A stretch of DNA of 64,000 bases from an uncultured Trueperaceae bacterium (GCA_963815215.1 CAWFFU010000003.1:832001-896000); one strand, 5' to 3'. Shown: positions 1-64,000, counted from the stretch's first letter. Program-made: numbers and translations. The notes: a model not told the origin generated them from the sequence alone.

Positions 1-2
1 AC

Positions 3-587
3 ACCGCACACGACGGCTTCCAGGCAGTCGACATCAAGACCAAGGCGTCGATGCGGGCCTCGGTGACCTCGGAGCTCTACCTCGACGACGTGGTGGTCCC
101 GGCCGCCGACAGGCTCGAAGTGACGGGCCTCAAAGGCGCGTTGAGCTGCCTCAACCAGGCCCGCTTCGGGATCGCCTATGGCGTGCTCGGCGCCGCACAG
201 GCCTGTTTCGACGAGGTCACGGCGTACGTTGCCGACCGCCCCAGCTTCGGCGAGCCGTTGGCCGCCAAGCAGATCGTTCAGGAGCGTCTCGCCGATATGC
301 TGGCGGACATCACCAAAGGGAGTCTGCTGGCGTACCAGCTGGGTCGCCTCAAGGAGAAGGGGGGCGACCGTCCGTCGCGCGTCTCGCTCGCCAAGCGCGA
401 CAACGTCCGCGCCGCGCTTGCGGTGGCGCGTGCGGCACGTGACCTGCTGGGCGGCAACGGGATCACCACCGAATACGCCAGCATCCGGCACATGCTCAAC
501 CTGGAGACGGTCGCGACCTACGAGGGCACCGACACCGTGCACACGCTGGTTCTTGGGCGGGAGATCACCGGCACGAACGCATTCTGA
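3..587 (+). CDS. Acyl-CoA dehydrogenase (glutaryl-CoA dehydrogenase-like), 5'-truncated by window edge
   Basis: Open frame from base 3. C-terminal ACAD motifs: LNQARFGIA, FGEPLAAKQIVQ, AKRDN, LLGGNGI, TYEGT..H.LVLGR. Confidence 0.88.
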   Translation, partial: TAHDGFQAVDIKTKASMRASVTSELYLDDVVVPAADRLEVTGLKGALSCLNQARFGIAYGVLGAAQACFDEVTAYVADRPSFGEPLAAKQIVQERLADMLADITKGSLLAYQLGRLKEKGGDRPSRVSLAKRDNVRAALAVARAARDLLGGNGITTEYASIRHMLNLETVATYEGTDTVHTLVLGREITGTNAF

Positions 588-620
588 GGCGCGCCGGCGG
601 AGTCCCTGCCGGAGCGCCGC

Positions 621-938
621 TCAGCGCAGCACGACGACTGCGAGCGCCAGCAGGGCGACCATGGCGAGCGCCCGCACGGCGTGGAAGCGCCACACCACCC
701 GGCCGAGCACCAGGCGCGCGTTGAGGTAGGACGCGAGCCAGCTGAGCCCGAGCCCGACGGCGAGGATCCAGGACGCGAAGTGCAGGCCGTAGCCCAGGGC
801 CACCGCCGCTACCACCAGGACCACGGCGCTCAGCAGGAACAGACGGGACACCCGCGGCTTGCGACGACTCACCGCCCACGCCCCGAAGGCGTTGACGGCC
901 ACCACGCCCAGCACCACCACCATGAGCACGACCGGCAC
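621..938 (-). CDS. Small hypothetical integral membrane protein (about 4 TM)
   Basis: 105 aa, almost entirely hydrophobic segments. TAGACT lies 5 nt upstream of the GTG (leaderless-type promoter). Confidence 0.7.
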   Translation of the reverse strand: MPVVLMVVVLGVVAVNAFGAWAVSRRKPRVSRLFLLSAVVLVVAAVALGYGLHFASWILAVGLGLSWLASYLNARLVLGRVVWRFHAVRALAMVALLALAVVVLR

Positions 939-941
939 GGA

Positions 942-1832
942 TCAGTCTACCGGCGTCACCAACAGGCTGTCGACGGGGTCGGCGCTGCCCAGGACATCCT
1001 GCAGGTAGCGCACCTCGAGCGGCTTGCGCAGCAGCGCGCGCAGGCGGTCGGCCAGCCAGGCATCGGCGCCCGAGCCGCGATCGGCCAGGAACCGGATCTG
1101 GCTCACGCCGCCCCGGCGATCGAACAGCCTGGCCGCCCCCAGCACCTCCGCGTCGGTCGGTGCGAGCGCCTCGTCGAGCCGCGACGCCTCCTCCAACAGC
1201 TTTCCCGGATCGAATCTGTGCTGCGCCACGACATGGTCCCCCTCGTCTGCCACCCACCCGGCCAGCGCGTCGGTCAGGATCCAGGGCTGGCCGACCAGCC
1301 CGACGGTCCGCCGCTCACCGGGGAGGAGCGTCCAGCGGGGCGCCGTCAGCCGGGGCGGTCTGGCCTCCGCGCGGCGCCGCGCCCAGATGCGGCGCACGGC
1401 ATGGGCATCGTGCAGCAGGTTCTGCAGGGCGGTGACTACGGTCCCCTCGATGCCGGGCCCGAGCGAAGCCGGCACCGGCACCAGCGGCGGCAGGCCGGCC
1501 ACGGCCGCGCGCAGGGCATCGGGGAAGTCCGCGATCCACGGGTCCGCGCCGCCGCCGCGGGCGAGCCGACCGGCGGCGGCCTCGTCGCCTCCGCCGGCGC
1601 GGGCGTGGAGGTCGGGCACCAGTAGCACGTCGGCGTCGCCCAGCGCCACGGCCTGCGCCGCCGCCAGCCGGAAAGCGATCGGCTCGATCGCCGCCACGCG
1701 GGCGTCGGTCAGCGCTTCTCGCACTCCGTCGGCATCGGCGACCCGGCCGTCGGCACCGGCATCGCGCACCAGGTGCATCCACAGCGCGCCGTAGCGCGAC
1801 CAGAGCAATTGAGTAACGAAACCTACCTGCAC
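942..1832 (-). CDS. Hypothetical protein, distant resemblance to DUF2229 / acyl-CoA dehydratase activase-related proteins
   Basis: GTG start 8 nt after TAGACT. Segments GFVTQLLWSRYGALW, DPWIADFPDALR, VGLVGQPWIL, GSGADAW. Confidence 0.6.
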   Translation of the reverse strand: MQVGFVTQLLWSRYGALWMHLVRDAGADGRVADADGVREALTDARVAAIEPIAFRLAAAQAVALGDADVLLVPDLHARAGGGDEAAAGRLARGGGADPWIADFPDALRAAVAGLPPLVPVPASLGPGIEGTVVTALQNLLHDAHAVRRIWARRRAEARPPRLTAPRWTLLPGERRTVGLVGQPWILTDALAGWVADEGDHVVAQHRFDPGKLLEEASRLDEALAPTDAEVLGAARLFDRRGGVSQIRFLADRGSGADAWLADRLRALLRKPLEVRYLQDVLGSADPVDSLLVTPVD

Positions 1833-1905
1833 GGCTGCGAAGTCTAGCACGCGCCGCGGCGTCCGGGAGGCGGCCGGCGGCCAGCCCCTCGATGGAGCCG
1901 GGCGC

Positions 1906-4194
1906 TCATGCCCGGACCGTCGTCGTCGCCGCCATCTCGAGGCGCAGCAGCAGGGCGTCGGCCAGCTTCCGCGCCGCCCGCTTGTCGAGGAACTGGTTGC
2001 CGTTCCCGCACTTCGGGGACAACACGCAACGAGGGCACCCACTCTCGCACGGGCAATCCCGGAGCAGGTCGCGGGCGGCGGTGAGCCACGTCCTGAACTG
2101 CGTGGCGCCGGCCCGGGCGTAGCCCACGCCGCCCGGATAGCCGTCGTAGATGAAGACGGTGCTCTCCCCGGTGGGCGGATAGCTCGGGTACGACACCCCG
2201 CCGACATCGGCGCGCTCGCACAGCACGAACGCCGGCAGCAGGCCGATGAGGGTGTGCTCGAGCGCGTGAAGCGCGCCCGGAAGCTCGTCGGCGCGTACGG
2301 CGTCCTCGACCTCCCGCGCGCTGAACCACAGCGCCTGGGTGGGATAGCTCAGCTCCGGCAGGTCGAGCGCGCGCTCGTCGAGGACCTGCCCGGACAGGTA
2401 GCGCTTGCGCACGAAGCTCGTGATCGCCGTGCTCACGCGCACGCGCCCCACCTGCACGCCGGCCGGGAGCGGGGTGCGCTCGGCCCCGCGCACGGAGGCC
2501 GGCAGGACCTCGATGTCAGTCTCGGAGCGGGGCTGCGTGTAGAAGTCCTCGATGTGCGGCAGGAGCTCCGCCAGCCCCCGGTCCAGGTCGAGCCGCACGA
2601 CCAGGTAGGGCTCGCCCTGGTGAAGGTAGACGGCGCCGGGGTGGAGCTCGCGCAGGGCGGTCGCCAGGTCGGCCGTGCCCAGCGAGCGCCCACCGGCGTC
2701 CTTGAGGCGGATCATGCGGTCGCCGCCGCCCCGGATTCGGACCCGACGGTGCGGATAGCGCCCCAGGTGCGTCCAGCCGCCCTCGATGCGGTGCAGCCCA
2801 GGCACGCCCCCCAGCGCCAGCGACGGGTCGACCACTCCGCGTTCGTCGTCGCGCAGCACCCGTTCGGCCGCCGCGCAGGCCACATGCAACGGGTGGAGCT
2901 CGCTGTTGAACGGATCGGCCACGGCGTCCTCGACGCGCCCTTCGGTGAGTAGCTCGGGATGGTGGAGGTAGTACTCATCGAGCGGATCGTTCCCCGGGAT
3001 CAGGAGCGTCAGGGCACGGCGTCCCTCGCGCCCGGCACGGCCGGAGCGCTGCCACAGCGCCATCTTGGAGCCCGGGTAGCCCACCAGCACGACCGCGTCC
3101 ACACCGCCGATGTCCATGCCGAGCTCGAGGGCGCTGGTGGCCGTCAGGACCCGGATGTCACCGCTCTTGAAGCCCTGCTCGATCAACCGCCGGTCCTCGG
3201 TGCTGTAGCCGGCCCGGTAGCTCTGCAGCAGGGGCACCTCCTCACCACGGAGGTGCCCGCTGGCGTAGCGGCGCAGGAGCTCCGCCACCTTGCGCGAGTT
3301 GCAGAAGAAGATGCTCTTGACGTCGCGGCGCACGAAGGCTGCGGCCAGCTCGGCCGCTTCGGTAGTCGCGCTGCGCCGCCGCGTGGCGGCGCCGGGCCCG
3401 CCGACCTGGGTCGGACGCCACAGGATGAACTCGCGGGCGCCGCGCGGGGCGTCGTCCTCCTCCACCAGCACGAAGGGCTCGCCGCTCAACGCCTCGGCGT
3501 GCTCGAGCGGGTTGCCGATGGTGGCGCTGGCGGCCACCAGGCGCGGCTCGGCCCCGTAGTGCCGGGCGATCCTCAACAGGCGCCGGACGATATTGGCGAC
3601 GTGGGTGCCGAGCACCCCTCGATAGCTGTGCAGCTCGTCCAGCACGATCGTGTCGAGCGCCGCCAGGAAGCGCGCCCAGCGTGCATGGTAAGGCAGCATC
3701 CCGTAGTGCAGCATGTCGGGATTGGTCAGCGCGCAGCGCGCTTCCTCGCGCACCGCGGCGCGCAGCGACGACGGCGTGTCGCCGTCGTAACTGGCGATGG
3801 CACCCTCTCCCAGCTCGAGCCCGAGCCGCCCGGCCATGGTCCGCAGTCGACCGAGCTGGTCGTGCGCGAGGGCCTTCGTCGGGTACAGGTAGAGGCTGGT
3901 CCCGCCCTCCGCGGCCGCGTCCAGCGTCGGGAGCTGGTACACCAGCGATTTCCCCGACGCCGTGGGCGTCGCCACCACCACGTTGCGCCGCGCCTCGACC
4001 AGAGCCAGCGCGCGCGCCTGGTGGCCGTAGGCCGCCAACCCGAGCGCGGCCAGCCGGCCTTGGTAGCGACCGGCGTAGCCTTCGTCGGTATGCCCGGTGC
4101 GCGGCGGGAAGAAGGCGTACGAGGCGACCTGATCCTGGTAGCCCTCGAGCCCCGTCAGCAGGGCATGGAAGCTCTCGTCACGGTGCCTCGCCAC
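1906..4194 (-). CDS. DEAD/DEAH-box helicase with C-terminal DUF1998 zinc domain (MrfA/Hrq1/SftH-like)
   Basis: PTASGKS, LYPTKALAHDQ, LDELHSYRG, SATIGNP, TSALELGMDIG, QRSGRAGR, C-terminal CPCESGCPRC. Confidence 0.92.
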   Translation of the reverse strand: MARHRDESFHALLTGLEGYQDQVASYAFFPPRTGHTDEGYAGRYQGRLAALGLAAYGHQARALALVEARRNVVVATPTASGKSLVYQLPTLDAAAEGGTSLYLYPTKALAHDQLGRLRTMAGRLGLELGEGAIASYDGDTPSSLRAAVREEARCALTNPDMLHYGMLPYHARWARFLAALDTIVLDELHSYRGVLGTHVANIVRRLLRIARHYGAEPRLVAASATIGNPLEHAEALSGEPFVLVEEDDAPRGAREFILWRPTQVGGPGAATRRRSATTEAAELAAAFVRRDVKSIFFCNSRKVAELLRRYASGHLRGEEVPLLQSYRAGYSTEDRRLIEQGFKSGDIRVLTATSALELGMDIGGVDAVVLVGYPGSKMALWQRSGRAGREGRRALTLLIPGNDPLDEYYLHHPELLTEGRVEDAVADPFNSELHPLHVACAAAERVLRDDERGVVDPSLALGGVPGLHRIEGGWTHLGRYPHRRVRIRGGGDRMIRLKDAGGRSLGTADLATALRELHPGAVYLHQGEPYLVVRLDLDRGLAELLPHIEDFYTQPRSETDIEVLPASVRGAERTPLPAGVQVGRVRVSTAITSFVRKRYLSGQVLDERALDLPELSYPTQALWFSAREVEDAVRADELPGALHALEHTLIGLLPAFVLCERADVGGVSYPSYPPTGESTVFIYDGYPGGVGYARAGATQFRTWLTAARDLLRDCPCESGCPRCVLSPKCGNGNQFLDKRAARKLADALLLRLEMAATTTVRA

Positions 4195-4466
4195 GCTCGT
4201 GAGCGTACCGCGGCGCGTGGCGACCGGGAGGACGTGCGGGCACGACGCCGGGCCTGTTCGAGTCGGGGCCGGTGGTACACTCCCAGGGACTCGCAGGCGC
4301 CGCTGGCGGGCACCGCCCGGCGCGATCCATGCCGTCGGCGACCACCGCTTCGTGGCCGGCCCGCGGCCCGCGCTCGTTCGTGGCCCGGGGTCCGACACGG
4401 CGCCTTGCCGGGACGATCCTCGGGCCAGCAACAGCCGAGCGTCCGTCCCTATGTTCGGAGGTACGC

Positions 4467-5681
4467 ATGAAGGTCTTCGTTCTCGGTGGTGACGGCTTCT
4501 GCGGCTGGCCCACCAGCCTACACCTCAGCAAACTCGGACACGACATCACCATCATCGACAACCTCAGCCGCCGCAACATCGACAACGAACTCGAAGCCGG
4601 CAGCCTCACCCCCATCCAACCCATGGGCACACGCCTGAAGGCCTGGCAACAGGTCAGCGGCAACACCATCGACTACGAACGCCTCGACATCGCCGACAAC
4701 TACCACCGGCTCCTCACCCTCATCCAAGACCAACGGCCCGACGCCATCATCCACTTCGCCGAACAACGCGCCGCGCCCTACAGCATGAAAAGCAGCTGGC
4801 ACAAGCGCTACACCGTCAACAACAACCTCAACGCCACCCACAACACCCTCGCCGCCATCGTCGAAGCCAACACCGACACCCACCTCATCCACCTCGGCAC
4901 CATGGGCGTCTACGGCTACGGCACCGCCGGCATGAAGATCCCCGAAGGCTACCTCCCCATCGAAGTCACCACCGACGAAGGCGACAAATCCACCAGGAGA
5001 TCCTCTACCCCCCCAACCCCGGCAGCATCTACCACCTCACCAAGACCCAGGACCAACTCTTCTTCGCCTACTACGCCAAGAACGACGGCCTACGCATCAC
5101 CGACCTCCACCAAGGCATCGTCTGGGGCACCAACACCCCCGACACCCTCCAAGACGAACGCCTCATCAACCGCTTCGACTACGACGGCGACTACGGCACC
5201 GTCCTCAACCGCTTCCTCATGCAAGCCGCCGTCAACTACCCCCTCACCGTCCACGGCACCGGCGGACAGACCCGCGCCTTCATCCACATCCGCGACACCG
5301 TCAGATGCCTCCAACTCGCCCTCGAGAACCCCCCCGACAAAGGCGAACGCGTCAAGATCCTCAACCAGATGACCGAAACCCACCGCGTCCGCGACCTCGC
5401 CCAACTCGTCGCCCAACAAACCGGCGCCACCATCGAGAACGTCCCCAACCCCCGCAAAGAAGACGCCGAGAACGACCTCCACGTCCACAACGACCTCTTC
5501 CTCGACCTCGGCCTCCAACCCACCACCCTCCAACAAGGCCTCCTCGAAGAAGTCACCACCATCGCCAAGAAATACGCGCCAGCGCGCCAACCTCGACAAG
5601 ATCCCCTGCACCAGCACCTGGACCCGCAACCAACACGCCGGAACACCCCACAGCACCAAGAAGACGCCAGAAACGGCGTAA
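4467..5681 (+). CDS. sqdB: UDP-sulfoquinovose synthase, interrupted by two frameshifts in this sequence
   Basis: GGAGG RBS, then MKVFVLGGDGFCGWPTSLHLS, HFAEQRAAPYSMKS, HLGTMGVYGY. After the shift at ~4988: ILYPPNPGSIYHLTK, TDLHQGIVWGT, NRFDYDGDYGTVLNRF, HGTGGQTRAFIHIRD. After the shift at ~5578: RANLDKIPCTSTW, TAA at 5679-5681. Confidence 0.9.
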
Positions 5682-5736
5682 GCCCCGACCACCGGAGGCA
5701 CCCGCCGGACGACCCCCGGCGCCCGCACCCCGCCCC

Positions 5737-6882
5737 ATGCGCATCGCCTTCTTCACGGAAACGTTCCTGCCCAAGATCGACGGGGTGGTCACCCGTCTCG
5801 TGCGCACGCTCGAGCAGCTCGGACAGCTGGGCCACGAGGCGCTGATCTTCGCGCCCCACAACCCTCCCGAGGCGTACGCGGGGCACCGGGTGGTGCGGGT
5901 GCCCGGCGTCCCCTTCAGGCCCTGGTACCCCGAGCTCTTCCTGGGACTGCCCCGACCGCGCCTGGGCCGGGAGCTCGACCGATTCCAGCCCGACATCGTC
6001 CACGTCATCAACCCGGTTGTGCTCGGCCTGTGGGGTACCGCCATCGCCAAGCAGCGCAACCTGCCGCTGCTCGCCAGTTACCACACCGACATCACCCAGT
6101 ACGCCGAGGCGCTGCGACTCCGCTTCCTATCCGAACCGTCGCGCATCTTCCTTCGCGACGTCCACAACCAGGCCCACGTCAACCTGTGCACGAGCGGACC
6201 CATGGTCAACTCGGCGCGCGGCCTGGGCATCCGGCGCGTGCGGCTGTGGCCCAAGGCGGTCGACACCGAGCTGTACCACCCGGGCAAGCGTTCCCACGCC
6301 ATGCGGGTTCGCCTCACCGACGGACACCCGGACGAACCGCTGATGGTCTACGTTGGCAGGCTGTCGTTCGAGAAGCGGCTCGACTGGCTGTACGCGCCGG
6401 TCACCCAACTCCCCAACGTGAGACTGGCTCTGGTCGGCTCGGGGCCGGCCGAGTCGGTCCTGCGCGAGCGTTTCAAGGGCACGCGCACGGTGTTCACCGG
6501 CTACATGTCGGGCACGGAGCTGGCGGCGGCGTACGCGACGGCCGACGTCTTCGCGTTCCCGTCGGACACGGAGACGCTCGGATTCGTCGCGATGGAGGCG
6601 ATGGCGTCCGGGGTGCCACCCGTGGGAGCCCGCGCCGGAGGCATCCCCGACGTGATCCGCGACGGGGATACCGGCCTGATGTTCACGCCCGGCGACCTAG
6701 GGGACCTCACCGAGAAGCTCGCCGTGCTGCTGACCGATCCCGCGCTGCGCGATCGCCTCGGTGCCGCAGCCCGCCGGGACATGGAGCGCTACGGCTGGCG
6801 GTCGGCCACCGAAGGCCTGGTTGACTTCTACCGGCTCGCAGTGCGGGTGCGCGACCGGTTCGACCCGCCCAGCGCCGCCTGA
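5737..6882 (+). CDS. sqdX: GT4 glycosyltransferase, SqdX-type sulfoquinovosyl transferase (sulfolipid synthase)
   Basis: MRIAFFTETFLPKIDGVVTRL, PDIVHVINP, ASYHT, HNQAHVNLCTS, YVGRLSFEK, FPSDTETLG..EAMASG. Lies directly after sqdB. Confidence 0.82.
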   Translation: MRIAFFTETFLPKIDGVVTRLVRTLEQLGQLGHEALIFAPHNPPEAYAGHRVVRVPGVPFRPWYPELFLGLPRPRLGRELDRFQPDIVHVINPVVLGLWGTAIAKQRNLPLLASYHTDITQYAEALRLRFLSEPSRIFLRDVHNQAHVNLCTSGPMVNSARGLGIRRVRLWPKAVDTELYHPGKRSHAMRVRLTDGHPDEPLMVYVGRLSFEKRLDWLYAPVTQLPNVRLALVGSGPAESVLRERFKGTRTVFTGYMSGTELAAAYATADVFAFPSDTETLGFVAMEAMASGVPPVGARAGGIPDVIRDGDTGLMFTPGDLGDLTEKLAVLLTDPALRDRLGAAARRDMERYGWRSATEGLVDFYRLAVRVRDRFDPPSAA

Positions 6883-6912
6883 ACCGGCACGCCGGTCCCG
6901 CGTCGCCTCCGA

Positions 6913-7704
6913 TCACGGGTCGGCCGCGCGCGCACCGTCCGGCAGGTGGGGCACCACCAGCGGGCGTGCCCCGATCGTGTGAACGTCGACACGGGTCCCG
7001 TAGACCCGGGACACGAGCGCCTCGGTGAGGACCTGCGAGGGGGTTCCCTGGGCCACGACGTGCCCCGCCTGCAGCACGACCAGACGGTCGCAGAAGCGGC
7101 TCGCAAGGTTGAGATCGTGGAGCACGACCAGGGCGCCGACGCCACGATCGACCTCCCGGCGCGTGTACTCGAGCATCTCCACCTGGTAGCGCAGATCGAG
7201 ATGGTTGGTCGGCTCGTCCAACAACAGGAAGCGCGGCCGCTGGGCGAGCGCCCGCGCCAGCACCACGCGCTGGCGTTCGCCGCCGGAGAGCCGCGTAGCG
7301 TCGCGGTCCGCCAGCGCGGCGGTGTCGGTGGCGCGCAGGGCCCGGTCGACGGCCCTCCGGTCCTCCGCGCGCTCCGGCCGCAGCAGCCCCAGGTGGGGCG
7401 TGCGCCCCATCGCCACCAGCTCGCGCACGCTGAAGCCGGCCGGGAGCTCCGGAAGTTGTGGGACCACAGCCAAGGATCGCGCCAGCTCCAGCCGCCCGAT
7501 CCGCGCGAGCGACCGGCCGTCGATCGTGACACTACCGGACCGCGGCGCCAACCGGCGTGTGAGCACGCGGACCAGCGTCGACTTGCCCGCTCCGTTCGGC
7601 CCGATGACGCCCAGTACCTCACCGGGCTCCACGCTCAGCTCGCAAGCGGCCAGCACGTCGCCTCTGCCGTACCCGGCGTAGAGCTCGCGGACCTCGATGC
7701 TCAC
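6913..7704 (-). CDS. Cobalamin/iron-chelate ABC transporter ATP-binding subunit (BtuD/FecE-like)
   Basis: GPNGAGKST, LSGGERQRVVLARALAQ, LLDEPTNHLD, VLHDLNLA. Confidence 0.92.
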   Translation of the reverse strand: MSIEVRELYAGYGRGDVLAACELSVEPGEVLGVIGPNGAGKSTLVRVLTRRLAPRSGSVTIDGRSLARIGRLELARSLAVVPQLPELPAGFSVRELVAMGRTPHLGLLRPERAEDRRAVDRALRATDTAALADRDATRLSGGERQRVVLARALAQRPRFLLLDEPTNHLDLRYQVEMLEYTRREVDRGVGALVVLHDLNLASRFCDRLVVLQAGHVVAQGTPSQVLTEALVSRVYGTRVDVHTIGARPLVVPHLPDGARAADP

Positions 7705-7711
7705 GGGAACC

Positions 7712-8749
7712 TCATCGGCTGCGCTGCCTTCGAAGCAGCAGCAGGAAGAAAGGGCCCCCCACCAAGGCCGTGACGATGCCGACGGGAAGCTCGGCGGGGG
7801 CCAGCACCGTACGCGCGAACAGGTCGGCGAGGACCAGGAACACCGCACCCCACAACGCCGACAGGGGTAGCAGGCGCACGTGGCGAGCCCCGAAGGCCAG
7901 TCGCACGGCGTGGGGGACCACCAGGCCCACGAAGCCGATCACGCCGGCCACGGCGACCGCTGCGGCCGTCGCCAGGGTGGCGGCGGTCAGCAGCGCCAGC
8001 CGGACCCGTTCGACCGGCACCCCGAGCTGGGCCGCGGACTCCTCGCCGAGTTGCATCACGTCGAGGGCACGGCCGGCGAGCAGGAGTGGAACGGTGGCCA
8101 CAACGAGCAGAGGCAGAACGCTCAGGACACGGTCCCAACTCGCGAAGGCGAAGCTGCCGAGCAGCCAGCTCAGGATCCCCGCGGCGCGATCCCGCGCGGC
8201 CAGCATCAGGAAGGAGGTGCCGGCGCTGAGGATCGAGCCGAGTACCACGCCCGCCAGGATGAGCGACACGGCGGGGAGCCCGCCGTCCCGGCGAGCCAGT
8301 ACCATCACCAGCACCACCGTCGCCAGGGCGCAGGCGAAGGCCGCGCCCGGCACACCCAGCCGCGTCAGCCAGGGTACGCTGCCCGCCAGCACCAACACGG
8401 CGCTCGCCCCGAACCCCGCCCCGCTGGCGGCCCCCAGCAGGTAGGGATCGGCCAGCGGATTGCGGAACACGCCTTGGAACGTCGCCCCGGCGAGCGCCAG
8501 AGCCGATCCCACCAGGGCGGCGAGCAGCACGCGCGGCAACCGGAGCTGCCACACGATCGTCTCCGTGGGGCCGTGCGCATGGCCCTGAACTCCGGCGACC
8601 ACCGCCGTCACCAGGGCGAGCGGCCGGATGGCGACGCTGCCGACCGACGTCGCCGCCACCAGGACGACGACCAGGGCGATCAGCGAGAGCACGACGGGCG
8701 CCATCCCCCTCCGTCGCGACTCCGCTTGGAACGACAGGACGCGCGCCAC
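7712..8749 (-). CDS. Cobalamin ABC transporter permease (BtuC/FecCD family)
   Basis: IVWQLRLPRV, QGVFRNPLADPYLLG, GVIGFVGLVVPH, ELPVGIVTALVGGPFF. Confidence 0.92.
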   Translation of the reverse strand: MARVLSFQAESRRRGMAPVVLSLIALVVVLVAATSVGSVAIRPLALVTAVVAGVQGHAHGPTETIVWQLRLPRVLLAALVGSALALAGATFQGVFRNPLADPYLLGAASGAGFGASAVLVLAGSVPWLTRLGVPGAAFACALATVVLVMVLARRDGGLPAVSLILAGVVLGSILSAGTSFLMLAARDRAAGILSWLLGSFAFASWDRVLSVLPLLVVATVPLLLAGRALDVMQLGEESAAQLGVPVERVRLALLTAATLATAAAVAVAGVIGFVGLVVPHAVRLAFGARHVRLLPLSALWGAVFLVLADLFARTVLAPAELPVGIVTALVGGPFFLLLLRRQRSR

Positions 8750-8752
8750 GGC

Positions 8753-9634
8753 TCAGAAGCGGCCCGGATGGAGGAGCCTGGCCAGCAGCGACACCGCGTC
8801 TCCCATGCGCGGCCCGGCACGACTGAGGAGGTCGACCTGGCGCAGGTCGAGCGCCACCACACGACCGCTCTTCACGGCGCTGAGCCCCGCCCATCCCGGC
8901 CGCGCCTCGGCAGCGGCGAGCGTCTCCCCGTACGGAGCGTCCATCAGCAACACGACCTGGGGGTCCTGCTGCACTACGAACTCAGGATCGACCTGAGGGT
9001 ACTGCCCCATCGACGGCCGCACGATGGTCCGGCCCCCGGCCTTGGCGAGCAGCGTCCCGAGGTACGAGGTCGGCCCCACGCTGTAAGGCGTGCCGTCGAG
9101 CTCGACGAAGACGCTCACGGTAGGGAGCCCGGCGACCTCGGAGGCGACCGCAGCCACCTGTCCCTCGATATGGCTGCGCACCGCGGCGGCCGCGGCCTGG
9201 CGGTCGAGCAGACGGCCCATCGCTTCCAGGAAGTCCAGCGCCTGAGAGTAGGTTTGCGGCGTCCCGGCGTAGACCGGGATTCCCAGCTTCCGAACCCGTT
9301 CCGCGAGCCCGCTGTACTCGTCGGTGAGGACCAGGTCGGGCTTCAACGCGACCAGCCGTTCCAGGTTCGGGTCATTGGCGTTGCCGAGCCGGGGCAGCGA
9401 TGCGACCGTCGCCGGCCAATCGCTGAGGGCGTCGACCCCGACCAGCCGGTCGCACGCGCCCAGCGCACACACCGTCTCGGTGTCGCTGGGGATCATCGAC
9501 ACGATCCGCTTCGGCGGGCCGGTCAACGTCAGCTTCGCGCCGAGCTGATCCCGGATCGTCAGGGGGTAGGCCGTCGCCAGCGCCGTCTGGAGCGCCAGCA
9601 GCAGGACCACGAGGAACGTCGAGCGCTTGACCAC
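8753..9634 (-). CDS. Cobalamin ABC transporter substrate-binding protein (BtuF-like)
   Basis: GAGGAGG RBS, signal peptide, YPLTIRD..G, PKRIVSMIPSDTETVCALG, ERLVALKPDLVL, RAGPR. Lies downstream of a B12 riboswitch. Confidence 0.88.
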   Translation of the reverse strand: MVKRSTFLVVLLLALQTALATAYPLTIRDQLGAKLTLTGPPKRIVSMIPSDTETVCALGACDRLVGVDALSDWPATVASLPRLGNANDPNLERLVALKPDLVLTDEYSGLAERVRKLGIPVYAGTPQTYSQALDFLEAMGRLLDRQAAAAAVRSHIEGQVAAVASEVAGLPTVSVFVELDGTPYSVGPTSYLGTLLAKAGGRTIVRPSMGQYPQVDPEFVVQQDPQVVLLMDAPYGETLAAAEARPGWAGLSAVKSGRVVALDLRQVDLLSRAGPRMGDAVSLLARLLHPGRF

Positions 9635-9661
9635 AAACGCCTCCTCAGCTCCTGCGATTGG

Positions 9662-9693
9662 AGAAAAAGAGATCCATCCCGGAGGGGATGGAT
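9662..9693 (-). terminator. Intrinsic terminator in the riboswitch expression platform
   Basis: 9-bp stem ATCCATCCC / GGGATGGAT followed on the minus strand by CTCTTTTTCT. Confidence 0.7.
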
Positions 9694-9749
9694 GCCGTTG
9701 GCCGCGATCGCGGCTTCCGGGCAGCCCTTCCTCGTCCTCGCAAGGGGGT

Positions 9750-9846
9750 GCTTCGTCGGGTCGCGGTATTCGGGCTACGGCCTCTCGGGACCTTACCGTT
9801 GCGGGACAGCGCCGGAATCGCACCGGACTTCCCCGTGAACCGACCC
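9750..9846 (-). ncRNA. Cobalamin riboswitch (compact form)
   Basis: Minus strand reads GGGAAGTCCGGTGCGATTCCGGCGCTGTCCCGCAACGGTAA...AGCCCGAATACC, upstream of a Btu-like ABC operon. Confidence 0.9.
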
Positions 9847-9850
9847 TCAA

Positions 9851-9879
9851 AGCGTACGACGCCCCCAGCGGGGTGTCAA
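9851..9879 (-). promoter_or_regulatory. Sigma70-type promoter of the B12 transporter operon
   Basis: TTGACA (9879-9874), 17-nt spacer, TACGCT (9856-9851), immediately upstream of the riboswitch. Confidence 0.75.
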
Positions 9880-9942
9880 ACGGTCGGAACCGTGCAGCGC
9901 GCGCTTCCGGCGGCGCCCTACGAGCGTGGTAGGCTCCCCGCT

Positions 9943-11007
9943 GTGACGCAGCTACGCTCCCTGTCGGAGCTCAACGTCCACGGGGCGGCGCGCGCCGATC
10001 GGCTGGTGCCTCCACCGCGCTTCGAGCGCGTCTCCTTCGAAGGGTATCGGCCCCAACACCCCAGCCAGGCGCTCGCGCGTGAACGGGCACGGGCCTTCGT
10101 CGAGGAGGCCGAGCGCGCCCTCAAGGCACCCCCACCCCGCCGCTTCCGGTTCCCCGGCCGTCGCCGTCCGTCACCCGGCCGCGGGCTCTACCTCGACGGC
10201 GGCTTCGGCGTCGGGAAGACCCACCTGCTGGCAGCCGCCTTCTTCCACGCGGATCTGGAGGCCAAGCACTACCTCAGCTTCCAGGAGCTCGTCTACCTCA
10301 TCGGGGTACTGGGCATGGAGCGGGCCCGCGCCGTCCTCGGTGGAGCGCGGCTGCTGTGCATCGACGAGTTCGAGCTCGACGACCCCGGCAACACGTTGAT
10401 CGTGAAGACCTTCCTGAACTCGGTGACGGAGGCCGGTGGCTACGTGCTCACCACCTCCAACACCGCGCCGGAAGCGCAGGGTCACGGGCGTTTCAACGCC
10501 GAGGACTTCCGGCGCGAGATCCAGTCCCTGGCCGACCACTTCGAGACGGTCACCATGGACGGCCCGGACTTCAGGCACCGGAGCCGCGTGGGCGTTCTGA
10601 CGCCGCGCCCCGAGTTCGAGCGGGCATGCCGTCAGGAGCGGGCCGAGGCGCCACGCGTGTTCAGCGAGTTCGACGCGCTGTTGCAGCTCCTCGCGGGCCT
10701 CCACCCTTCACGCTACGACGGGCTGCTGCGACAGGTGGGCACACTCTATCTGGCGGGCATCCGTCCTCTGGCCACCCAGAACGACGCCCTGCGCTTCGTG
10801 CACTTCGTGGACAAGCTCTACGACCTGGGGGTCGGGCTGCGGGCCACCGGCACCACCCCGCTCACCGAGCTGTTCGACGCCAGTTACCGCGACAGCGCTT
10901 ACGCCAAGAAGCACCTGCGCTGCCTGTCCCGTCTCAGCGAACTGCTGAGCGAGAGCCGGCAGGCCGGCGCGCCCGTCGAGCGCGCCGCGGTCGCCGCAGG
11001 CGGCTGA
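9943..11007 (+). CDS. zapE: Cell division ATPase ZapE (AFG1 family)
   Basis: GLYLDGGFGVGKTHLL, LLCIDEFELDDPG, TTSNT, ALRFVHFVDKLYD, RCLSRL. Confidence 0.85.
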   Translation: MTQLRSLSELNVHGAARADRLVPPPRFERVSFEGYRPQHPSQALARERARAFVEEAERALKAPPPRRFRFPGRRRPSPGRGLYLDGGFGVGKTHLLAAAFFHADLEAKHYLSFQELVYLIGVLGMERARAVLGGARLLCIDEFELDDPGNTLIVKTFLNSVTEAGGYVLTTSNTAPEAQGHGRFNAEDFRREIQSLADHFETVTMDGPDFRHRSRVGVLTPRPEFERACRQERAEAPRVFSEFDALLQLLAGLHPSRYDGLLRQVGTLYLAGIRPLATQNDALRFVHFVDKLYDLGVGLRATGTTPLTELFDASYRDSAYAKKHLRCLSRLSELLSESRQAGAPVERAAVAAGG

Positions 11008-11027
11008 CGACTCCGCTGGCCCGACCG

Positions 11028-12230
11028 TCAGGCAACCGGGTCGTACCCGCCTCGTAGAGCGGGCACGACCCGCGAGGCGCGTTCGAGCAAGTCGAGCGCG
11101 ATCGCTCGGCTGCCGCCGGGCGCCCCCATTCGCTGGCGGCCGATCCGACCCGCCCGGACCCTGGCCTCATCGTCACCTAGCAGCCCGCGGGCGGCCGCGG
11201 CGATGGCGCCTGGCTCGGGGTCGCTCAACGTGAGCGCTTCCCCCAGCAGACGCTTCTGGTTCAGGAGGAAGGCAAGTCCGTAGGAGGGCTCCAAGGGGAA
11301 GGACACCACCGGTACGCCGCGTGCCGCCGCCTGTTCGTTCGCGGTCCCTGCCGTACCGATGGCGATGCGGGCGCTGGCGAGCACGTCGCCGAAGCGCCCC
11401 TCCACAACCCACAGCCGGGTCGCGCCGCGCCGCAACGCCGCCACCCGTCCCGACACCGGCGCGGCTCCGCGGTCCTCCTCCCAGCCCGGCAACGCCGGCA
11501 ACGCTCCTCCGCTCCACGCCACCAGGCCCGTCACATCAGGGACGCTCGCCAGCGCCTCGGCCATGCGGGCCAGCGCGGTGGGCGTGTGGGCACGGGTACC
11601 GGGCAACAGGGCGACAGCGACGCGCCCGTCGATCCCTTCGAGCGCCCGCCCCTCGATCCGGTCCACCATCGGGTTGCCGAGCGCCAGCGCGTTGCGAACT
11701 CCGCGCGCTGTCAGCCAGGCGGCGGTCGCCTCGTCGCGCGCGTACACCACCGAGGCGAGGTGGCGCATCAGCACGCGCTCCGGGTAGCGGATGCGCTCCA
11801 TGAAGTAGCGGTTGGGCGGCGATCGTCCGGCGCCTGCGCTGTGGTGCGCGGATACGAGCGGCTGCACCACGGCGCGGAATCTCGAGCGCGTGAACGCCGC
11901 CAGCGCCTGGGCGTAGATGTCACCCACCACCACCACCACGTCGCTGCGCAACCGCGCCAGGGCGGCGAGCTGCGCCAGCGTCATGCCGACGAAACCGGCG
12001 CGGACGTCGGCAACGAGGCTCGCCGTCGAATGCAGGGTGAGTCCGCCGCTGGGCAACGCCCGACAGGGGCCGAGCCTGGAGATCGCCTCGGAACGGTAGG
12101 CCGACCCCTCGTCGACCACCGGGAAGGCACGGACCGTAGCGCCGGGCACCCGCTCCCGAAGGGCGCGCGCCAGCGACGCGCCGATGACGTCCTCGCCATG
12201 TCCGTTGGAGACGATCGTGATGCTCGGCAC
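11028..12230 (-). CDS. Lipid-A-disaccharide synthase-related (LpxB-like GT-B) protein
   Basis: N-terminal IVSNGHGEDVIG, LPSGG, VVVGDI, GNPMVD, LLPGTR, AGTANEQAA..GVPV, RMGAPGGS. Confidence 0.75.
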   Translation of the reverse strand: MPSITIVSNGHGEDVIGASLARALRERVPGATVRAFPVVDEGSAYRSEAISRLGPCRALPSGGLTLHSTASLVADVRAGFVGMTLAQLAALARLRSDVVVVVGDIYAQALAAFTRSRFRAVVQPLVSAHHSAGAGRSPPNRYFMERIRYPERVLMRHLASVVYARDEATAAWLTARGVRNALALGNPMVDRIEGRALEGIDGRVAVALLPGTRAHTPTALARMAEALASVPDVTGLVAWSGGALPALPGWEEDRGAAPVSGRVAALRRGATRLWVVEGRFGDVLASARIAIGTAGTANEQAAARGVPVVSFPLEPSYGLAFLLNQKRLLGEALTLSDPEPGAIAAAARGLLGDDEARVRAGRIGRQRMGAPGGSRAIALDLLERASRVVPALRGGYDPVA

Positions 12231-12268
12231 GCCCGACCTGCCGGAACGCCGCGCCCTGGAGCGCGGGC

Positions 12269-13165
12269 TCAGCCCTCCCGCATGCGGGGCGGAGCCCCCC
12301 AGCCGAGCTTGAAGCGCAGGATGTCGAAGAAGCTGTGCCGACCCGAGGACACCAGCATCAGATCGGTCGGCGCCGCCGCGATCGTGAAGCGGTCGCCCCG
12401 GCGAAGATCGATGCGTTCCTGCCCGTCGACCACCAAGGCCAGCTCGTGAACGTCGCTCTCCACTCGGAAGCTCACGAGCACGCCCCCCTCGACGACGATG
12501 GGCCTGTTGGTGAGCGAGTGGGGGGCCAGCGGAGTGATCACGAAGGCGCGCAGCGACTGGCTCACGATGGGACCGCCGAGCGACAGCGAATAGGCGGTGG
12601 AGCCGACCGGCGTGGACACCACCAGACCGTCGGCCCGGTACTGGATGGCGTGCGCGCCGTCCACTTCCATGGCGATGTTCACGAGGCGCGCCACCACCCC
12701 CTGCGAGACCACCACGTCGTTGAGGGCGAAGGTGGGCTCGCCGCCGCCGTTCAGCCACACCTGCAACATGATGCGCGGGTTGATGCGCCAGTCGTCCGGC
12801 GTGCGGCCCTCGAGGTACTCGCGGACCTCGTCGGCGCTGAACTCGGCCAGGAACCCGAGCTTGCCCAGGTTGACGCCGACCACCGGCGCGGCGGACCCCA
12901 CCAGACGCCGTGCGGCGCCGAGGAGGGTGCCGTCGCCACCCACGGAGAACACCACGTCGGCGTCGTGCGTGCGCTCCCCCAGCGGCATGGTCCCCTCGAG
13001 ATCGAGCTCTACGCTGGCCCCCAGCTCACGGAGTCGGTCCGTCAGCTCGCGGGCGAGCACGTGCGCTTCGGGCTTGTAACGGGTACTGGTCACGATCACC
13101 CGGCGCAGCCCGGCGGCCGGCGTGGTGAACGCCCTCCCGGCGGCGATCGACGGGCCGGAGCTCAA
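12269..13165 (-). CDS. nadK: NAD kinase
   Basis: VGGDGTLL, GVNLGKLGFL, ALND, ADGLVVSTPVGSTAYSLSLGGP, PLAPHSL.RP. Confidence 0.93.
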   Translation of the reverse strand: MSSGPSIAAGRAFTTPAAGLRRVIVTSTRYKPEAHVLARELTDRLRELGASVELDLEGTMPLGERTHDADVVFSVGGDGTLLGAARRLVGSAAPVVGVNLGKLGFLAEFSADEVREYLEGRTPDDWRINPRIMLQVWLNGGGEPTFALNDVVVSQGVVARLVNIAMEVDGAHAIQYRADGLVVSTPVGSTAYSLSLGGPIVSQSLRAFVITPLAPHSLTNRPIVVEGGVLVSFRVESDVHELALVVDGQERIDLRRGDRFTIAAAPTDLMLVSSGRHSFFDILRFKLGWGAPPRMREG

Positions 13166-13878
13166 ACCGCACCCACCCCAGACAGCGCCTGCATGACCCG
13201 GTCCACCACCTGCTCCAGCGTCAGGTCCCCGGTCTCGACGTGAACGGCGTCGTGTGCCGGCGCGGACTGCGCCGCGTCGAGGCGATCGCGACGAGCGATG
13301 GCCTCCGCGACCGCCGCCAGGTCCGCCGATCGCTCGCCGACCCGGCGCCGCGCCCTCACCTCGGCAGGCGCCGTCAGGAAGAACTTGAAGCCGGCGTCCG
13401 GGAACACCGCGGTGCCCATGTCCCGACCGTCGATCACGAACGGCCCGGGGATCTCTCGCAGACGCTCGGTGACCCAGTCCCGCACGCCGGGATGGCGGGC
13501 GACGGCCGATACCGTGCCGTCCACGGCGTCGGTGTGCAGCTCGCCGGTGACGTCCCGACCCTCCACCAGGACGCGGTCACCCGTCAGCGACGGCACCAGC
13601 CGCACGCGCCTCTCGGCGAGGATATGGAGCACGGCCCCCTCGTCGTCGGGGTCGCCCCGCAGGTCCTCGACCAGCCACGTCGCCGCGCGGTAGAGCAGGC
13701 CGCTGGAAACGAAGGGGACGCCGAGGCGTTCCGCCACCCGGCGAGCCACGCTCGACTTGCCGGAAGCCGCCGGTCCGTCCAGCGTGATCACGGTGCGCAC
13801 GAAGGTGTCTTGCTCAGTTGTGACGTGCCCGTGGGACTGCGCCATGGTCGTGCGTTCCCCTCCGTTCCCCACCGTCAT
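13162..13878 (-). CDS. cmk: Cytidylate kinase (start may be 13845)
   Basis: ITLDGPAASGKSS, SGLLYRA, DGRDMGTAVFPDA, RRDRLD. Confidence 0.93.
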   Translation of the reverse strand: MTVGNGGERTTMAQSHGHVTTEQDTFVRTVITLDGPAASGKSSVARRVAERLGVPFVSSGLLYRAATWLVEDLRGDPDDEGAVLHILAERRVRLVPSLTGDRVLVEGRDVTGELHTDAVDGTVSAVARHPGVRDWVTERLREIPGPFVIDGRDMGTAVFPDAGFKFFLTAPAEVRARRRVGERSADLAAVAEAIARRDRLDAAQSAPAHDAVHVETGDLTLEQVVDRVMQALSGVGAV

Positions 13879-15179
13879 GATAGCCTCCCGGCCAACAGTC
13901 CGAGGAAGTCCTCGAAGAAGCGTGGGTAGGTCTTGGCGACGCAGTTGGGGTCACGGATGGCCACGCCCGGCAACCGGGCGCCGACCACCGCCAGGGCCAT
14001 CGCCATGCGGTGGTCGCCGTAGGTCTCGAGCACGACCTCCGCCGCGGCAGCCCCGGCGAGCGGGTGAACGGTGAGGCTGGCATCCTCCTCCTCGACCTCG
14101 GCGCCCAGGCGGCGCAGCTCGATGGCCAGCGCCGTGAGTCGATCGGTCTCCTTGATACGCAGGTTCCAGACGTTCCGGATGTGGACCGGAGCGTCGGCGA
14201 AGAGCGCCACGCAGGCCAGCGTCTGCGCCTGGTCCGGCATGTCGTTGAGATCGAACGTGCCGCCGTGCAGCCGCCCCGGGCGCGGGCCCCGCACCTCGCA
14301 GGTGCTCTCGCCCCAGCGCACCTCGCACCCCATGCGCTCCAGCACGTCCGCGAAGTGCGCGTCTCCCTGCTTGGTGCGGCGGCCGAGGTTGGCGATGCGC
14401 ACCCGACCCCCGGTGATGGCGGCGGCGGCCCAGAAGTATCCGGCAGCCATGGCGTCGCCCTCGATGTCCAGCTCCCGGGACCGGTAGCGCCCAGGTGTGA
14501 CGGTGAAGCGCCGGTAGCCGTCGCGCTCCACCGTCACGCCGAAATCGGCCATCAGCGCCAGCGTCATGTCGACGAAGGGTTTGGACTGGAGCTCGCCGGC
14601 CACCTCCAGGGTGACGGCGGCGTCGGCGTACGGAGCCACCATCAGCAGCGCGGAGAGGTACTGCGAGCTCCTGCCGCCCTCCACCGCCACCGCGCCGCCG
14701 GGCAGGCCGCGCGCCCGGACCACCACGGGCGGGCAACCGTTACCGGACTCGCTCTCGGCCTCGACGCCCAACCCTTGAAGCGCGTCCAGCAGGTCCTGGA
14801 TGGGCCGCTCCCGCATGCGGGCGGTGCCGTCGAGCCGGAAGCGCCCCCGTCCCAGCGCCACCAGCGCCGTCAGGAAGCGCATGCTGGTCCCCGACAGGCG
14901 CACGTCGAGGTCCGCCGAGGTCGCCGGCACGCGGCCGCCCATGCCGTGCACGACGATGTGGGGCCCGCGCGCCTCGAGGCGGTAGCCGAGGCCGCTGAGA
15001 GCGCGGACCAGGACCTCGGAGTCCTCCGCCACCAGGGCACCCTCGAGGTGGCTGGCGCCGGCGGCCAGAGCGGAGATCACGAGGGCCCGGTTGGTCAAGC
15101 TCTTGGACCCCGGGATGCGCACTGTGCCGTCGACGGCGCCCTGCGGTCCTACGGTCACGATCGATGGCAGCGTCGACAT
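13875..15179 (-). CDS. aroA: 3-phosphoshikimate 1-carboxyvinyltransferase (EPSP synthase)
   Basis: PGSKSLTNRAL, SGTSMRF, MRERPI, SSQYLSALLM, LRIKETDR, DHRMAM, VAKTYP. Confidence 0.95.
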   Translation of the reverse strand: MSTLPSIVTVGPQGAVDGTVRIPGSKSLTNRALVISALAAGASHLEGALVAEDSEVLVRALSGLGYRLEARGPHIVVHGMGGRVPATSADLDVRLSGTSMRFLTALVALGRGRFRLDGTARMRERPIQDLLDALQGLGVEAESESGNGCPPVVVRARGLPGGAVAVEGGRSSQYLSALLMVAPYADAAVTLEVAGELQSKPFVDMTLALMADFGVTVERDGYRRFTVTPGRYRSRELDIEGDAMAAGYFWAAAAITGGRVRIANLGRRTKQGDAHFADVLERMGCEVRWGESTCEVRGPRPGRLHGGTFDLNDMPDQAQTLACVALFADAPVHIRNVWNLRIKETDRLTALAIELRRLGAEVEEEDASLTVHPLAGAAAAEVVLETYGDHRMAMALAVVGARLPGVAIRDPNCVAKTYPRFFEDFLGLLAGRLS

Positions 15180-15273
15180 CGTGCCGAAGGATACCACCGG
15201 CCCACCGTCCTTCGCGCCGTCGCTCCCTCCCACACGACGTCCGGCGGGCGTCAGCGAGGCTAATCTGGCAGGC

Positions 15274-15714
15274 GTGAGCATTCCGGCCTCCCTACAGTCG
15301 ATCGTCGACACCTTCCAGAAGGCTCCGCGGAGCCTCAAGTTGCCGCTGCTGCTGGAGTACGCCGGCAAGGTCCCGCCGTTGCCGGCAGGCATGGACGCGG
15401 AACTGGAGAGGGTGCACGAGTGCCAGACGCCTCTGTTCCTCAAGGCGGAGGTCGCGGACGACGGCGGCGTGCGTCTGTACTTCGATGCCCCCGAGGAGGC
15501 GCCCACCACGCGCGGCTTCGCGGGGGTGGTGCACGAGGGTCTCTCGGGTGCGAGCGTCGAGGAGGTCATGGCGACGCCCGACGACTTCTACCAGACCATG
15601 GGCCTGGCGGAGCTCATCTCCCCGCTGCGGTTGAGGGGGATGGGCGCCATCCTGGCCCGCGTGAAGCGCCAGTTGCGGGAGGGCGCCGGCGCGCGGCGGT
15701 CGACCCCGGGCTAG
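15274..15714 (+). CDS. sufE: SufE family sulfur-transfer protein
   Basis: ERVHECQTPLF, FDAPEEAPTTRGFA, LISPLRLRG. TAATCT lies 7 nt before the GTG. Confidence 0.85.
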   Translation: MSIPASLQSIVDTFQKAPRSLKLPLLLEYAGKVPPLPAGMDAELERVHECQTPLFLKAEVADDGGVRLYFDAPEEAPTTRGFAGVVHEGLSGASVEEVMATPDDFYQTMGLAELISPLRLRGMGAILARVKRQLREGAGARRSTPG

Positions 15715-15803
15715 CGAGCCGGCGCCCGGGTCTGCTAAAGTGGCTGGGCTTCGAGAGCGAACCCGAGCGCCCCTACGGGCCGGCGCCGGGCGGAGGACGA
15801 TCG

Positions 15804-16028
15804 ATGAAAAAGGACATCCACCCCAAGATGGTGCCGTGCAAGGTGATCTGCGAAGGCAAGGTCGTGCTGGAGACGTACAGCACCAAGGCGGAATTGCACG
15901 TCGACGTATGGTCGGGCAACCACCCCTTCTACACCGGGCAGCAACGCTTCATCGACACCGAAGGACGCGTCGAGAAGTTCCAGAAGCGCTTCGGTGACAG
16001 CTACCGCAAGAACGTCAAGACGAAGTAG
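15804..16028 (+). CDS. rpmE: 50S ribosomal protein L31
   Basis: MKKDIHP...HPFYTGQQRFIDTEGRVEKFQKRFG. GGAGG RBS. Confidence 0.96.
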   Translation: MKKDIHPKMVPCKVICEGKVVLETYSTKAELHVDVWSGNHPFYTGQQRFIDTEGRVEKFQKRFGDSYRKNVKTK

Positions 16029-16058
16029 CGGCGCGCATCGCCGGCAGGCTTCCTTCAT

Positions 16059-16082
16059 GCGGCCGCCCCCAGGGGCGGCCGC
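16059..16082. terminator. GC-rich hairpin between convergent rpmE and kinase genes
   Basis: GCGGCCGCCCC-CA-GGGGCGGCCGC inverted repeat. Confidence 0.6.
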
Positions 16083-16097
16083 CGTCGTTCTGTGGGT

Positions 16098-17924
16098 CTA
16101 TTCGGGTACGGCCGCCAGCACGCGCGTCCCGCGGCCGGGTTCGCTGACGATCTCGAACCGGCCCCCGCGCGCCTGCACGCGCTCGCGCATCTGGCGCAGT
16201 CCCAGCCCTCCGGCGCTGGTGACGCGATCACCCACCTGCACCGGATCGAATCCCCGGCCGTCGTCTTCCACGCTGATGAAGGCCATGCGTCCGCCGTCGG
16301 CTCCCACCCGGACGCCGACGGTGCGTGCCGCGGCATGCTTGGCGACGTTGTTCATGGCCTCCTGGAAGATCCGGAACAGCACTGCCTCCGACTTGATGCC
16401 GAGCTCCGGCAGCTCGCCGAGCTCGAGTCGCACGTGAACGTCGTTCTGCTGACCGAAGTCGATGGCGTAGCGCCGTACCGTCTCCACGAAGCCGTGACGC
16501 TCGAGGTCGATCGGTCGGAGCGCGAAGATGCTGCGCCGCACCTCCTTGATGGTCTCGCGCACGGTGTCCTTGGCGGCGTCGAGCTCGATGGTCGCCTTGG
16601 CCACGTCGCGCGTCAACAGGCGCGCCACCAGATCGAGCTTGAGGGCAGCGAAGGCGAGCGACTGCGCCACTCCGTCGTGGATCTCGCGGGCGATGCGGGC
16701 GCGTTCCTCTGCGATCGCCAGCTCCTCGGAGTGCAGGTAGGCGTTGGCGTTGCGGACCGCCAGACTCACCTGGTTGGCCAGCAGCCCCAGGAGCGGCAGG
16801 TTGGCGGCGTCGAAGTGGTCGGGGTCGGAGTGGGTGAGCACCACCACGCCGAGCAGGCCCTCCTCGGCGTAGACCGGCGTGGTCACGGCGCTGCCCGCTC
16901 GCGCGAGCAGCGGACCGCCGTCGGCCCGGTCGGCGATCGAGAGGCGGCTGACGATGCTGGGTTCGCGCGACTGGGCGCTGCGACCCACGAGACCCTCGCC
17001 CAGGCGCACCGGCACCTTGCCCGCCTCCTGAGGCGCACCCTCAGCCGAGCGCAGTTTCAACAAGTTGCCATCGTCGAACAGGTAGACGCCGCCCGTGAGC
17101 GCCTCTACCCGCGACATCATCTGGGCCAGGAGCGTGTGCAGCAAGCGCTCCAGGTTCCCCTCCGCGCGGATCGAGCGGTCGACGTCGAACAACGTCATCA
17201 GATCGCGGGCACGGCTCCGTGTGGCTTCGGCGGCCGCCGAGAACTCGGAGGCGAGGATGGAGAAGGCTTCACGCTGCCGGTCGTCCGGGTCGTCAGCGTA
17301 GTAGGCGTGCAGCGAGCCCTCCAGCTTGCCCCCCCAGGTCAGCGGCACGGTGAGCACCCAGCCGTCCCGGTCGCCGATGCGGCTCCGTTCACCGATTGGC
17401 TGTAGCGCCCGGAGCGCGCGATCGCGCTCCAGGGCATCGCGTTCGCGCTCCGGAGTCAGCCCCACACCGCTGGTGACGCCCAGCTCCGTGGGGCCGACCA
17501 GCACCGCCACCGCCACCGCCCCGGTGACGTCGCGGATGCCACGGGAAGCGGCCGACAGCGCCGCCTCCAGGTCGGTCGCCGCGGCGAACTGCTCGGTGAC
17601 CTGCTGGATGGCGGTGAGCAGCTCGTGGCTGCTCCGCAACTGGTCGAACAGGCGCGCCAGCTCCTCCTGCGCCTGCTCGCGCAGGCGCACCTCGGTGGCG
17701 ATCCAGTTGAGGGTCACGAAGGTGGCCAGCGGCCCCAGGATGCTGTAGAACAGCAGCTGCGCCCAGAACTGGTAGCGCTCGCCTCCCAGCGGCACCACGA
17801 CCAGCTGGTGGAGCAGCACCACCCCGACGATGGTCAGCGGGAGCCACAGGCGCGCCAGCCGGACCTGGTCGTAGAGGCTGCCAGGGTGCTCACTGCGCGG
17901 CGCGTGATCTGCGCCGCGGATCAC
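16098..17924 (-). CDS. Membrane-anchored GAF-domain sensor histidine kinase (HisKA_3 / NarX-like)
   Basis: Two N-terminal TM helices, GAF-like regions, EERARIAREIHDGVAQ H-box, QEAMNNVAKHA, DDGRGFD, GLGLRQMRER. Confidence 0.9.
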   Translation of the reverse strand: MIRGADHAPRSEHPGSLYDQVRLARLWLPLTIVGVVLLHQLVVVPLGGERYQFWAQLLFYSILGPLATFVTLNWIATEVRLREQAQEELARLFDQLRSSHELLTAIQQVTEQFAAATDLEAALSAASRGIRDVTGAVAVAVLVGPTELGVTSGVGLTPERERDALERDRALRALQPIGERSRIGDRDGWVLTVPLTWGGKLEGSLHAYYADDPDDRQREAFSILASEFSAAAEATRSRARDLMTLFDVDRSIRAEGNLERLLHTLLAQMMSRVEALTGGVYLFDDGNLLKLRSAEGAPQEAGKVPVRLGEGLVGRSAQSREPSIVSRLSIADRADGGPLLARAGSAVTTPVYAEEGLLGVVVLTHSDPDHFDAANLPLLGLLANQVSLAVRNANAYLHSEELAIAEERARIAREIHDGVAQSLAFAALKLDLVARLLTRDVAKATIELDAAKDTVRETIKEVRRSIFALRPIDLERHGFVETVRRYAIDFGQQNDVHVRLELGELPELGIKSEAVLFRIFQEAMNNVAKHAAARTVGVRVGADGGRMAFISVEDDGRGFDPVQVGDRVTSAGGLGLRQMRERVQARGGRFEIVSEPGRGTRVLAAVPE

Positions 17925-18202
17925 ACCTCCTCCTCGACGTCCCTCCGCTTCCTGCTCGGCCGGAACTCGCTCATCAGGATCGGGTAGACCAGCAGGTAGG
18001 CGCCGAACACCAGCAGCATCTGCACCCAGAACTTCCCGAGGCCCGGTACGCCAAGGCTGTTGAGGACCATCACCACGACCGTCAGCAGGATGGCGAACAC
18101 CAGGGACTTGAGCAACAACCGCACCATCTTGCCGGCCGTGATCTTGCGGGCCTCCTCGACGCTGCGACGCTCGGCCTTGCGCCGTTGATTCTTCTTGGAC
18201 AT
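17921..18202 (-). CDS. Small 2-TM hypothetical membrane protein
   Basis: 93 aa, basic N-terminus plus two hydrophobic helices. TACAAT 5 nt before the ATG. Stop overlaps the kinase GTG. Confidence 0.7.
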   Translation of the reverse strand: MSKKNQRRKAERRSVEEARKITAGKMVRLLLKSLVFAILLTVVVMVLNSLGVPGLGKFWVQMLLVFGAYLLVYPILMSEFRPSRKRRDVEEEV

Positions 18203-18302
18203 GCCACATTGTAGGACGGCCGTCGTTCCCCGGTCGCCTGGCGCCGCGCTCGGGCCTGCCGACCCTTGCGCGGCAACGCCGCAGCCAGCGACACTGGCGC
18301 TC

Positions 18303-18845
18303 GTGAGGCCACCATTCCTATCCCATCTCCAGGAGGCGTTCGAAGGGGCGAACGGTCGACCGCTGGCGCAGGCGGCCAGCGTCTCCCCCGCGGGGATGCC
18401 CGAGGTGCGCACCGTGGTGCTGCGCCACCTCGCTCCGGACGGCTCTGCAACGTTCGCCAGCGATGCTCGGAGCGCCAAGATGGCGGCGCTCGCAGCGGGC
18501 GGCTGGCTCGAGCTCTGTCTGTGGCGCCCCGACGTCGGGCTGCAGCTGCGCCTATTGGGGCGCGCCCAGGTGCATCGCCTCGACGACCACGCGGTTGCCG
18601 TGTGGTCCGCCCTCCCGCTCGACACCAGGGAGCTTTTCGCGTCGCCGGAACCCGGGAGCCCGCTGCGCGGCGCCCCGGCGACCGAGGTGCCGGTGCCCGA
18701 ACTTGGGGACCGGCCGCCGATCACCTTCGCGGCCGTGCGCCTGACGCCGGAACGCTGCGATCGGCTGGAGCTGGGCCCGCCGCTGCGCCGCCGTATCTGG
18801 ACGCTCGACGAGGGGAGCTGGCGGTCGGAGGACGTTGTGCCCTGA
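18303..18845 (+). CDS. Pyridoxamine 5'-phosphate oxidase-like FMN-binding split-barrel protein
   Basis: G.PEVRTVVLR, DARSAK, LQLRLLG, DRLEL, W..EDVVP C-terminus. Confidence 0.75.
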   Translation: MRPPFLSHLQEAFEGANGRPLAQAASVSPAGMPEVRTVVLRHLAPDGSATFASDARSAKMAALAAGGWLELCLWRPDVGLQLRLLGRAQVHRLDDHAVAVWSALPLDTRELFASPEPGSPLRGAPATEVPVPELGDRPPITFAAVRLTPERCDRLELGPPLRRRIWTLDEGSWRSEDVVP

Positions 18846-18981
18846 CCGCGGCGCGGCGTCCGGCCGGCGCGGCGGGGGCGCTCCCGCCCTGCCATACTGG
18901 AGCCGTGAACCCGCCCTGCCGACAGCACCCTCTCGAAGGGCGTCGCGCGCGCCGAAGCGGAGGACCGCGCGAGTTCGTCGC

Positions 18982-20043
18982 ATGGCCGTGGACGTCCGGA
19001 CGATGAAGCCGGCGCCCGGCCGGCGCAGCGACGAGGGGTGGCGTTTCCTGGTGCGGGTCCGCTACCCGCTGGTGCTGTTCGCTACCGTCGTACTCCTGGG
19101 CACGGTCGCCTTCAAGCTGACGTGGTTGCCCTTCGGCGCGTCCTGGATGGACGCGCTGTACATGACGTTCATCACCGTGACGACCGTGGGGTACGCCGAG
19201 CTCTACCCGCTCGGTACCGCCGGGCGGGCGGTGGCGATCGTGGTGGCGGTGGCCGGCATCGGCAGCCTCTTCTACCTGCTGGCGGCTGTGATGGAGTTCC
19301 TGGTGGCGCAGCAGGTGCGCGACCCGCTGGGGAGGAGAACCATGAGACAACGCATCGCGGCGATGAGCGCTCACGTGGTGGTGGTCGGCTACGGCCGCAT
19401 GGGTCGGCGCTCGGCCGAGGAACTGGCGCACGAGCACGTTCCGTACGTCGTCGTCGACTCCGACCCCGCCGTGGGAAGCGTCCTTCAGGACGCGGGCGTG
19501 CCCTTCGTCATCGGTGACGGCGACGAGGAGGAGGTGCTCCTCGAGGCCGGACTGGCGCGCGCTCGCGGCGTGGTGGTCGCCACCAACAGCGACGCCACCA
19601 ACGCCTTCGTCGTGATGACGGCTCGCTCGCTCAACGCCGACCTGACCATCGTGGCTCGCGCCGATGACGCCGCCGCCGTCCGCAAGCTCGAGCGGGCGGG
19701 CGCCGATCGCGCCATCGACCTCTACACGCTGGGCGGACGACGCCTCGCCAATACGGTGGTGCGTCCCGCCACGGTCGACTTCCTGCATGGCACACTGCGC
19801 GAGCGCCGCGGCGAGCTCGCCATCGAGGAGGAGCCGGTGGCCGAGGGCAGCGAGCTCGCCGGCCGCACGCTGCGTCAGCTCGACTTGCGGCAGCGCACCG
19901 GGGCCAGCGTTCTGGCCGTGTTCCGGGGCAACGAGACGCATCCGAACCCGGAGTCGGAGTTCGTCCTCGAAACCGGCGACCGGCTCCTGGTGATGGCGAC
20001 CGTGGAGCAGATCAGCGCCCTGCGGAAGCTGTCCCGCCCCTGA
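18982..20043 (+). CDS. Potassium channel protein (2-TM pore plus RCK/TrkA N and C domains)
   Basis: DALYMTFITVTTVGY pore helix, HVVVVGYGRMG, DATNAFVVMTAR, KLERAGAD, NPESEFVLETGD. Confidence 0.88.
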   Translation: MAVDVRTMKPAPGRRSDEGWRFLVRVRYPLVLFATVVLLGTVAFKLTWLPFGASWMDALYMTFITVTTVGYAELYPLGTAGRAVAIVVAVAGIGSLFYLLAAVMEFLVAQQVRDPLGRRTMRQRIAAMSAHVVVVGYGRMGRRSAEELAHEHVPYVVVDSDPAVGSVLQDAGVPFVIGDGDEEEVLLEAGLARARGVVVATNSDATNAFVVMTARSLNADLTIVARADDAAAVRKLERAGADRAIDLYTLGGRRLANTVVRPATVDFLHGTLRERRGELAIEEEPVAEGSELAGRTLRQLDLRQRTGASVLAVFRGNETHPNPESEFVLETGDRLLVMATVEQISALRKLSRP

Positions 20044-20116
20044 CGGCGGGCGCCCGACGCTCGGCGCTGTCCCGTCCGATGGCGCGCCGGCCGCCGCGGT
20101 TGGGTACACTCGCGCC

Positions 20117-21475
20117 ATGACGCTTGGATCCGATGCCGGTCGCGACACCGGCCCGCACGACAACGCAGCCGACGACGCCGCCCCGGGAGAGCGGGCACCG
20201 CTCGCCACCGGCGAGGCCACGGACAGTGGCGCCGCCGAGGATGGGAACGGCCCCGCCGAGCTGGCCGCCATCGTCGGCGATCAGCCCTTCGTGGAGGTGG
20301 ACGCCCACGGCGTGCGCTTCACGCTGCTGGGGACCGCCCACGTATCCCGGTCGAGCGCGGATGTGGTGGCGAGGCTGACCCGAAGCGGGCACTTCGACGC
20401 CGTGGCCATCGAGCTCGATGCGGGCCGTTTCGCGGCGTTGACCGATGCCGATCGCTGGGCCAAGATGGACCTCTTCCGGGTCTTCCGTGAAGGCAAGGCG
20501 GGGATGGTGGCGGCCAACCTGGCGCTCGGTGCGTTCCAGCAGCGGCTCGCCGATCAGCTCGGCATCGAGCCCGGCGCCGAGATGAAGGCCGCCATCGAGG
20601 GCGCGCGCGAGGCCGGACTGCCGCTCCAGCTAGTGGACCGCGACATCGGCGTGACGCTGCGCCGGGTCTATGCCAACGTTCCCTGGTGGCAACGGTTGAC
20701 GATCCTGGCAGGACTGGCGGCCAGCGTGCTGAGTCGCGAGGAGATCAGCGAGGAGGAGATCGAGCGCCTCAAGGAGGGCGATATGCTCGAGGCGACCTTC
20801 ACCGAGTTCGCCGAGCGCAGCGAGCGTCTCTACCTGCCACTCATCGCCGAGCGCGACCGCTACATCGCTGCGCGGCTCGAGCAGGAAGCCGCCGGCCTCG
20901 CCGGAGCCGAGACGCGCGCGAACGTGCTGGTCGTGCTGGGAGCGGGGCACCTCCAGGGCGTGGCGGAGACCTTGCGCCAGCCGCAGGATCCGGGCCCGGC
21001 CGAGCGCATCGCGGCGCTGTCTCAGGTGCCTCGCGGACGCCGTTGGGGGAAGATCGTTCCCTGGCTCATCGTGGCCGTGGTGATGGTCGGGTTCGTGCTC
21101 GGTTTCGCGCGGAGCCCGGCGTTGGGGCTCTCACTGCTGGCAGACTGGGTGGTCATCAACGGGGGCCTCGCCGCTATCGGCGCCCTCATCGCGCTGGCGC
21201 ACCCGATCACCATCCTGGTGACGGCGCTGGCGGCTCCCCTCACCTCGCTCAACCCGCTGGTGGGGGCCGGCTTCGTCGCGGCCGGCGTCGAGCTGTGGCT
21301 GCGCAGGCCCAACGTCGGCGACTTCTCGACGCTACGCCAGGACGTCACCAGCGTCCGTGGTTGGTGGCGCAACCGGGTCGCGAGAACGTTCCTGGTGTTC
21401 CTCCTGGCCACGCTCGGCTCGGCGATCGGCACCTACCTGGCCGGCTTCCGCATCTTCGGTCGCCTGCTCGGCTGA
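20117..21475 (+). CDS. TraB/GumN family protein (pheromone-shutdown TraB-like)
   Basis: LLGTAHVS, VAIELD..R, EPGAEM, DRDIGVTLRR, LIAERDRY, VLGAGH.GV, C-terminal TM block APLTSLNP. Confidence 0.88.
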   Translation: MTLGSDAGRDTGPHDNAADDAAPGERAPLATGEATDSGAAEDGNGPAELAAIVGDQPFVEVDAHGVRFTLLGTAHVSRSSADVVARLTRSGHFDAVAIELDAGRFAALTDADRWAKMDLFRVFREGKAGMVAANLALGAFQQRLADQLGIEPGAEMKAAIEGAREAGLPLQLVDRDIGVTLRRVYANVPWWQRLTILAGLAASVLSREEISEEEIERLKEGDMLEATFTEFAERSERLYLPLIAERDRYIAARLEQEAAGLAGAETRANVLVVLGAGHLQGVAETLRQPQDPGPAERIAALSQVPRGRRWGKIVPWLIVAVVMVGFVLGFARSPALGLSLLADWVVINGGLAAIGALIALAHPITILVTALAAPLTSLNPLVGAGFVAAGVELWLRRPNVGDFSTLRQDVTSVRGWWRNRVARTFLVFLLATLGSAIGTYLAGFRIFGRLLG

Positions 21476-21506
21476 GCGACCGCCACGCTACCTACCATCG
21501 ACCTTC

Positions 21507-21552
21507 TGCGTGAACGGGCGGCTCCCCACAGGGGGACCCGCCCGTTCACGCA
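21507..21552. terminator. Long hairpin between convergent genes (probable bidirectional terminator)
   Basis: TGCGTGAACGGGCGG ... CCGCCCGTTCACGCA, 15-bp inverted repeat. Confidence 0.7.
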
Positions 21553-21564
21553 ACCGCCCAGCTG

Positions 21565-23862
21565 CTACTGGGAGGTCGGCTTGGGCTCGGCCGGCGTCCC
21601 GTCGAGCACCCACTGCGCGTAGGCATCGACGAAGGTGAAGCTGGTGTTCCGGGCGCCCGACGCGAGCAGGTAGTGGAGGAAGTCGGCCACATCCTGCGTC
21701 GTGCTCCGCTGGAAGACCTGGGAACCCGACAGCCCCTCGAACCGTCCCGTGGTCGCCTTGGGGAGGGCCTGCTCGGCCTCGTTGGCCGTGGCCCTCAGCT
21801 CCTGCACGAGGATGCCCGAGAGCGCGCCGGGATGCTGGAGATCACCCCCGCCGTAGAGCTTGGCACCGGTATCGAGCGAGGTCATGTCGATGCCACGTCC
21901 GAGGAGCTGGCGCAGCGCCTCCGGCGCACCAGCCACCTCGAGCGTGGTCTGTACCGTCACGCTGCGGCCGTCGCTCGACCGCGCGGCGATCTCCAGGCGG
22001 AAGCTGCCGGGGCTGAGATCGGCGGGCAGCGTCAAGGCCTGGTCATCGACCACGAACCCGACGGCGTTGCTGGGGACGGTGAGCTGTTCCGTGGCTGTGG
22101 CCAGCGCGGCACCATCGCCACCGAGCAGGCGGTAGCTCACGCTCACCTGCCTGGGCAGGGCATCACCGGGCGTGCTGAGCTCGAAGCTCGGGTAGACCGC
22201 GTCACCCGGGTGGTAGGGCGCAGCGTCGGGACCGCGTTGCCCGAGCGTGAGCTTCACCGCGCCGTTCAGCTCCATGGGCGGCGGCGGAGCGCTCAACACC
22301 TTGACGCGGTGTTCGGCCTCGCTCCGGAGCGGCGCGCCCGCGGCGGTGGCGTCGAGATAGGCCTGGTAGGAGTCCCGCGCTTTCGACCGCTGGCCGTCGG
22401 CCTCGTACAACCGCGCCAGCGCGAAGTGCACGCCCGACCTATCGGGGAAGCGCGTGCGGGCACGTTCGAGGTCGTGGATCGCTTCCTGGTCCACCTTGGG
22501 GTCGACGCGCAGGGCGGCGCTGTAGTCCGACAAGCCGGCCTCCAGGTGGCCGGTCACGACCTTCACCAACCCCAGGTTGTACGCCGCGATCGACTGCCTC
22601 GCATCGAGGTCGAGTGCCTTCTGGGACGCCTGCTGGCTGCGGTCGAAGAACCCGAGGAGGTAGTACGACCACCCCAGGTTGGTCCAGTACAGGGCGTTGG
22701 AGGGAGCGAGCTCGACCGCTACCCGCAGGGCTTCCGCCGCGGCGAGCGGCTGGTCCTGGTCGAAGGCGATATAGGACAGGCGCTCGAAACTGTAGGTGAG
22801 GAAGGGCGCGGCGTGGCTGAGCGCCCGGAGCGCGCTCTTCTCGCGTTCGACCAGCTTCGCCTGCTGGGCCGCCACGGAAACGCCGAGCAGCGAGGCCGGG
22901 CCCGCCGCGCCGTTCGAGGCGCGGGTCAGCACCGCGTCGATGTCGGCCGACACTCCGTCGATGCCGCGATCGTTACGGTACGCCGCACGCGCAGCCAGGC
23001 CGAACGGGTAGCTCTGTGCGGCGCGGTCGAAGGCCGCCGTCGCGCCCTGTTTGTCGTTGACGCTGCTGTCGAGCGCACCGATCCACACTTGCGCCACCGG
23101 CAGACCGGTAGCATCGAGAGCCTTCTGGAACAGCGCCACGCTGCGCGTCGCGACGAGCTGAGACAGGCTGAGTGAGATCACCGCCATGCGGAGCGGGTCC
23201 TTGCCTTCACCGCTGCCGAGCACGGCGTCGAGATCGTCGGCCAGACGCTGCGCCCGGGCCGACAGCTCCCCCTGCTGCGCCAGTTGCGACAACAGGTTGC
23301 CGGCGTCCTGCGGCAGGCCGGCGGACACCAGGGCGAGGGCCCGCACGTACTGGCCGTACGCGCCCGACAGATCGAGGGTCGTGTCGACCTTGGGGACGCC
23401 GAGGCCCAGTGTCGATGCCACCGAGCCGGCGGCCTCCCGCGCCAGCAGGCCGGGCGCATCCTTGGGCGCATCGAGGGTGACGCGCCGCAGCCCCGATCCC
23501 GAGGCGATCTCGAGCGACAGCCGGTAGCCCTGGTCGGTGATGGCGATGTTGCCTGTGACGGCGACGTCGGCGCCTGTCGCACCACGGATCAGACTCGCGC
23601 CGCTGGGACCGGTCATGGCGCCGGAGCCCACCAGCGTGACCAGATTGATGAAGCCGCCCTGCGCGACGAGCGGGGGCACGAGCCCGGGCGCTATCTCGGG
23701 ACCGACCACCGTAGCTCGACCGTCGAACGCCGCGGCCACGCGATCGGCCACCGCAACGCCCAGCAACGTGTCCTGGCTGTCGAAGGGGTACACCACCACG
23801 CTCGACGCCAGCGCGCCGGCGCTCAGAAGCAGGGTCGAGAGGACGAGCAACCACCTGCGCAT
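21565..23862 (-). CDS. Secreted tetratricopeptide-repeat protein
   Basis: Signal peptide. TPR motifs ALYWTNLGWSYYLLG, AAYNLGLV, VHFALARLYEADG. Beta-rich C-terminal domain. Confidence 0.8.
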   Translation of the reverse strand: MRRWLLVLSTLLLSAGALASSVVVYPFDSQDTLLGVAVADRVAAAFDGRATVVGPEIAPGLVPPLVAQGGFINLVTLVGSGAMTGPSGASLIRGATGADVAVTGNIAITDQGYRLSLEIASGSGLRRVTLDAPKDAPGLLAREAAGSVASTLGLGVPKVDTTLDLSGAYGQYVRALALVSAGLPQDAGNLLSQLAQQGELSARAQRLADDLDAVLGSGEGKDPLRMAVISLSLSQLVATRSVALFQKALDATGLPVAQVWIGALDSSVNDKQGATAAFDRAAQSYPFGLAARAAYRNDRGIDGVSADIDAVLTRASNGAAGPASLLGVSVAAQQAKLVEREKSALRALSHAAPFLTYSFERLSYIAFDQDQPLAAAEALRVAVELAPSNALYWTNLGWSYYLLGFFDRSQQASQKALDLDARQSIAAYNLGLVKVVTGHLEAGLSDYSAALRVDPKVDQEAIHDLERARTRFPDRSGVHFALARLYEADGQRSKARDSYQAYLDATAAGAPLRSEAEHRVKVLSAPPPPMELNGAVKLTLGQRGPDAAPYHPGDAVYPSFELSTPGDALPRQVSVSYRLLGGDGAALATATEQLTVPSNAVGFVVDDQALTLPADLSPGSFRLEIAARSSDGRSVTVQTTLEVAGAPEALRQLLGRGIDMTSLDTGAKLYGGGDLQHPGALSGILVQELRATANEAEQALPKATTGRFEGLSGSQVFQRSTTQDVADFLHYLLASGARNTSFTFVDAYAQWVLDGTPAEPKPTSQ

Positions 23863-23958
23863 GCGGGCCTCCTATGGGCGCTCAGGCTAGCACGCGTGCC
23901 CACGGCAACGTGGCGTCCCAGCGTCCATCCACCGGGCGCGCGCCGGACCTCGGCAGCG

Positions 23959-24417
23959 TCACTCCAGGAGGGCTTCGAACTCCTCGAGCAGGTGGACAGC
24001 GCGCTCTTCGCTGCGGGCGATCACCAGGATGGTGTTCTGTCCGGCGAGCGTCCCGACGATCTCATCGCGGTCGAGTTTGTCGAGGACGAAGGCGATCCCC
24101 GACGCGTGGCCCTCGTCGGTCCTGATGACCAGGATGTTCGCGCCCCGGTCCAGATCGCGCACGAACAGCCGGAAGCGCTGACTGAGCTCGCCCACCACGT
24201 CCTCCTGGGCGGTAAGCGGCGTCGACCGGTAGCGGTGCTGGCCGTTGCCTGCGGGCAGGCGAACCAGCCTCAGTTCGTTGACGTCACGACTGATGGTGGC
24301 CTGCGTGACCTTGATGCCTCGCTTCGCCAGGTGCTCGGCGATCTCGGCCTGCGTCGAGATGAACTCGTTCTCGACCAGCTCCGCGATGAGGCGTTGTCTG
24401 TACTCTTTACTCGGCAT
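23959..24417 (-). CDS. argR: Arginine repressor
   Basis: STQAEI, VTQATISRD, VIRTDEGHA, IVGTLAG.NTILVI. Confidence 0.93.
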   Translation of the reverse strand: MPSKEYRQRLIAELVENEFISTQAEIAEHLAKRGIKVTQATISRDVNELRLVRLPAGNGQHRYRSTPLTAQEDVVGELSQRFRLFVRDLDRGANILVIRTDEGHASGIAFVLDKLDRDEIVGTLAGQNTILVIARSEERAVHLLEEFEALLE

Positions 24418-24431
24418 ATTTATTCAGTATA
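24411..24431 (-). promoter_or_regulatory. argR -10 box and ARG-box-like operator overlapping the start codon
   Basis: Minus strand reads TATACTGAATAAATATGCCGA: TATACT plus TGAAT-AAAT-ATGC in an otherwise GC-rich context. Confidence 0.65.
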
Positions 24432-24459
24432 CCTGTTACCGAGCCACGCCGCGCGTCTC

Positions 24460-25692
24460 CTACTCCACGCGCTCGGCGAGCCGTGCGGCCGCACGATCGA
24501 GGATCGCGTCGGCCAGGTCGCGTTTCGACATCCGCGGCCACGCCTCCGACGAGCCGTCCGGGCGCACCAGGATGACCTCGTTCTCGGCAGCACCGAACCC
24601 GACACCGGGGCGCGCAGGGTAGTTCAGCACGATGAACGCGAGCCCCTTGTCACGCGCCTTGCGGGCCGCCCGTTCCACGCCCTCGTGCGTCTCCATCGCG
24701 AAGCCGACGACGATCTGACGCCGCCGCCGCGTCGCCAGTGTCGCCAGGATGTCGGGCGTGCGCACCAGCCGCAGCGAACGGTCCCCTTCCGTCTTGGGCT
24801 CCTTGCGCTCCGAGCGGTCCGCCGGGCGCCAGTCGCCGACCGCGGCGCTCATCACCAGCAGGTCGCTATCGTCGAAGCGTTCGGCCAGCGCAGCCAGCAT
24901 CCCGTCGGCGTCCTCGACGCGCACGACGTGCACGCCCGGCGGATCGGGGAGGGCGGAAGGCCCGCTCACCAGCGTGACGGCAGCGCCGCGGGCCCGCGCG
25001 GCCTCCGCCAGCGCGAACCCCGTTCTCCCGCTCGACGGGTTGCTGATGAAACGCACCGGGTCGAGGTACTCGCGGGTCGGTCCGGCCGACACCAGCACCC
25101 GAACGTCGCGCAGGTCACGATCGAAGGGGATCCCCAGCGCCGCGGACACGATCGCGTCCGGCTCGGCCATGCGCCCCACTCCCTCGCCCTCCTCGGCGCT
25201 CGCCAACGGTCCCTGCACCGGCCCGACGAAATCGTGGCCCAACCGGGCCAGCGTCTCCACGTTGTGCTGCACCCGTGCATGGCCCCACATCGACGGGTTC
25301 ATGGCGGGCGCCCAGAGCACCCGCGGCACGCCGGCGACGATCAGCGCCGAGATCACGTCGTGGGCCCTACCCGCTGCGGCGTTCGCCAGCGCATCGGCCG
25401 TCGCCGGAGCGACGATCAAGCCGTCGGCCCAGCGCGACCACTCGAGGTGCCGAACCTGTCCGTCCGCGGCGAACCAACGTTCCCGGTCGAAGACCTCACT
25501 ACCCGACGCGACCGCGAGCGAAAGAGGCGTCACGAACGCGTAGGCATCGGGCGTCGCCGCCGCCCGGACCTCGCACCCCGCCTGCCGGAGTCGCCGCACG
25601 AGCGTGGGCGTCTTGATCGCCGCCACGCCACCGCTCGCAGCGACGATGAGACGGGGTCTACTCCTCGTCGGCCGGCTCGGGTCGGGCAACAC
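24460..25692 (-). CDS. coaBC: Phosphopantothenoylcysteine decarboxylase/ligase
   Basis: SGGVAAIK, VAPATAD.LA, APAMNPSMW, GRMAEP, SAGPTREYLDPVRFISNPSSG.TG, AAVGDW, VGFAMET. Confidence 0.94.
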   Translation of the reverse strand: MLPDPSRPTRSRPRLIVAASGGVAAIKTPTLVRRLRQAGCEVRAAATPDAYAFVTPLSLAVASGSEVFDRERWFAADGQVRHLEWSRWADGLIVAPATADALANAAAGRAHDVISALIVAGVPRVLWAPAMNPSMWGHARVQHNVETLARLGHDFVGPVQGPLASAEEGEGVGRMAEPDAIVSAALGIPFDRDLRDVRVLVSAGPTREYLDPVRFISNPSSGRTGFALAEAARARGAAVTLVSGPSALPDPPGVHVVRVEDADGMLAALAERFDDSDLLVMSAAVGDWRPADRSERKEPKTEGDRSLRLVRTPDILATLATRRRRQIVVGFAMETHEGVERAARKARDKGLAFIVLNYPARPGVGFGAAENEVILVRPDGSSEAWPRMSKRDLADAILDRAAARLAERVE

Positions 25693-25957
25693 CGAAGCTC
25701 GGTTCCTCCGGGCGCCGCTCCACCAGCCTCCGCAGATCGTCGGCGCTGGGAAGCTCATCGCCCCACAAGATGTCGTGGGTCGTCTCGAGCTCCTTCATGG
25801 CGATGCTCACGGTGTTGCTGGTGCGCGGCGCGGCATCGCTGTCGAGCGTCGTCGGGATGCCGGCCTTGAGCTGCGCGGCACGGCGCGCCACGATCATCGA
25901 CAGCCGGTATCGCGAATCCGTCAACGCCATCAGGGTGTCGTAGCCTTCCTGGGCCAC
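25658..25957 (-). CDS. rpoZ: RNA polymerase omega subunit
   Basis: GGAGGAGG RBS. AQEGYDTLMALTDSRYRLSMIVARRAAQL, located between gmk and coaBC. Confidence 0.92.
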   Translation of the reverse strand: MAQEGYDTLMALTDSRYRLSMIVARRAAQLKAGIPTTLDSDAAPRTSNTVSIAMKELETTHDILWGDELPSADDLRRLVERRPEEPSFGVARPEPADEE

Positions 25958-26145
25958 CGGAACCTCCTCCGCAGGCCGTAGCCCGCCGGCAACGCCCCGA
26001 AGGGCGCGCATCCTCGAGATCGGGCCGCCGATCCCCCTAGGGGGCGACCTCCGAACAGGTGATTCTACACGACGGTGGCGCTCCCCGGCGTGCGCTCCGG
26101 GGCTTCGGGCGGGCGGGCGAACACGAATCGGGCGCGAATCGGGCG

Positions 26146-26787
26146 CTACTCGCGCCGGGCCTCGGTCTCCCGCAGGAAGGCCTCGACCGCGCGCTCACTC
26201 AGATGGGCGGCACGCGCACGTTCCGCCTCGATGATGCTGTCGAACAGCCGCACCGCGTCCTCGAGCTCGTCGTTGACGATGGCGAAATCGAACTCCCGCA
26301 CCGCACGGATCTCTTCGCGGGCCCGTCGCAGGCGCTTCTGGATCTTCTCCTCGCTGTCGGTTCCGCGGCCGCGCAGCCTGCGCTCGAGCTCGAACAGCGA
26401 CGGCGGCGCGATGAACACCATCACGGCCTCCGGCATCTTGCGCTTGACCTTGCGGGCGCCCACCAGCTCCAACTCGAGCAGCACGTCGTTGCCCTCGGCC
26501 AGGCTACGGCGCACCGGCCCGGCCGGCGTGCCATAGTAGTCGCCGACGTAGTCGGCGTATTCCAGCAGATCGTCACGGGCGATCATGTCCTCGAAGGTGT
26601 CGCGGTCGTAGAAGAAGTACTGCTCGCCGTGCACCTCACCCTGCCGGCGGGCGCGCGTGGTGGCGGAGATCGAGTAGCTGAGGTTGTCGATCCGGGGCAA
26701 CGCCGCCCGTCGGATGGTGTCCTTTCCGACGCCCGACGCGCCGGTCATCACGAACAGGATGCCCTTGCTGCGAGACTGCTCTTCCAC
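26146..26787 (-). CDS. gmk: Guanylate kinase
   Basis: GASGVGKDT, SISATTRARR.GE..G..YFF, YYGTP, FIAPPS..ELERRLRGRGTDS. Confidence 0.95.
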   Translation of the reverse strand: MEEQSRSKGILFVMTGASGVGKDTIRRAALPRIDNLSYSISATTRARRQGEVHGEQYFFYDRDTFEDMIARDDLLEYADYVGDYYGTPAGPVRRSLAEGNDVLLELELVGARKVKRKMPEAVMVFIAPPSLFELERRLRGRGTDSEEKIQKRLRRAREEIRAVREFDFAIVNDELEDAVRLFDSIIEAERARAAHLSERAVEAFLRETEARRE

Positions 26788-26929
26788 CGTGCGTTGCGCT
26801 CCCTCGAGGTGTGCGGTATCGCCGGGCCCGGACGGGTCCAACCGTTCGACGCGGCGTCCCGGCACGGTCCCTGAAGGACCCGCCGCGTCGGGCTGGACGC
26901 GACTCTACCACGACCTCCGCGTTCGCCGG

Positions 26930-27304
26930 CTAGCCCTCCGGTGCGTCCGGCGTGGCGTGGTAGGCGTGCAATTGGAGCCGCTCGATCGTCGCCAGGCGGC
27001 CCCAGCGGTCTATGGGCGCGACCTCCTGCTCGACGAAGCGCCTCAACCGTTGCGGCTCATCGACCAGCTCCACCACCAGGGGCTGCCGCTCCGGGCGGTA
27101 GATCTGCACCGTCATCGGGTGATCGAGCCCGTGGCGGCCGAAACCGCTCAAACCCGGCAGCACCGTGGCGCCGCGAAGGCCCTGCCGCCTGGCGGCGCGG
27201 ACCAGCGCCTCGGCCAGGCTCACCTTGCCGACCTTGTCCCCGGCCAGCGTGTAGACACGGAGCAGCGAAGCGCCCTCCATCCCGGCGCGGTGCAGCACCC
27301 TCAC
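26930..27304 (-). CDS. DUF190 (PII-like) protein
   Basis: LLRVY..GDK, GLRGATV..G..GFG, PLVVELVD. Confidence 0.8.
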   Translation of the reverse strand: MRVLHRAGMEGASLLRVYTLAGDKVGKVSLAEALVRAARRQGLRGATVLPGLSGFGRHGLDHPMTVQIYRPERQPLVVELVDEPQRLRRFVEQEVAPIDRWGRLATIERLQLHAYHATPDAPEG

Positions 27305-27669
27305 GGCGCCCGGCCCTCCCCTTCGACGCCGCCGCGCAGCACCGCCACGTGCTCGACCGTGATCAGCCCGCCGCCGCTCAACAACGCGCCCAGGGCTTGC
27401 ACGAACGCGTCGATCCGCTCCCCGTCGTCGACGACCTCCAGCACCATCGGGAGATCGCCCGACAGCCTGAAGGGCTGGGGATGGCGCACCACCGAGTTGG
27501 CGCCGAACCCGAGGCTCCCGCGGAACAGGGTCGCACCCGCGAGACCCGCATCGTGCGCAGCCGCAAGCAGCGCCTCGGAGGCGGGCCGGCCGGAGATCCG
27601 GTCGCTCTCGCCGAAGTAGACGCGCAGCAGCGAGGCGTCGCCGTGAGCGATCGCCCGGCCCACGCTCAC
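27301..27669 (-). CDS. DUF190 (PII-like) protein
   Basis: LLRVYFGESD, GLAGATLFRG.LGFG, RLSGDLPMVLEVVD, GLITVE.V. Confidence 0.88.
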   Translation of the reverse strand: MSVGRAIAHGDASLLRVYFGESDRISGRPASEALLAAAHDAGLAGATLFRGSLGFGANSVVRHPQPFRLSGDLPMVLEVVDDGERIDAFVQALGALLSGGGLITVEHVAVLRGGVEGEGRAP

Positions 27670-28058
27670 GGCGCCCCCGCCAGGCGCAGGGCGGCTGCCC
27701 GCCCCGCCAGGATGGCGAGGTAGCCGACCGCCAGATTGGCCATCACATAGGCACCGGCACGCACGAGTTCGCCCTCTCGCACCAGCAACTGGCTCTCCAG
27801 CTCGAAGGTCGAGAAGGTGGTGAGCGCACCCAGGAAGCCGGTGCCCACGGCGACACGCGCGGCCGGCGACACCAGGCCGCGAAGACCGAGCTCCGTGACG
27901 AAGGCGAGCAGGAAAGAGCCGGTCACGTTGACCAGCAACGTGGCCAGCGGGAATCCGGCGTAGCCGGTCCCCTGTAGAGCTCCCTGTACGACGTTGGTGA
28001 CCAGGTAGCGTGACAGCGCACCGAGCGCGCCCCCCAGCATGACTCCGAGGATGAGCAT
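27666..28058 (-). CDS. crcB: Fluoride efflux channel Fluc/CrcB
   Basis: GGALGALSRY, FPLATLLVNVTGSF, GTGFLGALTTFSTF.LE. Confidence 0.94.
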   Translation of the reverse strand: MLILGVMLGGALGALSRYLVTNVVQGALQGTGYAGFPLATLLVNVTGSFLLAFVTELGLRGLVSPAARVAVGTGFLGALTTFSTFELESQLLVREGELVRAGAYVMANLAVGYLAILAGRAAALRLAGAP

Positions 28059-28087
28059 GAGGACTCCGAAGCGTTCCTGGAGTGGTG

Positions 28088-28146
28088 GATAGGCGTCATC
28101 AGCCGAACGCGGAGCGGTTCATGGAAAGGGTGAACGCCATCACCCC
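28088..28146 (-). ncRNA. Fluoride riboswitch (crcB motif)
   Basis: Minus strand reads GGTGATGGCGTTCACC...AACCGC...GCTGATGACGCCTA directly upstream of crcB. TACACT -10 at 28157-28152. Confidence 0.92.
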
Positions 28147-28239
28147 CGCGGAGTGTATCATCCAACGCGACCGCTCCCCGGCCCCGACCTCGGTCGGGGG
28201 ACAGGGGGGTGGTAGCATGGAATCCCGGGAAGGTGAGGC

Positions 28240-29928
28240 ATGGAGCGCAAGTACATCTTCGTCACGGGTGGGGTGGTTTCGAGCCTCGGCAAAGGCATCG
28301 CCACCTCGAGTATCGGAGCCCTGCTGCGGGCACGCGGTTATGCCGTCACCGCCGTCAAGATCGATCCCTACATCAACGTGGACGCCGGCACCATGCGTCC
28401 CTACGAGCACGGTGAGGTCTTCGTCACCGACGACGGTGCCGAGACCGATCTGGACATCGGCACCTACGAACGCTTCCTCGACGTCGACCTGTCGCGCGGG
28501 AACAACATCACGACCGGTCAGGTCTACCAGACGGTCATCGAGAAGGAGCGGCGCGGCGCCTACCTTTCGCAGACGGTCCAGGTCATCCCGCACGTCACCG
28601 ATGAGATCAAGCAACGGATCATCGACGCAGGCGAGCGGGTCGGCGCGGAGTTGGTGCTGGTCGAGGTCGGTGGGACGGTCGGGGACATCGAGTCGTTGCC
28701 CTTCCTGGAAGCCATCCGCCAGCTGCGCTTCGAGATGGGCCGCGAGAACACCCTCTACCTGCACGTGACGCTGTTGCCGTACCTCGGCACCAGCGAGGAG
28801 TACAAGACCAAGCCCACCCAGCACTCCGTCGCTACTTTGCGTGGCGTCGGGATCCAGCCGGACGGCATCATCCTGCGCTCGAAGACCCCCGTCCCGGAAG
28901 AGGCCCGTCGCAAGATCGCGCTGTTCACCAACGTCGAGGCCGATGCCGTCTTCAACGCCTTCGACGCCGACTTCGTCTACGCCGTGCCGGAGATGCTGGA
29001 GCAGCAGAGCATCGGCCGCTTCGTCGAGCGCATGCTGGGCCTCGAGCACGTCACGCCCGAGCTCCGGGTGTGGCAGGAGGCGGTGCGGGTGATGCGTCAA
29101 CCGGCCCGCGAAGTGGCGATCGCGGTCGTCGGCAAGTACGTTGCTATGCCCGACGCCTATCTGAGCCTGATGGAGGCCCTGAAGCACGCCGGCATCGCCA
29201 ACGATGCGCGCGTCTCGATCGAGTGGGTGAACGCCGAGGCGCTGGTGGAAGCTGATCTCACGCCGCTCAAGGAGTTCGACGGCATCCTGGTGCCCGGCGG
29301 ATTCGGGGTGCGCGGCATCGAGGGCAAGGTGCGGGCCGCTCAGGTGGCACGCGAGCACCTCGTGCCCTACCTTGGCATCTGCCTGGGGATGCAGGTGGCG
29401 GTCATCGAGTACGCCCGCCACGTCGCCGCCCTCGAAGCGGCGAACTCCACCGAGTTCGACCCGTACACGCCTCATCCCGTCATCGACCTGATGCCCGAAC
29501 AGCTCGAGGTCGCCGACATGGGAGGCACCATGCGGCTGGGGAGCTGGCCCATGCGCGTCAGCGCCGGGACGCTGCTGGCGGCGCTCTACGATCCGGTGCC
29601 CACCAGCCATGGCATCGCCTACGAGCGTCATCGGCACCGCTTCGAGGTGAACCCGCGCTACGTCGAGCGCCTGAAGACCGCGGGCCTGACCGTTTCCGGC
29701 ATCACCCCCGGCATGGCCGGCCGCGGCGAGGGCCTGGTGGAGGCGATCGAGATCGCCGAGCACCCGTTCTTCCTGGGTGTGCAGTCGCACCCGGAGTTCC
29801 GCTCCCGCCTGATGCGCCCCAGCCCGCCTTTCAGCGGCTTCATCCACGCTGCCGCCGAACGGGCCGAGCGGCGACGCGCCGCATCGGCGGACGTCGCCCC
29901 GGCGGTCCAGGGCGAGGCCCCGCGGTGA
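28240..29928 (+). CDS. pyrG: CTP synthase
   Basis: KYIFVTGGVVSSLGKG, KIDPYINVDAGTM, KTKPTQHSV, VPGGFG.RG, LGICLGMQ, ERHRHRFE, QSHPEF. Confidence 0.97.
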   Translation: MERKYIFVTGGVVSSLGKGIATSSIGALLRARGYAVTAVKIDPYINVDAGTMRPYEHGEVFVTDDGAETDLDIGTYERFLDVDLSRGNNITTGQVYQTVIEKERRGAYLSQTVQVIPHVTDEIKQRIIDAGERVGAELVLVEVGGTVGDIESLPFLEAIRQLRFEMGRENTLYLHVTLLPYLGTSEEYKTKPTQHSVATLRGVGIQPDGIILRSKTPVPEEARRKIALFTNVEADAVFNAFDADFVYAVPEMLEQQSIGRFVERMLGLEHVTPELRVWQEAVRVMRQPAREVAIAVVGKYVAMPDAYLSLMEALKHAGIANDARVSIEWVNAEALVEADLTPLKEFDGILVPGGFGVRGIEGKVRAAQVAREHLVPYLGICLGMQVAVIEYARHVAALEAANSTEFDPYTPHPVIDLMPEQLEVADMGGTMRLGSWPMRVSAGTLLAALYDPVPTSHGIAYERHRHRFEVNPRYVERLKTAGLTVSGITPGMAGRGEGLVEAIEIAEHPFFLGVQSHPEFRSRLMRPSPPFSGFIHAAAERAERRRAASADVAPAVQGEAPR

Positions 29929-29945
29929 GCCGGAGGGTCGGCTGA

Positions 29946-30584
29946 GTGCGGCACCCGAAGCCGCTCGTGATCGGACTGGCGGGCGGCACCGGATCGGGCA
30001 AGACGACGGTCGCCGAAGCGATCGTCGACGCCGCCGGCGCCGACAACGTGACCATCCTGCCTCAGGACGCCTACTACCTGGCGCAGGCCGACATCCCGCC
30101 GGCGGCACGCGCCATGATCAACTACGACGAGCCGAGCGCCTTCGACAACGACCTGCTGGTGGAACACGTGGACACGCTGGTGCAGTGGCGACCCGTCGAG
30201 CGCCCCGTCTACGACTTCGAGCGCGACGACCGCTCGCTGCAGACGGTAACGCTGAACCCCGCGCCGGTGCTGGTGGTCGAGGGGATCCTGGTGCTGCACG
30301 AGCCGACGCTCCGCGAGCGCTTCACCCTCAAGGTGTTCGTCGACGCTCCGCCCGACGAGCGCTTCATCCGCCGTCTGGAGCGTGACGTGCGTGAGCGTGG
30401 TCGCCGGGCCGAGAGCGTGATCGCGCAGTACCGGCGCAGCGTCAAGCCGATGCACGACCTGTTCGTCGAACCGACCAAACAGCACGCCGATCTGATCATT
30501 CCCGAGGGCGGCCGCAACCGCGTCGCCCTGGACGTGCTGGCGAGCTACGTGCGTCACTGCATCGCCATGCCGAACGGAGGCTGA
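29946..30584 (+). CDS. udk: Uridine kinase
   Basis: IGLAGGTGSGKTT, QDAYY, NYDEPSAFD, VEGIL, RFIRRLERD..ERGR, PMHDLFVEPTK.HADLIIP. Confidence 0.94.
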   Translation: MRHPKPLVIGLAGGTGSGKTTVAEAIVDAAGADNVTILPQDAYYLAQADIPPAARAMINYDEPSAFDNDLLVEHVDTLVQWRPVERPVYDFERDDRSLQTVTLNPAPVLVVEGILVLHEPTLRERFTLKVFVDAPPDERFIRRLERDVRERGRRAESVIAQYRRSVKPMHDLFVEPTKQHADLIIPEGGRNRVALDVLASYVRHCIAMPNGG

Positions 30585-30588
30585 ACCC

Positions 30589-32433
30589 GTGCTCGACCCC
30601 CGGTTGCGCCGCCTGCTGTGGCTCCTGATCGTCCTCAGCTTGATCCCCGCCGGCATCCTGGTCGTCCGCCGCATCCAGGCCGAAGGCGTGAGCGAGCACG
30701 TCGCCCTGGTGATGGACGCCCAGGCGCTCACCGACCAGGCCCACCTGCTCGGGCGCTCTCCGCTGGAACTGGCCAAGCACTACCGGACCCTGGGCCTCAC
30801 GGGTATCGCCGTCTACGAGGACACCATCGACAGTCTGGTCGCCAAGGGCGAAGCGGCCGCGCTCCTGGGCAGTGAGGCGCGGGCGCAGGCGCTGGCCGCC
30901 GGCCAGACGCCGCCCGACGTGCCCGGCGATGCCACGCTGGTGTCGGCCCTGCAGCCCGGCGCCCTCGATGCGCTCGTCGCCCACAACGTGCCGAAGCCCC
31001 GGACCCTGACCTGGCACGGCCGCTCCTGGTACGTCTACCCTGGGGATGTCCGAAGCAGCCTTCCGGCAGGGCCCGACCGAGCCGAGCTGAAGGCCTGGGC
31101 CGACGCCGGCTTCGACATCGCCTACCGTCCGCGCAACGCCCCCTACCGGCTGCTGAACCCCGGTTCCGACTTCCCCAGCAGCGCGCACTACCTGATCTAC
31201 GCCGGCACACAGGTGGCCGGCTTCCCGGGAAACCTCGCTGCGGTCGTGACGGCGTCGCAACCCTACCTGACGGCACTCATCGAAGGAACGCCACAGGCCG
31301 GTCTGGACAGCCTATTGAACAAGGTGCCGACCGTGCGGTTGTTGTCGTTCAACCAGGACTACATCGACCGGCGCCTCAGCCCGCGCGATCTGATCGACAA
31401 GTACATGCTCGCCGTGAGCGAGCGCAACATCCGGCTGCTCTACCTTCGCCCTTACACCACCACCGACCAGGGTGACCTGCTGACGAACACCGACCGCCTG
31501 GTGAGCGGGCTCACCTCGGCCCTGAAGAGCGCCGGCTACCAGGTCGGCCCGCTGCAGACGCAGACCTTCCACTACCACACCAGCGCCGCCCTGCGGGCGC
31601 TCGCCGGCGTCGGCGTGCTGGCGGGGGTGCTGCTCTTGATCGGCCTCTTCCCTGGCGCGTGGGGCCTGCTCGTGGCCGCGCTGGTCGCCATCCTGGGAGT
31701 GGCGGCCGGCGGGCCTCGCTGGGACGCGTTGGCGCTCATGGCGGCGCTCACGTTCCCGGTGCTGGGGTACGGGCACCTGCGAAAGAACGCGTGGAGCGTG
31801 GTGCTCGCCACGCTCATCAGCCTGGCCGGTGCGGCGCTTCTGGCCGCGGTGGGGAGCGAGCGCGACACCATGCTCGCCATCCGGCCGTTCGCGGGGGTTG
31901 GCGCCACCCTGATCGTTCCCCCGGCGCTCTTCCTGTTCCACTACGCGCTGCGCTTCCGTCGTCCGGCTGCCTGGGTGCGTGACTTCTGGCGCTCCGAGGT
32001 CCGCGTCGGCCACGTGGCACTTGCGTTGGTGGCACTGGCCGCCCTGGCCGTCGCTTTCATGCGCCGAGGCAACACGCCGCTCATCGGCGCCAGCCACGCC
32101 GAGTTGGCGCTCCGGCAGTGGCTCTCCGACCTGTTCGTGCGGCCGCGCTTCAAGGAGCTGATCGGGCACCCGCTGGCGCTACTGGCCCTGGCCAACCCGC
32201 GCTGGCCCTCGTGGTTCCGAGGCCTGTTGCTCACGGGGGGCGTACTGGCTCAGGCCAGCGTCCTCAACACCTTCAGCCACTACCACACGCCATTGCTCGT
32301 CTCTGCGGAACGCACCGCCATCGCCCTGGTCCTCGGGCTCGTCATCGGCTTCGTGCTGGTGCCGGTCCTACGTGGCGCGGTCGCTCTGGGCCGGGCCTGG
32401 CTGGCCAGCCCGGGTGACGGCCGTGGAGCGTGA
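30589..32433 (+). CDS. DUF5693-family membrane protein
   Basis: N-terminal TM, extracytoplasmic domain with AVSERNIRLLYLRP, multi-TM C-terminus with VRPRFKELIGHP and LNTFSHYHTP. Upstream of csaB. Confidence 0.72.
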   Translation: MLDPRLRRLLWLLIVLSLIPAGILVVRRIQAEGVSEHVALVMDAQALTDQAHLLGRSPLELAKHYRTLGLTGIAVYEDTIDSLVAKGEAAALLGSEARAQALAAGQTPPDVPGDATLVSALQPGALDALVAHNVPKPRTLTWHGRSWYVYPGDVRSSLPAGPDRAELKAWADAGFDIAYRPRNAPYRLLNPGSDFPSSAHYLIYAGTQVAGFPGNLAAVVTASQPYLTALIEGTPQAGLDSLLNKVPTVRLLSFNQDYIDRRLSPRDLIDKYMLAVSERNIRLLYLRPYTTTDQGDLLTNTDRLVSGLTSALKSAGYQVGPLQTQTFHYHTSAALRALAGVGVLAGVLLLIGLFPGAWGLLVAALVAILGVAAGGPRWDALALMAALTFPVLGYGHLRKNAWSVVLATLISLAGAALLAAVGSERDTMLAIRPFAGVGATLIVPPALFLFHYALRFRRPAAWVRDFWRSEVRVGHVALALVALAALAVAFMRRGNTPLIGASHAELALRQWLSDLFVRPRFKELIGHPLALLALANPRWPSWFRGLLLTGGVLAQASVLNTFSHYHTPLLVSAERTAIALVLGLVIGFVLVPVLRGAVALGRAWLASPGDGRGA

Positions 32434-33430
32434 TACCGGGGTTCGACCGCTGCGCCCGGTCCTGAGCGGTTACTACGGTTTCGGCAACCTGGGCGACGAA
32501 GCGCTGTTGGCGGGGTTGGTCGAGGGCCTGCGCGCGCGCGGCATCGAGCCCCAGGTGCTCTCCGGAAGCCCGGCGGCCACCCGTGCGCTCCACGGGGTGG
32601 CCGCAGCGCACCGCTATGCGGGCCTGGTGCCGACGCTCCTACGCTGCGACGTTGTCGTCTCCGGGGGCGGCGGCCTGCTGCAGGACGGCAGCAGCCGACG
32701 TAGCCTGGCGTACTACCTGACGGTCATCGGGCTGGCACGGAAGCTCGGCAAGCGCGTGGTGGTCTACGGGCAATCGGTGGGACCACTCAGCGACGAAGGT
32801 CGACGGCGCGTCGGCCGTGCCTTGAAGGGCCTGCCCGTGGCGGTGCGCGACGCCCCCTCCGTGGCCCTGCTGGCCGAGCTCGGTCTGTCCGCCGAGCGGG
32901 TAGCGGACCCTGCCCTGCTGCTGCCGGCGCCGGTGCGCACAGAAGCAGGCGGACCGGTAGTGCTGGTGCCCCGCTCGGGTCATGACGACCTCAACGACGC
33001 CCTGGCCGCTGCGGGGCGGCTGCTGCGCGAAGCCGGTCTGGAGGTCGCGACGCTGAGCCTTCATGAACGGGAGGACGCTGCCGCCGCGCAGCGGATCGCT
33101 CGGGCGGCGCAGGCGACCCGGCTGTTCGCCGGGACTCCGGCCGAAGCTCTGGCGCATCTCGCGGCCGCTCGCTACGTGCTGTCCGCTCGCCTTCACGGCC
33201 TCATCCTGGCCGCGCGCGTGGGCGTCGGCTTCGCCGGCCTGGTGTACGACCCCAAGGTCGCCGGCTTCCTCGACGATGCGCGCGCCCCCGCGTTCTCCGC
33301 TCCGGTGGATGCGCGGCGCCTGGCGGAGCTCGCCCAGGAGGCGGTGCCGCCCGATCTCGACGCCGTGGCCGCCCTGAGGCGGCGGGCCGATGCCGGTCTG
33401 GACTGGCTGGCGCTCCACATCGGCGGCTAA
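32423..33430 (+). CDS. csaB: Polysaccharide pyruvyl transferase CsaB
   Basis: LSGYYGFGNLGDEA, SGGGGLLQDGSS.RSLAYY, QSVGPL, VRD..S, ADPA, RLHGLI, YDPKV. Confidence 0.9.
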   Translation: MERDTGVRPLRPVLSGYYGFGNLGDEALLAGLVEGLRARGIEPQVLSGSPAATRALHGVAAAHRYAGLVPTLLRCDVVVSGGGGLLQDGSSRRSLAYYLTVIGLARKLGKRVVVYGQSVGPLSDEGRRRVGRALKGLPVAVRDAPSVALLAELGLSAERVADPALLLPAPVRTEAGGPVVLVPRSGHDDLNDALAAAGRLLREAGLEVATLSLHEREDAAAAQRIARAAQATRLFAGTPAEALAHLAAARYVLSARLHGLILAARVGVGFAGLVYDPKVAGFLDDARAPAFSAPVDARRLAELAQEAVPPDLDAVAALRRRADAGLDWLALHIGG

Positions 33431-33463
33431 GCATTCCTCATTCGCCCGCGCTATCGTGGATGC

Positions 33464-34222
33464 GTGCTTCGGTTCGCACCCATCCTCGTCGTGTTGCTGC
33501 TGCCCCTGGCGCTGGCGCAAAGTGCGTTCAGCCAGATGCAGGACCTGCTCGACCGCGGGTACTACAACTCCGCGGCGCAACTCAACGGGCCGGAGCTCGT
33601 CAAGACGTACCCGGATCAGCCGAACGCGCACTATCTCTACGGCGAGGCGCTCTACCTGACGGGCAACGTGGCCGCCGCGCAGACGCAGCTCGACCTGGCA
33701 ACCAAGCTGACCCAGGGTGAGTCCGATCCCCGGTACCTGCACCTGGGCGGCCTGCTGAAGGCGGCCGAAGGCGACCCTGCCGCCGCCATCACGCCGCTGA
33801 AGACGGCGTTCCTGAGCACGCACGACTACGCCTACGCCATGGACTGGGGACGTGTCGCCTGGCAGGCGGGGTCCTTCGACGTGGCCCTGCAGGCGTTCCA
33901 AGCTGCGACCGGTACCGATGCCGGCAAGGCAACGATGTGGCCGCTGCTCGACCAAGGGCGCATCCTGATCTACCTGGGACGGTACCAGGATGCGATCCAG
34001 AAACTGAACGACGCCATCGACGTCTTCGAGGCGACCGACCCGGGCGGTGCGCGCCCCGGTTCGCCGGCCTACGTCGAAGCGTTCTACCGCCTCGGCCAGG
34101 TGTACGAGAAGCTCGGGAACGTCAGTCAGGCCGAGACCAACTACCGGTCAGCGCGTACCGCCGACCCCAACTATGCACCGGCGATCGACGCCCTCGACCG
34201 CCTGTCGCGCAGCTTCCCATAG
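33464..34222 (+). CDS. Secreted TPR-repeat protein
   Basis: Signal peptide (LALAQ). AHYLYGEALYLTG, AFYRLGQVYEKLG..A...YRSA..DP. TATCGT 6 nt before the GTG. Confidence 0.78.
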   Translation: MLRFAPILVVLLLPLALAQSAFSQMQDLLDRGYYNSAAQLNGPELVKTYPDQPNAHYLYGEALYLTGNVAAAQTQLDLATKLTQGESDPRYLHLGGLLKAAEGDPAAAITPLKTAFLSTHDYAYAMDWGRVAWQAGSFDVALQAFQAATGTDAGKATMWPLLDQGRILIYLGRYQDAIQKLNDAIDVFEATDPGGARPGSPAYVEAFYRLGQVYEKLGNVSQAETNYRSARTADPNYAPAIDALDRLSRSFP

Positions 34223-34296
34223 CGCGACCCCACGGTTCCAGCCGGCCTGTCCCCCTCGACGTTCGAGGGATGCGGCAACCGGCGAAGGGAGGTCCC

Positions 34297-34998
34297 ATGT
34301 CGACCCTCAAAGCCCAAACCCTCCATCCTTCGGCCTGCGAACCCGCGGCTCCGGTTCCCGAAACGCTGGCCCTGCCGACGCGTACGTTGGAGCCTGGGCA
34401 GGTGTTGTTCGAGGCGGATCGTGAGGCGAGCAACCTGTACGTGGTGAACTTCGGGGTGCTGAAGGCGGTGGTGCCGACCAGTCTGGGTCGGGATCGTATC
34501 GCCGATCTGTACGGCGCCGGGGACGTGCTCGGTTTGAGCGCGTTGGACGGCGGTCTGCACGCCGAGACGGTGATCGCGGTGCACGATGCGTGCCTCACCC
34601 CGATCGATCCGAAGCAGGCGATGAACGATCGCAGCTTGCGTGATTACGTGCTGCGCAGCCTGGCGCGGCAGTTGCGGCGTTCCCGCGAGATGCTGGACGA
34701 AGCCGAGATGCCGGTCGGTGCGCGCGTCACCCGCGCGTTCCTGCGCTTGGCGCGGCAGTTCGGGCAGCCCAGCGACGGGGCGTCGTCGGCGGACGGCATC
34801 GAGGGCGGCGTGAAGCTGCCGCTGGCGTTGACGCATGAGGATCTGGCGGATCTCACCGGCTCGAGCCGGGTGACCATCACCCGCATCCTCGGCGAGCTGC
34901 GGTCCGACGGCGCTCTGGAGGGCACCCGCGGCGTGTACGTCGCCAACCTCGAGGGGTTGGAGCGCGCCACCGATCACTACGTCATGCAGGTGCTCTGA
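34297..34998 (+). CDS. Crp/Fnr family transcriptional regulator
   Basis: GGAGG RBS. cNMP-like domain (PGQVLF, LYVV..GVLK, GAGDVLG) and HTH LTHEDLADLTGSSRVTITRILGEL. Confidence 0.88.
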   Translation: MSTLKAQTLHPSACEPAAPVPETLALPTRTLEPGQVLFEADREASNLYVVNFGVLKAVVPTSLGRDRIADLYGAGDVLGLSALDGGLHAETVIAVHDACLTPIDPKQAMNDRSLRDYVLRSLARQLRRSREMLDEAEMPVGARVTRAFLRLARQFGQPSDGASSADGIEGGVKLPLALTHEDLADLTGSSRVTITRILGELRSDGALEGTRGVYVANLEGLERATDHYVMQVL

Positions 34999-35025
34999 CC
35001 CAGCGCCCGCTATCCCGCTCGCTCT

Positions 35026-35058
35026 GCACCGCCCCGGCCACGAAGGCCGGGGCGGTGC
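35026..35058. terminator. Hairpin between convergent genes
   Basis: GCACCGCCCCGGCC-ACGAA-GGCCGGGGCGGTGC, 14-bp stem. Confidence 0.7.
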
Positions 35059-35097
35059 TCGTTGGGACCGGCCGCCGCGACGGGGCCACGGCGAAGC

Positions 35098-35832
35098 TCA
35101 GTGGATGGCGTAGCGCACGTCCACGGCCGCCCACACCGCAAGCTGCCCGGCCTGCACGGGAGAGCCCGCACCCACACGCACCGCGGCCATGGTGCCCGCC
35201 GGCGACGCGACCGGCGAGGACGACTCATCGATCGTGAGCGGCCTGCCCAGCGTCACTCCGGCCAGATCCGCCAGTTGCTGGGCCTTCGCTCGAGCATCGT
35301 GCATCGCTGCGGCGCGGGCCTTCGCCTGAAGCGCCCCCGGATCGGCGATGCTGAACTGGATGCCCTGCACGTCGTTGGCACCGGCGTTCACGGCGGCGGA
35401 CACCAGCTCGCCGAGCTTCGTGAGATCGCGCAGCGTGACCTGGTAGCTCTGGACCACCTGATAGTGCTCGCCGGTCACGCTCCCATTCCGGTCGCGGACC
35501 TCCTGACGGCGGACGTTGAACGCTACCGTGCGGATGTCCCGGGCCTCGACGCCGCCGTCGAGGAAGGCCTGACGCACCGCCCGCATGGACCGGTCGGCAC
35601 TGGCGAGGGCGTCGCCGACCTGCTGCGCCGTCACATCGACCCCCAGCGTCAGCAGAGCGATGTCGGGCGCCCCGTAGACGGTGGCGCTCCCGTGCACCTG
35701 GATGCCGGACGACGGCTGGGATTGCGACTGGGATTGCGCCAGCGCCGGCGCCGAGACGAGGAACGTCGCCAGGACGGCGCATGCGAAGGCGGCACGAACG
35801 AACGCGCGGGGGGTCACGGGCACAGACTGCAT
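35098..35832 (-). CDS. SIMPL / DUF541 periplasmic protein
   Basis: Signal peptide, IQVHGSATV..APDIA.LTLGV, AGAN.V.GI.F, AM.DARAKA..LA..AGV.LG. Confidence 0.85.
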   Translation of the reverse strand: MQSVPVTPRAFVRAAFACAVLATFLVSAPALAQSQSQSQPSSGIQVHGSATVYGAPDIALLTLGVDVTAQQVGDALASADRSMRAVRQAFLDGGVEARDIRTVAFNVRRQEVRDRNGSVTGEHYQVVQSYQVTLRDLTKLGELVSAAVNAGANDVQGIQFSIADPGALQAKARAAAMHDARAKAQQLADLAGVTLGRPLTIDESSSPVASPAGTMAAVRVGAGSPVQAGQLAVWAAVDVRYAIH

Positions 35833-35943
35833 GGTGCGGGCCTCCTTGGGACGACCGTTCCGGGAGCCGGTCCTACCCCTCGACCCCCGCATCGTCGATG
35901 CTCCATCCTCGCGCACGATCATGACCTGCCGATGGGAGCCGGC

Positions 35944-37188
35944 TCAGTTGACGGTCTTGATGCGACGGTTCTGGAAGTCCTGCAGAACGTAGCGACCGAT
36001 GGTGTGGGGGGTCGTGAAGTAGGCCTTCCCGCGCGTCATCGCGGAGACCCGCTGCACGAAGGCGATCAGCTCGGGGTCCCGCGCCAGCATGAAGGTGTTG
36101 ACCTGGATGCCCTGCCGCCGACAGTTGCCTACCTCACGCAGCGTCTCGCCGAGCACCATGGGGTCGAGCCCGTAGGCGTTCTTGTAGACACGGCCGCCCG
36201 GTAGCGTGATGGCCGACGGCTTGCCGTCGGTGATCATCACGATCTGCTTCATGTCCTTGTTCTGGCTCCGAAGGATCTTGCGCGCCAACCGCAACCCCTC
36301 TGCCGTATTGGTGTGGTACGGACCCACCTGGGCCGACGCCAGCTTCGTCAACGGGATCTCCTCGGCCGAGTTGTGGAACAGCACGAAGCGGATGGTGTCG
36401 CCTCGGTACTGCGTACGGATCAGGTGCGCCAGCGCCAGCGCGACCTGCTTCGCAGGGGTGAAGCGGTCCTCGCCGTAGAGGATCATCGAGTGCGAGCAGT
36501 CGAGCATCACGACCGTCGCCGCCGACGAGGCGTACTCGGCCTGCACCACCTGGAGATCGTCGTACTCGAGGTCGAACCGTCCGCCGTCGAAGCCGCGCCG
36601 CGCGGCGTTCTTGAACGTCTCCGCCACGTCGAGGTTGAGCGTGTCGCCGTACTCGTAGGGCTTCGACTCGCCGTTCGTCTCCACGCCGGTGCTCTGGAAG
36701 CGCGTCTCGTGCGCCCCCACGCTCGAACGTCCGGCGCCGCCCAGCACATCGCGCAGGGTGCGGTAGCCGAGGAAGTCGATGGCCTTGTCGGTGAGCTCGA
36801 AGCGCGCCGCGCCCGGGTCGCCTTCCGGGCCGGAACCCTGGCCCCCGCTGCGTGGCTCGTCCTCGTCGTCAGGGGCGGCCTTCAGATAGCCTTCCCGCTC
36901 GAGCCGCTGCGCCAGCTCCTTGACCATCTCGCCGAGCTGCGACGTCATCCAGTCGTCGGCGTTCATGGCCTTCTCGAGGGTCTCCTCGGACACCAGGTCG
37001 TTGTTGATCAGAGCCTCGGCGATGGCGTCGTAGAGGTCCTGCAGGGACTGACGATAGTCCGGATCGGGATCCCACGGGTTGCGCCCGAAGCCCGACTCGA
37101 GCAGCCGGTCCTGCAACATCTTCATCAGGTCCGCCATGTCGAGATCGTCGAGCGTCGGCTCGTACTTGGAATAGCGGGTCGTCGCCAC
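35944..37188 (-). CDS. VWA (MIDAS) domain protein
   Basis: [31 protein letters not shown]. Adjacent to a BchI-like ATPase. Confidence 0.85.
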
Positions 37189-37236
37189 CTCGGCGCCTCC
37201 TCATCGTGCACGCCCGTGCCGGAAAGGAACGAACGC

Positions 37237-38682
37237 TCAGTTCCACCGCCGGCGAGGGCCGGCCTGAGCCGCCTCCGCGGACTCGGGCTGCACGCCGGTG
37301 AAGCCGCGTTCCTCGCTGCGCGCCACCAGCTTGCGGGCATACAGGCCCTCGAGCACGAACTCGGCGGCGACGGCGAGGTCGGCCGCGGAGGTCCCGTCGG
37401 CGAGCTCACGGGCCGCGTCGAGCAGCCCGGGCACCGTCTCGAAGACCTGGACCAGCGCTCCGGTGGCGACGTGGTCAGGCAGGCGCAAGGTGTTGTCCGA
37501 GTCGAAGTACTCGATCACCTCGCCGGTCTCCACCTGGCCGGCGCGACGCGCGAACACCTGGCCCACGGCGCGGCGCACCAGGTCACGCGCCACGGCCTCC
37601 CCGCCCTTGAGCTCGCCCTCGTACTCGAGCTCGAGCTTGCCCGTCACCGCCGCCAGCCCGGCATACAGGTCGGACGCGCGGACGTAGGCCGGGCTCTCCT
37701 CGAGCTCTAGCGCACGCCGCTCGGCGTTGCTCACCACGGCCTCCATGAGGCTGATGGGCAGGCGTTGGGAGACGCCCGAGTGCTTGTCCACACGGGCGTC
37801 GTCGCGGGCCTGGAACGCGACCTCCTCGATCATCTCCGACACGAAGCCGGGCAGGCGCACCTCGCCGCCGCGCTCGATCCAGGCCTCCTGTCGCGTGATG
37901 GCCATGCCCTCCTCGACGGTGGGCGGGTAGTGGGTGCGGATCTCTGAGCCGATGCGGTCCTTCAGGGGGGTGATGATCTTGCCACGCGCCGTGTAGTCCT
38001 CGGGATTGGCGCTGAAGACCAGCATGATGTCGAGCGGCAGGCGGATGGGGTGCCCCTTGATCTGCACGTCCCCCTCCTGCATGACGTTGAAGAGCGCGAC
38101 CTGCACCTTGCCGGACAGGTCGGGCAACTCGTTCATGGCGAACAGGCCGCGGTTGGCGCGCGGCAGCAGCCCGTAGTGCACCGAGCGCTCGTCGCCCAGC
38201 CGGGTGCCGAGCTTGGCCGCCTTGATGGGGTCGATGTCGCCCACGATGTCGGCCACCGTAACGTCGGGCGTGGCGAGCTTCTCGATGTAGCGGGCCTCAC
38301 GCGGTAACCACGCGATCGGGGTGGAGTCGCCGCAGCGCTCCACGATCTCGCGACCCTCCACGCTGACGGGGGCGAAGGGGTCGTCATGGAGCTCGGAGCC
38401 CTCGACCACGGGGATCTCCTCGTCAAGGAGGTCGCTGAGCTGCCGCAGGAGGCGCGTCTTGGCCTGACCGCGAAGCCCGAGAAGGATGAAGTTGTGGCGG
38501 CTGAGGATGGCGTTGACGATCTGCGGGATGACCGATTCGTCGTAGCCGCGGATGCCCGAGAAGATCGGGGCGCGGTCACGCAGCTTGCGAATCAGGTTGT
38601 CGCGGAGCTCCGCCTTGACGCCGCGGCCCGCCTTGGCCGACCACGCCGTGGCGCGCAGCTCCCCGAGGGTGGTGGGCTTCAT
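37237..38682 (-). CDS. Mg-chelatase subunit I-like AAA+ ATPase
   Basis: [70 protein letters not shown]. Confidence 0.85.
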
Positions 38683-38840
38683 CCGTTCCTCCGGCTCTGC
38701 GTCGAGCTTCCCAGCGGGTTCATGGGCCATGCTAGCACCAGCCCTCCGGATCGCTGTGTGTGCCCGGTAGCGGTCGCCTACGTGCCCTGGGCACGAGCCG
38801 GCCCGGCCCGCCGACCCCGGGACGCTTGCCCCGGACGACG

Positions 38841-38866
38841 TCCCACAAATGAATCCCACAAATGAA
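38841..38866. repeat. Perfect 13-bp tandem direct repeat (TCCCACAAATGAA x2)
   Basis: Read directly at 38841-38853 and 38854-38866. Confidence 0.9.
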
Positions 38867-38953
38867 GGTGACCCTGCGTGGGGGGCGCAGGGTCAAAGAG
38901 AGGAGATGGTGGAGGGACGAATCCCTCACGGGTCCCGCTGGGGGAGCGGAACC
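38860..38953 (-). ncRNA. Candidate small RNA (three hairpins, C-rich loops, anti-SD-like linker)
   Basis: TAGAAT -10 at 38965-38960. Hairpins at 38953-38931, 38929-38909 (UUCG loop) and 38895-38869. Linker CAUCUCCUCUCUU. Confidence 0.5.
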
Positions 38954-39018
38954 AAGGCGATTCTACAACAGAATGCTGACGGGCGTCTTACTTCAGGGGA
39001 CCCCTGGTATCGTCCGCC

Positions 39019-40293
39019 ATGACCGTCCTCCGCACCGCCGAAGTGCTCGCCGTGGGCACCGAGCTCCTGCTCGGCGAGATCGACGACACCAACAGCGCCG
39101 AGCTCGCCCGGAGCCTGGCGCAGCACGGCGTCGACGTCTACTGGACTCAGCGCCTCGGCGACAACCTCGAGCGCCTTCGCGCCGCCATCGATCGCGCCCT
39201 CGAGCGCAGCGACCTGGTCGTCCTCACGGGCGGGCTGGGTCCCACCGACGACGACCTCACGCGCGACGCCGTCGCCCTGGCGGCCGGCGAGGCCATGACA
39301 CTCGACCCGGAGCTGGAGCGCTGGCTGCGCCAACGCTTCGCTTCGCGCCGTCGGCCCATGCCCGAGCGCAACCTGCGCCAGGCCATGCGCATCCCGTCGG
39401 CGCGGGCGCTGGACAACCCCATCGGGACGGCACCCGGTTGGCTGGTGACACTGTGGCGCGCCGGTGACGAGCGGACGGTGGTGACCCTTCCCGGGCCACC
39501 GCGCGAGATGCGCCGCATGTGGCAGTCCGAGGCCCTGCCGCGCCTGACGTTCGCGGCCAGCGCTCTGTACACCCGCACCATCAAGACCCATGGCGTGGGC
39601 GAGTCCGACGTGGCCGAGCGGCTAGGGGAGTTGACGCGGGGCGCCAACCCCAGCGTGGCGACCTACGCCAAGCGTGACGGCGTCCACGTACGGGTGGCCG
39701 CCAAGGGCACCAGCGCCGAAGAGGCCCGCCGTCGGGCCGCTCCGACCGAACGGGAGGCGCTCACACGGCTCGGCGACAGCGTCTGGGGCTTCGACGACGA
39801 CGCCTTGCCCGTCATGGCGATCGAGCGCCTGCGCGCCTCTGGCCTGCGCCTGGCGTTGGCCGAGTGCGCCAGCGGCGGATCCCTGTCCGAGCTGCTGAGC
39901 GGCGTCCCCGCCGTCGAAGAGGCGCTCGCGGGCGCCGTGATAGCATGGAACGCGGATAGCATGGCAACGCTCGGAGTGGCCACAGATCTGTTGGCAAGGC
40001 TTCCCGCCGCAGCCGCGGAGGTGGTTGCGGCGCTGGCGGTAAGCGTCCGTGCGCTATTCAATGTCGACTATTCGATCGCCGTCGGTCCCGCCCTGCTGCT
40101 GCAGGACGGCGATCCCGGCGACGCATCGCGACCGGATGGGAACGAAAGCGCGGCAACGCGTGTGGTGATCGCCGTCGCCGGACCGAACGGCACGACCGTC
40201 GATACGTTGACCTTCCCGCCACTCGGGCGGGCGTGGCTCCGCGAGCGGCTCGCCTTCACCAGCCTCTTCCTTCTCCGGTCCGCCCTGAGGTAG
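39019..40293 (+). CDS. cinA: Competence/damage-inducible protein CinA (C-terminal PncC domain degenerate)
   Basis: [60 protein letters not shown]. Upstream of recA. Confidence 0.92.
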
Positions 40294-40345
40294 CGGCGGG
40301 CGCGCTCCGGTGCGCCCGTACGCCGTCGGAGAGGTGGAGCGAGCT

Positions 40346-41389
40346 GTGATAGACGAGCAGCGTAGGAAGGCCCTGGATACTGCTATCTCGCAGATCGAGC
40401 GTCAGTTTGGTAAGGGCGCGGTGATGCGTTTGGGGGAGGAGCAGGTTCGGTTGTTGGGGGCGGGTGTGATTTCGACGGGGTCGTTGTCGGTGGATCTGGC
40501 GTTGGGGGTGGGGGGTGTGCCTCGGGGTCGGGTGGTGGAGGTGTATGGGCCTGAGGCTGGGGGGAAGACGACGTTGGCGTTGCATGTGGTGGCGGAGGCG
40601 CAGGCGGCGGGGGGTGTGGCGGCGTTCGTGGATGCGGAGCATGCGTTGGATCCGTCGTATGCGCGGGCGTTGGGGGTGGATATCGAGCAGTTGTTGGTGA
40701 GCCAGCCGGATTCGGGGGAGCAGGCGTTGGAGATCGTGGAGTTGTTGGTGCGGTCGGGCGCGGTGGATGTGGTGGTGATCGATAGTGTGGCGGCGTTGAC
40801 GCCGCGCGCGGAGCTCGAGGGTGAGATGGGGGACGCGCATGTGGGGTTGCAGGCGCGGTTGATGAGTCAGGCGTTGCGGAAGTTGACGGCGGTGTTGTCG
40901 AAGAGTCGGTCGACGGCGATTTTCATCAATCAGGTGCGGGAGAAGATCGGGGTGTTGTACGGCAATCCGGAGGTGACGCCGGGGGGGCGGGCGTTGAAGT
41001 TCTATGCGAGTGTGCGTATGGAGGTGCGGCGTAAGGGGGATGTGAAGGTGGGCGCGGAGAAGGTGGGGAACCGCGTGCGGGTGAAGGTGACGAAGAACAA
41101 GGTGGCGCCGCCTTTTCGGGAGGCGGAGGTGGAGATCATGTTCGGTCGGGGGATCGATCGGGTGGGGGATCTGGTGAATGTGGCGAGTGATGTGGAGGTG
41201 GTGCAGAAGTCGGGGTCGTGGTACTCGTTCGGGGAGACGCGGTTGGGGCAGGGCAAGGAGAAGACGGTTGAGTTCCTGAGCCAGAACCCGGACGTCCTCA
41301 AGGACATCCGAGAACGCGTCATGGATGAGCTGAAACGAGGCGGCCGCGCTCCCGGCGCCGGCCCCTCAGGCGAGGACGGTGAAGCGTGA
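40346..41389 (+). CDS. recA: Recombinase RecA
   Basis: [99 protein letters not shown]. Confidence 0.98.
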
Positions 41390-43056
41390 GCGCGCTGGTC
41401 TGGATCCTACTCATCGTCGTTGCCGCAGTCGCCGGCCTGCTGGTGGGGGTCACGACGCGGCGCAACCGCGAGGCGGACATCGCCCGGCAGGCCGAGGAAG
41501 CGGCGGCCGCCCGGCTCGCCGAGGCCGATCAGGAGGCGCAGCGCGTCCTCGACAAGGCGAGCCGTGAGGTGCAACAACGGGCCGCCGGCGAGCGCCAGCG
41601 CTGGGAGGACGAGGAGCGTCGCTCCCGCACCCGGCTCGAAGAGGACCTCGCCCGTGCGCGTCAGCTGGCCGATCAGGATATCGCCCGCGCGCGCGAGGAT
41701 GTCGACCGGGAACGCAACGAGATCAAAGGCGCGCGCGAGGACATGCGGCGCGACCGTGAGAAGATCGAGCAGCTCGAGGAACGGCTCAACCGTCGCGGCG
41801 AGCAGCAGGACGCCCGGGCAGTGCGTCTCGACGAGACCGAGGAGCGTCTGGACACCCGTGAGGCCGACCTGCGCGCACGCGACGAAGCGCTGGCGGCTCG
41901 TCAGTCCGAGGTGGACACGCAGCTCCACGAGATCGCGCAACTCAGCCGCGAGCAGGCCGCGGAGATGATCCTGGAACGCGTGGAACGCGAGCTCGAGCGC
42001 GAGAAGGCGGTCCGCGTACGGGCGGCGCTCGAACGCGCCGACGCCGAGTCCAAGCGCAAGTCCTACGACATCGTGGCGCAGGCCATCCAACGCAGCGCCT
42101 CCGAGGTCTCCGCCGCCATCAGCGTCTCGGTGGTTCCGATCCCCAGCGACGCCATGAAGGGGCGCATCATCGGTCGCGAGGGCCGCAACATCCGGGCGTT
42201 CGAAGCGCTCACCGGCGTCGATCTGATCATCGACGACACCCCCGAAGCGGTGCTCCTGTCGAGCTTCAACCCGCTGCGGCGCGAGGTCGCCACGCTAGCC
42301 CTCAGCGAGTTGGTGGCCGACGGCCGCATCCACCCCGCGCGCATCGAGGAGGTCGTTCAGAAGGCCCAGCAGGACATGCAGGCCTACATCCGCGAACGCG
42401 GCGACGAGGCCGCGCTGGAGACCAACGTGGTGGGGCTCAAGCCCGGCCTGTTGCAGCTCCTGGGGCGCATGCACTTCCGTACCAGCTACGGCCAGAACAT
42501 CCTCAAGCACTCCGTGCAGGTGGGGCACCTGACCGGCATCATCGCCTCCGAGCTGGGTCTCGACGCGGCCATGGCGCGGCGAGCCGGGTTGCTGCACGAC
42601 ATCGGGAAGTCGATCGACCGCGAGATCGAGGGGACGCACACCGAGATCGGTGCCAACCTGGGACGTCGCTTCGGAGAGCCGCGCGAGGTGATCGATGCCA
42701 TGGCGCACCACCACGACCTCGACCAGGCCGAGACCCTCTTCCCCATCATCGTCAACGCGGCCGACGCCATCTCCGCCGCCCGACCGGGTGCCCGCCGCGA
42801 GACGCTCGAGAGCTACCTCAAGCGCCTGGAGGGCCTCGAGAACATCGCGACCAGCTTCCCCGGCGTGGAGAACGCCTACGCCATCCAGGCCGGCCGCGAG
42901 ATCCGCATCATCGTCGAGCCGGACAAGGTCAACGACGCCTCTGCGGTGCTGCTGGCACGCGACATCGCCAACCGGATCGAGCAGGACATGGAGTACCCCG
43001 GTCAGGTGCAGGTGACCGTGGTACGGGAGTCGCGGGCCGTCGAGTACGCGCGCTAG
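41386..43056 (+). CDS. rny: Ribonuclease Y
   Basis: N-terminal TM, coiled coil, KH domain [16 protein letters not shown] domain RTSYGQN..HS...[27 protein letters not shown]. Confidence 0.96.
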
Positions 43057-43252
43057 CGGGCGCGCCAACGGGCGCACCCGGGACATTCCGCCATCCCCGT
43101 CGAGGGGCGGGTATACTCTGCCTGGCCGCATGCCCAGGCCGCGAGGCCGCGTTCCTTGCTGCGAGGTGTCCCTTGTTCGCTAGACCGCTCCGACCGTTCC
43201 CCGTGGTCGCCCTGACCGGCACCGGCTCGCCCCTCGACGTCGCCGCTCTACC

Positions 43253-44197
43253 ATGAGGGTCGGCGAGGACGTAAAACTGTTCTGCGGCACCGCCACGCCC
43301 GAGCTGGCGCGAGCCGTGGCCCGACACCTCGACAAGGAGCTCTCGCACGGAACGGTCTCGCAGTTCCCGGACGGCGAGACGCGCATCCGCATCGACGAGT
43401 CGGTGCGCGGCAGCGACAGCTACATCATCCAATCGACCTGCGCGCCGGTGAACCACAACCTGATGGAGTTGCTGGTGCTGGTGGACGCCCTGAGGCGTGC
43501 TTCGGCCTGGCGCATCAACGCCGTCATCCCCTACTTCGGCTACGCCCGTCAGGACAAGAAGGTCCAGGCGCGTGAGCCCATCACCGCCAAGCTGGTGGCC
43601 AACCTGCTGGAGACGGCGGGGGTCGATCGCGTCATCACCATCGACCTCCACGCCGGGCAGATCCAGGGCTTCTTCGACGTTCCGGTCGATCACCTGACGG
43701 CGCTGTCGATCCTCGGCGATCACCTCAAGACCACCGATCTCAGCGGCTCGGTGGTGGTCTCCCCCGACGTCGGGCGCGCGACCGAGGCCCGGCGCCTCGC
43801 GAACCGGCTGAACCTGCCCCTGGCCATGCTCTACAAGCGCCGCACCAGCCCCACCGAGACCGAGGTCACCCACGTCATCGGCGAGGTCGACGGGCTGAGG
43901 CCGATCATGATCGACGACATGATCTCGACGGCGGGGACCATGCGCCGCGGCATCGACGCGCTCCTCAAGCTCGGCGCCGTTCCCGACGTACGCGTGGCGG
44001 CCACGCACGCGGTGTTCACCCCACCGGCGCTCGAGCGTCTGTCACACAGTGCCATCAACCACGTCTATGTGACCGACACGGTGCCCTTCCATGGCGGACA
44101 CGAGTCCGTCGAGGTGCTGAGCGTCGCGCCGCTCCTGGCCAAGGCGATCCGCAACGTCCACGACCACAACTCGGTGAGCTCGCTGTTCACCACCTGA
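43253..44197 (+). CDS. prs: Ribose-phosphate pyrophosphokinase
   Basis: FPDGE, ESVRG, NLMELL, ALRRASA, PYFGYARQD, DLHAGQIQGFF, VSPDVG, IDDMISTAGT, ATHAVF. Confidence 0.96.
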   Translation: MRVGEDVKLFCGTATPELARAVARHLDKELSHGTVSQFPDGETRIRIDESVRGSDSYIIQSTCAPVNHNLMELLVLVDALRRASAWRINAVIPYFGYARQDKKVQAREPITAKLVANLLETAGVDRVITIDLHAGQIQGFFDVPVDHLTALSILGDHLKTTDLSGSVVVSPDVGRATEARRLANRLNLPLAMLYKRRTSPTETEVTHVIGEVDGLRPIMIDDMISTAGTMRRGIDALLKLGAVPDVRVAATHAVFTPPALERLSHSAINHVYVTDTVPFHGGHESVEVLSVAPLLAKAIRNVHDHNSVSSLFTT

Positions 44198-44210
44198 CCC
44201 TCGGCGCGCC

Positions 44211-44240
44211 TTTACAGCCGCGGGCGCGACCGAGTATGCT
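44211..44240 (+). promoter_or_regulatory. Sigma70-type promoter upstream of rplY
   Basis: TTTACA (44211-44216), 18-nt spacer, TATGCT (44235-44240). Confidence 0.55.
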
Positions 44241-44450
44241 CGGATGCTGTCGAGTCCCGGAGGTCCGAGCGCCGCGGGGCCGTACGACTGGGTCCGCTCG
44301 ATGGAGCGGGGCGCGGTTCCCGAGAGCGGTCAAGATGCTCAGGGGCCGCCGCACCGCCCGCAACGGCCGCGCCGAAGGCGCCGGCACGCGTGAGACGCCC
44401 CTATCCGGGAGCATGCCGGGCCTGTGCGGCCTGAGCGCGTTGGAGGAAGC

Positions 44451-45095
44451 ATGAAGCTGGAAGCACAGAAACGAAGCATCGGCCACGTCGCCGGCCTGCG
44501 TCGCGAGGGTCGGCTTCCCGCTGTGATGTACAACAGCGGTCTCAACGAGACGGTCAGCGTCGACGGCAAGGCCTTCGACAAGGTGTTCCGCTCGCAGGGC
44601 ACCTCGAGCATCGTCGACCTCGAGGTCGACGGCACCGTACACGCCGTGCTCGTCAAGCAGGTCCAGATGGACAAGCGCCGGCGCGTTCCCATGCACGTCG
44701 ATTTCTACGCCGTCACCGAGGGCCAGGTCGTAGACGTCCACGTCCCGATCGAGATCACGGGCACCGCCAAGGGGATGCGCGAGGGCGGCATGCTCGACGT
44801 GCACCGCCGCGAGATCCACATCGAGGTGATGCCTCGCCTGATCCCCAACCACGTGAGCGTCGACATCACCGAGCTGGAGATCGGCGACAGCATCCACATC
44901 GCCGACGTCGCCTCCCTGCTCCCCGCCGAAGCGCACGTCCTCGACGACCTGGATCGGACGATCCTGACGCTGGTCCCGCCGCGCCTCGCCGAGGAAGAGG
45001 CCGTGGAACCCGAAGAAGGCGCCGCGGAACCCGAACTGATCAGCCGCGGTGGCGAGGACGAGGACGAGGGATCGGAAGACGACGAGCGAGAGTAA
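44451..45095 (+). CDS. rplY: 50S ribosomal protein L25/Ctc (TL5)
   Basis: GGAGG RBS. LRREGRLPAVMY, VLVKQVQ, HVDFY, KG.REGG, VDITELEIGDSIH, acidic tail. Confidence 0.95.
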   Translation: MKLEAQKRSIGHVAGLRREGRLPAVMYNSGLNETVSVDGKAFDKVFRSQGTSSIVDLEVDGTVHAVLVKQVQMDKRRRVPMHVDFYAVTEGQVVDVHVPIEITGTAKGMREGGMLDVHRREIHIEVMPRLIPNHVSVDITELEIGDSIHIADVASLLPAEAHVLDDLDRTILTLVPPRLAEEEAVEPEEGAAEPELISRGGEDEDEGSEDDERE

Positions 45096-45096
45096 C

Positions 45097-45675
45097 GTGC
45101 ACGTCCTGGCGGGCCTCGGCAATCCCGGGCCACGCTATCGAGGTACCCGGCACAACGCCGGGTACCTCGTCTTGGATGAGCTGGCGCGCCGCTGGGGGGC
45201 CCCCTTCCGCCGCGGACGCGCCGCCGACGAGGCCCGAGCGCGCGGACTGCTGCTGCTCAAGCCCCGGACCTTCATGAATCTCTCGGGACGCGCGGTGCAG
45301 GCAGCTCTCACGCGGGCGGGGCTCCCCCCGGCCGAGCTCCTCGTGGTGCACGATGACCTCGACCTACCGCTGGGGCGCTTGCGGCTACGCCGCGGCGGCG
45401 GCGCGGGCGGGCAGCGCGGCGTGCGCGACATCATCGAGCGGCTCGGACCGGACTTCACGCGCCTCAAGCTCGGCATCTCGCGCCCCCCCGAGGGCTGGAC
45501 CGCAGAGCACTGGGTCCTCAGCCGTTTCTCGGAGAACGAGCGCGACGTGCTCGATGCGGTGGTGGGCGCTGCGGCGGATGCGGTCGAGATCCTGCTCGAG
45601 CGCGGCCCCGAAGCCGCCATGAGCCATGCCAACGGCATCGACCTCGCCGCGGACGCGGCCCGAACCGAGGGCTGA
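45097..45675 (+). CDS. pth: Peptidyl-tRNA hydrolase
   Basis: GLGNPG..Y.GTRHNAG, KPRTFMNLSG, VVHDDLDLPLG.LR, GGAGG.RG, RLKLGI. Confidence 0.95.
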   Translation: MHVLAGLGNPGPRYRGTRHNAGYLVLDELARRWGAPFRRGRAADEARARGLLLLKPRTFMNLSGRAVQAALTRAGLPPAELLVVHDDLDLPLGRLRLRRGGGAGGQRGVRDIIERLGPDFTRLKLGISRPPEGWTAEHWVLSRFSENERDVLDAVVGAAADAVEILLERGPEAAMSHANGIDLAADAARTEG

Positions 45676-45903
45676 CCCGGCCCCACGCCTGCTGCCGCGA
45701 GGCGTGCAGGGCTCGATCCACGGCTCCCGTCAGGGACGAAAGGATCGACCAGGACCGTCGTCGGGCCAACGCCCACCTCCTTGTCGGAAAATCTCGGACA
45801 ACGCCATATACCCCCGGGGCTAGCGTGGAGCCGTGCGCTTTGTCGACGCGGGAGCCGCCCGCGTCGACTCGACCGTCCGGTTCGCTACGACGAAGGAGGA
45901 ACG

Positions 45904-49568
<3,665 letters not shown>

Positions 49569-49572
<4 letters not shown>

Positions 49573-50594
49573 ACGGCGCCATCGACCTGAGCACCCGCTA
49601 CCTTGGGCTGGACCTCGCGCACCCCCTGGTGCCCTCGGCCTCGCCGCTGTCGCAGACGCTCGACGGCATCCGCCGGATGGAGGACGCCGGAGCCAGCGCA
49701 GTGGTGATGTACTCGCTGTTCGAGGAGCAGATCACACAGGACAGCCTCTCACTCGACCACTACATGAGCTACGGCGCCGAGTCGCACGCCGAGGCCCTCA
49801 GTTACTTCCCCGAGCCCGAGTCCTACAACGTGGGGCCTGATGGCTACCTGGAGCTCATCCGCGACGCCAAGGCGTCGGTGGACATCCCCATCATCGGCAG
49901 CCTCAACGGGGCCTCGCCGGGCGGCTGGACGCACTACGCCAAGCTCATCCAGGAAGCCGGCGCGGACGCCTTGGAGTTGAACATCTACCACGTCGCCACC
50001 GATCCCTCGATGACCGGCGACGATGTCGAACGCCTCTACCTCGACGTGCTCCGCGACGTGCGCGAGATGGTCACCATCCCGCTGGCGGTGAAGCTGAGCC
50101 CGTACTTCAGCAGCATGGCCCACATGGCGCAGCGCCTGGCGCGCTCGGGCGCCGACGGCCTGGTGCTGTTCAACCGCTTCTACCAGCCCGACTTCGACCT
50201 GGAGAGCCTAGAGGTGGGCCCCCATCTGGTGTTGTCGGACTCGGACGAGCTGCGCCTGCCATTGCGCTGGATCGCCATCCTCTACGGCCGCATCCAGACC
50301 GATTTCGCGCTCACCAGCGGGGTGCACACCCACTTCGACGCGCTCAAGGGCGTGATGGCCGGCTCCGCGGTGACCATGCTGGCCTCCGAACTGCTGAAGA
50401 GCGGCATCTGGCGCATCACCGACATCCTGGAGGACATGAAGGCCTGGATGACGGAGCGCGAGTATGCCTCGGTAGCACAGATGCGCGGGAGCATGAGCCA
50501 GCAGAACGTCACCGACGCGGCCGCCTTCGAGCGCGCCAACTACATGCGGACCCTTCAGTCGTTCCGCCTCGACCCTACCGGCCTGTTGGTCTGA
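49569..50594 (+). CDS. Dihydroorotate dehydrogenase-like flavoprotein (nifJ-associated)
   Basis: [72 protein letters not shown] overlap with nifJ. Confidence 0.85.
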
Positions 50595-50623
50595 GCTCGG
50601 GCGCGCGAACGACGGCAGCCACA

Positions 50624-50661
50624 GGCGGCCGGGGCCTTCTAGGAGGGGCGCCCCGGCCGCC
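50624..50661. terminator. Hairpin between convergent operons
   Basis: GGCGGCCGGGGC ... GCCCCGGCCGCC inverted repeat. Confidence 0.6.
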
Positions 50662-50691
50662 ATCCGTTGGACCCGTTCCGGGGGTGCTGAC

Positions 50692-51492
50692 TCAGCCGAA
50701 GTGGCCGGAGATATAGCGCTCGGTCAGGTCTTCCTGGGGCCGGGTGAAGATCTGGTCGGTCGGCCCCTGCTCGATGAGCTCTCCGAGGTGCATGAAGGCC
50801 GTCCAATCGGAGACGCGCCCTGCCTGCTGCATGTTGTGGGTCACGATCACGATCGTCACCGCCTGCTTCAGTTCGGCCAGCAGCTCCTCGATGCGCGCCG
50901 TGGCCTGGGGGTCGAGCGCGCTCGTCGGCTCGTCCATCAGCAGCACCGCCGGGTCGACGGCCAGCGAGCGCGCGATGCACAGGCGCTGCTGCTGCCCGCC
51001 GGAGAGACCGGTAGCCGGCGTGTGCAGTCGATCCTTCACCTCGTCCCAGAGCGCCGCCTGTCGCAGCGAGCGCTCCACCACCTCGTCGAGTTCAGCCCGG
51101 CGATGGCGCCCGGCGAGCTTGAGCCCCGCCACCACGTTGTCGTAGACCGTCATGGTCGGGAACGGGTTGGGCTTCTGGAAGACCATGCCGATCACGCGCC
51201 GCACCGCCACCGGGTCCACCGAGCGTTCGTAGATGTCCTGCCCCTCGAACAGCACCCGGCCTTCGACGCGCGCGCCCTTGGTCAGGTCGTGCATGCGGTT
51301 GAGCGAGCGCAGCAGGGTCGTCTTCCCACACCCGGACGCCCCGATGAGCGCGGTCACCGAGTTCGGGCGCACGGCCATCGACACGCCCTTCACCGCTCGG
51401 GTGGCGTCGTAGTAGATGTTCACGTCGTGCAGATCGAGGACGGGATCCACCGGCGTCTGGGAAGCCTCGGCCCCGGCAGCATTGAGCGTCAT
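50692..51492 (-). CDS. pstB: Phosphate ABC transporter ATP-binding protein
   Basis: [70 protein letters not shown]. Confidence 0.96.
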
Positions 51493-52352
51493 CGTGCCCT
51501 CCTAGCGAACACGAACCTCGTCAGCGCCGTGGTGACCAGCACGAAGACCACCAGCACCAGCGACGAGGCCGAGGCGATCCGGTGCCACGAATCGTAGGGG
51601 CTGATCGAGTAGGTGTAGATCACCAGCGGCAGCGCCGCCATCGGCTTGAGCGGATCGAAGTTCCAGTACTGGTTGCCGAAGGCCGTGAAGAGCAGCGGCG
51701 CGGCCTCGCCCGCGACCCGGGCCATGGCCAGCATCGCGCCGGTGACGATCCCGGATGCGGCGCTGGGGATCACCACCGAGACGATCACACGCCAGCGCGG
51801 CAACCCGAGCGCGAAGCCCGCCTCACGCACCGTGCGGGGCACGAGCCGCATCACCTCGTCGGTGGCGCGTACCACGTAGGGGATCATGATCAATCCCAGC
51901 GAGACGCCGCCCGACAGCCCGTTGAAGTGGTGCAACGGCACCACGATCAGGGCGTAGGCCACCAGCCCCATGACGATGGCCGGGATGCCGATGAGCGCGT
52001 CGGACAGCAGCCGCACGGTGGGAACCAGCGGGTGCCCGGGATACTCGGCGACGAACACGCCCGTGCCGATGCCGATGACCAGGCCGATGGCGCTGGCGAT
52101 CAGCAGGAGCTCGAGCGTGCCTGCGATGGCGTGCGCCACGCCGCCACCGGGCTCGCCGGCCGGGGCGGGGAGCTGCGTGAAGAACGCGAGGTCGAGCGAG
52201 CCGATGCCCCGGCCCACGAGATAGATCAGGACCAGGACCAGCGGCGTCAGCACGATGACGGCAGAGAGCGCAACCAGCCCAGTCGCGACACCATTGACGA
52301 GCCGGCGCCGGCCGCGGCCCCGGCCGCCCTGTCGCAGGCGTTCGGCGACCAT
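51489..52352 (-). CDS. pstA: Phosphate ABC transporter permease
   Basis: [48 protein letters not shown]. Confidence 0.93.
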
Positions 52353-53335
52353 CAGCCGATCCCCCTGGGCGTGAGACGATGGATGAGCACCCGGGCCACG
52401 ATGTTGACCACGATCGTCAGCAAGAACAGCAGCAGGCCCACCAGGATCAGGCTGGAGAGGTGGGGACCGGCGGCGGCCTCCGTGAACTCGTTGGCGATCA
52501 CGCTCGCCATCGTGGCTGTCTGACCGAACAGGCCGTCTACCACGGCGGTCCGGTTGCCGATGACCATGGTGACCGCCATCGTCTCCCCGAGCGCGCGCCC
52601 GAGGCTCAGCAGCACCCCGCCGAGGATGCCGGCGCGGGCGTAGGGCAGCACCGCGTGACGCATCACCTCCCAGCGGGTCGCGCCGAGGGCGTACGCGGCC
52701 TCGCGCTGGTCCTGCGGCACCAGACGCAGCACGTCCCGCGACACGGACGCCGTGAACGGGATGATCATGACGGTGAGGATGAGGATGGCCGTGAACAGGC
52801 CGAGGCCCGTCGGGGTGCTCCGCAGGAAGCCGATCGACCGCAGGGCCGGGTTCATGAAGATGGCGATCTGGATGGAGCGCACCACGGGCGCCAGCACGAA
52901 GATGCCCCAGAAGCCGTAGACCACGCTGGGGATGGCGGCGAGGAGCTCGACCAGGTAGCTCACGGGCTCCGCCAGCCAGGTGGGCGCGTACTCGCTGACG
53001 AACAGGGCCGAGCCGACCGCCAGAGGCACCGCCAGCAGCAGTGCTCCGAAGCTCGTCACCAGCGTCCCGACGATGAACGGCAACGCCCCGAACTGCTGAT
53101 GGACCGGATCCCACGTCGTTCCCACCAGGAACCCCAGACCGTACCGCCTCAGCGCCGGCTCGCCCCCGAGGAACAGCTCCAGCGCCGCCAGCCCCGTGAT
53201 GACGAGGATGCTGCCGCCCAGCAGCAGCACGATGGCGTCGAACAGACGGTCGCCCGCCGGCAACGCGCGCGTGCGGCGCTGCAGCGAACGTCGAGCGCTC
53301 GCCGGAGGTGGGGGGGTGAGACGGGGACGGTCCAT
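52352..53335 (-). CDS. pstC: Phosphate ABC transporter permease
   Basis: WDP...FGALPFIVGTL.TS, VELLAAIPSVVYGFWG, EAAYALGATRWE, LGRALGETMAVTMVIGN, IANEF. Confidence 0.94.
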   Translation of the reverse strand: MDRPRLTPPPPASARRSLQRRTRALPAGDRLFDAIVLLLGGSILVITGLAALELFLGGEPALRRYGLGFLVGTTWDPVHQQFGALPFIVGTLVTSFGALLLAVPLAVGSALFVSEYAPTWLAEPVSYLVELLAAIPSVVYGFWGIFVLAPVVRSIQIAIFMNPALRSIGFLRSTPTGLGLFTAILILTVMIIPFTASVSRDVLRLVPQDQREAAYALGATRWEVMRHAVLPYARAGILGGVLLSLGRALGETMAVTMVIGNRTAVVDGLFGQTATMASVIANEFTEAAAGPHLSSLILVGLLLFLLTIVVNIVARVLIHRLTPRGIG

Positions 53336-53471
53336 GGCGGTGGCGGGGCGGGGGCTCGCGGACCCGCGCTCCCCTAAGGCTACCCCGAGTCCCGGTCTCT
53401 CGCGACGCCCCCTCCGGGCGGACGGTCGCATGAGGCCCGGGATGCGCTCGGGACGGCTGCCGGCACGGAGC

Positions 53472-53511
53472 GGGGCGGAGGTCGCGCCGAGTCCGGTGCG
53501 ACCTCCGCCCC
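53472..53511. other. Stable stem-loop between pstS and pstC (partial terminator or pstS mRNA stabiliser)
   Basis: GGGGCGGAGGTCGC ... GCGACCTCCGCCCC, 14-bp perfect stem. Confidence 0.6.
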
Positions 53512-53536
53512 TGCCGACCGGCGGCCGGGGAGGGCC

Positions 53537-54598
53537 TCAGTTCAGAGGCTGGCCCTTGTAGGTCAGCTTCGCGAGCTGCTGGGCGTCGAAGTCCTGGACG
53601 CGCTTGGGCAGCGCCCCGTACTCCAGGGCGGCGCTGTACTGCTGTCCCTTGGTGCTCATCCAGGACACCAGGGTCACGACCTGCTTGGCCTGCGCCTGCG
53701 AGTCGGTGGTGAGGCTCATGTCCTGGTACAGCAGGACGTACGTGTAGGTGGCGATCGGGTAGCCCTGCGCCGCGGAGGTGTTGGTGATGTCGAAGCGACC
53801 GTCGGAAGGCACGGGCACGTCACCGGCGACCGAGGTGCTGTCCAGGCTCGGCACCACGAAATTACCGCTGGCGTTCTTCAGCGTGGCGAAGGGCATGTCG
53901 TTCTGCAGGGCGTAGATCAGCTCGACGTAGCCGATGGAGCCGGGGATCTGCTTCACCAGGCCGGCGACGCCCTGGTTACCCTTGCCGCCGGATCCGACCG
54001 GCCAGTTCACGGCCTTGTCGGTACCGACCTGCTGCTTCCAGGTGGCCGAGACCTTGGAGAGATAGTCGGTGAAGGTGTAGGTGGTGCCGGAGCCGTCGGA
54101 ACGGTGGGCGACCGAGATCGGGAGGTTGGGCAGGCTCACGCCGGGGTTGAGCGCCGCGATGGCCGGGTCGTTCCAGTTGGTGATCTTGCCCAGATAGATG
54201 TCGGCGATGACCTGACCATCGAACCTGAGGGGCTTCGAGGGAGCCTTCGCGATGGGCGCCCAGTTGTAGGTCATCACGACCGCTCCCAGCGCCATGGGAA
54301 GGTGCAACACGGGCGCACCGGCCTTGGCCTGGAACTCGGAGAGTTGCTGGTCGCTGAGGGGCGCGTCGGACGCAGCGAAGTTCACGGTACGGGCGAGAAG
54401 CTGCTGCTGGCCGCCACCGGATCCGATCGCCTGGTAGTTCACCTTGACTCCGGTCTGCTGAGCGTAGACGCTGAACATCTTCGAGTACAGGGGGAACGGG
54501 AACGTGGCGCCGGCGCCCGTGAGGGATTGGGCGGCCGCCATCGAGAAGACCGACAGGATCATCGCTGAGAACAGCCAAAGGGTGCGTCGCTTGGACAT
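53537..54598 (-). CDS. pstS: Phosphate ABC transporter substrate-binding protein
   Basis: Signal peptide, GAGATFP.PLY, NYQAIGSGGG, FAASDAPL, HRSDGSGTT..FT.YL, GKGNQGVA, IGYVEL, YPI. Confidence 0.95.
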   Translation of the reverse strand: MSKRRTLWLFSAMILSVFSMAAAQSLTGAGATFPFPLYSKMFSVYAQQTGVKVNYQAIGSGGGQQQLLARTVNFAASDAPLSDQQLSEFQAKAGAPVLHLPMALGAVVMTYNWAPIAKAPSKPLRFDGQVIADIYLGKITNWNDPAIAALNPGVSLPNLPISVAHRSDGSGTTYTFTDYLSKVSATWKQQVGTDKAVNWPVGSGGKGNQGVAGLVKQIPGSIGYVELIYALQNDMPFATLKNASGNFVVPSLDSTSVAGDVPVPSDGRFDITNTSAAQGYPIATYTYVLLYQDMSLTTDSQAQAKQVVTLVSWMSTKGQQYSAALEYGALPKRVQDFDAQQLAKLTYKGQPLN

Positions 54599-54616
54599 AG
54601 ATCAACCTCCGCGATG

Positions 54617-54648
54617 AGCCTACGGTCGGCGTGTCAGCACCGTGTCAG
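54617..54648 (-). promoter_or_regulatory. pstS promoter with Pho-box-like 11-bp-period direct repeat
   Basis: CGTGTCAG at 54630 and 54641 (CTGACACG x2 on the sense strand), just upstream of TAGGCT (54622-54617). Confidence 0.6.
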
Positions 54649-54685
54649 GTCGGCCAGGCTCACGAACGCCCGTACCCAGGAACGC

Positions 54686-55618
54686 TCAGACCATCCTGGC
54701 GGGATCCCACCAGAGCGCCAGGACATCGAGCAGCAGCCGGGCGACGGCCAGCGAACTGCGGCCGCTGGGATCGAGTGTAGGCGCCAGCTCGGTCAGATCC
54801 ATGCCGACCAGCCGGTTGCGCCCGATGACGGCGTCCACGACCCGGCGGACGTCGCCGTAAACGAGGCCGTCGATCTCGGGGTCGCCCGTCCCAGGAACGA
54901 TCGACGGGTCCAGCACGTCCACGTCGACGCTCAGATAGACGGCCGCCCGCTCGGGCAGCCCGGCCAGGACCCCATCCGGATCCTCGCGCAGCCCGGCCGC
55001 GGTGACCACCCGGTGTCCGCGCGCCCGCGCGGCCTCGACGGCCTCGCGCCCCAACGAGGCGCCGCGCACGCCGACGGTCGTGATCCGCTCGAGTCCGGGC
55101 AGGTCCTCCGCCGCGCGCCGGAACGCGCTGGCGCTGGAGACCCGGCTACCACGCCGCGAAGCGCTGTAGCCCAGATGAGCGTCGAGTTGCACCACGTGCA
55201 ACTCCGGCACATCGTCGAACGCCCGAAGCAGCGGATAGCTCAGCGAGTGGTCGCCGCCTACGAAGACCGGCAACCGCGCCACCGTGCGCAGCCGCCGAGC
55301 GACCGAGGTCACCCGCTCGAAGGTCTCGGCGACATCGTTCTGCACCGGGTCGACATCGCCGACGTCGATCAACCGCGCCCCTACCAGGCGCACGCTGGCC
55401 GTGTCGGGGTCGTAGAAACCTTCCGACCCGAAGGCGTAGCGACCGGAGGCCTCCCGCAACGCTGAGGGACCGAAGCGCGCTCCCGGCCGGAAGGTCGCGC
55501 CGTCATCGTAGGGAACGCCCAGGATGCCGACGTGAGCCTCGCCCCGATCGGCGTCGGGGCGGTGCGGCGCTCTGAAGAACGTAGCCGGTCCGGTGAACGG
55601 CGACTCGTGATGGCGCAT
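54686..55618 (-). CDS. Arginase/agmatinase-family ureohydrolase (possible formimidoylglutamase; metal site altered)
   Basis: GVPYD....RPGARFGP.ALREAS, GGDHSLS, DAHLG, SVDVDVLDP...PGTG.P, ELAP. Downstream of hutH. Confidence 0.85.
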   Translation of the reverse strand: MRHHESPFTGPATFFRAPHRPDADRGEAHVGILGVPYDDGATFRPGARFGPSALREASGRYAFGSEGFYDPDTASVRLVGARLIDVGDVDPVQNDVAETFERVTSVARRLRTVARLPVFVGGDHSLSYPLLRAFDDVPELHVVQLDAHLGYSASRRGSRVSSASAFRRAAEDLPGLERITTVGVRGASLGREAVEAARARGHRVVTAAGLREDPDGVLAGLPERAAVYLSVDVDVLDPSIVPGTGDPEIDGLVYGDVRRVVDAVIGRNRLVGMDLTELAPTLDPSGRSSLAVARLLLDVLALWWDPARMV

Positions 55619-55673
55619 ACCGAGATCCCTTCGCGCCCACGCTAGCACGCGGCCTTCGCGACGGCCCGGAGCC

Positions 55674-57194
55674 TCAGGCCAGCGTGCCTGCCTCGGCTTC
55701 GACCGCCGCCACCAGGCTACCGTCGACCACCGCGCTCCGCACGCGCTCGAGGTCGGGCAGCAGCAAGCGATCGCGGTCCAGATGAGGCGCCAGCTCGCGG
55801 ACCCGGCGGTAGGCCGCCTGGACGCCCCGACCGGGCCTCAGCGGGAGGTGGAAATCGAGCGCCTGAGCCGCGGAGAGGACCTCGATCGACACCACCCACA
55901 GCACGTTCTCGAGCACCTGCCGTGCCTTGCGGCAGGCATGCGTGCCCATCGACACGTGGTCCTCCTGATTCGCGCTGGTGGGGATGGAGTCGACCGAGGC
56001 CGGGTGCGCCAGCACCTTGTTCTCGCTGACCAGCGAGGCGGCAGTGTACTGGCTGACCATCAGGCCCGAGTGCAGACCGCCCTGCTCCGCCAGGAAGGCG
56101 GGGAGTCCCGACAGCGCCGGATTGAGCATCTGTTCGATACGGCGCTCGCTGATGCTGGCCATCTCCGCCAGCGCGATGGCGGCGTAGTCGGCGGCCAACG
56201 CCAGCGGCTGGCCGTGGAAGTTGCCCGCGCTCACCACCATGTCCTCCTGGTCGAACACCAGTGGGTTGTCGGTGACGCTCTGGAGCTCGGTCTCGAGCGT
56301 GGAACGGACGTGGGTGAGCGCGTCGCGCGAGGCACCGTGAACCTGGGGCACGGCCCTGAGGCTGTAGGCGTCCTGCACCTTGTCGCAATCGACGTGCGAG
56401 CGCTGGATGGCGGAGTCCTCCAGGAGCGCGCGCAGGTTGCCGGCCACGGTGACGGCACCCGGGTGGGGGCGGACGCGCGTGACGGCCGCCAGGAAGGGGC
56501 GGTGGCTCCCCTTGAGCGCTTCCACGCTCATGGCGGCGGCGATGTCGGCCGCCCTCAGCAGCCGCTCGGCGTCGATCAGTAGCAGGGCGAGCTGCGCGCT
56601 CATCGCCTGGGTGCCGTTGATGAGCGCCAGGCCCTCCTTCGCCTCGAGCACCAGCGGTTCGATGCCGAGCTCGTCCAGCACCTCGCGCGCGGGACGGCGT
56701 CCACCCCGCCAGCGCAGCTCGCCCTCGCCGATGAGGGGCAGGCTCATGTGCGCCAGCGGGGCCAGGTCGCCCGATGCCCCGACCGACCCCTGCGACGGCA
56801 CTCGCGGAAGGGCGCCGGCGTTGAGTAGCTCCAGCAGGGTGTCGACCACCCGCGGGCGGATGCCCGAGACGCCGTGAGCCAGGGATTGGGCGCGAAGCAC
56901 CATCATGGCCCGCACGACATCATCGTCGAAGGCCTCGCCCACGCCGATGGCGTGCGACAGCAACAGGTTCCGCTGCAGCGCCCGCACCGAGTCGCGTTCG
57001 ATGCGCGTGGTGGCGAAGCGGCCGAACCCGGTGGTGACGCCGTAGACGGTGCGCCCCTCGGCGACCAGCCGGTCGATGTAGGCACGGTTGCGTTCCATGC
57101 GCGCCCGCGCCGCGTCGCCGAGCCGCACCCCCTCGCGTCCGCGCGCCACACGGCCGACCTGAGCGAGCTCGAGTTGACGGTCGAGCACCACCAT
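55674..57194 (-). CDS. hutH: Histidine ammonia-lyase
   Basis: [32 protein letters not shown] (MIO), [36 protein letters not shown]. Confidence 0.95.
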
Positions 57195-57202
57195 GGCGCG
57201 GC

Positions 57203-59854
57203 TCAGCCCCTTTCACCCAGGCGGCTCAGCACGGCCTCGACGCGGGCAACGAGGTCTTCGGCCTCCGCGAGGCGGCGGCGCTCTTCGGCGACCACCGCCT
57301 CCGGCGCGTTGGCGGTGAACTTGGCGTTGGCGAGCTTGCGTTCGGAGCGCTCGGAGTCGGCGCGCAGCTTCTCCAGGCGGCGGCGCTGCTTGTCGCGCCA
57401 TTCGGCCTCGTCGACCAGGCCTTCGAAGGGGAGCTTCAGCTCCAGACCGGGCACCACCTGGGTGAGCGCGGTACCTTGCGGCGCAGCGGCCTCGAGCTCG
57501 ACCCGCGCCAGCGCCTGAACCACCTCGCGCTCGGCCAGCAACGCTGCGCTCCCCTCCCCCGCCACGTGTATCGGGATCGTCCGGGCCGGCGCCAGGTCGG
57601 CGTCGGCGCGCAACGCGCGTACGGCGCCCACGGCCTGCCGCACGACGTCGAAGGCGCGCTCGGCGCGATCGTCGAGCAAGGCAGCGTCCACCTCCGGCCA
57701 GCTCGCCACGGCGATCTGGTGCTCGTGCCCGAGAGCCTGGAACAGCTCGGAGGTGATGAACGGCACGATCGGGTGCAGCAGCTTCAGCAGCGCCTCGAAG
57801 GTGGTTCGCAGCACGTAGCGGGTGCGACCGTCGCCTGCCCGCAGGGCGGGCTTCGCCGCCTCCAGGTACCAGTCACAGAACTCCGACCAGACCACCTCGT
57901 AGAGCAGGCGATTGGCCGCCCCCAGGTCGTACCCCTCCAGCGCCTCGGTGACCCCGGCGATGGCGCGCTGCAGGCGGCTGGCCATCCAACGATCTGCCAG
58001 CCGCTCGGGCTCGCCGACGTCCTCGGGGCCCTCGCCGAGCTGCATCAGGACGAAGCGCGCGGCGTTGAACAGCTTGTTGTTGAAGTTGCGCCCCATCTCG
58101 ACACGGCGCTCGTCCCAGCGGATGTCCTGTCCGCCGGTCGAGGTGTAGGTCATGGCGAACCGCAACGCGTCGGCTCCGTAGGTGTCGATGACAGTCAGCG
58201 GATCGATGCCGTTCCCCTTCGACTTCGACATCTTCTGTCCCTCGGCGTCGAGCACCAGGCCGTGCAGGAGCACGTCGCGGAAGGGGGCTCGGTCGGTGAG
58301 CTCGAAGCCCGCCATCTCCATGCGCGCGACCCAGAAGAACAGGATGTCGTAGCCGGTCACCAGCACCGAGGTCGGGTAGAAGGTCTGGAAGTACGGATCG
58401 TCCACGTCGGGCCAGCCCAGGGTGCTGAACGGCCACAGGTTGGACGAGAACCAGGTGTCGAACACGTCTGGGTCCTGCACCAGCCGCACACCGGCATTCT
58501 CGGGCTTCTCCGGGGGATCCGTGAACGGATCGTCGACGTCGGGAACGTGAACGTTGCCATCCTCGTCGTACCAGGCCGGGATCTGGTGCCCCCACCAGAG
58601 CTGGCGCGAGATGTTCCAGGGACGGATGGCCGCCAGCCAATCGCGGTTGACCTTGGCGTAGCGCTCCGGCACGATGCGCACTTCGCCGTCGTCGAGCGCC
58701 TTCAACACTCGCTTCGCCACCGGCTCCACGTCGTAGAACCACTGCAACGACAAGATCGGCTCGACCGGGACCTTGGTACGCTGCGACAGCCCCATGGGGA
58801 TGGTGTAGGCCTCTTCCGAGACCAGTGCGGCCTCGCGGCGCAGGGCGTCCACCACCCGCTCGCGCGCCTCGAAGCGCTCCAACCCCCGGAACCGCTCGGG
58901 CACCAGCTCGCCCGCGAGACGGGCGTGCAGATCGATGACGCTGGGGTGGGCGAGGCCGTGGCGCTCGCCGATCTCGAAGTCGGTCGGGTCGTGGGCGGGC
59001 GTGATCTTCAGGGCGCCGGTGCCGAAGTCCCGCTCGACGGCCTCGTCGGCGATCACCGGGATCCAACGGTCGGTGAGCGGGATTCGCACGTTGCGGCCGA
59101 GCAGCGAGCGGTAGCGGTCGTCATCAGGATGGACGGCCACCGCCTGGTCGGCGAAGATCGTCTCCGGCCGCACCGTGGCGATGCGGACGGAGCCGCCGCC
59201 CTCGAGGGTGTATGCCAGCGTGTAGAGCGTCCCGGCGCGCTCCTCGCGCTCGACCTCGAGATCCGAAAGCGTCGTCTGGCTCTCCGGGTCCCAGTTGACG
59301 ATGCGTTCGCCCCGGTAGATCCGCCCCTGGTGGTAGAGCTGAACGAACTGCCGCCGTACCGCGCGCGACAGGCCCTCGTCCATCGTGAAGCGGATGCGCG
59401 ACCAGTCGGCGGAGATGCCCAGACGCTGCAGCTGCTGCAGGATGATGCCGCCGTACCGCTCCTTCCACGCCCACATGCGCTCGAGGAAGGCCTCCCGACC
59501 GAGCTCGTGCCGGTCGGTCCCCTCAGCGCGAAGCGCCCGCTCCACCTGAACCTGGGTGGAGATGCCGGCGTGGTCGGTGCCCGCCTGGAACAGCGCCTCG
59601 TAGCCCTGCATGCGCTTGAAGCGGATCAGCGTGTCGATCACGGCGTTGTCGAAGGCGTGCCCCAGGTGGAGGTTGCCGGTCACGTTGGGCGGCGGGATGA
59701 CGATGCAGAAAGGCTCGCGCCCCGAAGCAGGGTCGACGGTGAAGGGCTCGGCCGCCCAGCGCTCGGCCCAACGGCCTTCCACCGCCAGCGGCTCGTAGCG
59801 GCTCGGGAGCGAAGCGGCTCCCGTCGAGGTCATGTCCGTCGTCGTGTCGCTCAT
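57203..59854 (-). CDS. valS: Valine--tRNA ligase
   Basis: [73 protein letters not shown]-terminal coiled coil. Confidence 0.97.
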
Positions 59855-59874
59855 GCCAACCTCCGCCGGCTCGG

Positions 59875-60165
59875 CCCAACAAAGAACGGGCCCCGCCCGA
59901 CCGTTGCGGACGAGGTCTCCCCCGCGGTACCACCGCACTTCCCCGGACCCTGTGGGGTCGGAGCGCTCGCTTGCGCCGCACTGACGGGGCGGCGTCCGGA
60001 GGGTCTACCGACCGACCTAGGGTCGGTCCTCTTCCTCGCACCGATGCCGCGGCTCAGGGCCGGGGCAGCGATCCGTGGGCGACGTTCACCGGCGCGTCCG
60101 GCCCGGCTTCACAGCACCTGCAGCGGGCTCTCTGGCGGACGACGGGGCGGCTACTCCTCCCACGT
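59875..60165 (-). ncRNA. T-box riboswitch leader of valS
   Basis: Minus strand has AGUA near the 5' end, CAGAGAG, GGUGCUGUGAA, a candidate specifier GAAC-GUC (Val) and the T-box AAGTGCGGTGGTACCGCG. TGCTAGAAT extended -10 at 60181-60173. Confidence 0.88.
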
Positions 60166-60224
60166 ACACGGGATTCTAGCAGGTCACCTGCGCCCTCACA
60201 AGCGCCCGGCGCAACGCTGCCACC

Positions 60225-61277
60225 TCACAGCACGGGCAGGCTGGCCATCGCCTGGATGCTGATCTGTCCGGCCAGCATCCGCGCCGCGCGTCGCAACTCG
60301 AGCGCGCTGGCGTTGTCCGGATCGGCGACCACCAGAGGAACGCCGTGATCGCCGCTCTCGCGCAGCGCCCGTGTGATGGGGATGTGCCCGAGCACCGGCA
60401 GGTGCTCGTCCGCAGCCCAGCGGTCGGCTCCGCCCTCCCCGAAGATGTAGTCGCGCTCACCGTTCGGCAACTGGTAGTAGCTCATGTTCTCGATGACGCC
60501 CAGCACCGGGACGTGCGTCTTGCGCGCCATGGTGTGGGCGCGCCGCACGTCCGCCAGCGCCACGTCCTGGGGCGTGGTCACCAACACCATGCCGGTGAGT
60601 GGCACGAGCTGCGCCAACGACAGCTGCACGTCGCCGGTACCGGGCGGCAGGTCCACTACCAGGTAATCCAGCTCGCCCCACACGGTCTGCTGCAGGAGCT
60701 GCGTGAGGGTGCCGTGCAGGATCGGCCCGCGCCAGGTCAGGGCCTGGCCGTCCTCCACCAGGTTGCCGATGGAGACGAGCCTCACGCCGAATCCCTCGAG
60801 GGGAATGATGTTCTTGTCGGCGTCTGCGGCCAGGCGCTGGCCCGAGACGCCGAACATGGTGGTCTGGCTGGGGCCGTAGATGTCGGCGTCGAGGAGGCCC
60901 ACGCTGGCGCCTTCCAGCGCCAGCGAGGCCGCCAGGTTGGCGGCCACCGTGGACTTCCCGACGCCCCCCTTGCCGGACCCCACGGCCAGGATCGTCTTGA
61001 CACCGGGCAACGGCTCCTGCTGCGGGCCGCGCACCTGAGACCCGAAGGTGATCGCCACCTCGCGGACGCCGACGGCCGAGGCAAGGGCAGCGCGCACGTC
61101 GTTCTCGATGGTGTTCTTCAGGGGGCAGGCGGGGGTCGTCAGGTTGACCGTCAAGCGCACGGCCTCGCCTTCGATGGCGACCTCTCCGATCATGCCCAGG
61201 CTCACGAGATCCTGGTGGAGTTCCGGGTCCTGTACGGTCTTCAGCGCCTCGAGGACGCGTTCTTCGGTGATGGCCAT
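60225..61277 (-). CDS. mrp: Mrp/NBP35 (ApbC) Fe-S cluster carrier ATPase
   Basis: V.DPEL..DLVSLG, LTTPACPL, SGKGGVGKST, DADIYGPS, WRGP, DLPPGTGD, VTTPQ, ENMSY. Confidence 0.93.
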   Translation of the reverse strand: MAITEERVLEALKTVQDPELHQDLVSLGMIGEVAIEGEAVRLTVNLTTPACPLKNTIENDVRAALASAVGVREVAITFGSQVRGPQQEPLPGVKTILAVGSGKGGVGKSTVAANLAASLALEGASVGLLDADIYGPSQTTMFGVSGQRLAADADKNIIPLEGFGVRLVSIGNLVEDGQALTWRGPILHGTLTQLLQQTVWGELDYLVVDLPPGTGDVQLSLAQLVPLTGMVLVTTPQDVALADVRRAHTMARKTHVPVLGVIENMSYYQLPNGERDYIFGEGGADRWAADEHLPVLGHIPITRALRESGDHGVPLVVADPDNASALELRRAARMLAGQISIQAMASLPVL

Positions 61278-61549
61278 GATTGAGGCCAGCGTATCAGCAA
61301 GCCCCGCGCCTCACAAGCTCCGGCCCTACAGCGAGGGCCGCCGGGGCGGCCGCCGGCTCTTGCGAGCACTTTCACCTTGTGACCCCCACGCCCCCTGGCT
61401 ATACTCGGCACTGTGACAGCCGTCCGGCGAATCGGCCCCGCTCCCTCCTGCGCCGCTCCGACGCATCGAGCCGGCCGCGGGCGCGTCGGTAGAAGGCTCG
61501 ATCTCGGCGTGCTCCGGGGATCTGCGCCGACCGGCCCGAGTCGGGCCCC

Positions 61550-63058
61550 ATGAACGGCAACGGCCGCTACCAGCGTCAGGAGATCTACCTCCAACAGGGA
61601 GACATCCGTTGCTACCGCGGCGTCGATCCTCTCACTGGACTGGCGGTACTCATCTACGCCTTCCCCGGCCGCCCCACCGCGCCGGCGGCCGGGCTGGAGT
61701 CCGAGAACATCCCGGGCATCCTGGTCAGCTCCTACGAGGACAACGTCGGACAGGTCGTGGCGGCCTACTCGCCGCACTACGGCCTGGTGGCCCCGGGCGA
61801 GTCCGTGGTCGACGACCACTTCGTCCTGGAGGCGGCGCGCGCGGCGCGCGACGCGGCCGCCGCGGGCGTGGTCCACGGCGACCTGCGGGCCGGCCGCCTG
61901 CTGTACGCGCAGGGGCACGTGCTGATCGAAGGGTACGGCGTGCCCTGGACGGCCGTGGACTCCGACGTGACGGCTCCGGAGGTCGCCGGCGGAGGGCCCC
62001 CGTCCCTGCCCGCCGACGTCTACGCGCTGGCGGCGACCTTGCTCCTGCTCGGCGGGGACAACCTCAGCCATGAGGTCGGCGCCCTGCTGCGCAGCGCCCT
62101 GGTGCCCGACCCCCACGAGCGGACGACCGCCCTGGCCCTGTACGCGCAGGTGCGGCGCGCCTGTGGCGGCACCATGACACCACCGCCACGCAGCTTCGAC
62201 GATCTCACCCTACCGACCAGCACGGGCGGCGCGGCTCCCGAGCCGCAGCCCACCGAGCCGCCGGAGCCGAGTCCGTCCGGCGCCAGACTGTCTGCCACCC
62301 GCTCGGACTTCCAGCTCGACCTCGACTTCGAGCTCGACGTGGCCACCCCACCGACCGATCACGGCGCCCTCACCACCGGGAACGCCGGTCGCGAACCGCG
62401 GCCGCTCCCACCGCGAGTCCCGGCCCCGAGCCGACCGGACGCCGCTCCTTCGGGCGCTCCCGACGAGCCCGAGCCGATCACGCTCCACAGCGACCCGGGC
62501 CTCAGTCCGCACGGCGCGTCCCGCTCCACCCGCGACAGCATGGCCGGCTTCGTCAAGGACCTGCCCCCCGGAGCGACCTACCGGGCCGGCTCCTTGGACG
62601 ACGCCCAGCCAGCGGCCCCCATCCGGATGGAGCTGCAGCCGGAGGAGCGGGGGCGCCGTCGTTCCTGGCGCGGGCCGCTGCTGGTGATCCTGGCCCTCGT
62701 GGCCGCAGGGGCCGTCGCGTCGATCGCCTTCCTCAAACAGGGCACACTGGCGCCGGCGCCGCTCACGAGCAGCGCCGTCAGTTACATCCTGTCCGTGCAG
62801 GTGCAGCCCACCAACCTCCCGCCGGTCGACCTCTACGTCGTGCGCAGCCCGAGCGGCTCCGGCACGCCGGCCGGCACCATCCTGTGCCGGGCCCCGTGCA
62901 AGATCGTGCTCGACCGTGCCGGCAAGTGGCAGTTCCGGGGCGAGTTCCTGAGCCGCACCTCGGCGGTGGCGGACGTCACGCTCCCCGGCCCGCGCCTGGT
63001 CACGCTCACCTTCCCGCCGGCCCCTGGGTCGACCTCGACCCCCCCCACCCGTCCCTGA
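61550..63058 (+). CDS. Membrane-anchored protein-kinase-like protein (probable pseudokinase)
   Basis: GVVHGDL, TAPEV, ADVYALAATL, DPHER.TA. Pro-rich linker, single TM, short beta-rich extracytoplasmic tail. Confidence 0.65.
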   Translation: MNGNGRYQRQEIYLQQGDIRCYRGVDPLTGLAVLIYAFPGRPTAPAAGLESENIPGILVSSYEDNVGQVVAAYSPHYGLVAPGESVVDDHFVLEAARAARDAAAAGVVHGDLRAGRLLYAQGHVLIEGYGVPWTAVDSDVTAPEVAGGGPPSLPADVYALAATLLLLGGDNLSHEVGALLRSALVPDPHERTTALALYAQVRRACGGTMTPPPRSFDDLTLPTSTGGAAPEPQPTEPPEPSPSGARLSATRSDFQLDLDFELDVATPPTDHGALTTGNAGREPRPLPPRVPAPSRPDAAPSGAPDEPEPITLHSDPGLSPHGASRSTRDSMAGFVKDLPPGATYRAGSLDDAQPAAPIRMELQPEERGRRRSWRGPLLVILALVAAGAVASIAFLKQGTLAPAPLTSSAVSYILSVQVQPTNLPPVDLYVVRSPSGSGTPAGTILCRAPCKIVLDRAGKWQFRGEFLSRTSAVADVTLPGPRLVTLTFPPAPGSTSTPPTRP

Positions 63059-63074
63059 CAGCCGAAGGAGGCCC

Positions 63075-64000
63075 ATGCCCAGCATCGTCGTCGTGGACTA
63101 CGGGTCGCAGTACACCCGGCTCATCACCCGGAGGCTGCGCGAGCTCAGCGTGTTCTCCGTCATCGTTCCCCACACCACCAACGTGGAGACGGTGCGGAGC
63201 TTCGATCCCCGCGGCGTCATCCTGTCGGGTGGGCCGCAGAGCGTCACCGACCCGGAGGCGCCGGGCCTACCGGACGGCCTGCTCGACGCCGGTCTGCCTA
63301 TCCTGGCCATCTGCTACGGCATGCAGCTCGTGGCGCGCGATCTCGGCGGCGAGGTGCGGTCGAGCCCGGTGCGCGAGTACGGCAAAGCCGTCCTGACCCA
63401 TTACGGCGGCGAACTCTTCGACGGCGTGGAGGGCGAGTTCGTGGCCTGGATGAGCCACGGCATCTCGGTGGTGCGCCCCCCCGCAGGCTTCACCGTCGTC
63501 GCTTCCACCGACGACACGCCGGTCGCCGCCATGGAGTGGCCCGAACGGAACCTGTACGCGCTGCAGTTCCACCCTGAGGTTCGGCACACCCCCAAGGGGA
63601 TGGCGCTGCTCGAGCGCTTCGTTCACGCCACCGGGATCGCGCGCGACTGGACGCCCGAGAACATCGTTCAGCAGATGGTGGCCGACGTCCGCGAGCGCGT
63701 CGGCGGGGAGCGCGTGCTACTGGGCATCTCCGGCGGCGTCGACTCCAGCACGCTGGGCCTGCTTCTCCATCGCGCATTGGGCGAGAAGCTGGTCGCGGTG
63801 TTCGTCGACCACGGTCTGCTACGCCTCGGCGAGGCCGAGGAGGTGGAGCGGGCGCTCACCGACCTGGGCGTGGATCTCCGGGCCGTGAACGCCTCGGAGC
63901 GCTTCCTGTCCGCGCTGGCCGGCGTTACCGACCCCGAGACCAAGCGCAAGATCATCGGCCGCGAGTTCATCGAGGTGTTCGCGCGCGAGGCGCGTGCCGT
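63075..64000 (+). CDS. guaA: GMP synthase (glutamine-hydrolysing), 3'-truncated by window edge
   Basis: AAGGAGG RBS. VVDYGSQYT.LITRR.RE, ILSGGPQSV, ICYGMQ, WMSHG, LQFHPEV.HT, SGGVDS, FVDHGLLR, DPETKRKIIG. Confidence 0.96.
   Translation, partial: MPSIVVVDYGSQYTRLITRRLRELSVFSVIVPHTTNVETVRSFDPRGVILSGGPQSVTDPEAPGLPDGLLDAGLPILAICYGMQLVARDLGGEVRSSPVREYGKAVLTHYGGELFDGVEGEFVAWMSHGISVVRPPAGFTVVASTDDTPVAAMEWPERNLYALQFHPEVRHTPKGMALLERFVHATGIARDWTPENIVQQMVADVRERVGGERVLLGISGGVDSSTLGLLLHRALGEKLVAVFVDHGLLRLGEAEEVERALTDLGVDLRAVNASERFLSALAGVTDPETKRKIIGREFIEVFAREARA

Follow-up and report, generated by a model that had tools for sequence, protein, structure and literature searches.

The genes sqdB and recA lie about 36 kb apart on the same (+) strand of the window, a stretch of 64,000 nucleotides from an uncultured member of the Trueperaceae, a soil and salt-marsh bacterium. 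The first-pass annotation reported that the coding strand of sqdB is A/C-rich (4500-5740) and that of recA G/T-rich (40385-41250). This strand asymmetry is confirmed, each tract being more than 5 SD off the genome-wide distribution; the interpretation offered with it is partly supported. The features of the two loci are as follows.

4467..5681, + strand: sqdB (UDP-sulfoquinovose synthase) coding region, from three-frame translation, NCBIfam NF041015 and Pfam Epimerase
4500..5740: single-copy skew tract, + (coding) strand A/C-rich, - strand G/T-rich, from skew windows
5737..6882, + strand: GT4 glycosyltransferase (sqdX-like), ordinary composition, from Pfam Glycos_transf_1 and Glyco_transf_4
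39019..40293, + strand: cinA, ordinary composition, upstream of recA, from Pfam MoCF_biosynth, CinA_KH and CinA
40346..41389, + strand: recA (copy 1), from translation, Pfam RecA (448 bits) and RecA_C, and the conserved cinA-recA-rny context
40352..41299: gene-conversion tract, 100% identical to recA copy 2
40385..41250: GRINS-type skew tract, + (coding) strand G/T-rich, from skew windows and published GRINS thresholds
41386..43056, + strand: rny (RNase Y), ordinary composition, downstream of recA, from Pfam RNase_Y_N, KH_1 and HD

Keto skew, ((G+T)-(A+C))/n, was -0.40 to -0.42 over sqdB (window 4501-5700) and +0.35 to +0.39 over recA (window 40201-41100) in 600-nt windows, and the remainder of the window lay mostly inside +/-0.1. 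In 150-nt windows the mean GC and TA skews were -0.41 and -0.42 for sqdB (4500-5740) and +0.51 and +0.20 for recA (40400-41270), with a mean |GC skew| of 0.077 in the non-tract window (n=2048). Both tracts are extreme outliers because keto skew across the genome has an SD of 0.075, with 0.01 and 99.99 percentiles of -0.45 and +0.38 (66,231 windows of 400 nt). The edges are as sharp as had been described, the transitions taking about 40-60 nt: 4480 to 4520 and 5720 to 5740 for sqdB, and 40360 to 40400 and 41220 to 41260 for recA (150-nt windows). The tracts are gene-sized only roughly, since the sqdB skew continues for about 57 nt beyond the stop codon, across the 55-nt spacer up to the start of the next gene, and the recA skew stops about 140 nt before its stop. 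The flanking genes have, as stated earlier, ordinary four-fold sites (C 0.45-0.56, G 0.32-0.42): C 0.45 and G 0.41 in the glycosyltransferase that marks the 3' edge of the sqdB tract, C 0.54 and G 0.32 in cinA, and C 0.56 and G 0.33 in rny. Six-base palindromes are scarcer in the tracts, as anticipated (10.5 and 16.1 per kb vs 24.0), and GC content is lower (0.62-0.67 vs 0.70).

In the present assembly sqdB is read in frame 1, in frame 3 from about 4988 and again in frame 1 from about 5577, a pair of frame breaks (near 4988 and near 5576-5578) cancelling each other out. Since the gene is split, its two pieces score 162.5 and 164.9 bits against NF041015, both short of the cut-off of 575 for a full-length match. 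The breaks are not seen in relatives, where the N- and M-parts share one frame at 12 of the 13 other loci with both (the sole exception, G005, carries a different break), nor in contigs of the public runs X1, X2, X7 and X8, four runs from four studies. At the four-fold sites of the middle 193 codons there are C 96 and A 2. No second sqdB copy was found in the 14-contig assembly, which is 97% complete and has contigs without depth information; the only other blast match is 121 nt at 76%, part of the next gene, and relatives with sqdB have one sqdB-length match each.

Gene conversion with a near-identical paralog had been suggested for both genes. The suggestion holds for recA, which has an identical copy on a second contig (G000:C8:78351-79333, - strand), and is not supported for sqdB, which has no paralog in the assembly. 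By blastn the recA copies match over 983 nt at 99.39%; base-by-base alignment gives 948 bp at 100% identity (40352-41299), a few mismatches up to 41331 and divergence outside. The accompanying remark concerned a similar bias in the duplicated tuf genes of Thermus. In the present genome the two tuf genes are 100% identical, exactly over the skewed stretch, with the same G/T bias as recA (third positions G 0.67, T 0.31, C 0.03, A 0.00).

These properties recall the GRINS, defined as regions of >500 bp that share >80% DNA identity with another part of their genome, and with mean |GC skew| and |TA skew| both >0.15 in 150-nt windows at a step of 30 (Nivina et al., 2021; PMC8256042). The recA pair, the tuf pair and a further duplicated skew pair (C3:631398-632930 with C4:141093-142623) all qualify. 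For recA the duplication spans 980-983 bp at 99.4-99.5% identity, |GC skew| is 0.50-0.51 and |TA skew| 0.21, and third positions and amino acids are shifted as in GRINS. The sqdB tract has the skews (0.41 and 0.42) and no duplicate in the 14-contig assembly; it fits the GRINS authors' remark on skew present in only one copy, not their definition. Additional tracts of the sqdB kind lie on other contigs, in a pseudaminic-acid cluster, where the skew covers four pse genes, and in one unknown gene. A NeuB-like tract also contains frame breaks in the present assembly. In both window tracts nearly every freely changeable position has gone to G or T on one strand and to A or C on the other.

The types of base change were determined at four-fold sites at which seven unskewed outgroups agree. 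Of 37 sites where the outgroups have C, recA now carries G at 30 and T at 4 and has C at the other 3; where they have G, sqdB has C at 27 of 28 and A at 1. The changes are thus GC-preserving transversions wherever the code allows. Strand-specific mutation of repeatedly exposed single-stranded DNA, by deamination or by tautomer-driven transitions of an error-prone polymerase (Nivina et al.), would align with several observations. The skew axis, G with T and C with A, is that of both deaminations. The G/T-rich strand carries leading-strand sequence in 8 of 9 copies, the polarity of an exposed lagging-strand template, and 17 of 24 two-fold pyrimidine sites in recA have gone from C to T. Deamination (C to T, A to G) had been named as the driver, and here the four-fold sites argue against it: they lack an excess of C to T and A to G on the G/T-rich strand, recA having 30 C to G against 4 C to T, and sqdB, the mirror case, 27 G to C against 1 G to A. 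A two-step path, C to T and then T to G under GC pressure, is compatible with the equilibrium composition. In sqdB four-fold G to C came before two-fold G to A. In the intermediate genes of G009 and G001 the four-fold G is already replaced by C, with G retained at 26-29 of 28-30 two-fold purine sites, an order opposite to that of a G to A driver. Nor are composition-corrected four-fold distances raised, those of tuf and recA being 0.22-0.42 of those of flanking genes, although lowered synonymous rates are also usual in highly expressed genes such as tuf. The low four-fold divergence of sqdB is uninformative, as composition alone predicts saturation at that level. On this evidence mutation of exposed DNA appears an unlikely source of the skew.

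Selection on the message or on translation, for a special codon set suited to particular tRNAs or for an unstructured mRNA in a few important genes, is distinctly improbable. It would account for the peak of the effect at third positions (keto skew +0.95 in tuf and +0.67 in recA), and for its presence in tuf and recA, genes that are highly expressed or belong to stress responses. A strand without complementary bases is also unable to fold, and the tracts have fewer palindromes. Yet fusA, rplC and nusG, highly expressed neighbours, are without skew. Codons ending in NNC and NNT are read by a shared tRNA under the wobble rules; G and T endings are not one tRNA class, and C is purged. The keto skew of recA at the three codon positions is 0.28 (vs about 0.0-0.1), 0.04 and 0.67. 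Leucine is encoded by TTG 23 times vs 5 for CTG (1 vs 21 in an unskewed relative). The frequency of Ile is 0.037 and that of Val 0.135, vs 0.058-0.071 and 0.082-0.107 in six unskewed relatives, and Gly+Val+Cys+Trp together reach 0.256 vs 0.187-0.217. The pressure acts on nucleotides rather than codons, because leucine codons, first positions and amino acids shift, the spacer after sqdB is skewed, as are the four pse genes, and expressed neighbours are unskewed. Polarity, moreover, follows replication direction and not transcription, and published GRINS sit in polyketide synthase genes (PMC8256042).

When contig GC skew is used to assign the leading strand, that strand proves to be the G/T-rich one in 8 of 9 tract copies; the sole exception is the recA of the window, its partner on C8 being concordant. 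The cumulative GC-skew maximum places the terminus at C3 330-480 kb; contig C9, where the skew changes sign, carries dnaA. Thus sqdB and recA occupy one replichore with neither origin nor terminus between them by cumulative GC skew, as the first-pass annotation had supposed, and show opposite signs 36 kb apart rather than one sign per replichore. A local exaggeration of ordinary replication skew without recombination, for instance at sites of fork pausing or head-on transcription, would give the normal sign seen in the eight copies, and sqdB, the pse cluster, the C11 gene and an NHL-like pair are all lagging-strand-coded. It is nevertheless very improbable: it does not yield opposite signs within one replichore, the skew is gene-limited and about 10x background, and in recA and tuf its edges coincide with those of paralog identity inside the genes.

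Members of a Trueperaceae genus share the skews by inheritance. Keto skew of recA is 0.30-0.36 in all 8 genus genomes with usable recA, and that of sqdB is -0.38 to -0.41 in 6 of 8, with values of -0.22 and -0.25 in the remaining two. The skew is graded among relatives, and sqdB identities form a hierarchical matrix. Foreign DNA from a donor of extreme strand bias, or a chimeric assembly, might be read from the lower GC content and the frame breaks in the sqdB and NeuB-like tracts, but is scarcely credible given in-frame junctions inside genes, this hierarchy and gradation, and tracts in all genus genomes holding the gene, in the same gene context in 8 of them, and in contigs from 4 runs of 4 studies.

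The paralogs evolve in concert. The recA paralogs are identical within G000 (the genome of the window), within G003 and within G012, while G000 and G003 orthologs are 95.1% identical, and tuf pairs are 99.8-100% identical within the genome in 7 of 7. Gene conversion alone is insufficient for the skew, since some relatives whose recA or tuf copies are identical do not show it. In G012 the recA copies match perfectly over 972 bp and the tuf copies are likewise identical, yet the skews are 0.03 and -0.05. Elsewhere in the order, tuf third-position keto skew is +0.65 in G025 and -0.47 in G020.

A link to the mismatch repair enzyme NucS was predicted, and the prediction recorded, ahead of its test. 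The genome of the window encodes a full-length NucS (235 bits vs a cut-off of 216), and profile searches gave no match to MutS_I or MutL_C in any of 10 genus genomes. In a raw table that ignores kinship, 12 of 14 family genomes with NucS only, vs 0 of 24 others, have a tuf third-position keto skew above 0.5; the weakly skewed NucS-only genomes are G011 (+0.35) and G080 (+0.31). The NucS-only label requires only 4 changes on an EF-Tu protein tree, which is built from the skewed gene itself, and of 3-4 independent contrasts 1-2 go in the predicted direction, 0 in the opposite and 1-2 are tied, which is not significant. Outside the family, G025 counts against the association, having MutS and MutL, no NucS match above 20.5 bits and yet an island-like tuf skew; in G027, which has NucS together with MutS and MutL, the tuf skew is -0.30. 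Strong skew is associated with NucS as the only mismatch repair, a new lead that involves few independent events.

EndoMS/NucS cleaves G/T, G/G and T/T mismatches, not C/A (PMC6159521). In Mycobacterium smegmatis, oligonucleotides annealing to the lagging-strand template are rejected if they form G-G or G-T mismatches, and accepted with C-C, A-A, A-C, C-A, G-A or A-G, with a repair patch of about 5-6 bp (PMC11551744). Loss of nucS raises homeologous recombination (PMC5290159), and in polyploid Haloferax deletion of nucS severely impairs gene conversion between chromosome copies (PMC11276520). Our literature search found no paper connecting NucS with GRINS.

The explanation that we somewhat favor is that both tracts have undergone GRINS-type recoding through a strand-polar fixation bias in heteroduplex DNA, with NucS/EndoMS as the likeliest agent. 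Single-stranded DNA from a slightly different copy, which may be a paralog, another copy of the chromosome or DNA taken up from outside, would pair with the resident strand. Changes to G or T on the incoming strand would be rejected and changes to A or C let through. The exposed strand of the resident DNA would then drift toward G and T; in the usual case it is the template for lagging-strand synthesis, with leading-strand sequence. The filter would most likely be NucS, the only mismatch-repair enzyme found in the genus, which recognizes only G-T, G-G and T-T, and we infer for it a role in biased gene conversion. In the recA tract, identity to the second copy is upheld by ongoing conversion, and likewise in the tuf pair. 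Several points weigh against the proposal. For the single-copy sqdB no pairing partner was found in the assembly, and the model leaves unexplained why sqdB rather than its neighbors is affected. If the two recA copies were recipients equally often, their opposite replication orientations should cancel the bias, so that an asymmetry must be assumed. Single published GRINS combine positive with negative skew on one strand (PMC8256042), and a purely replication-polar model does not predict such mixed signs.

Among known systems, the GC and TA skews of replication and the heavy/light asymmetry of vertebrate mitochondria likewise pair G with T, the leading (exposed) strand being G/T-rich. Those skews are replichore-wide or genome-wide and are attributed to deamination. 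In contrast, the present tracts are gene-sized, at about 10x the local background, with one copy opposite in sign and transversions dominant. The concerted evolution of tufA and tufB in Salmonella is reportedly due to gene conversion, and here too copies are identical within a genome while orthologs diverge. We know of no strand skew described in such classical cases, and in the genomes compared here conversion occurs in all lineages examined, the skew in some only. The substrates of NucS/EndoMS (G-T, G-G and T-T, not A-C, C-C or A-A) lie exactly on the keto/amino axis of the skew, transversions included, and the enzyme, which also limits homeologous recombination, acts on single strands annealed to the template of the lagging strand.

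The tracts share a series of features with GRINS: coding tracts of >500 bp with duplicates of >80% identity, intense GC and TA skews that agree in sign, a peak of the skew at third codon positions, residues of the Gly/Val type raised in positive tracts and Pro/Thr/His/Gln in negative ones, a tie to gene conversion, and single-copy skewed regions, on which the GRINS authors also remark. In polyketide synthase clusters GRINS are commonest in Actinobacteria (PMC8256042), a group in which NucS is present and MutS-MutL almost always absent (PMC5290159). Deinococcota were not among the five phyla of the GRINS survey, the main text of which is silent on tuf, recA, Deinococcus and Thermus (PMC8256042). 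The present tracts differ in belonging to a Deinococcota family and lying in core housekeeping duplicates (tuf and recA) and in sugar and lipid genes present as one copy, in being stable across genus-to-family divergence rather than recent, in their leading-strand polarity in 8 of 9 copies, and in consisting mainly of G-C transversions in either direction, which the authors' transition-based proposals do not predict. As such, recA and sqdB show GRINS recoding, a little-understood process linked to gene copying, in a natural and inherited form, and they hint at a possible cause.

The source genome (3.32 Mb in 14 contigs, 70% G+C) has Trueperaceae MAGs as its closest named relatives, with a RecA identity of 80-81%. 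Keto skew, ((G+T)-(A+C))/n, has a genome-wide standard deviation of 0.075 in 400-nt windows. It is mostly within +/-0.1 in the window, apart from two gene-sized tracts measured in sliding windows:

4500-5740, + strand: first tract, sqdB, UDP-sulfoquinovose synthase (NF041015), keto skew -0.41
40385-41250, + strand: second tract, recA (Pfam RecA, 448 bits), keto skew +0.35 to +0.39

The first-pass annotation had singled out sqdB and recA as mirror-image outliers on the same strand, and the sliding keto skew, set against the genome-wide deviation, bears this out; the skew in both genes is real and strong. Four-fold-site use is ordinary in the flanking genes for a GT4 glycosyltransferase, cinA and rny. 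A less pronounced asymmetry of another kind, rich in A, was seen at 7800-8700, inside an ORF at 7880-9838 (AT skew 0.45-0.48, keto skew -0.15 to -0.16).

The window lies on contig C3, at 832001-896000. A genome-wide skew scan found further tracts on this and other contigs (C plus number):

C3:568988-570211: tuf copy
C3:825731-826954: tuf copy
C8:78351-79333 (locus L139): second recA copy
C12: pseudaminic-acid cluster, with family matches to PseF, PseG/H and a NeuB-like protein
C11: 392-aa ORF without family matches
NHL-like repeat gene pair: weaker skew tract

Duplicated, strand-skewed coding segments have been described as GRINS (Nivina et al. 2021), defined as regions of >500 bp with >80% identity to another region and mean |GC skew| and |TA skew| >0.15 (PMC8256042). 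When these published criteria are applied to the source genome, the recA, tuf and NHL-like pairs all come within the definition. Four genomes were searched for periodic G/T patterns that might mark further tracts for an independent polarity test; the matches ran to thousands, took in low-complexity repeats and the usual periodicity of codons, and were of no use for that test. At C14:80651-81750 (locus L006, 1758-2600), close to the end of the contig and beside a tRNA-like region, two tracts of opposite sign adjoin: a low-complexity, proline-rich ORF and, after it, a G/T-rich stretch. Within the window, 718 bp (34365-35082) of a Crp/Fnr-type regulator gene (33937-34998) are 99.9% identical to C10:264291-265008; this repeat is a further tract of recent conversion or duplication, and its weak skew (GC +0.11, TA +0.10) puts it under the GRINS thresholds.

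These skews are shared among relatives. The keto skew of recA is 0.30-0.36 in all eight genomes of the genus with a usable recA. Two further genera have values of 0.25-0.27, and in the remainder of the order recA skew is close to 0. For sqdB it is -0.38 to -0.41 in six of eight genus genomes, -0.22 and -0.25 in the other two, and weaker outside the genus. Genus-wide, tuf third positions are composed of about G 0.67, T 0.30, C 0.03 and A 0.00.

The sqdB gene of the source genome has two compensating frame breaks in the assembly, at about 4988 and 5577. Of the 13 other loci with both the N- and the M-part, 12 have them in a single frame, and the break in the related genome G005 is a different one. 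The sqdB contigs from four of four public runs (four studies) have an extra base after 4988, and one base is missing at 5576 or 5578 in all three runs covering that site. We take these breaks to be errors in the assembly or a lesion of this strain, separate from the skew phenomenon. Frame breaks are concentrated inside the skew tracts of several low-contig assemblies (sqdB at about 4988/5577, the NeuB-like gene at 943-2412 of locus L005, the tuf copies of G003, a genome of the same genus, and sqdB of G005). They probably arise where C- or G-rich runs attract homopolymer indel errors, and skew tracts may therefore be systematically mis-annotated as pseudogenes.

The earlier suggestion that a shared replichore does not account for the opposite polarity of the two genes holds. 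On C3, GC skew is positive over roughly the first 330 kb and, beyond about 480 kb, negative as far as the contig end, and dnaA lies on C9 at the flip of that contig's skew; sqdB and recA are therefore not separated by an origin or a terminus, and the window is within one replichore with the + strand lagging. Judged by contig GC skew, it is the leading strand that is G/T-rich in eight of nine tract copies. The exception is the recA of the window, whose partner on C8 is concordant; by locus, five are concordant and one is split. This count leaves out C14:80651-81750, which is of low complexity and of both signs. A sign test on moderately skewed windows (|keto| 0.22-0.30) was set aside, as a small background shift would be enough to bias the tails.

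Gene conversion between near-identical copies, also proposed from the sequence, fits part of the evidence. The recA of the window is 100% identical to that on C8 over 40352-41299, a stretch that contains the skew tract, with no relation outside the gene, and in the tuf pair the 100% identical part coincides exactly with the skewed part. In G003, too, recA is present twice, with 943 bp identical between the copies, and its recA is 95.1% identical to the ortholog in the source genome; the recA copies thus evolve in concert. The proposal stands for recA and tuf; sqdB has no second copy in the 14-contig assembly. Conversion is at most necessary for skew and insufficient alone, because another member of the family, G012, lacks skew in both recA and tuf although its recA copies are identical over 972 bp and its tuf genes are identical as well. 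The seven tuf pairs compared across the order all share 99.8-100% identity, and their third-position skews run from -0.47 to +0.95. As to the single-copy hits in sqdB, the pse cluster and the C11 gene, our guess is frequent between-strain exchange of surface-sugar genes. Beside the second recA on C8, about 3.5 kb away, is a paralog of the sqdX-like glycosyltransferase (C8:74734-74854, 76% identity to window 5735-5855). This neighborhood is found again in two genus genomes, G003 (C2) and G004 (C19), and may be left over from a segmental duplication.

Deamination on exposed single strands was the chemistry first put forward. The base changes, counted at sites where seven unskewed outgroups share one base, do not support it.

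Table. Bases in the source genome at sites where the outgroups share one base
recA four-fold, 37 sites, outgroup C: G 30, T 4, C 3
recA two-fold, 24 sites, outgroup C: T 17, C 6, G 1
sqdB four-fold, 28 sites, outgroup G: C 27, A 1
sqdB two-fold and other, 17 sites, outgroup G: A 8, G 8, C 1

At four-fold sites C to G outnumbers C to T by 30 to 4 in recA, and G to C outnumbers G to A by 27 to 1 in sqdB. Two genus genomes, G009 and G001, have an intermediate sqdB, with four-fold C of 72-79 and G of 15-21 compared to C of 55-61 and G of 40-46 in the outgroups, and with G retained at two-fold purine sites. In recA, leucine codons have shifted from CTG to TTG, and isoleucine is down and valine up. 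The pressure therefore strips one strand of A and C, or of G and T, while G+C is kept, and is not a bias toward transitions. The composition-corrected four-fold distances of tuf and recA are 0.22-0.42 of those of their neighbors, contrary to the prediction of a local hypermutation process. The low four-fold divergence of sqdB (0.021 and 0.054 compared to 0.34-0.51 in the flanks) was dropped as evidence of constraint, because it is at the saturation expected from 98% C (b = 0.039-0.059).

A candidate cause is the mismatch-repair endonuclease NucS/EndoMS. Its published mismatch range is G-T, G-G and T-T only (PMC6159521). In Mycobacterium smegmatis, oligonucleotides on the lagging-strand template are rejected if a G-G or G-T mismatch arises and accepted with C-C, A-A, A-C, C-A, G-A or A-G, with repair patches of about 5-6 bp (PMC11551744); homeologous recombination rises upon loss of nucS (PMC5290159). 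Deletion of nucS in polyploid Haloferax is described as severely impairing gene conversion among chromosome copies (PMC11276520). If an incoming single strand forms a heteroduplex with the resident one, NucS would block amino-to-keto and pass keto-to-amino changes on the incoming strand. From the mismatch range and the oligonucleotide rules it would follow that the lagging-sense strand is pushed to A/C and the leading-sense strand to G/T. The bias would act site by site, transversions included, and the predicted polarity would be the one observed. It is possible, though on balance doubtful, that GRINS are the footprint of strand-polar, keto/amino-biased gene conversion by NucS/EndoMS, such that in NucS-only lineages (Actinobacteria and a large block of Trueperaceae from which MutS and MutL have been lost) segments that recombine frequently ratchet to G/T on the resident leading-sense strand. 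If true, this would explain the pairing of G with T in the skew, the excess of G<->C transversions, the polarity, and the fact that Streptomyces is where GRINS are commonest. A literature search found no paper connecting NucS with GRINS.

The NucS prediction was set down before being tested. The source genome carries a full-length NucS, and none of 10 genus genomes has a match to MutS_I or MutL_C, the domain families taken as markers. Among 71 family genomes (36 genera, including one unpublished, G161), NucS is present in 41 and MutS_I in 28, nearly mutually exclusively, with both in three and neither in five. The genera sampled split almost cleanly into NucS-only and MutS/MutL-only. In a 2017 survey, bacterial NucS was found only in Actinobacteria and Deinococcus-Thermus, and what it reported for Deinococcus-Thermus was just co-occurrence with MutSL, in seven species (PMC5290159). 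Trueperaceae would join Actinobacteria as the second lineage of Bacteria where NucS appears to have taken the place of MutSL. The skew of tuf was measured in 38 family genomes, drawn from the 71 and from earlier relatives; genomes without a full-length match were excluded, and the partial tuf of G150 and G094 was included in the table and excluded from the tree.

Table. Third-position keto skew of tuf by mismatch-repair system
NucS only: 14 genomes (10 genera), 12 with skew >0.5, genus means 0.35-0.97
MutS only: 20 genomes (12 genera), 0 with skew >0.5, genus means -0.24 to +0.44
Both systems: 2 genomes, 0 with skew >0.5, values 0.17 and 0.46
Neither system: 3 genomes, 0 with skew >0.5, values -0.06 to +0.04

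The raw table overstates the evidence, because on an EF-Tu protein tree, itself built from the affected gene, the NucS-only label needs just four changes and only 3-4 independent pairs remain: 1-2 in the predicted direction, 0 opposite and 1-2 tied, which is not significant. NucS cannot be the sole route to a skewed tuf, because G025, from outside the family, has an island-like tuf skew of +0.65 with MutS and MutL and a best NucS_C match of only 20.5 bits. Two other genomes from outside the family, G024 and G027, have both systems and tuf skews of +0.57 and -0.30. Other mismatch-repair asymmetries may contribute; C-C mismatches are poorly handled by MutS. A phylum-wide NucS sample of 121 genomes is dominated by two genera carrying MutS and MutL, and tuf measurements were for this reason confined to the genomes above. 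Two genomes of another genus of the order (g12), G020 and G028, are 99-100% complete and have no match to NucS_C, MutS_I or MutL_C; they may have no recognizable mismatch repair, or divergent proteins. We offer the NucS link as a testable lead, not as a demonstrated cause.

The family provides a natural comparison, with sister genera that have pairs kept identical by conversion, skewed or not, and that differ in their mismatch-repair system. This makes the cause of GRINS testable, centered on the mismatch specificity of NucS. There are practical consequences as well. Skew tracts break short-read assemblies and gather indel errors in long-read assemblies, and they distort codon-based and dN/dS analyses of marker genes. 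In family draft genomes, contigs often end within recA and tuf, so that pieces of the N- or C-terminal part lie at contig ends. A search at E <= 1e-60 found no tuf in 30 of the 71 family genomes, mostly NucS-only drafts; it seems that assembly or binning misses these identical repeats of odd composition.

GRINS were reported in 2021 as an unexplained recoding of genes that speeds gene conversion in antibiotic-synthesis genes; their authors stated the mechanism to be unknown and proposed deamination or tautomer-driven transitions (PMC8256042). Both chemistries mismatch the base changes seen here. The tracts of the source genome also have the secondary traits of the class, namely concentration at third positions and amino-acid shifts. 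The same authors mention single-copy skew regions, which sqdB matches, and report elements of mixed sign within polyketide synthase genes; among PKS clusters, GRINS are commonest in Actinobacteria (PMC8256042). Their genome survey took in five phyla, Deinococcota not among them, and the main text of the paper has no mention of tuf, recA, Deinococcus or Thermus (PMC8256042). No description of the present case was found in the literature on tuf gene conversion with strand asymmetry or on recA duplication in Trueperaceae. The tracts described here belong to this known, unexplained class; what is new is the unrelated phylum and the core genes, tuf and recA, in which the phenomenon has persisted over long evolutionary time.
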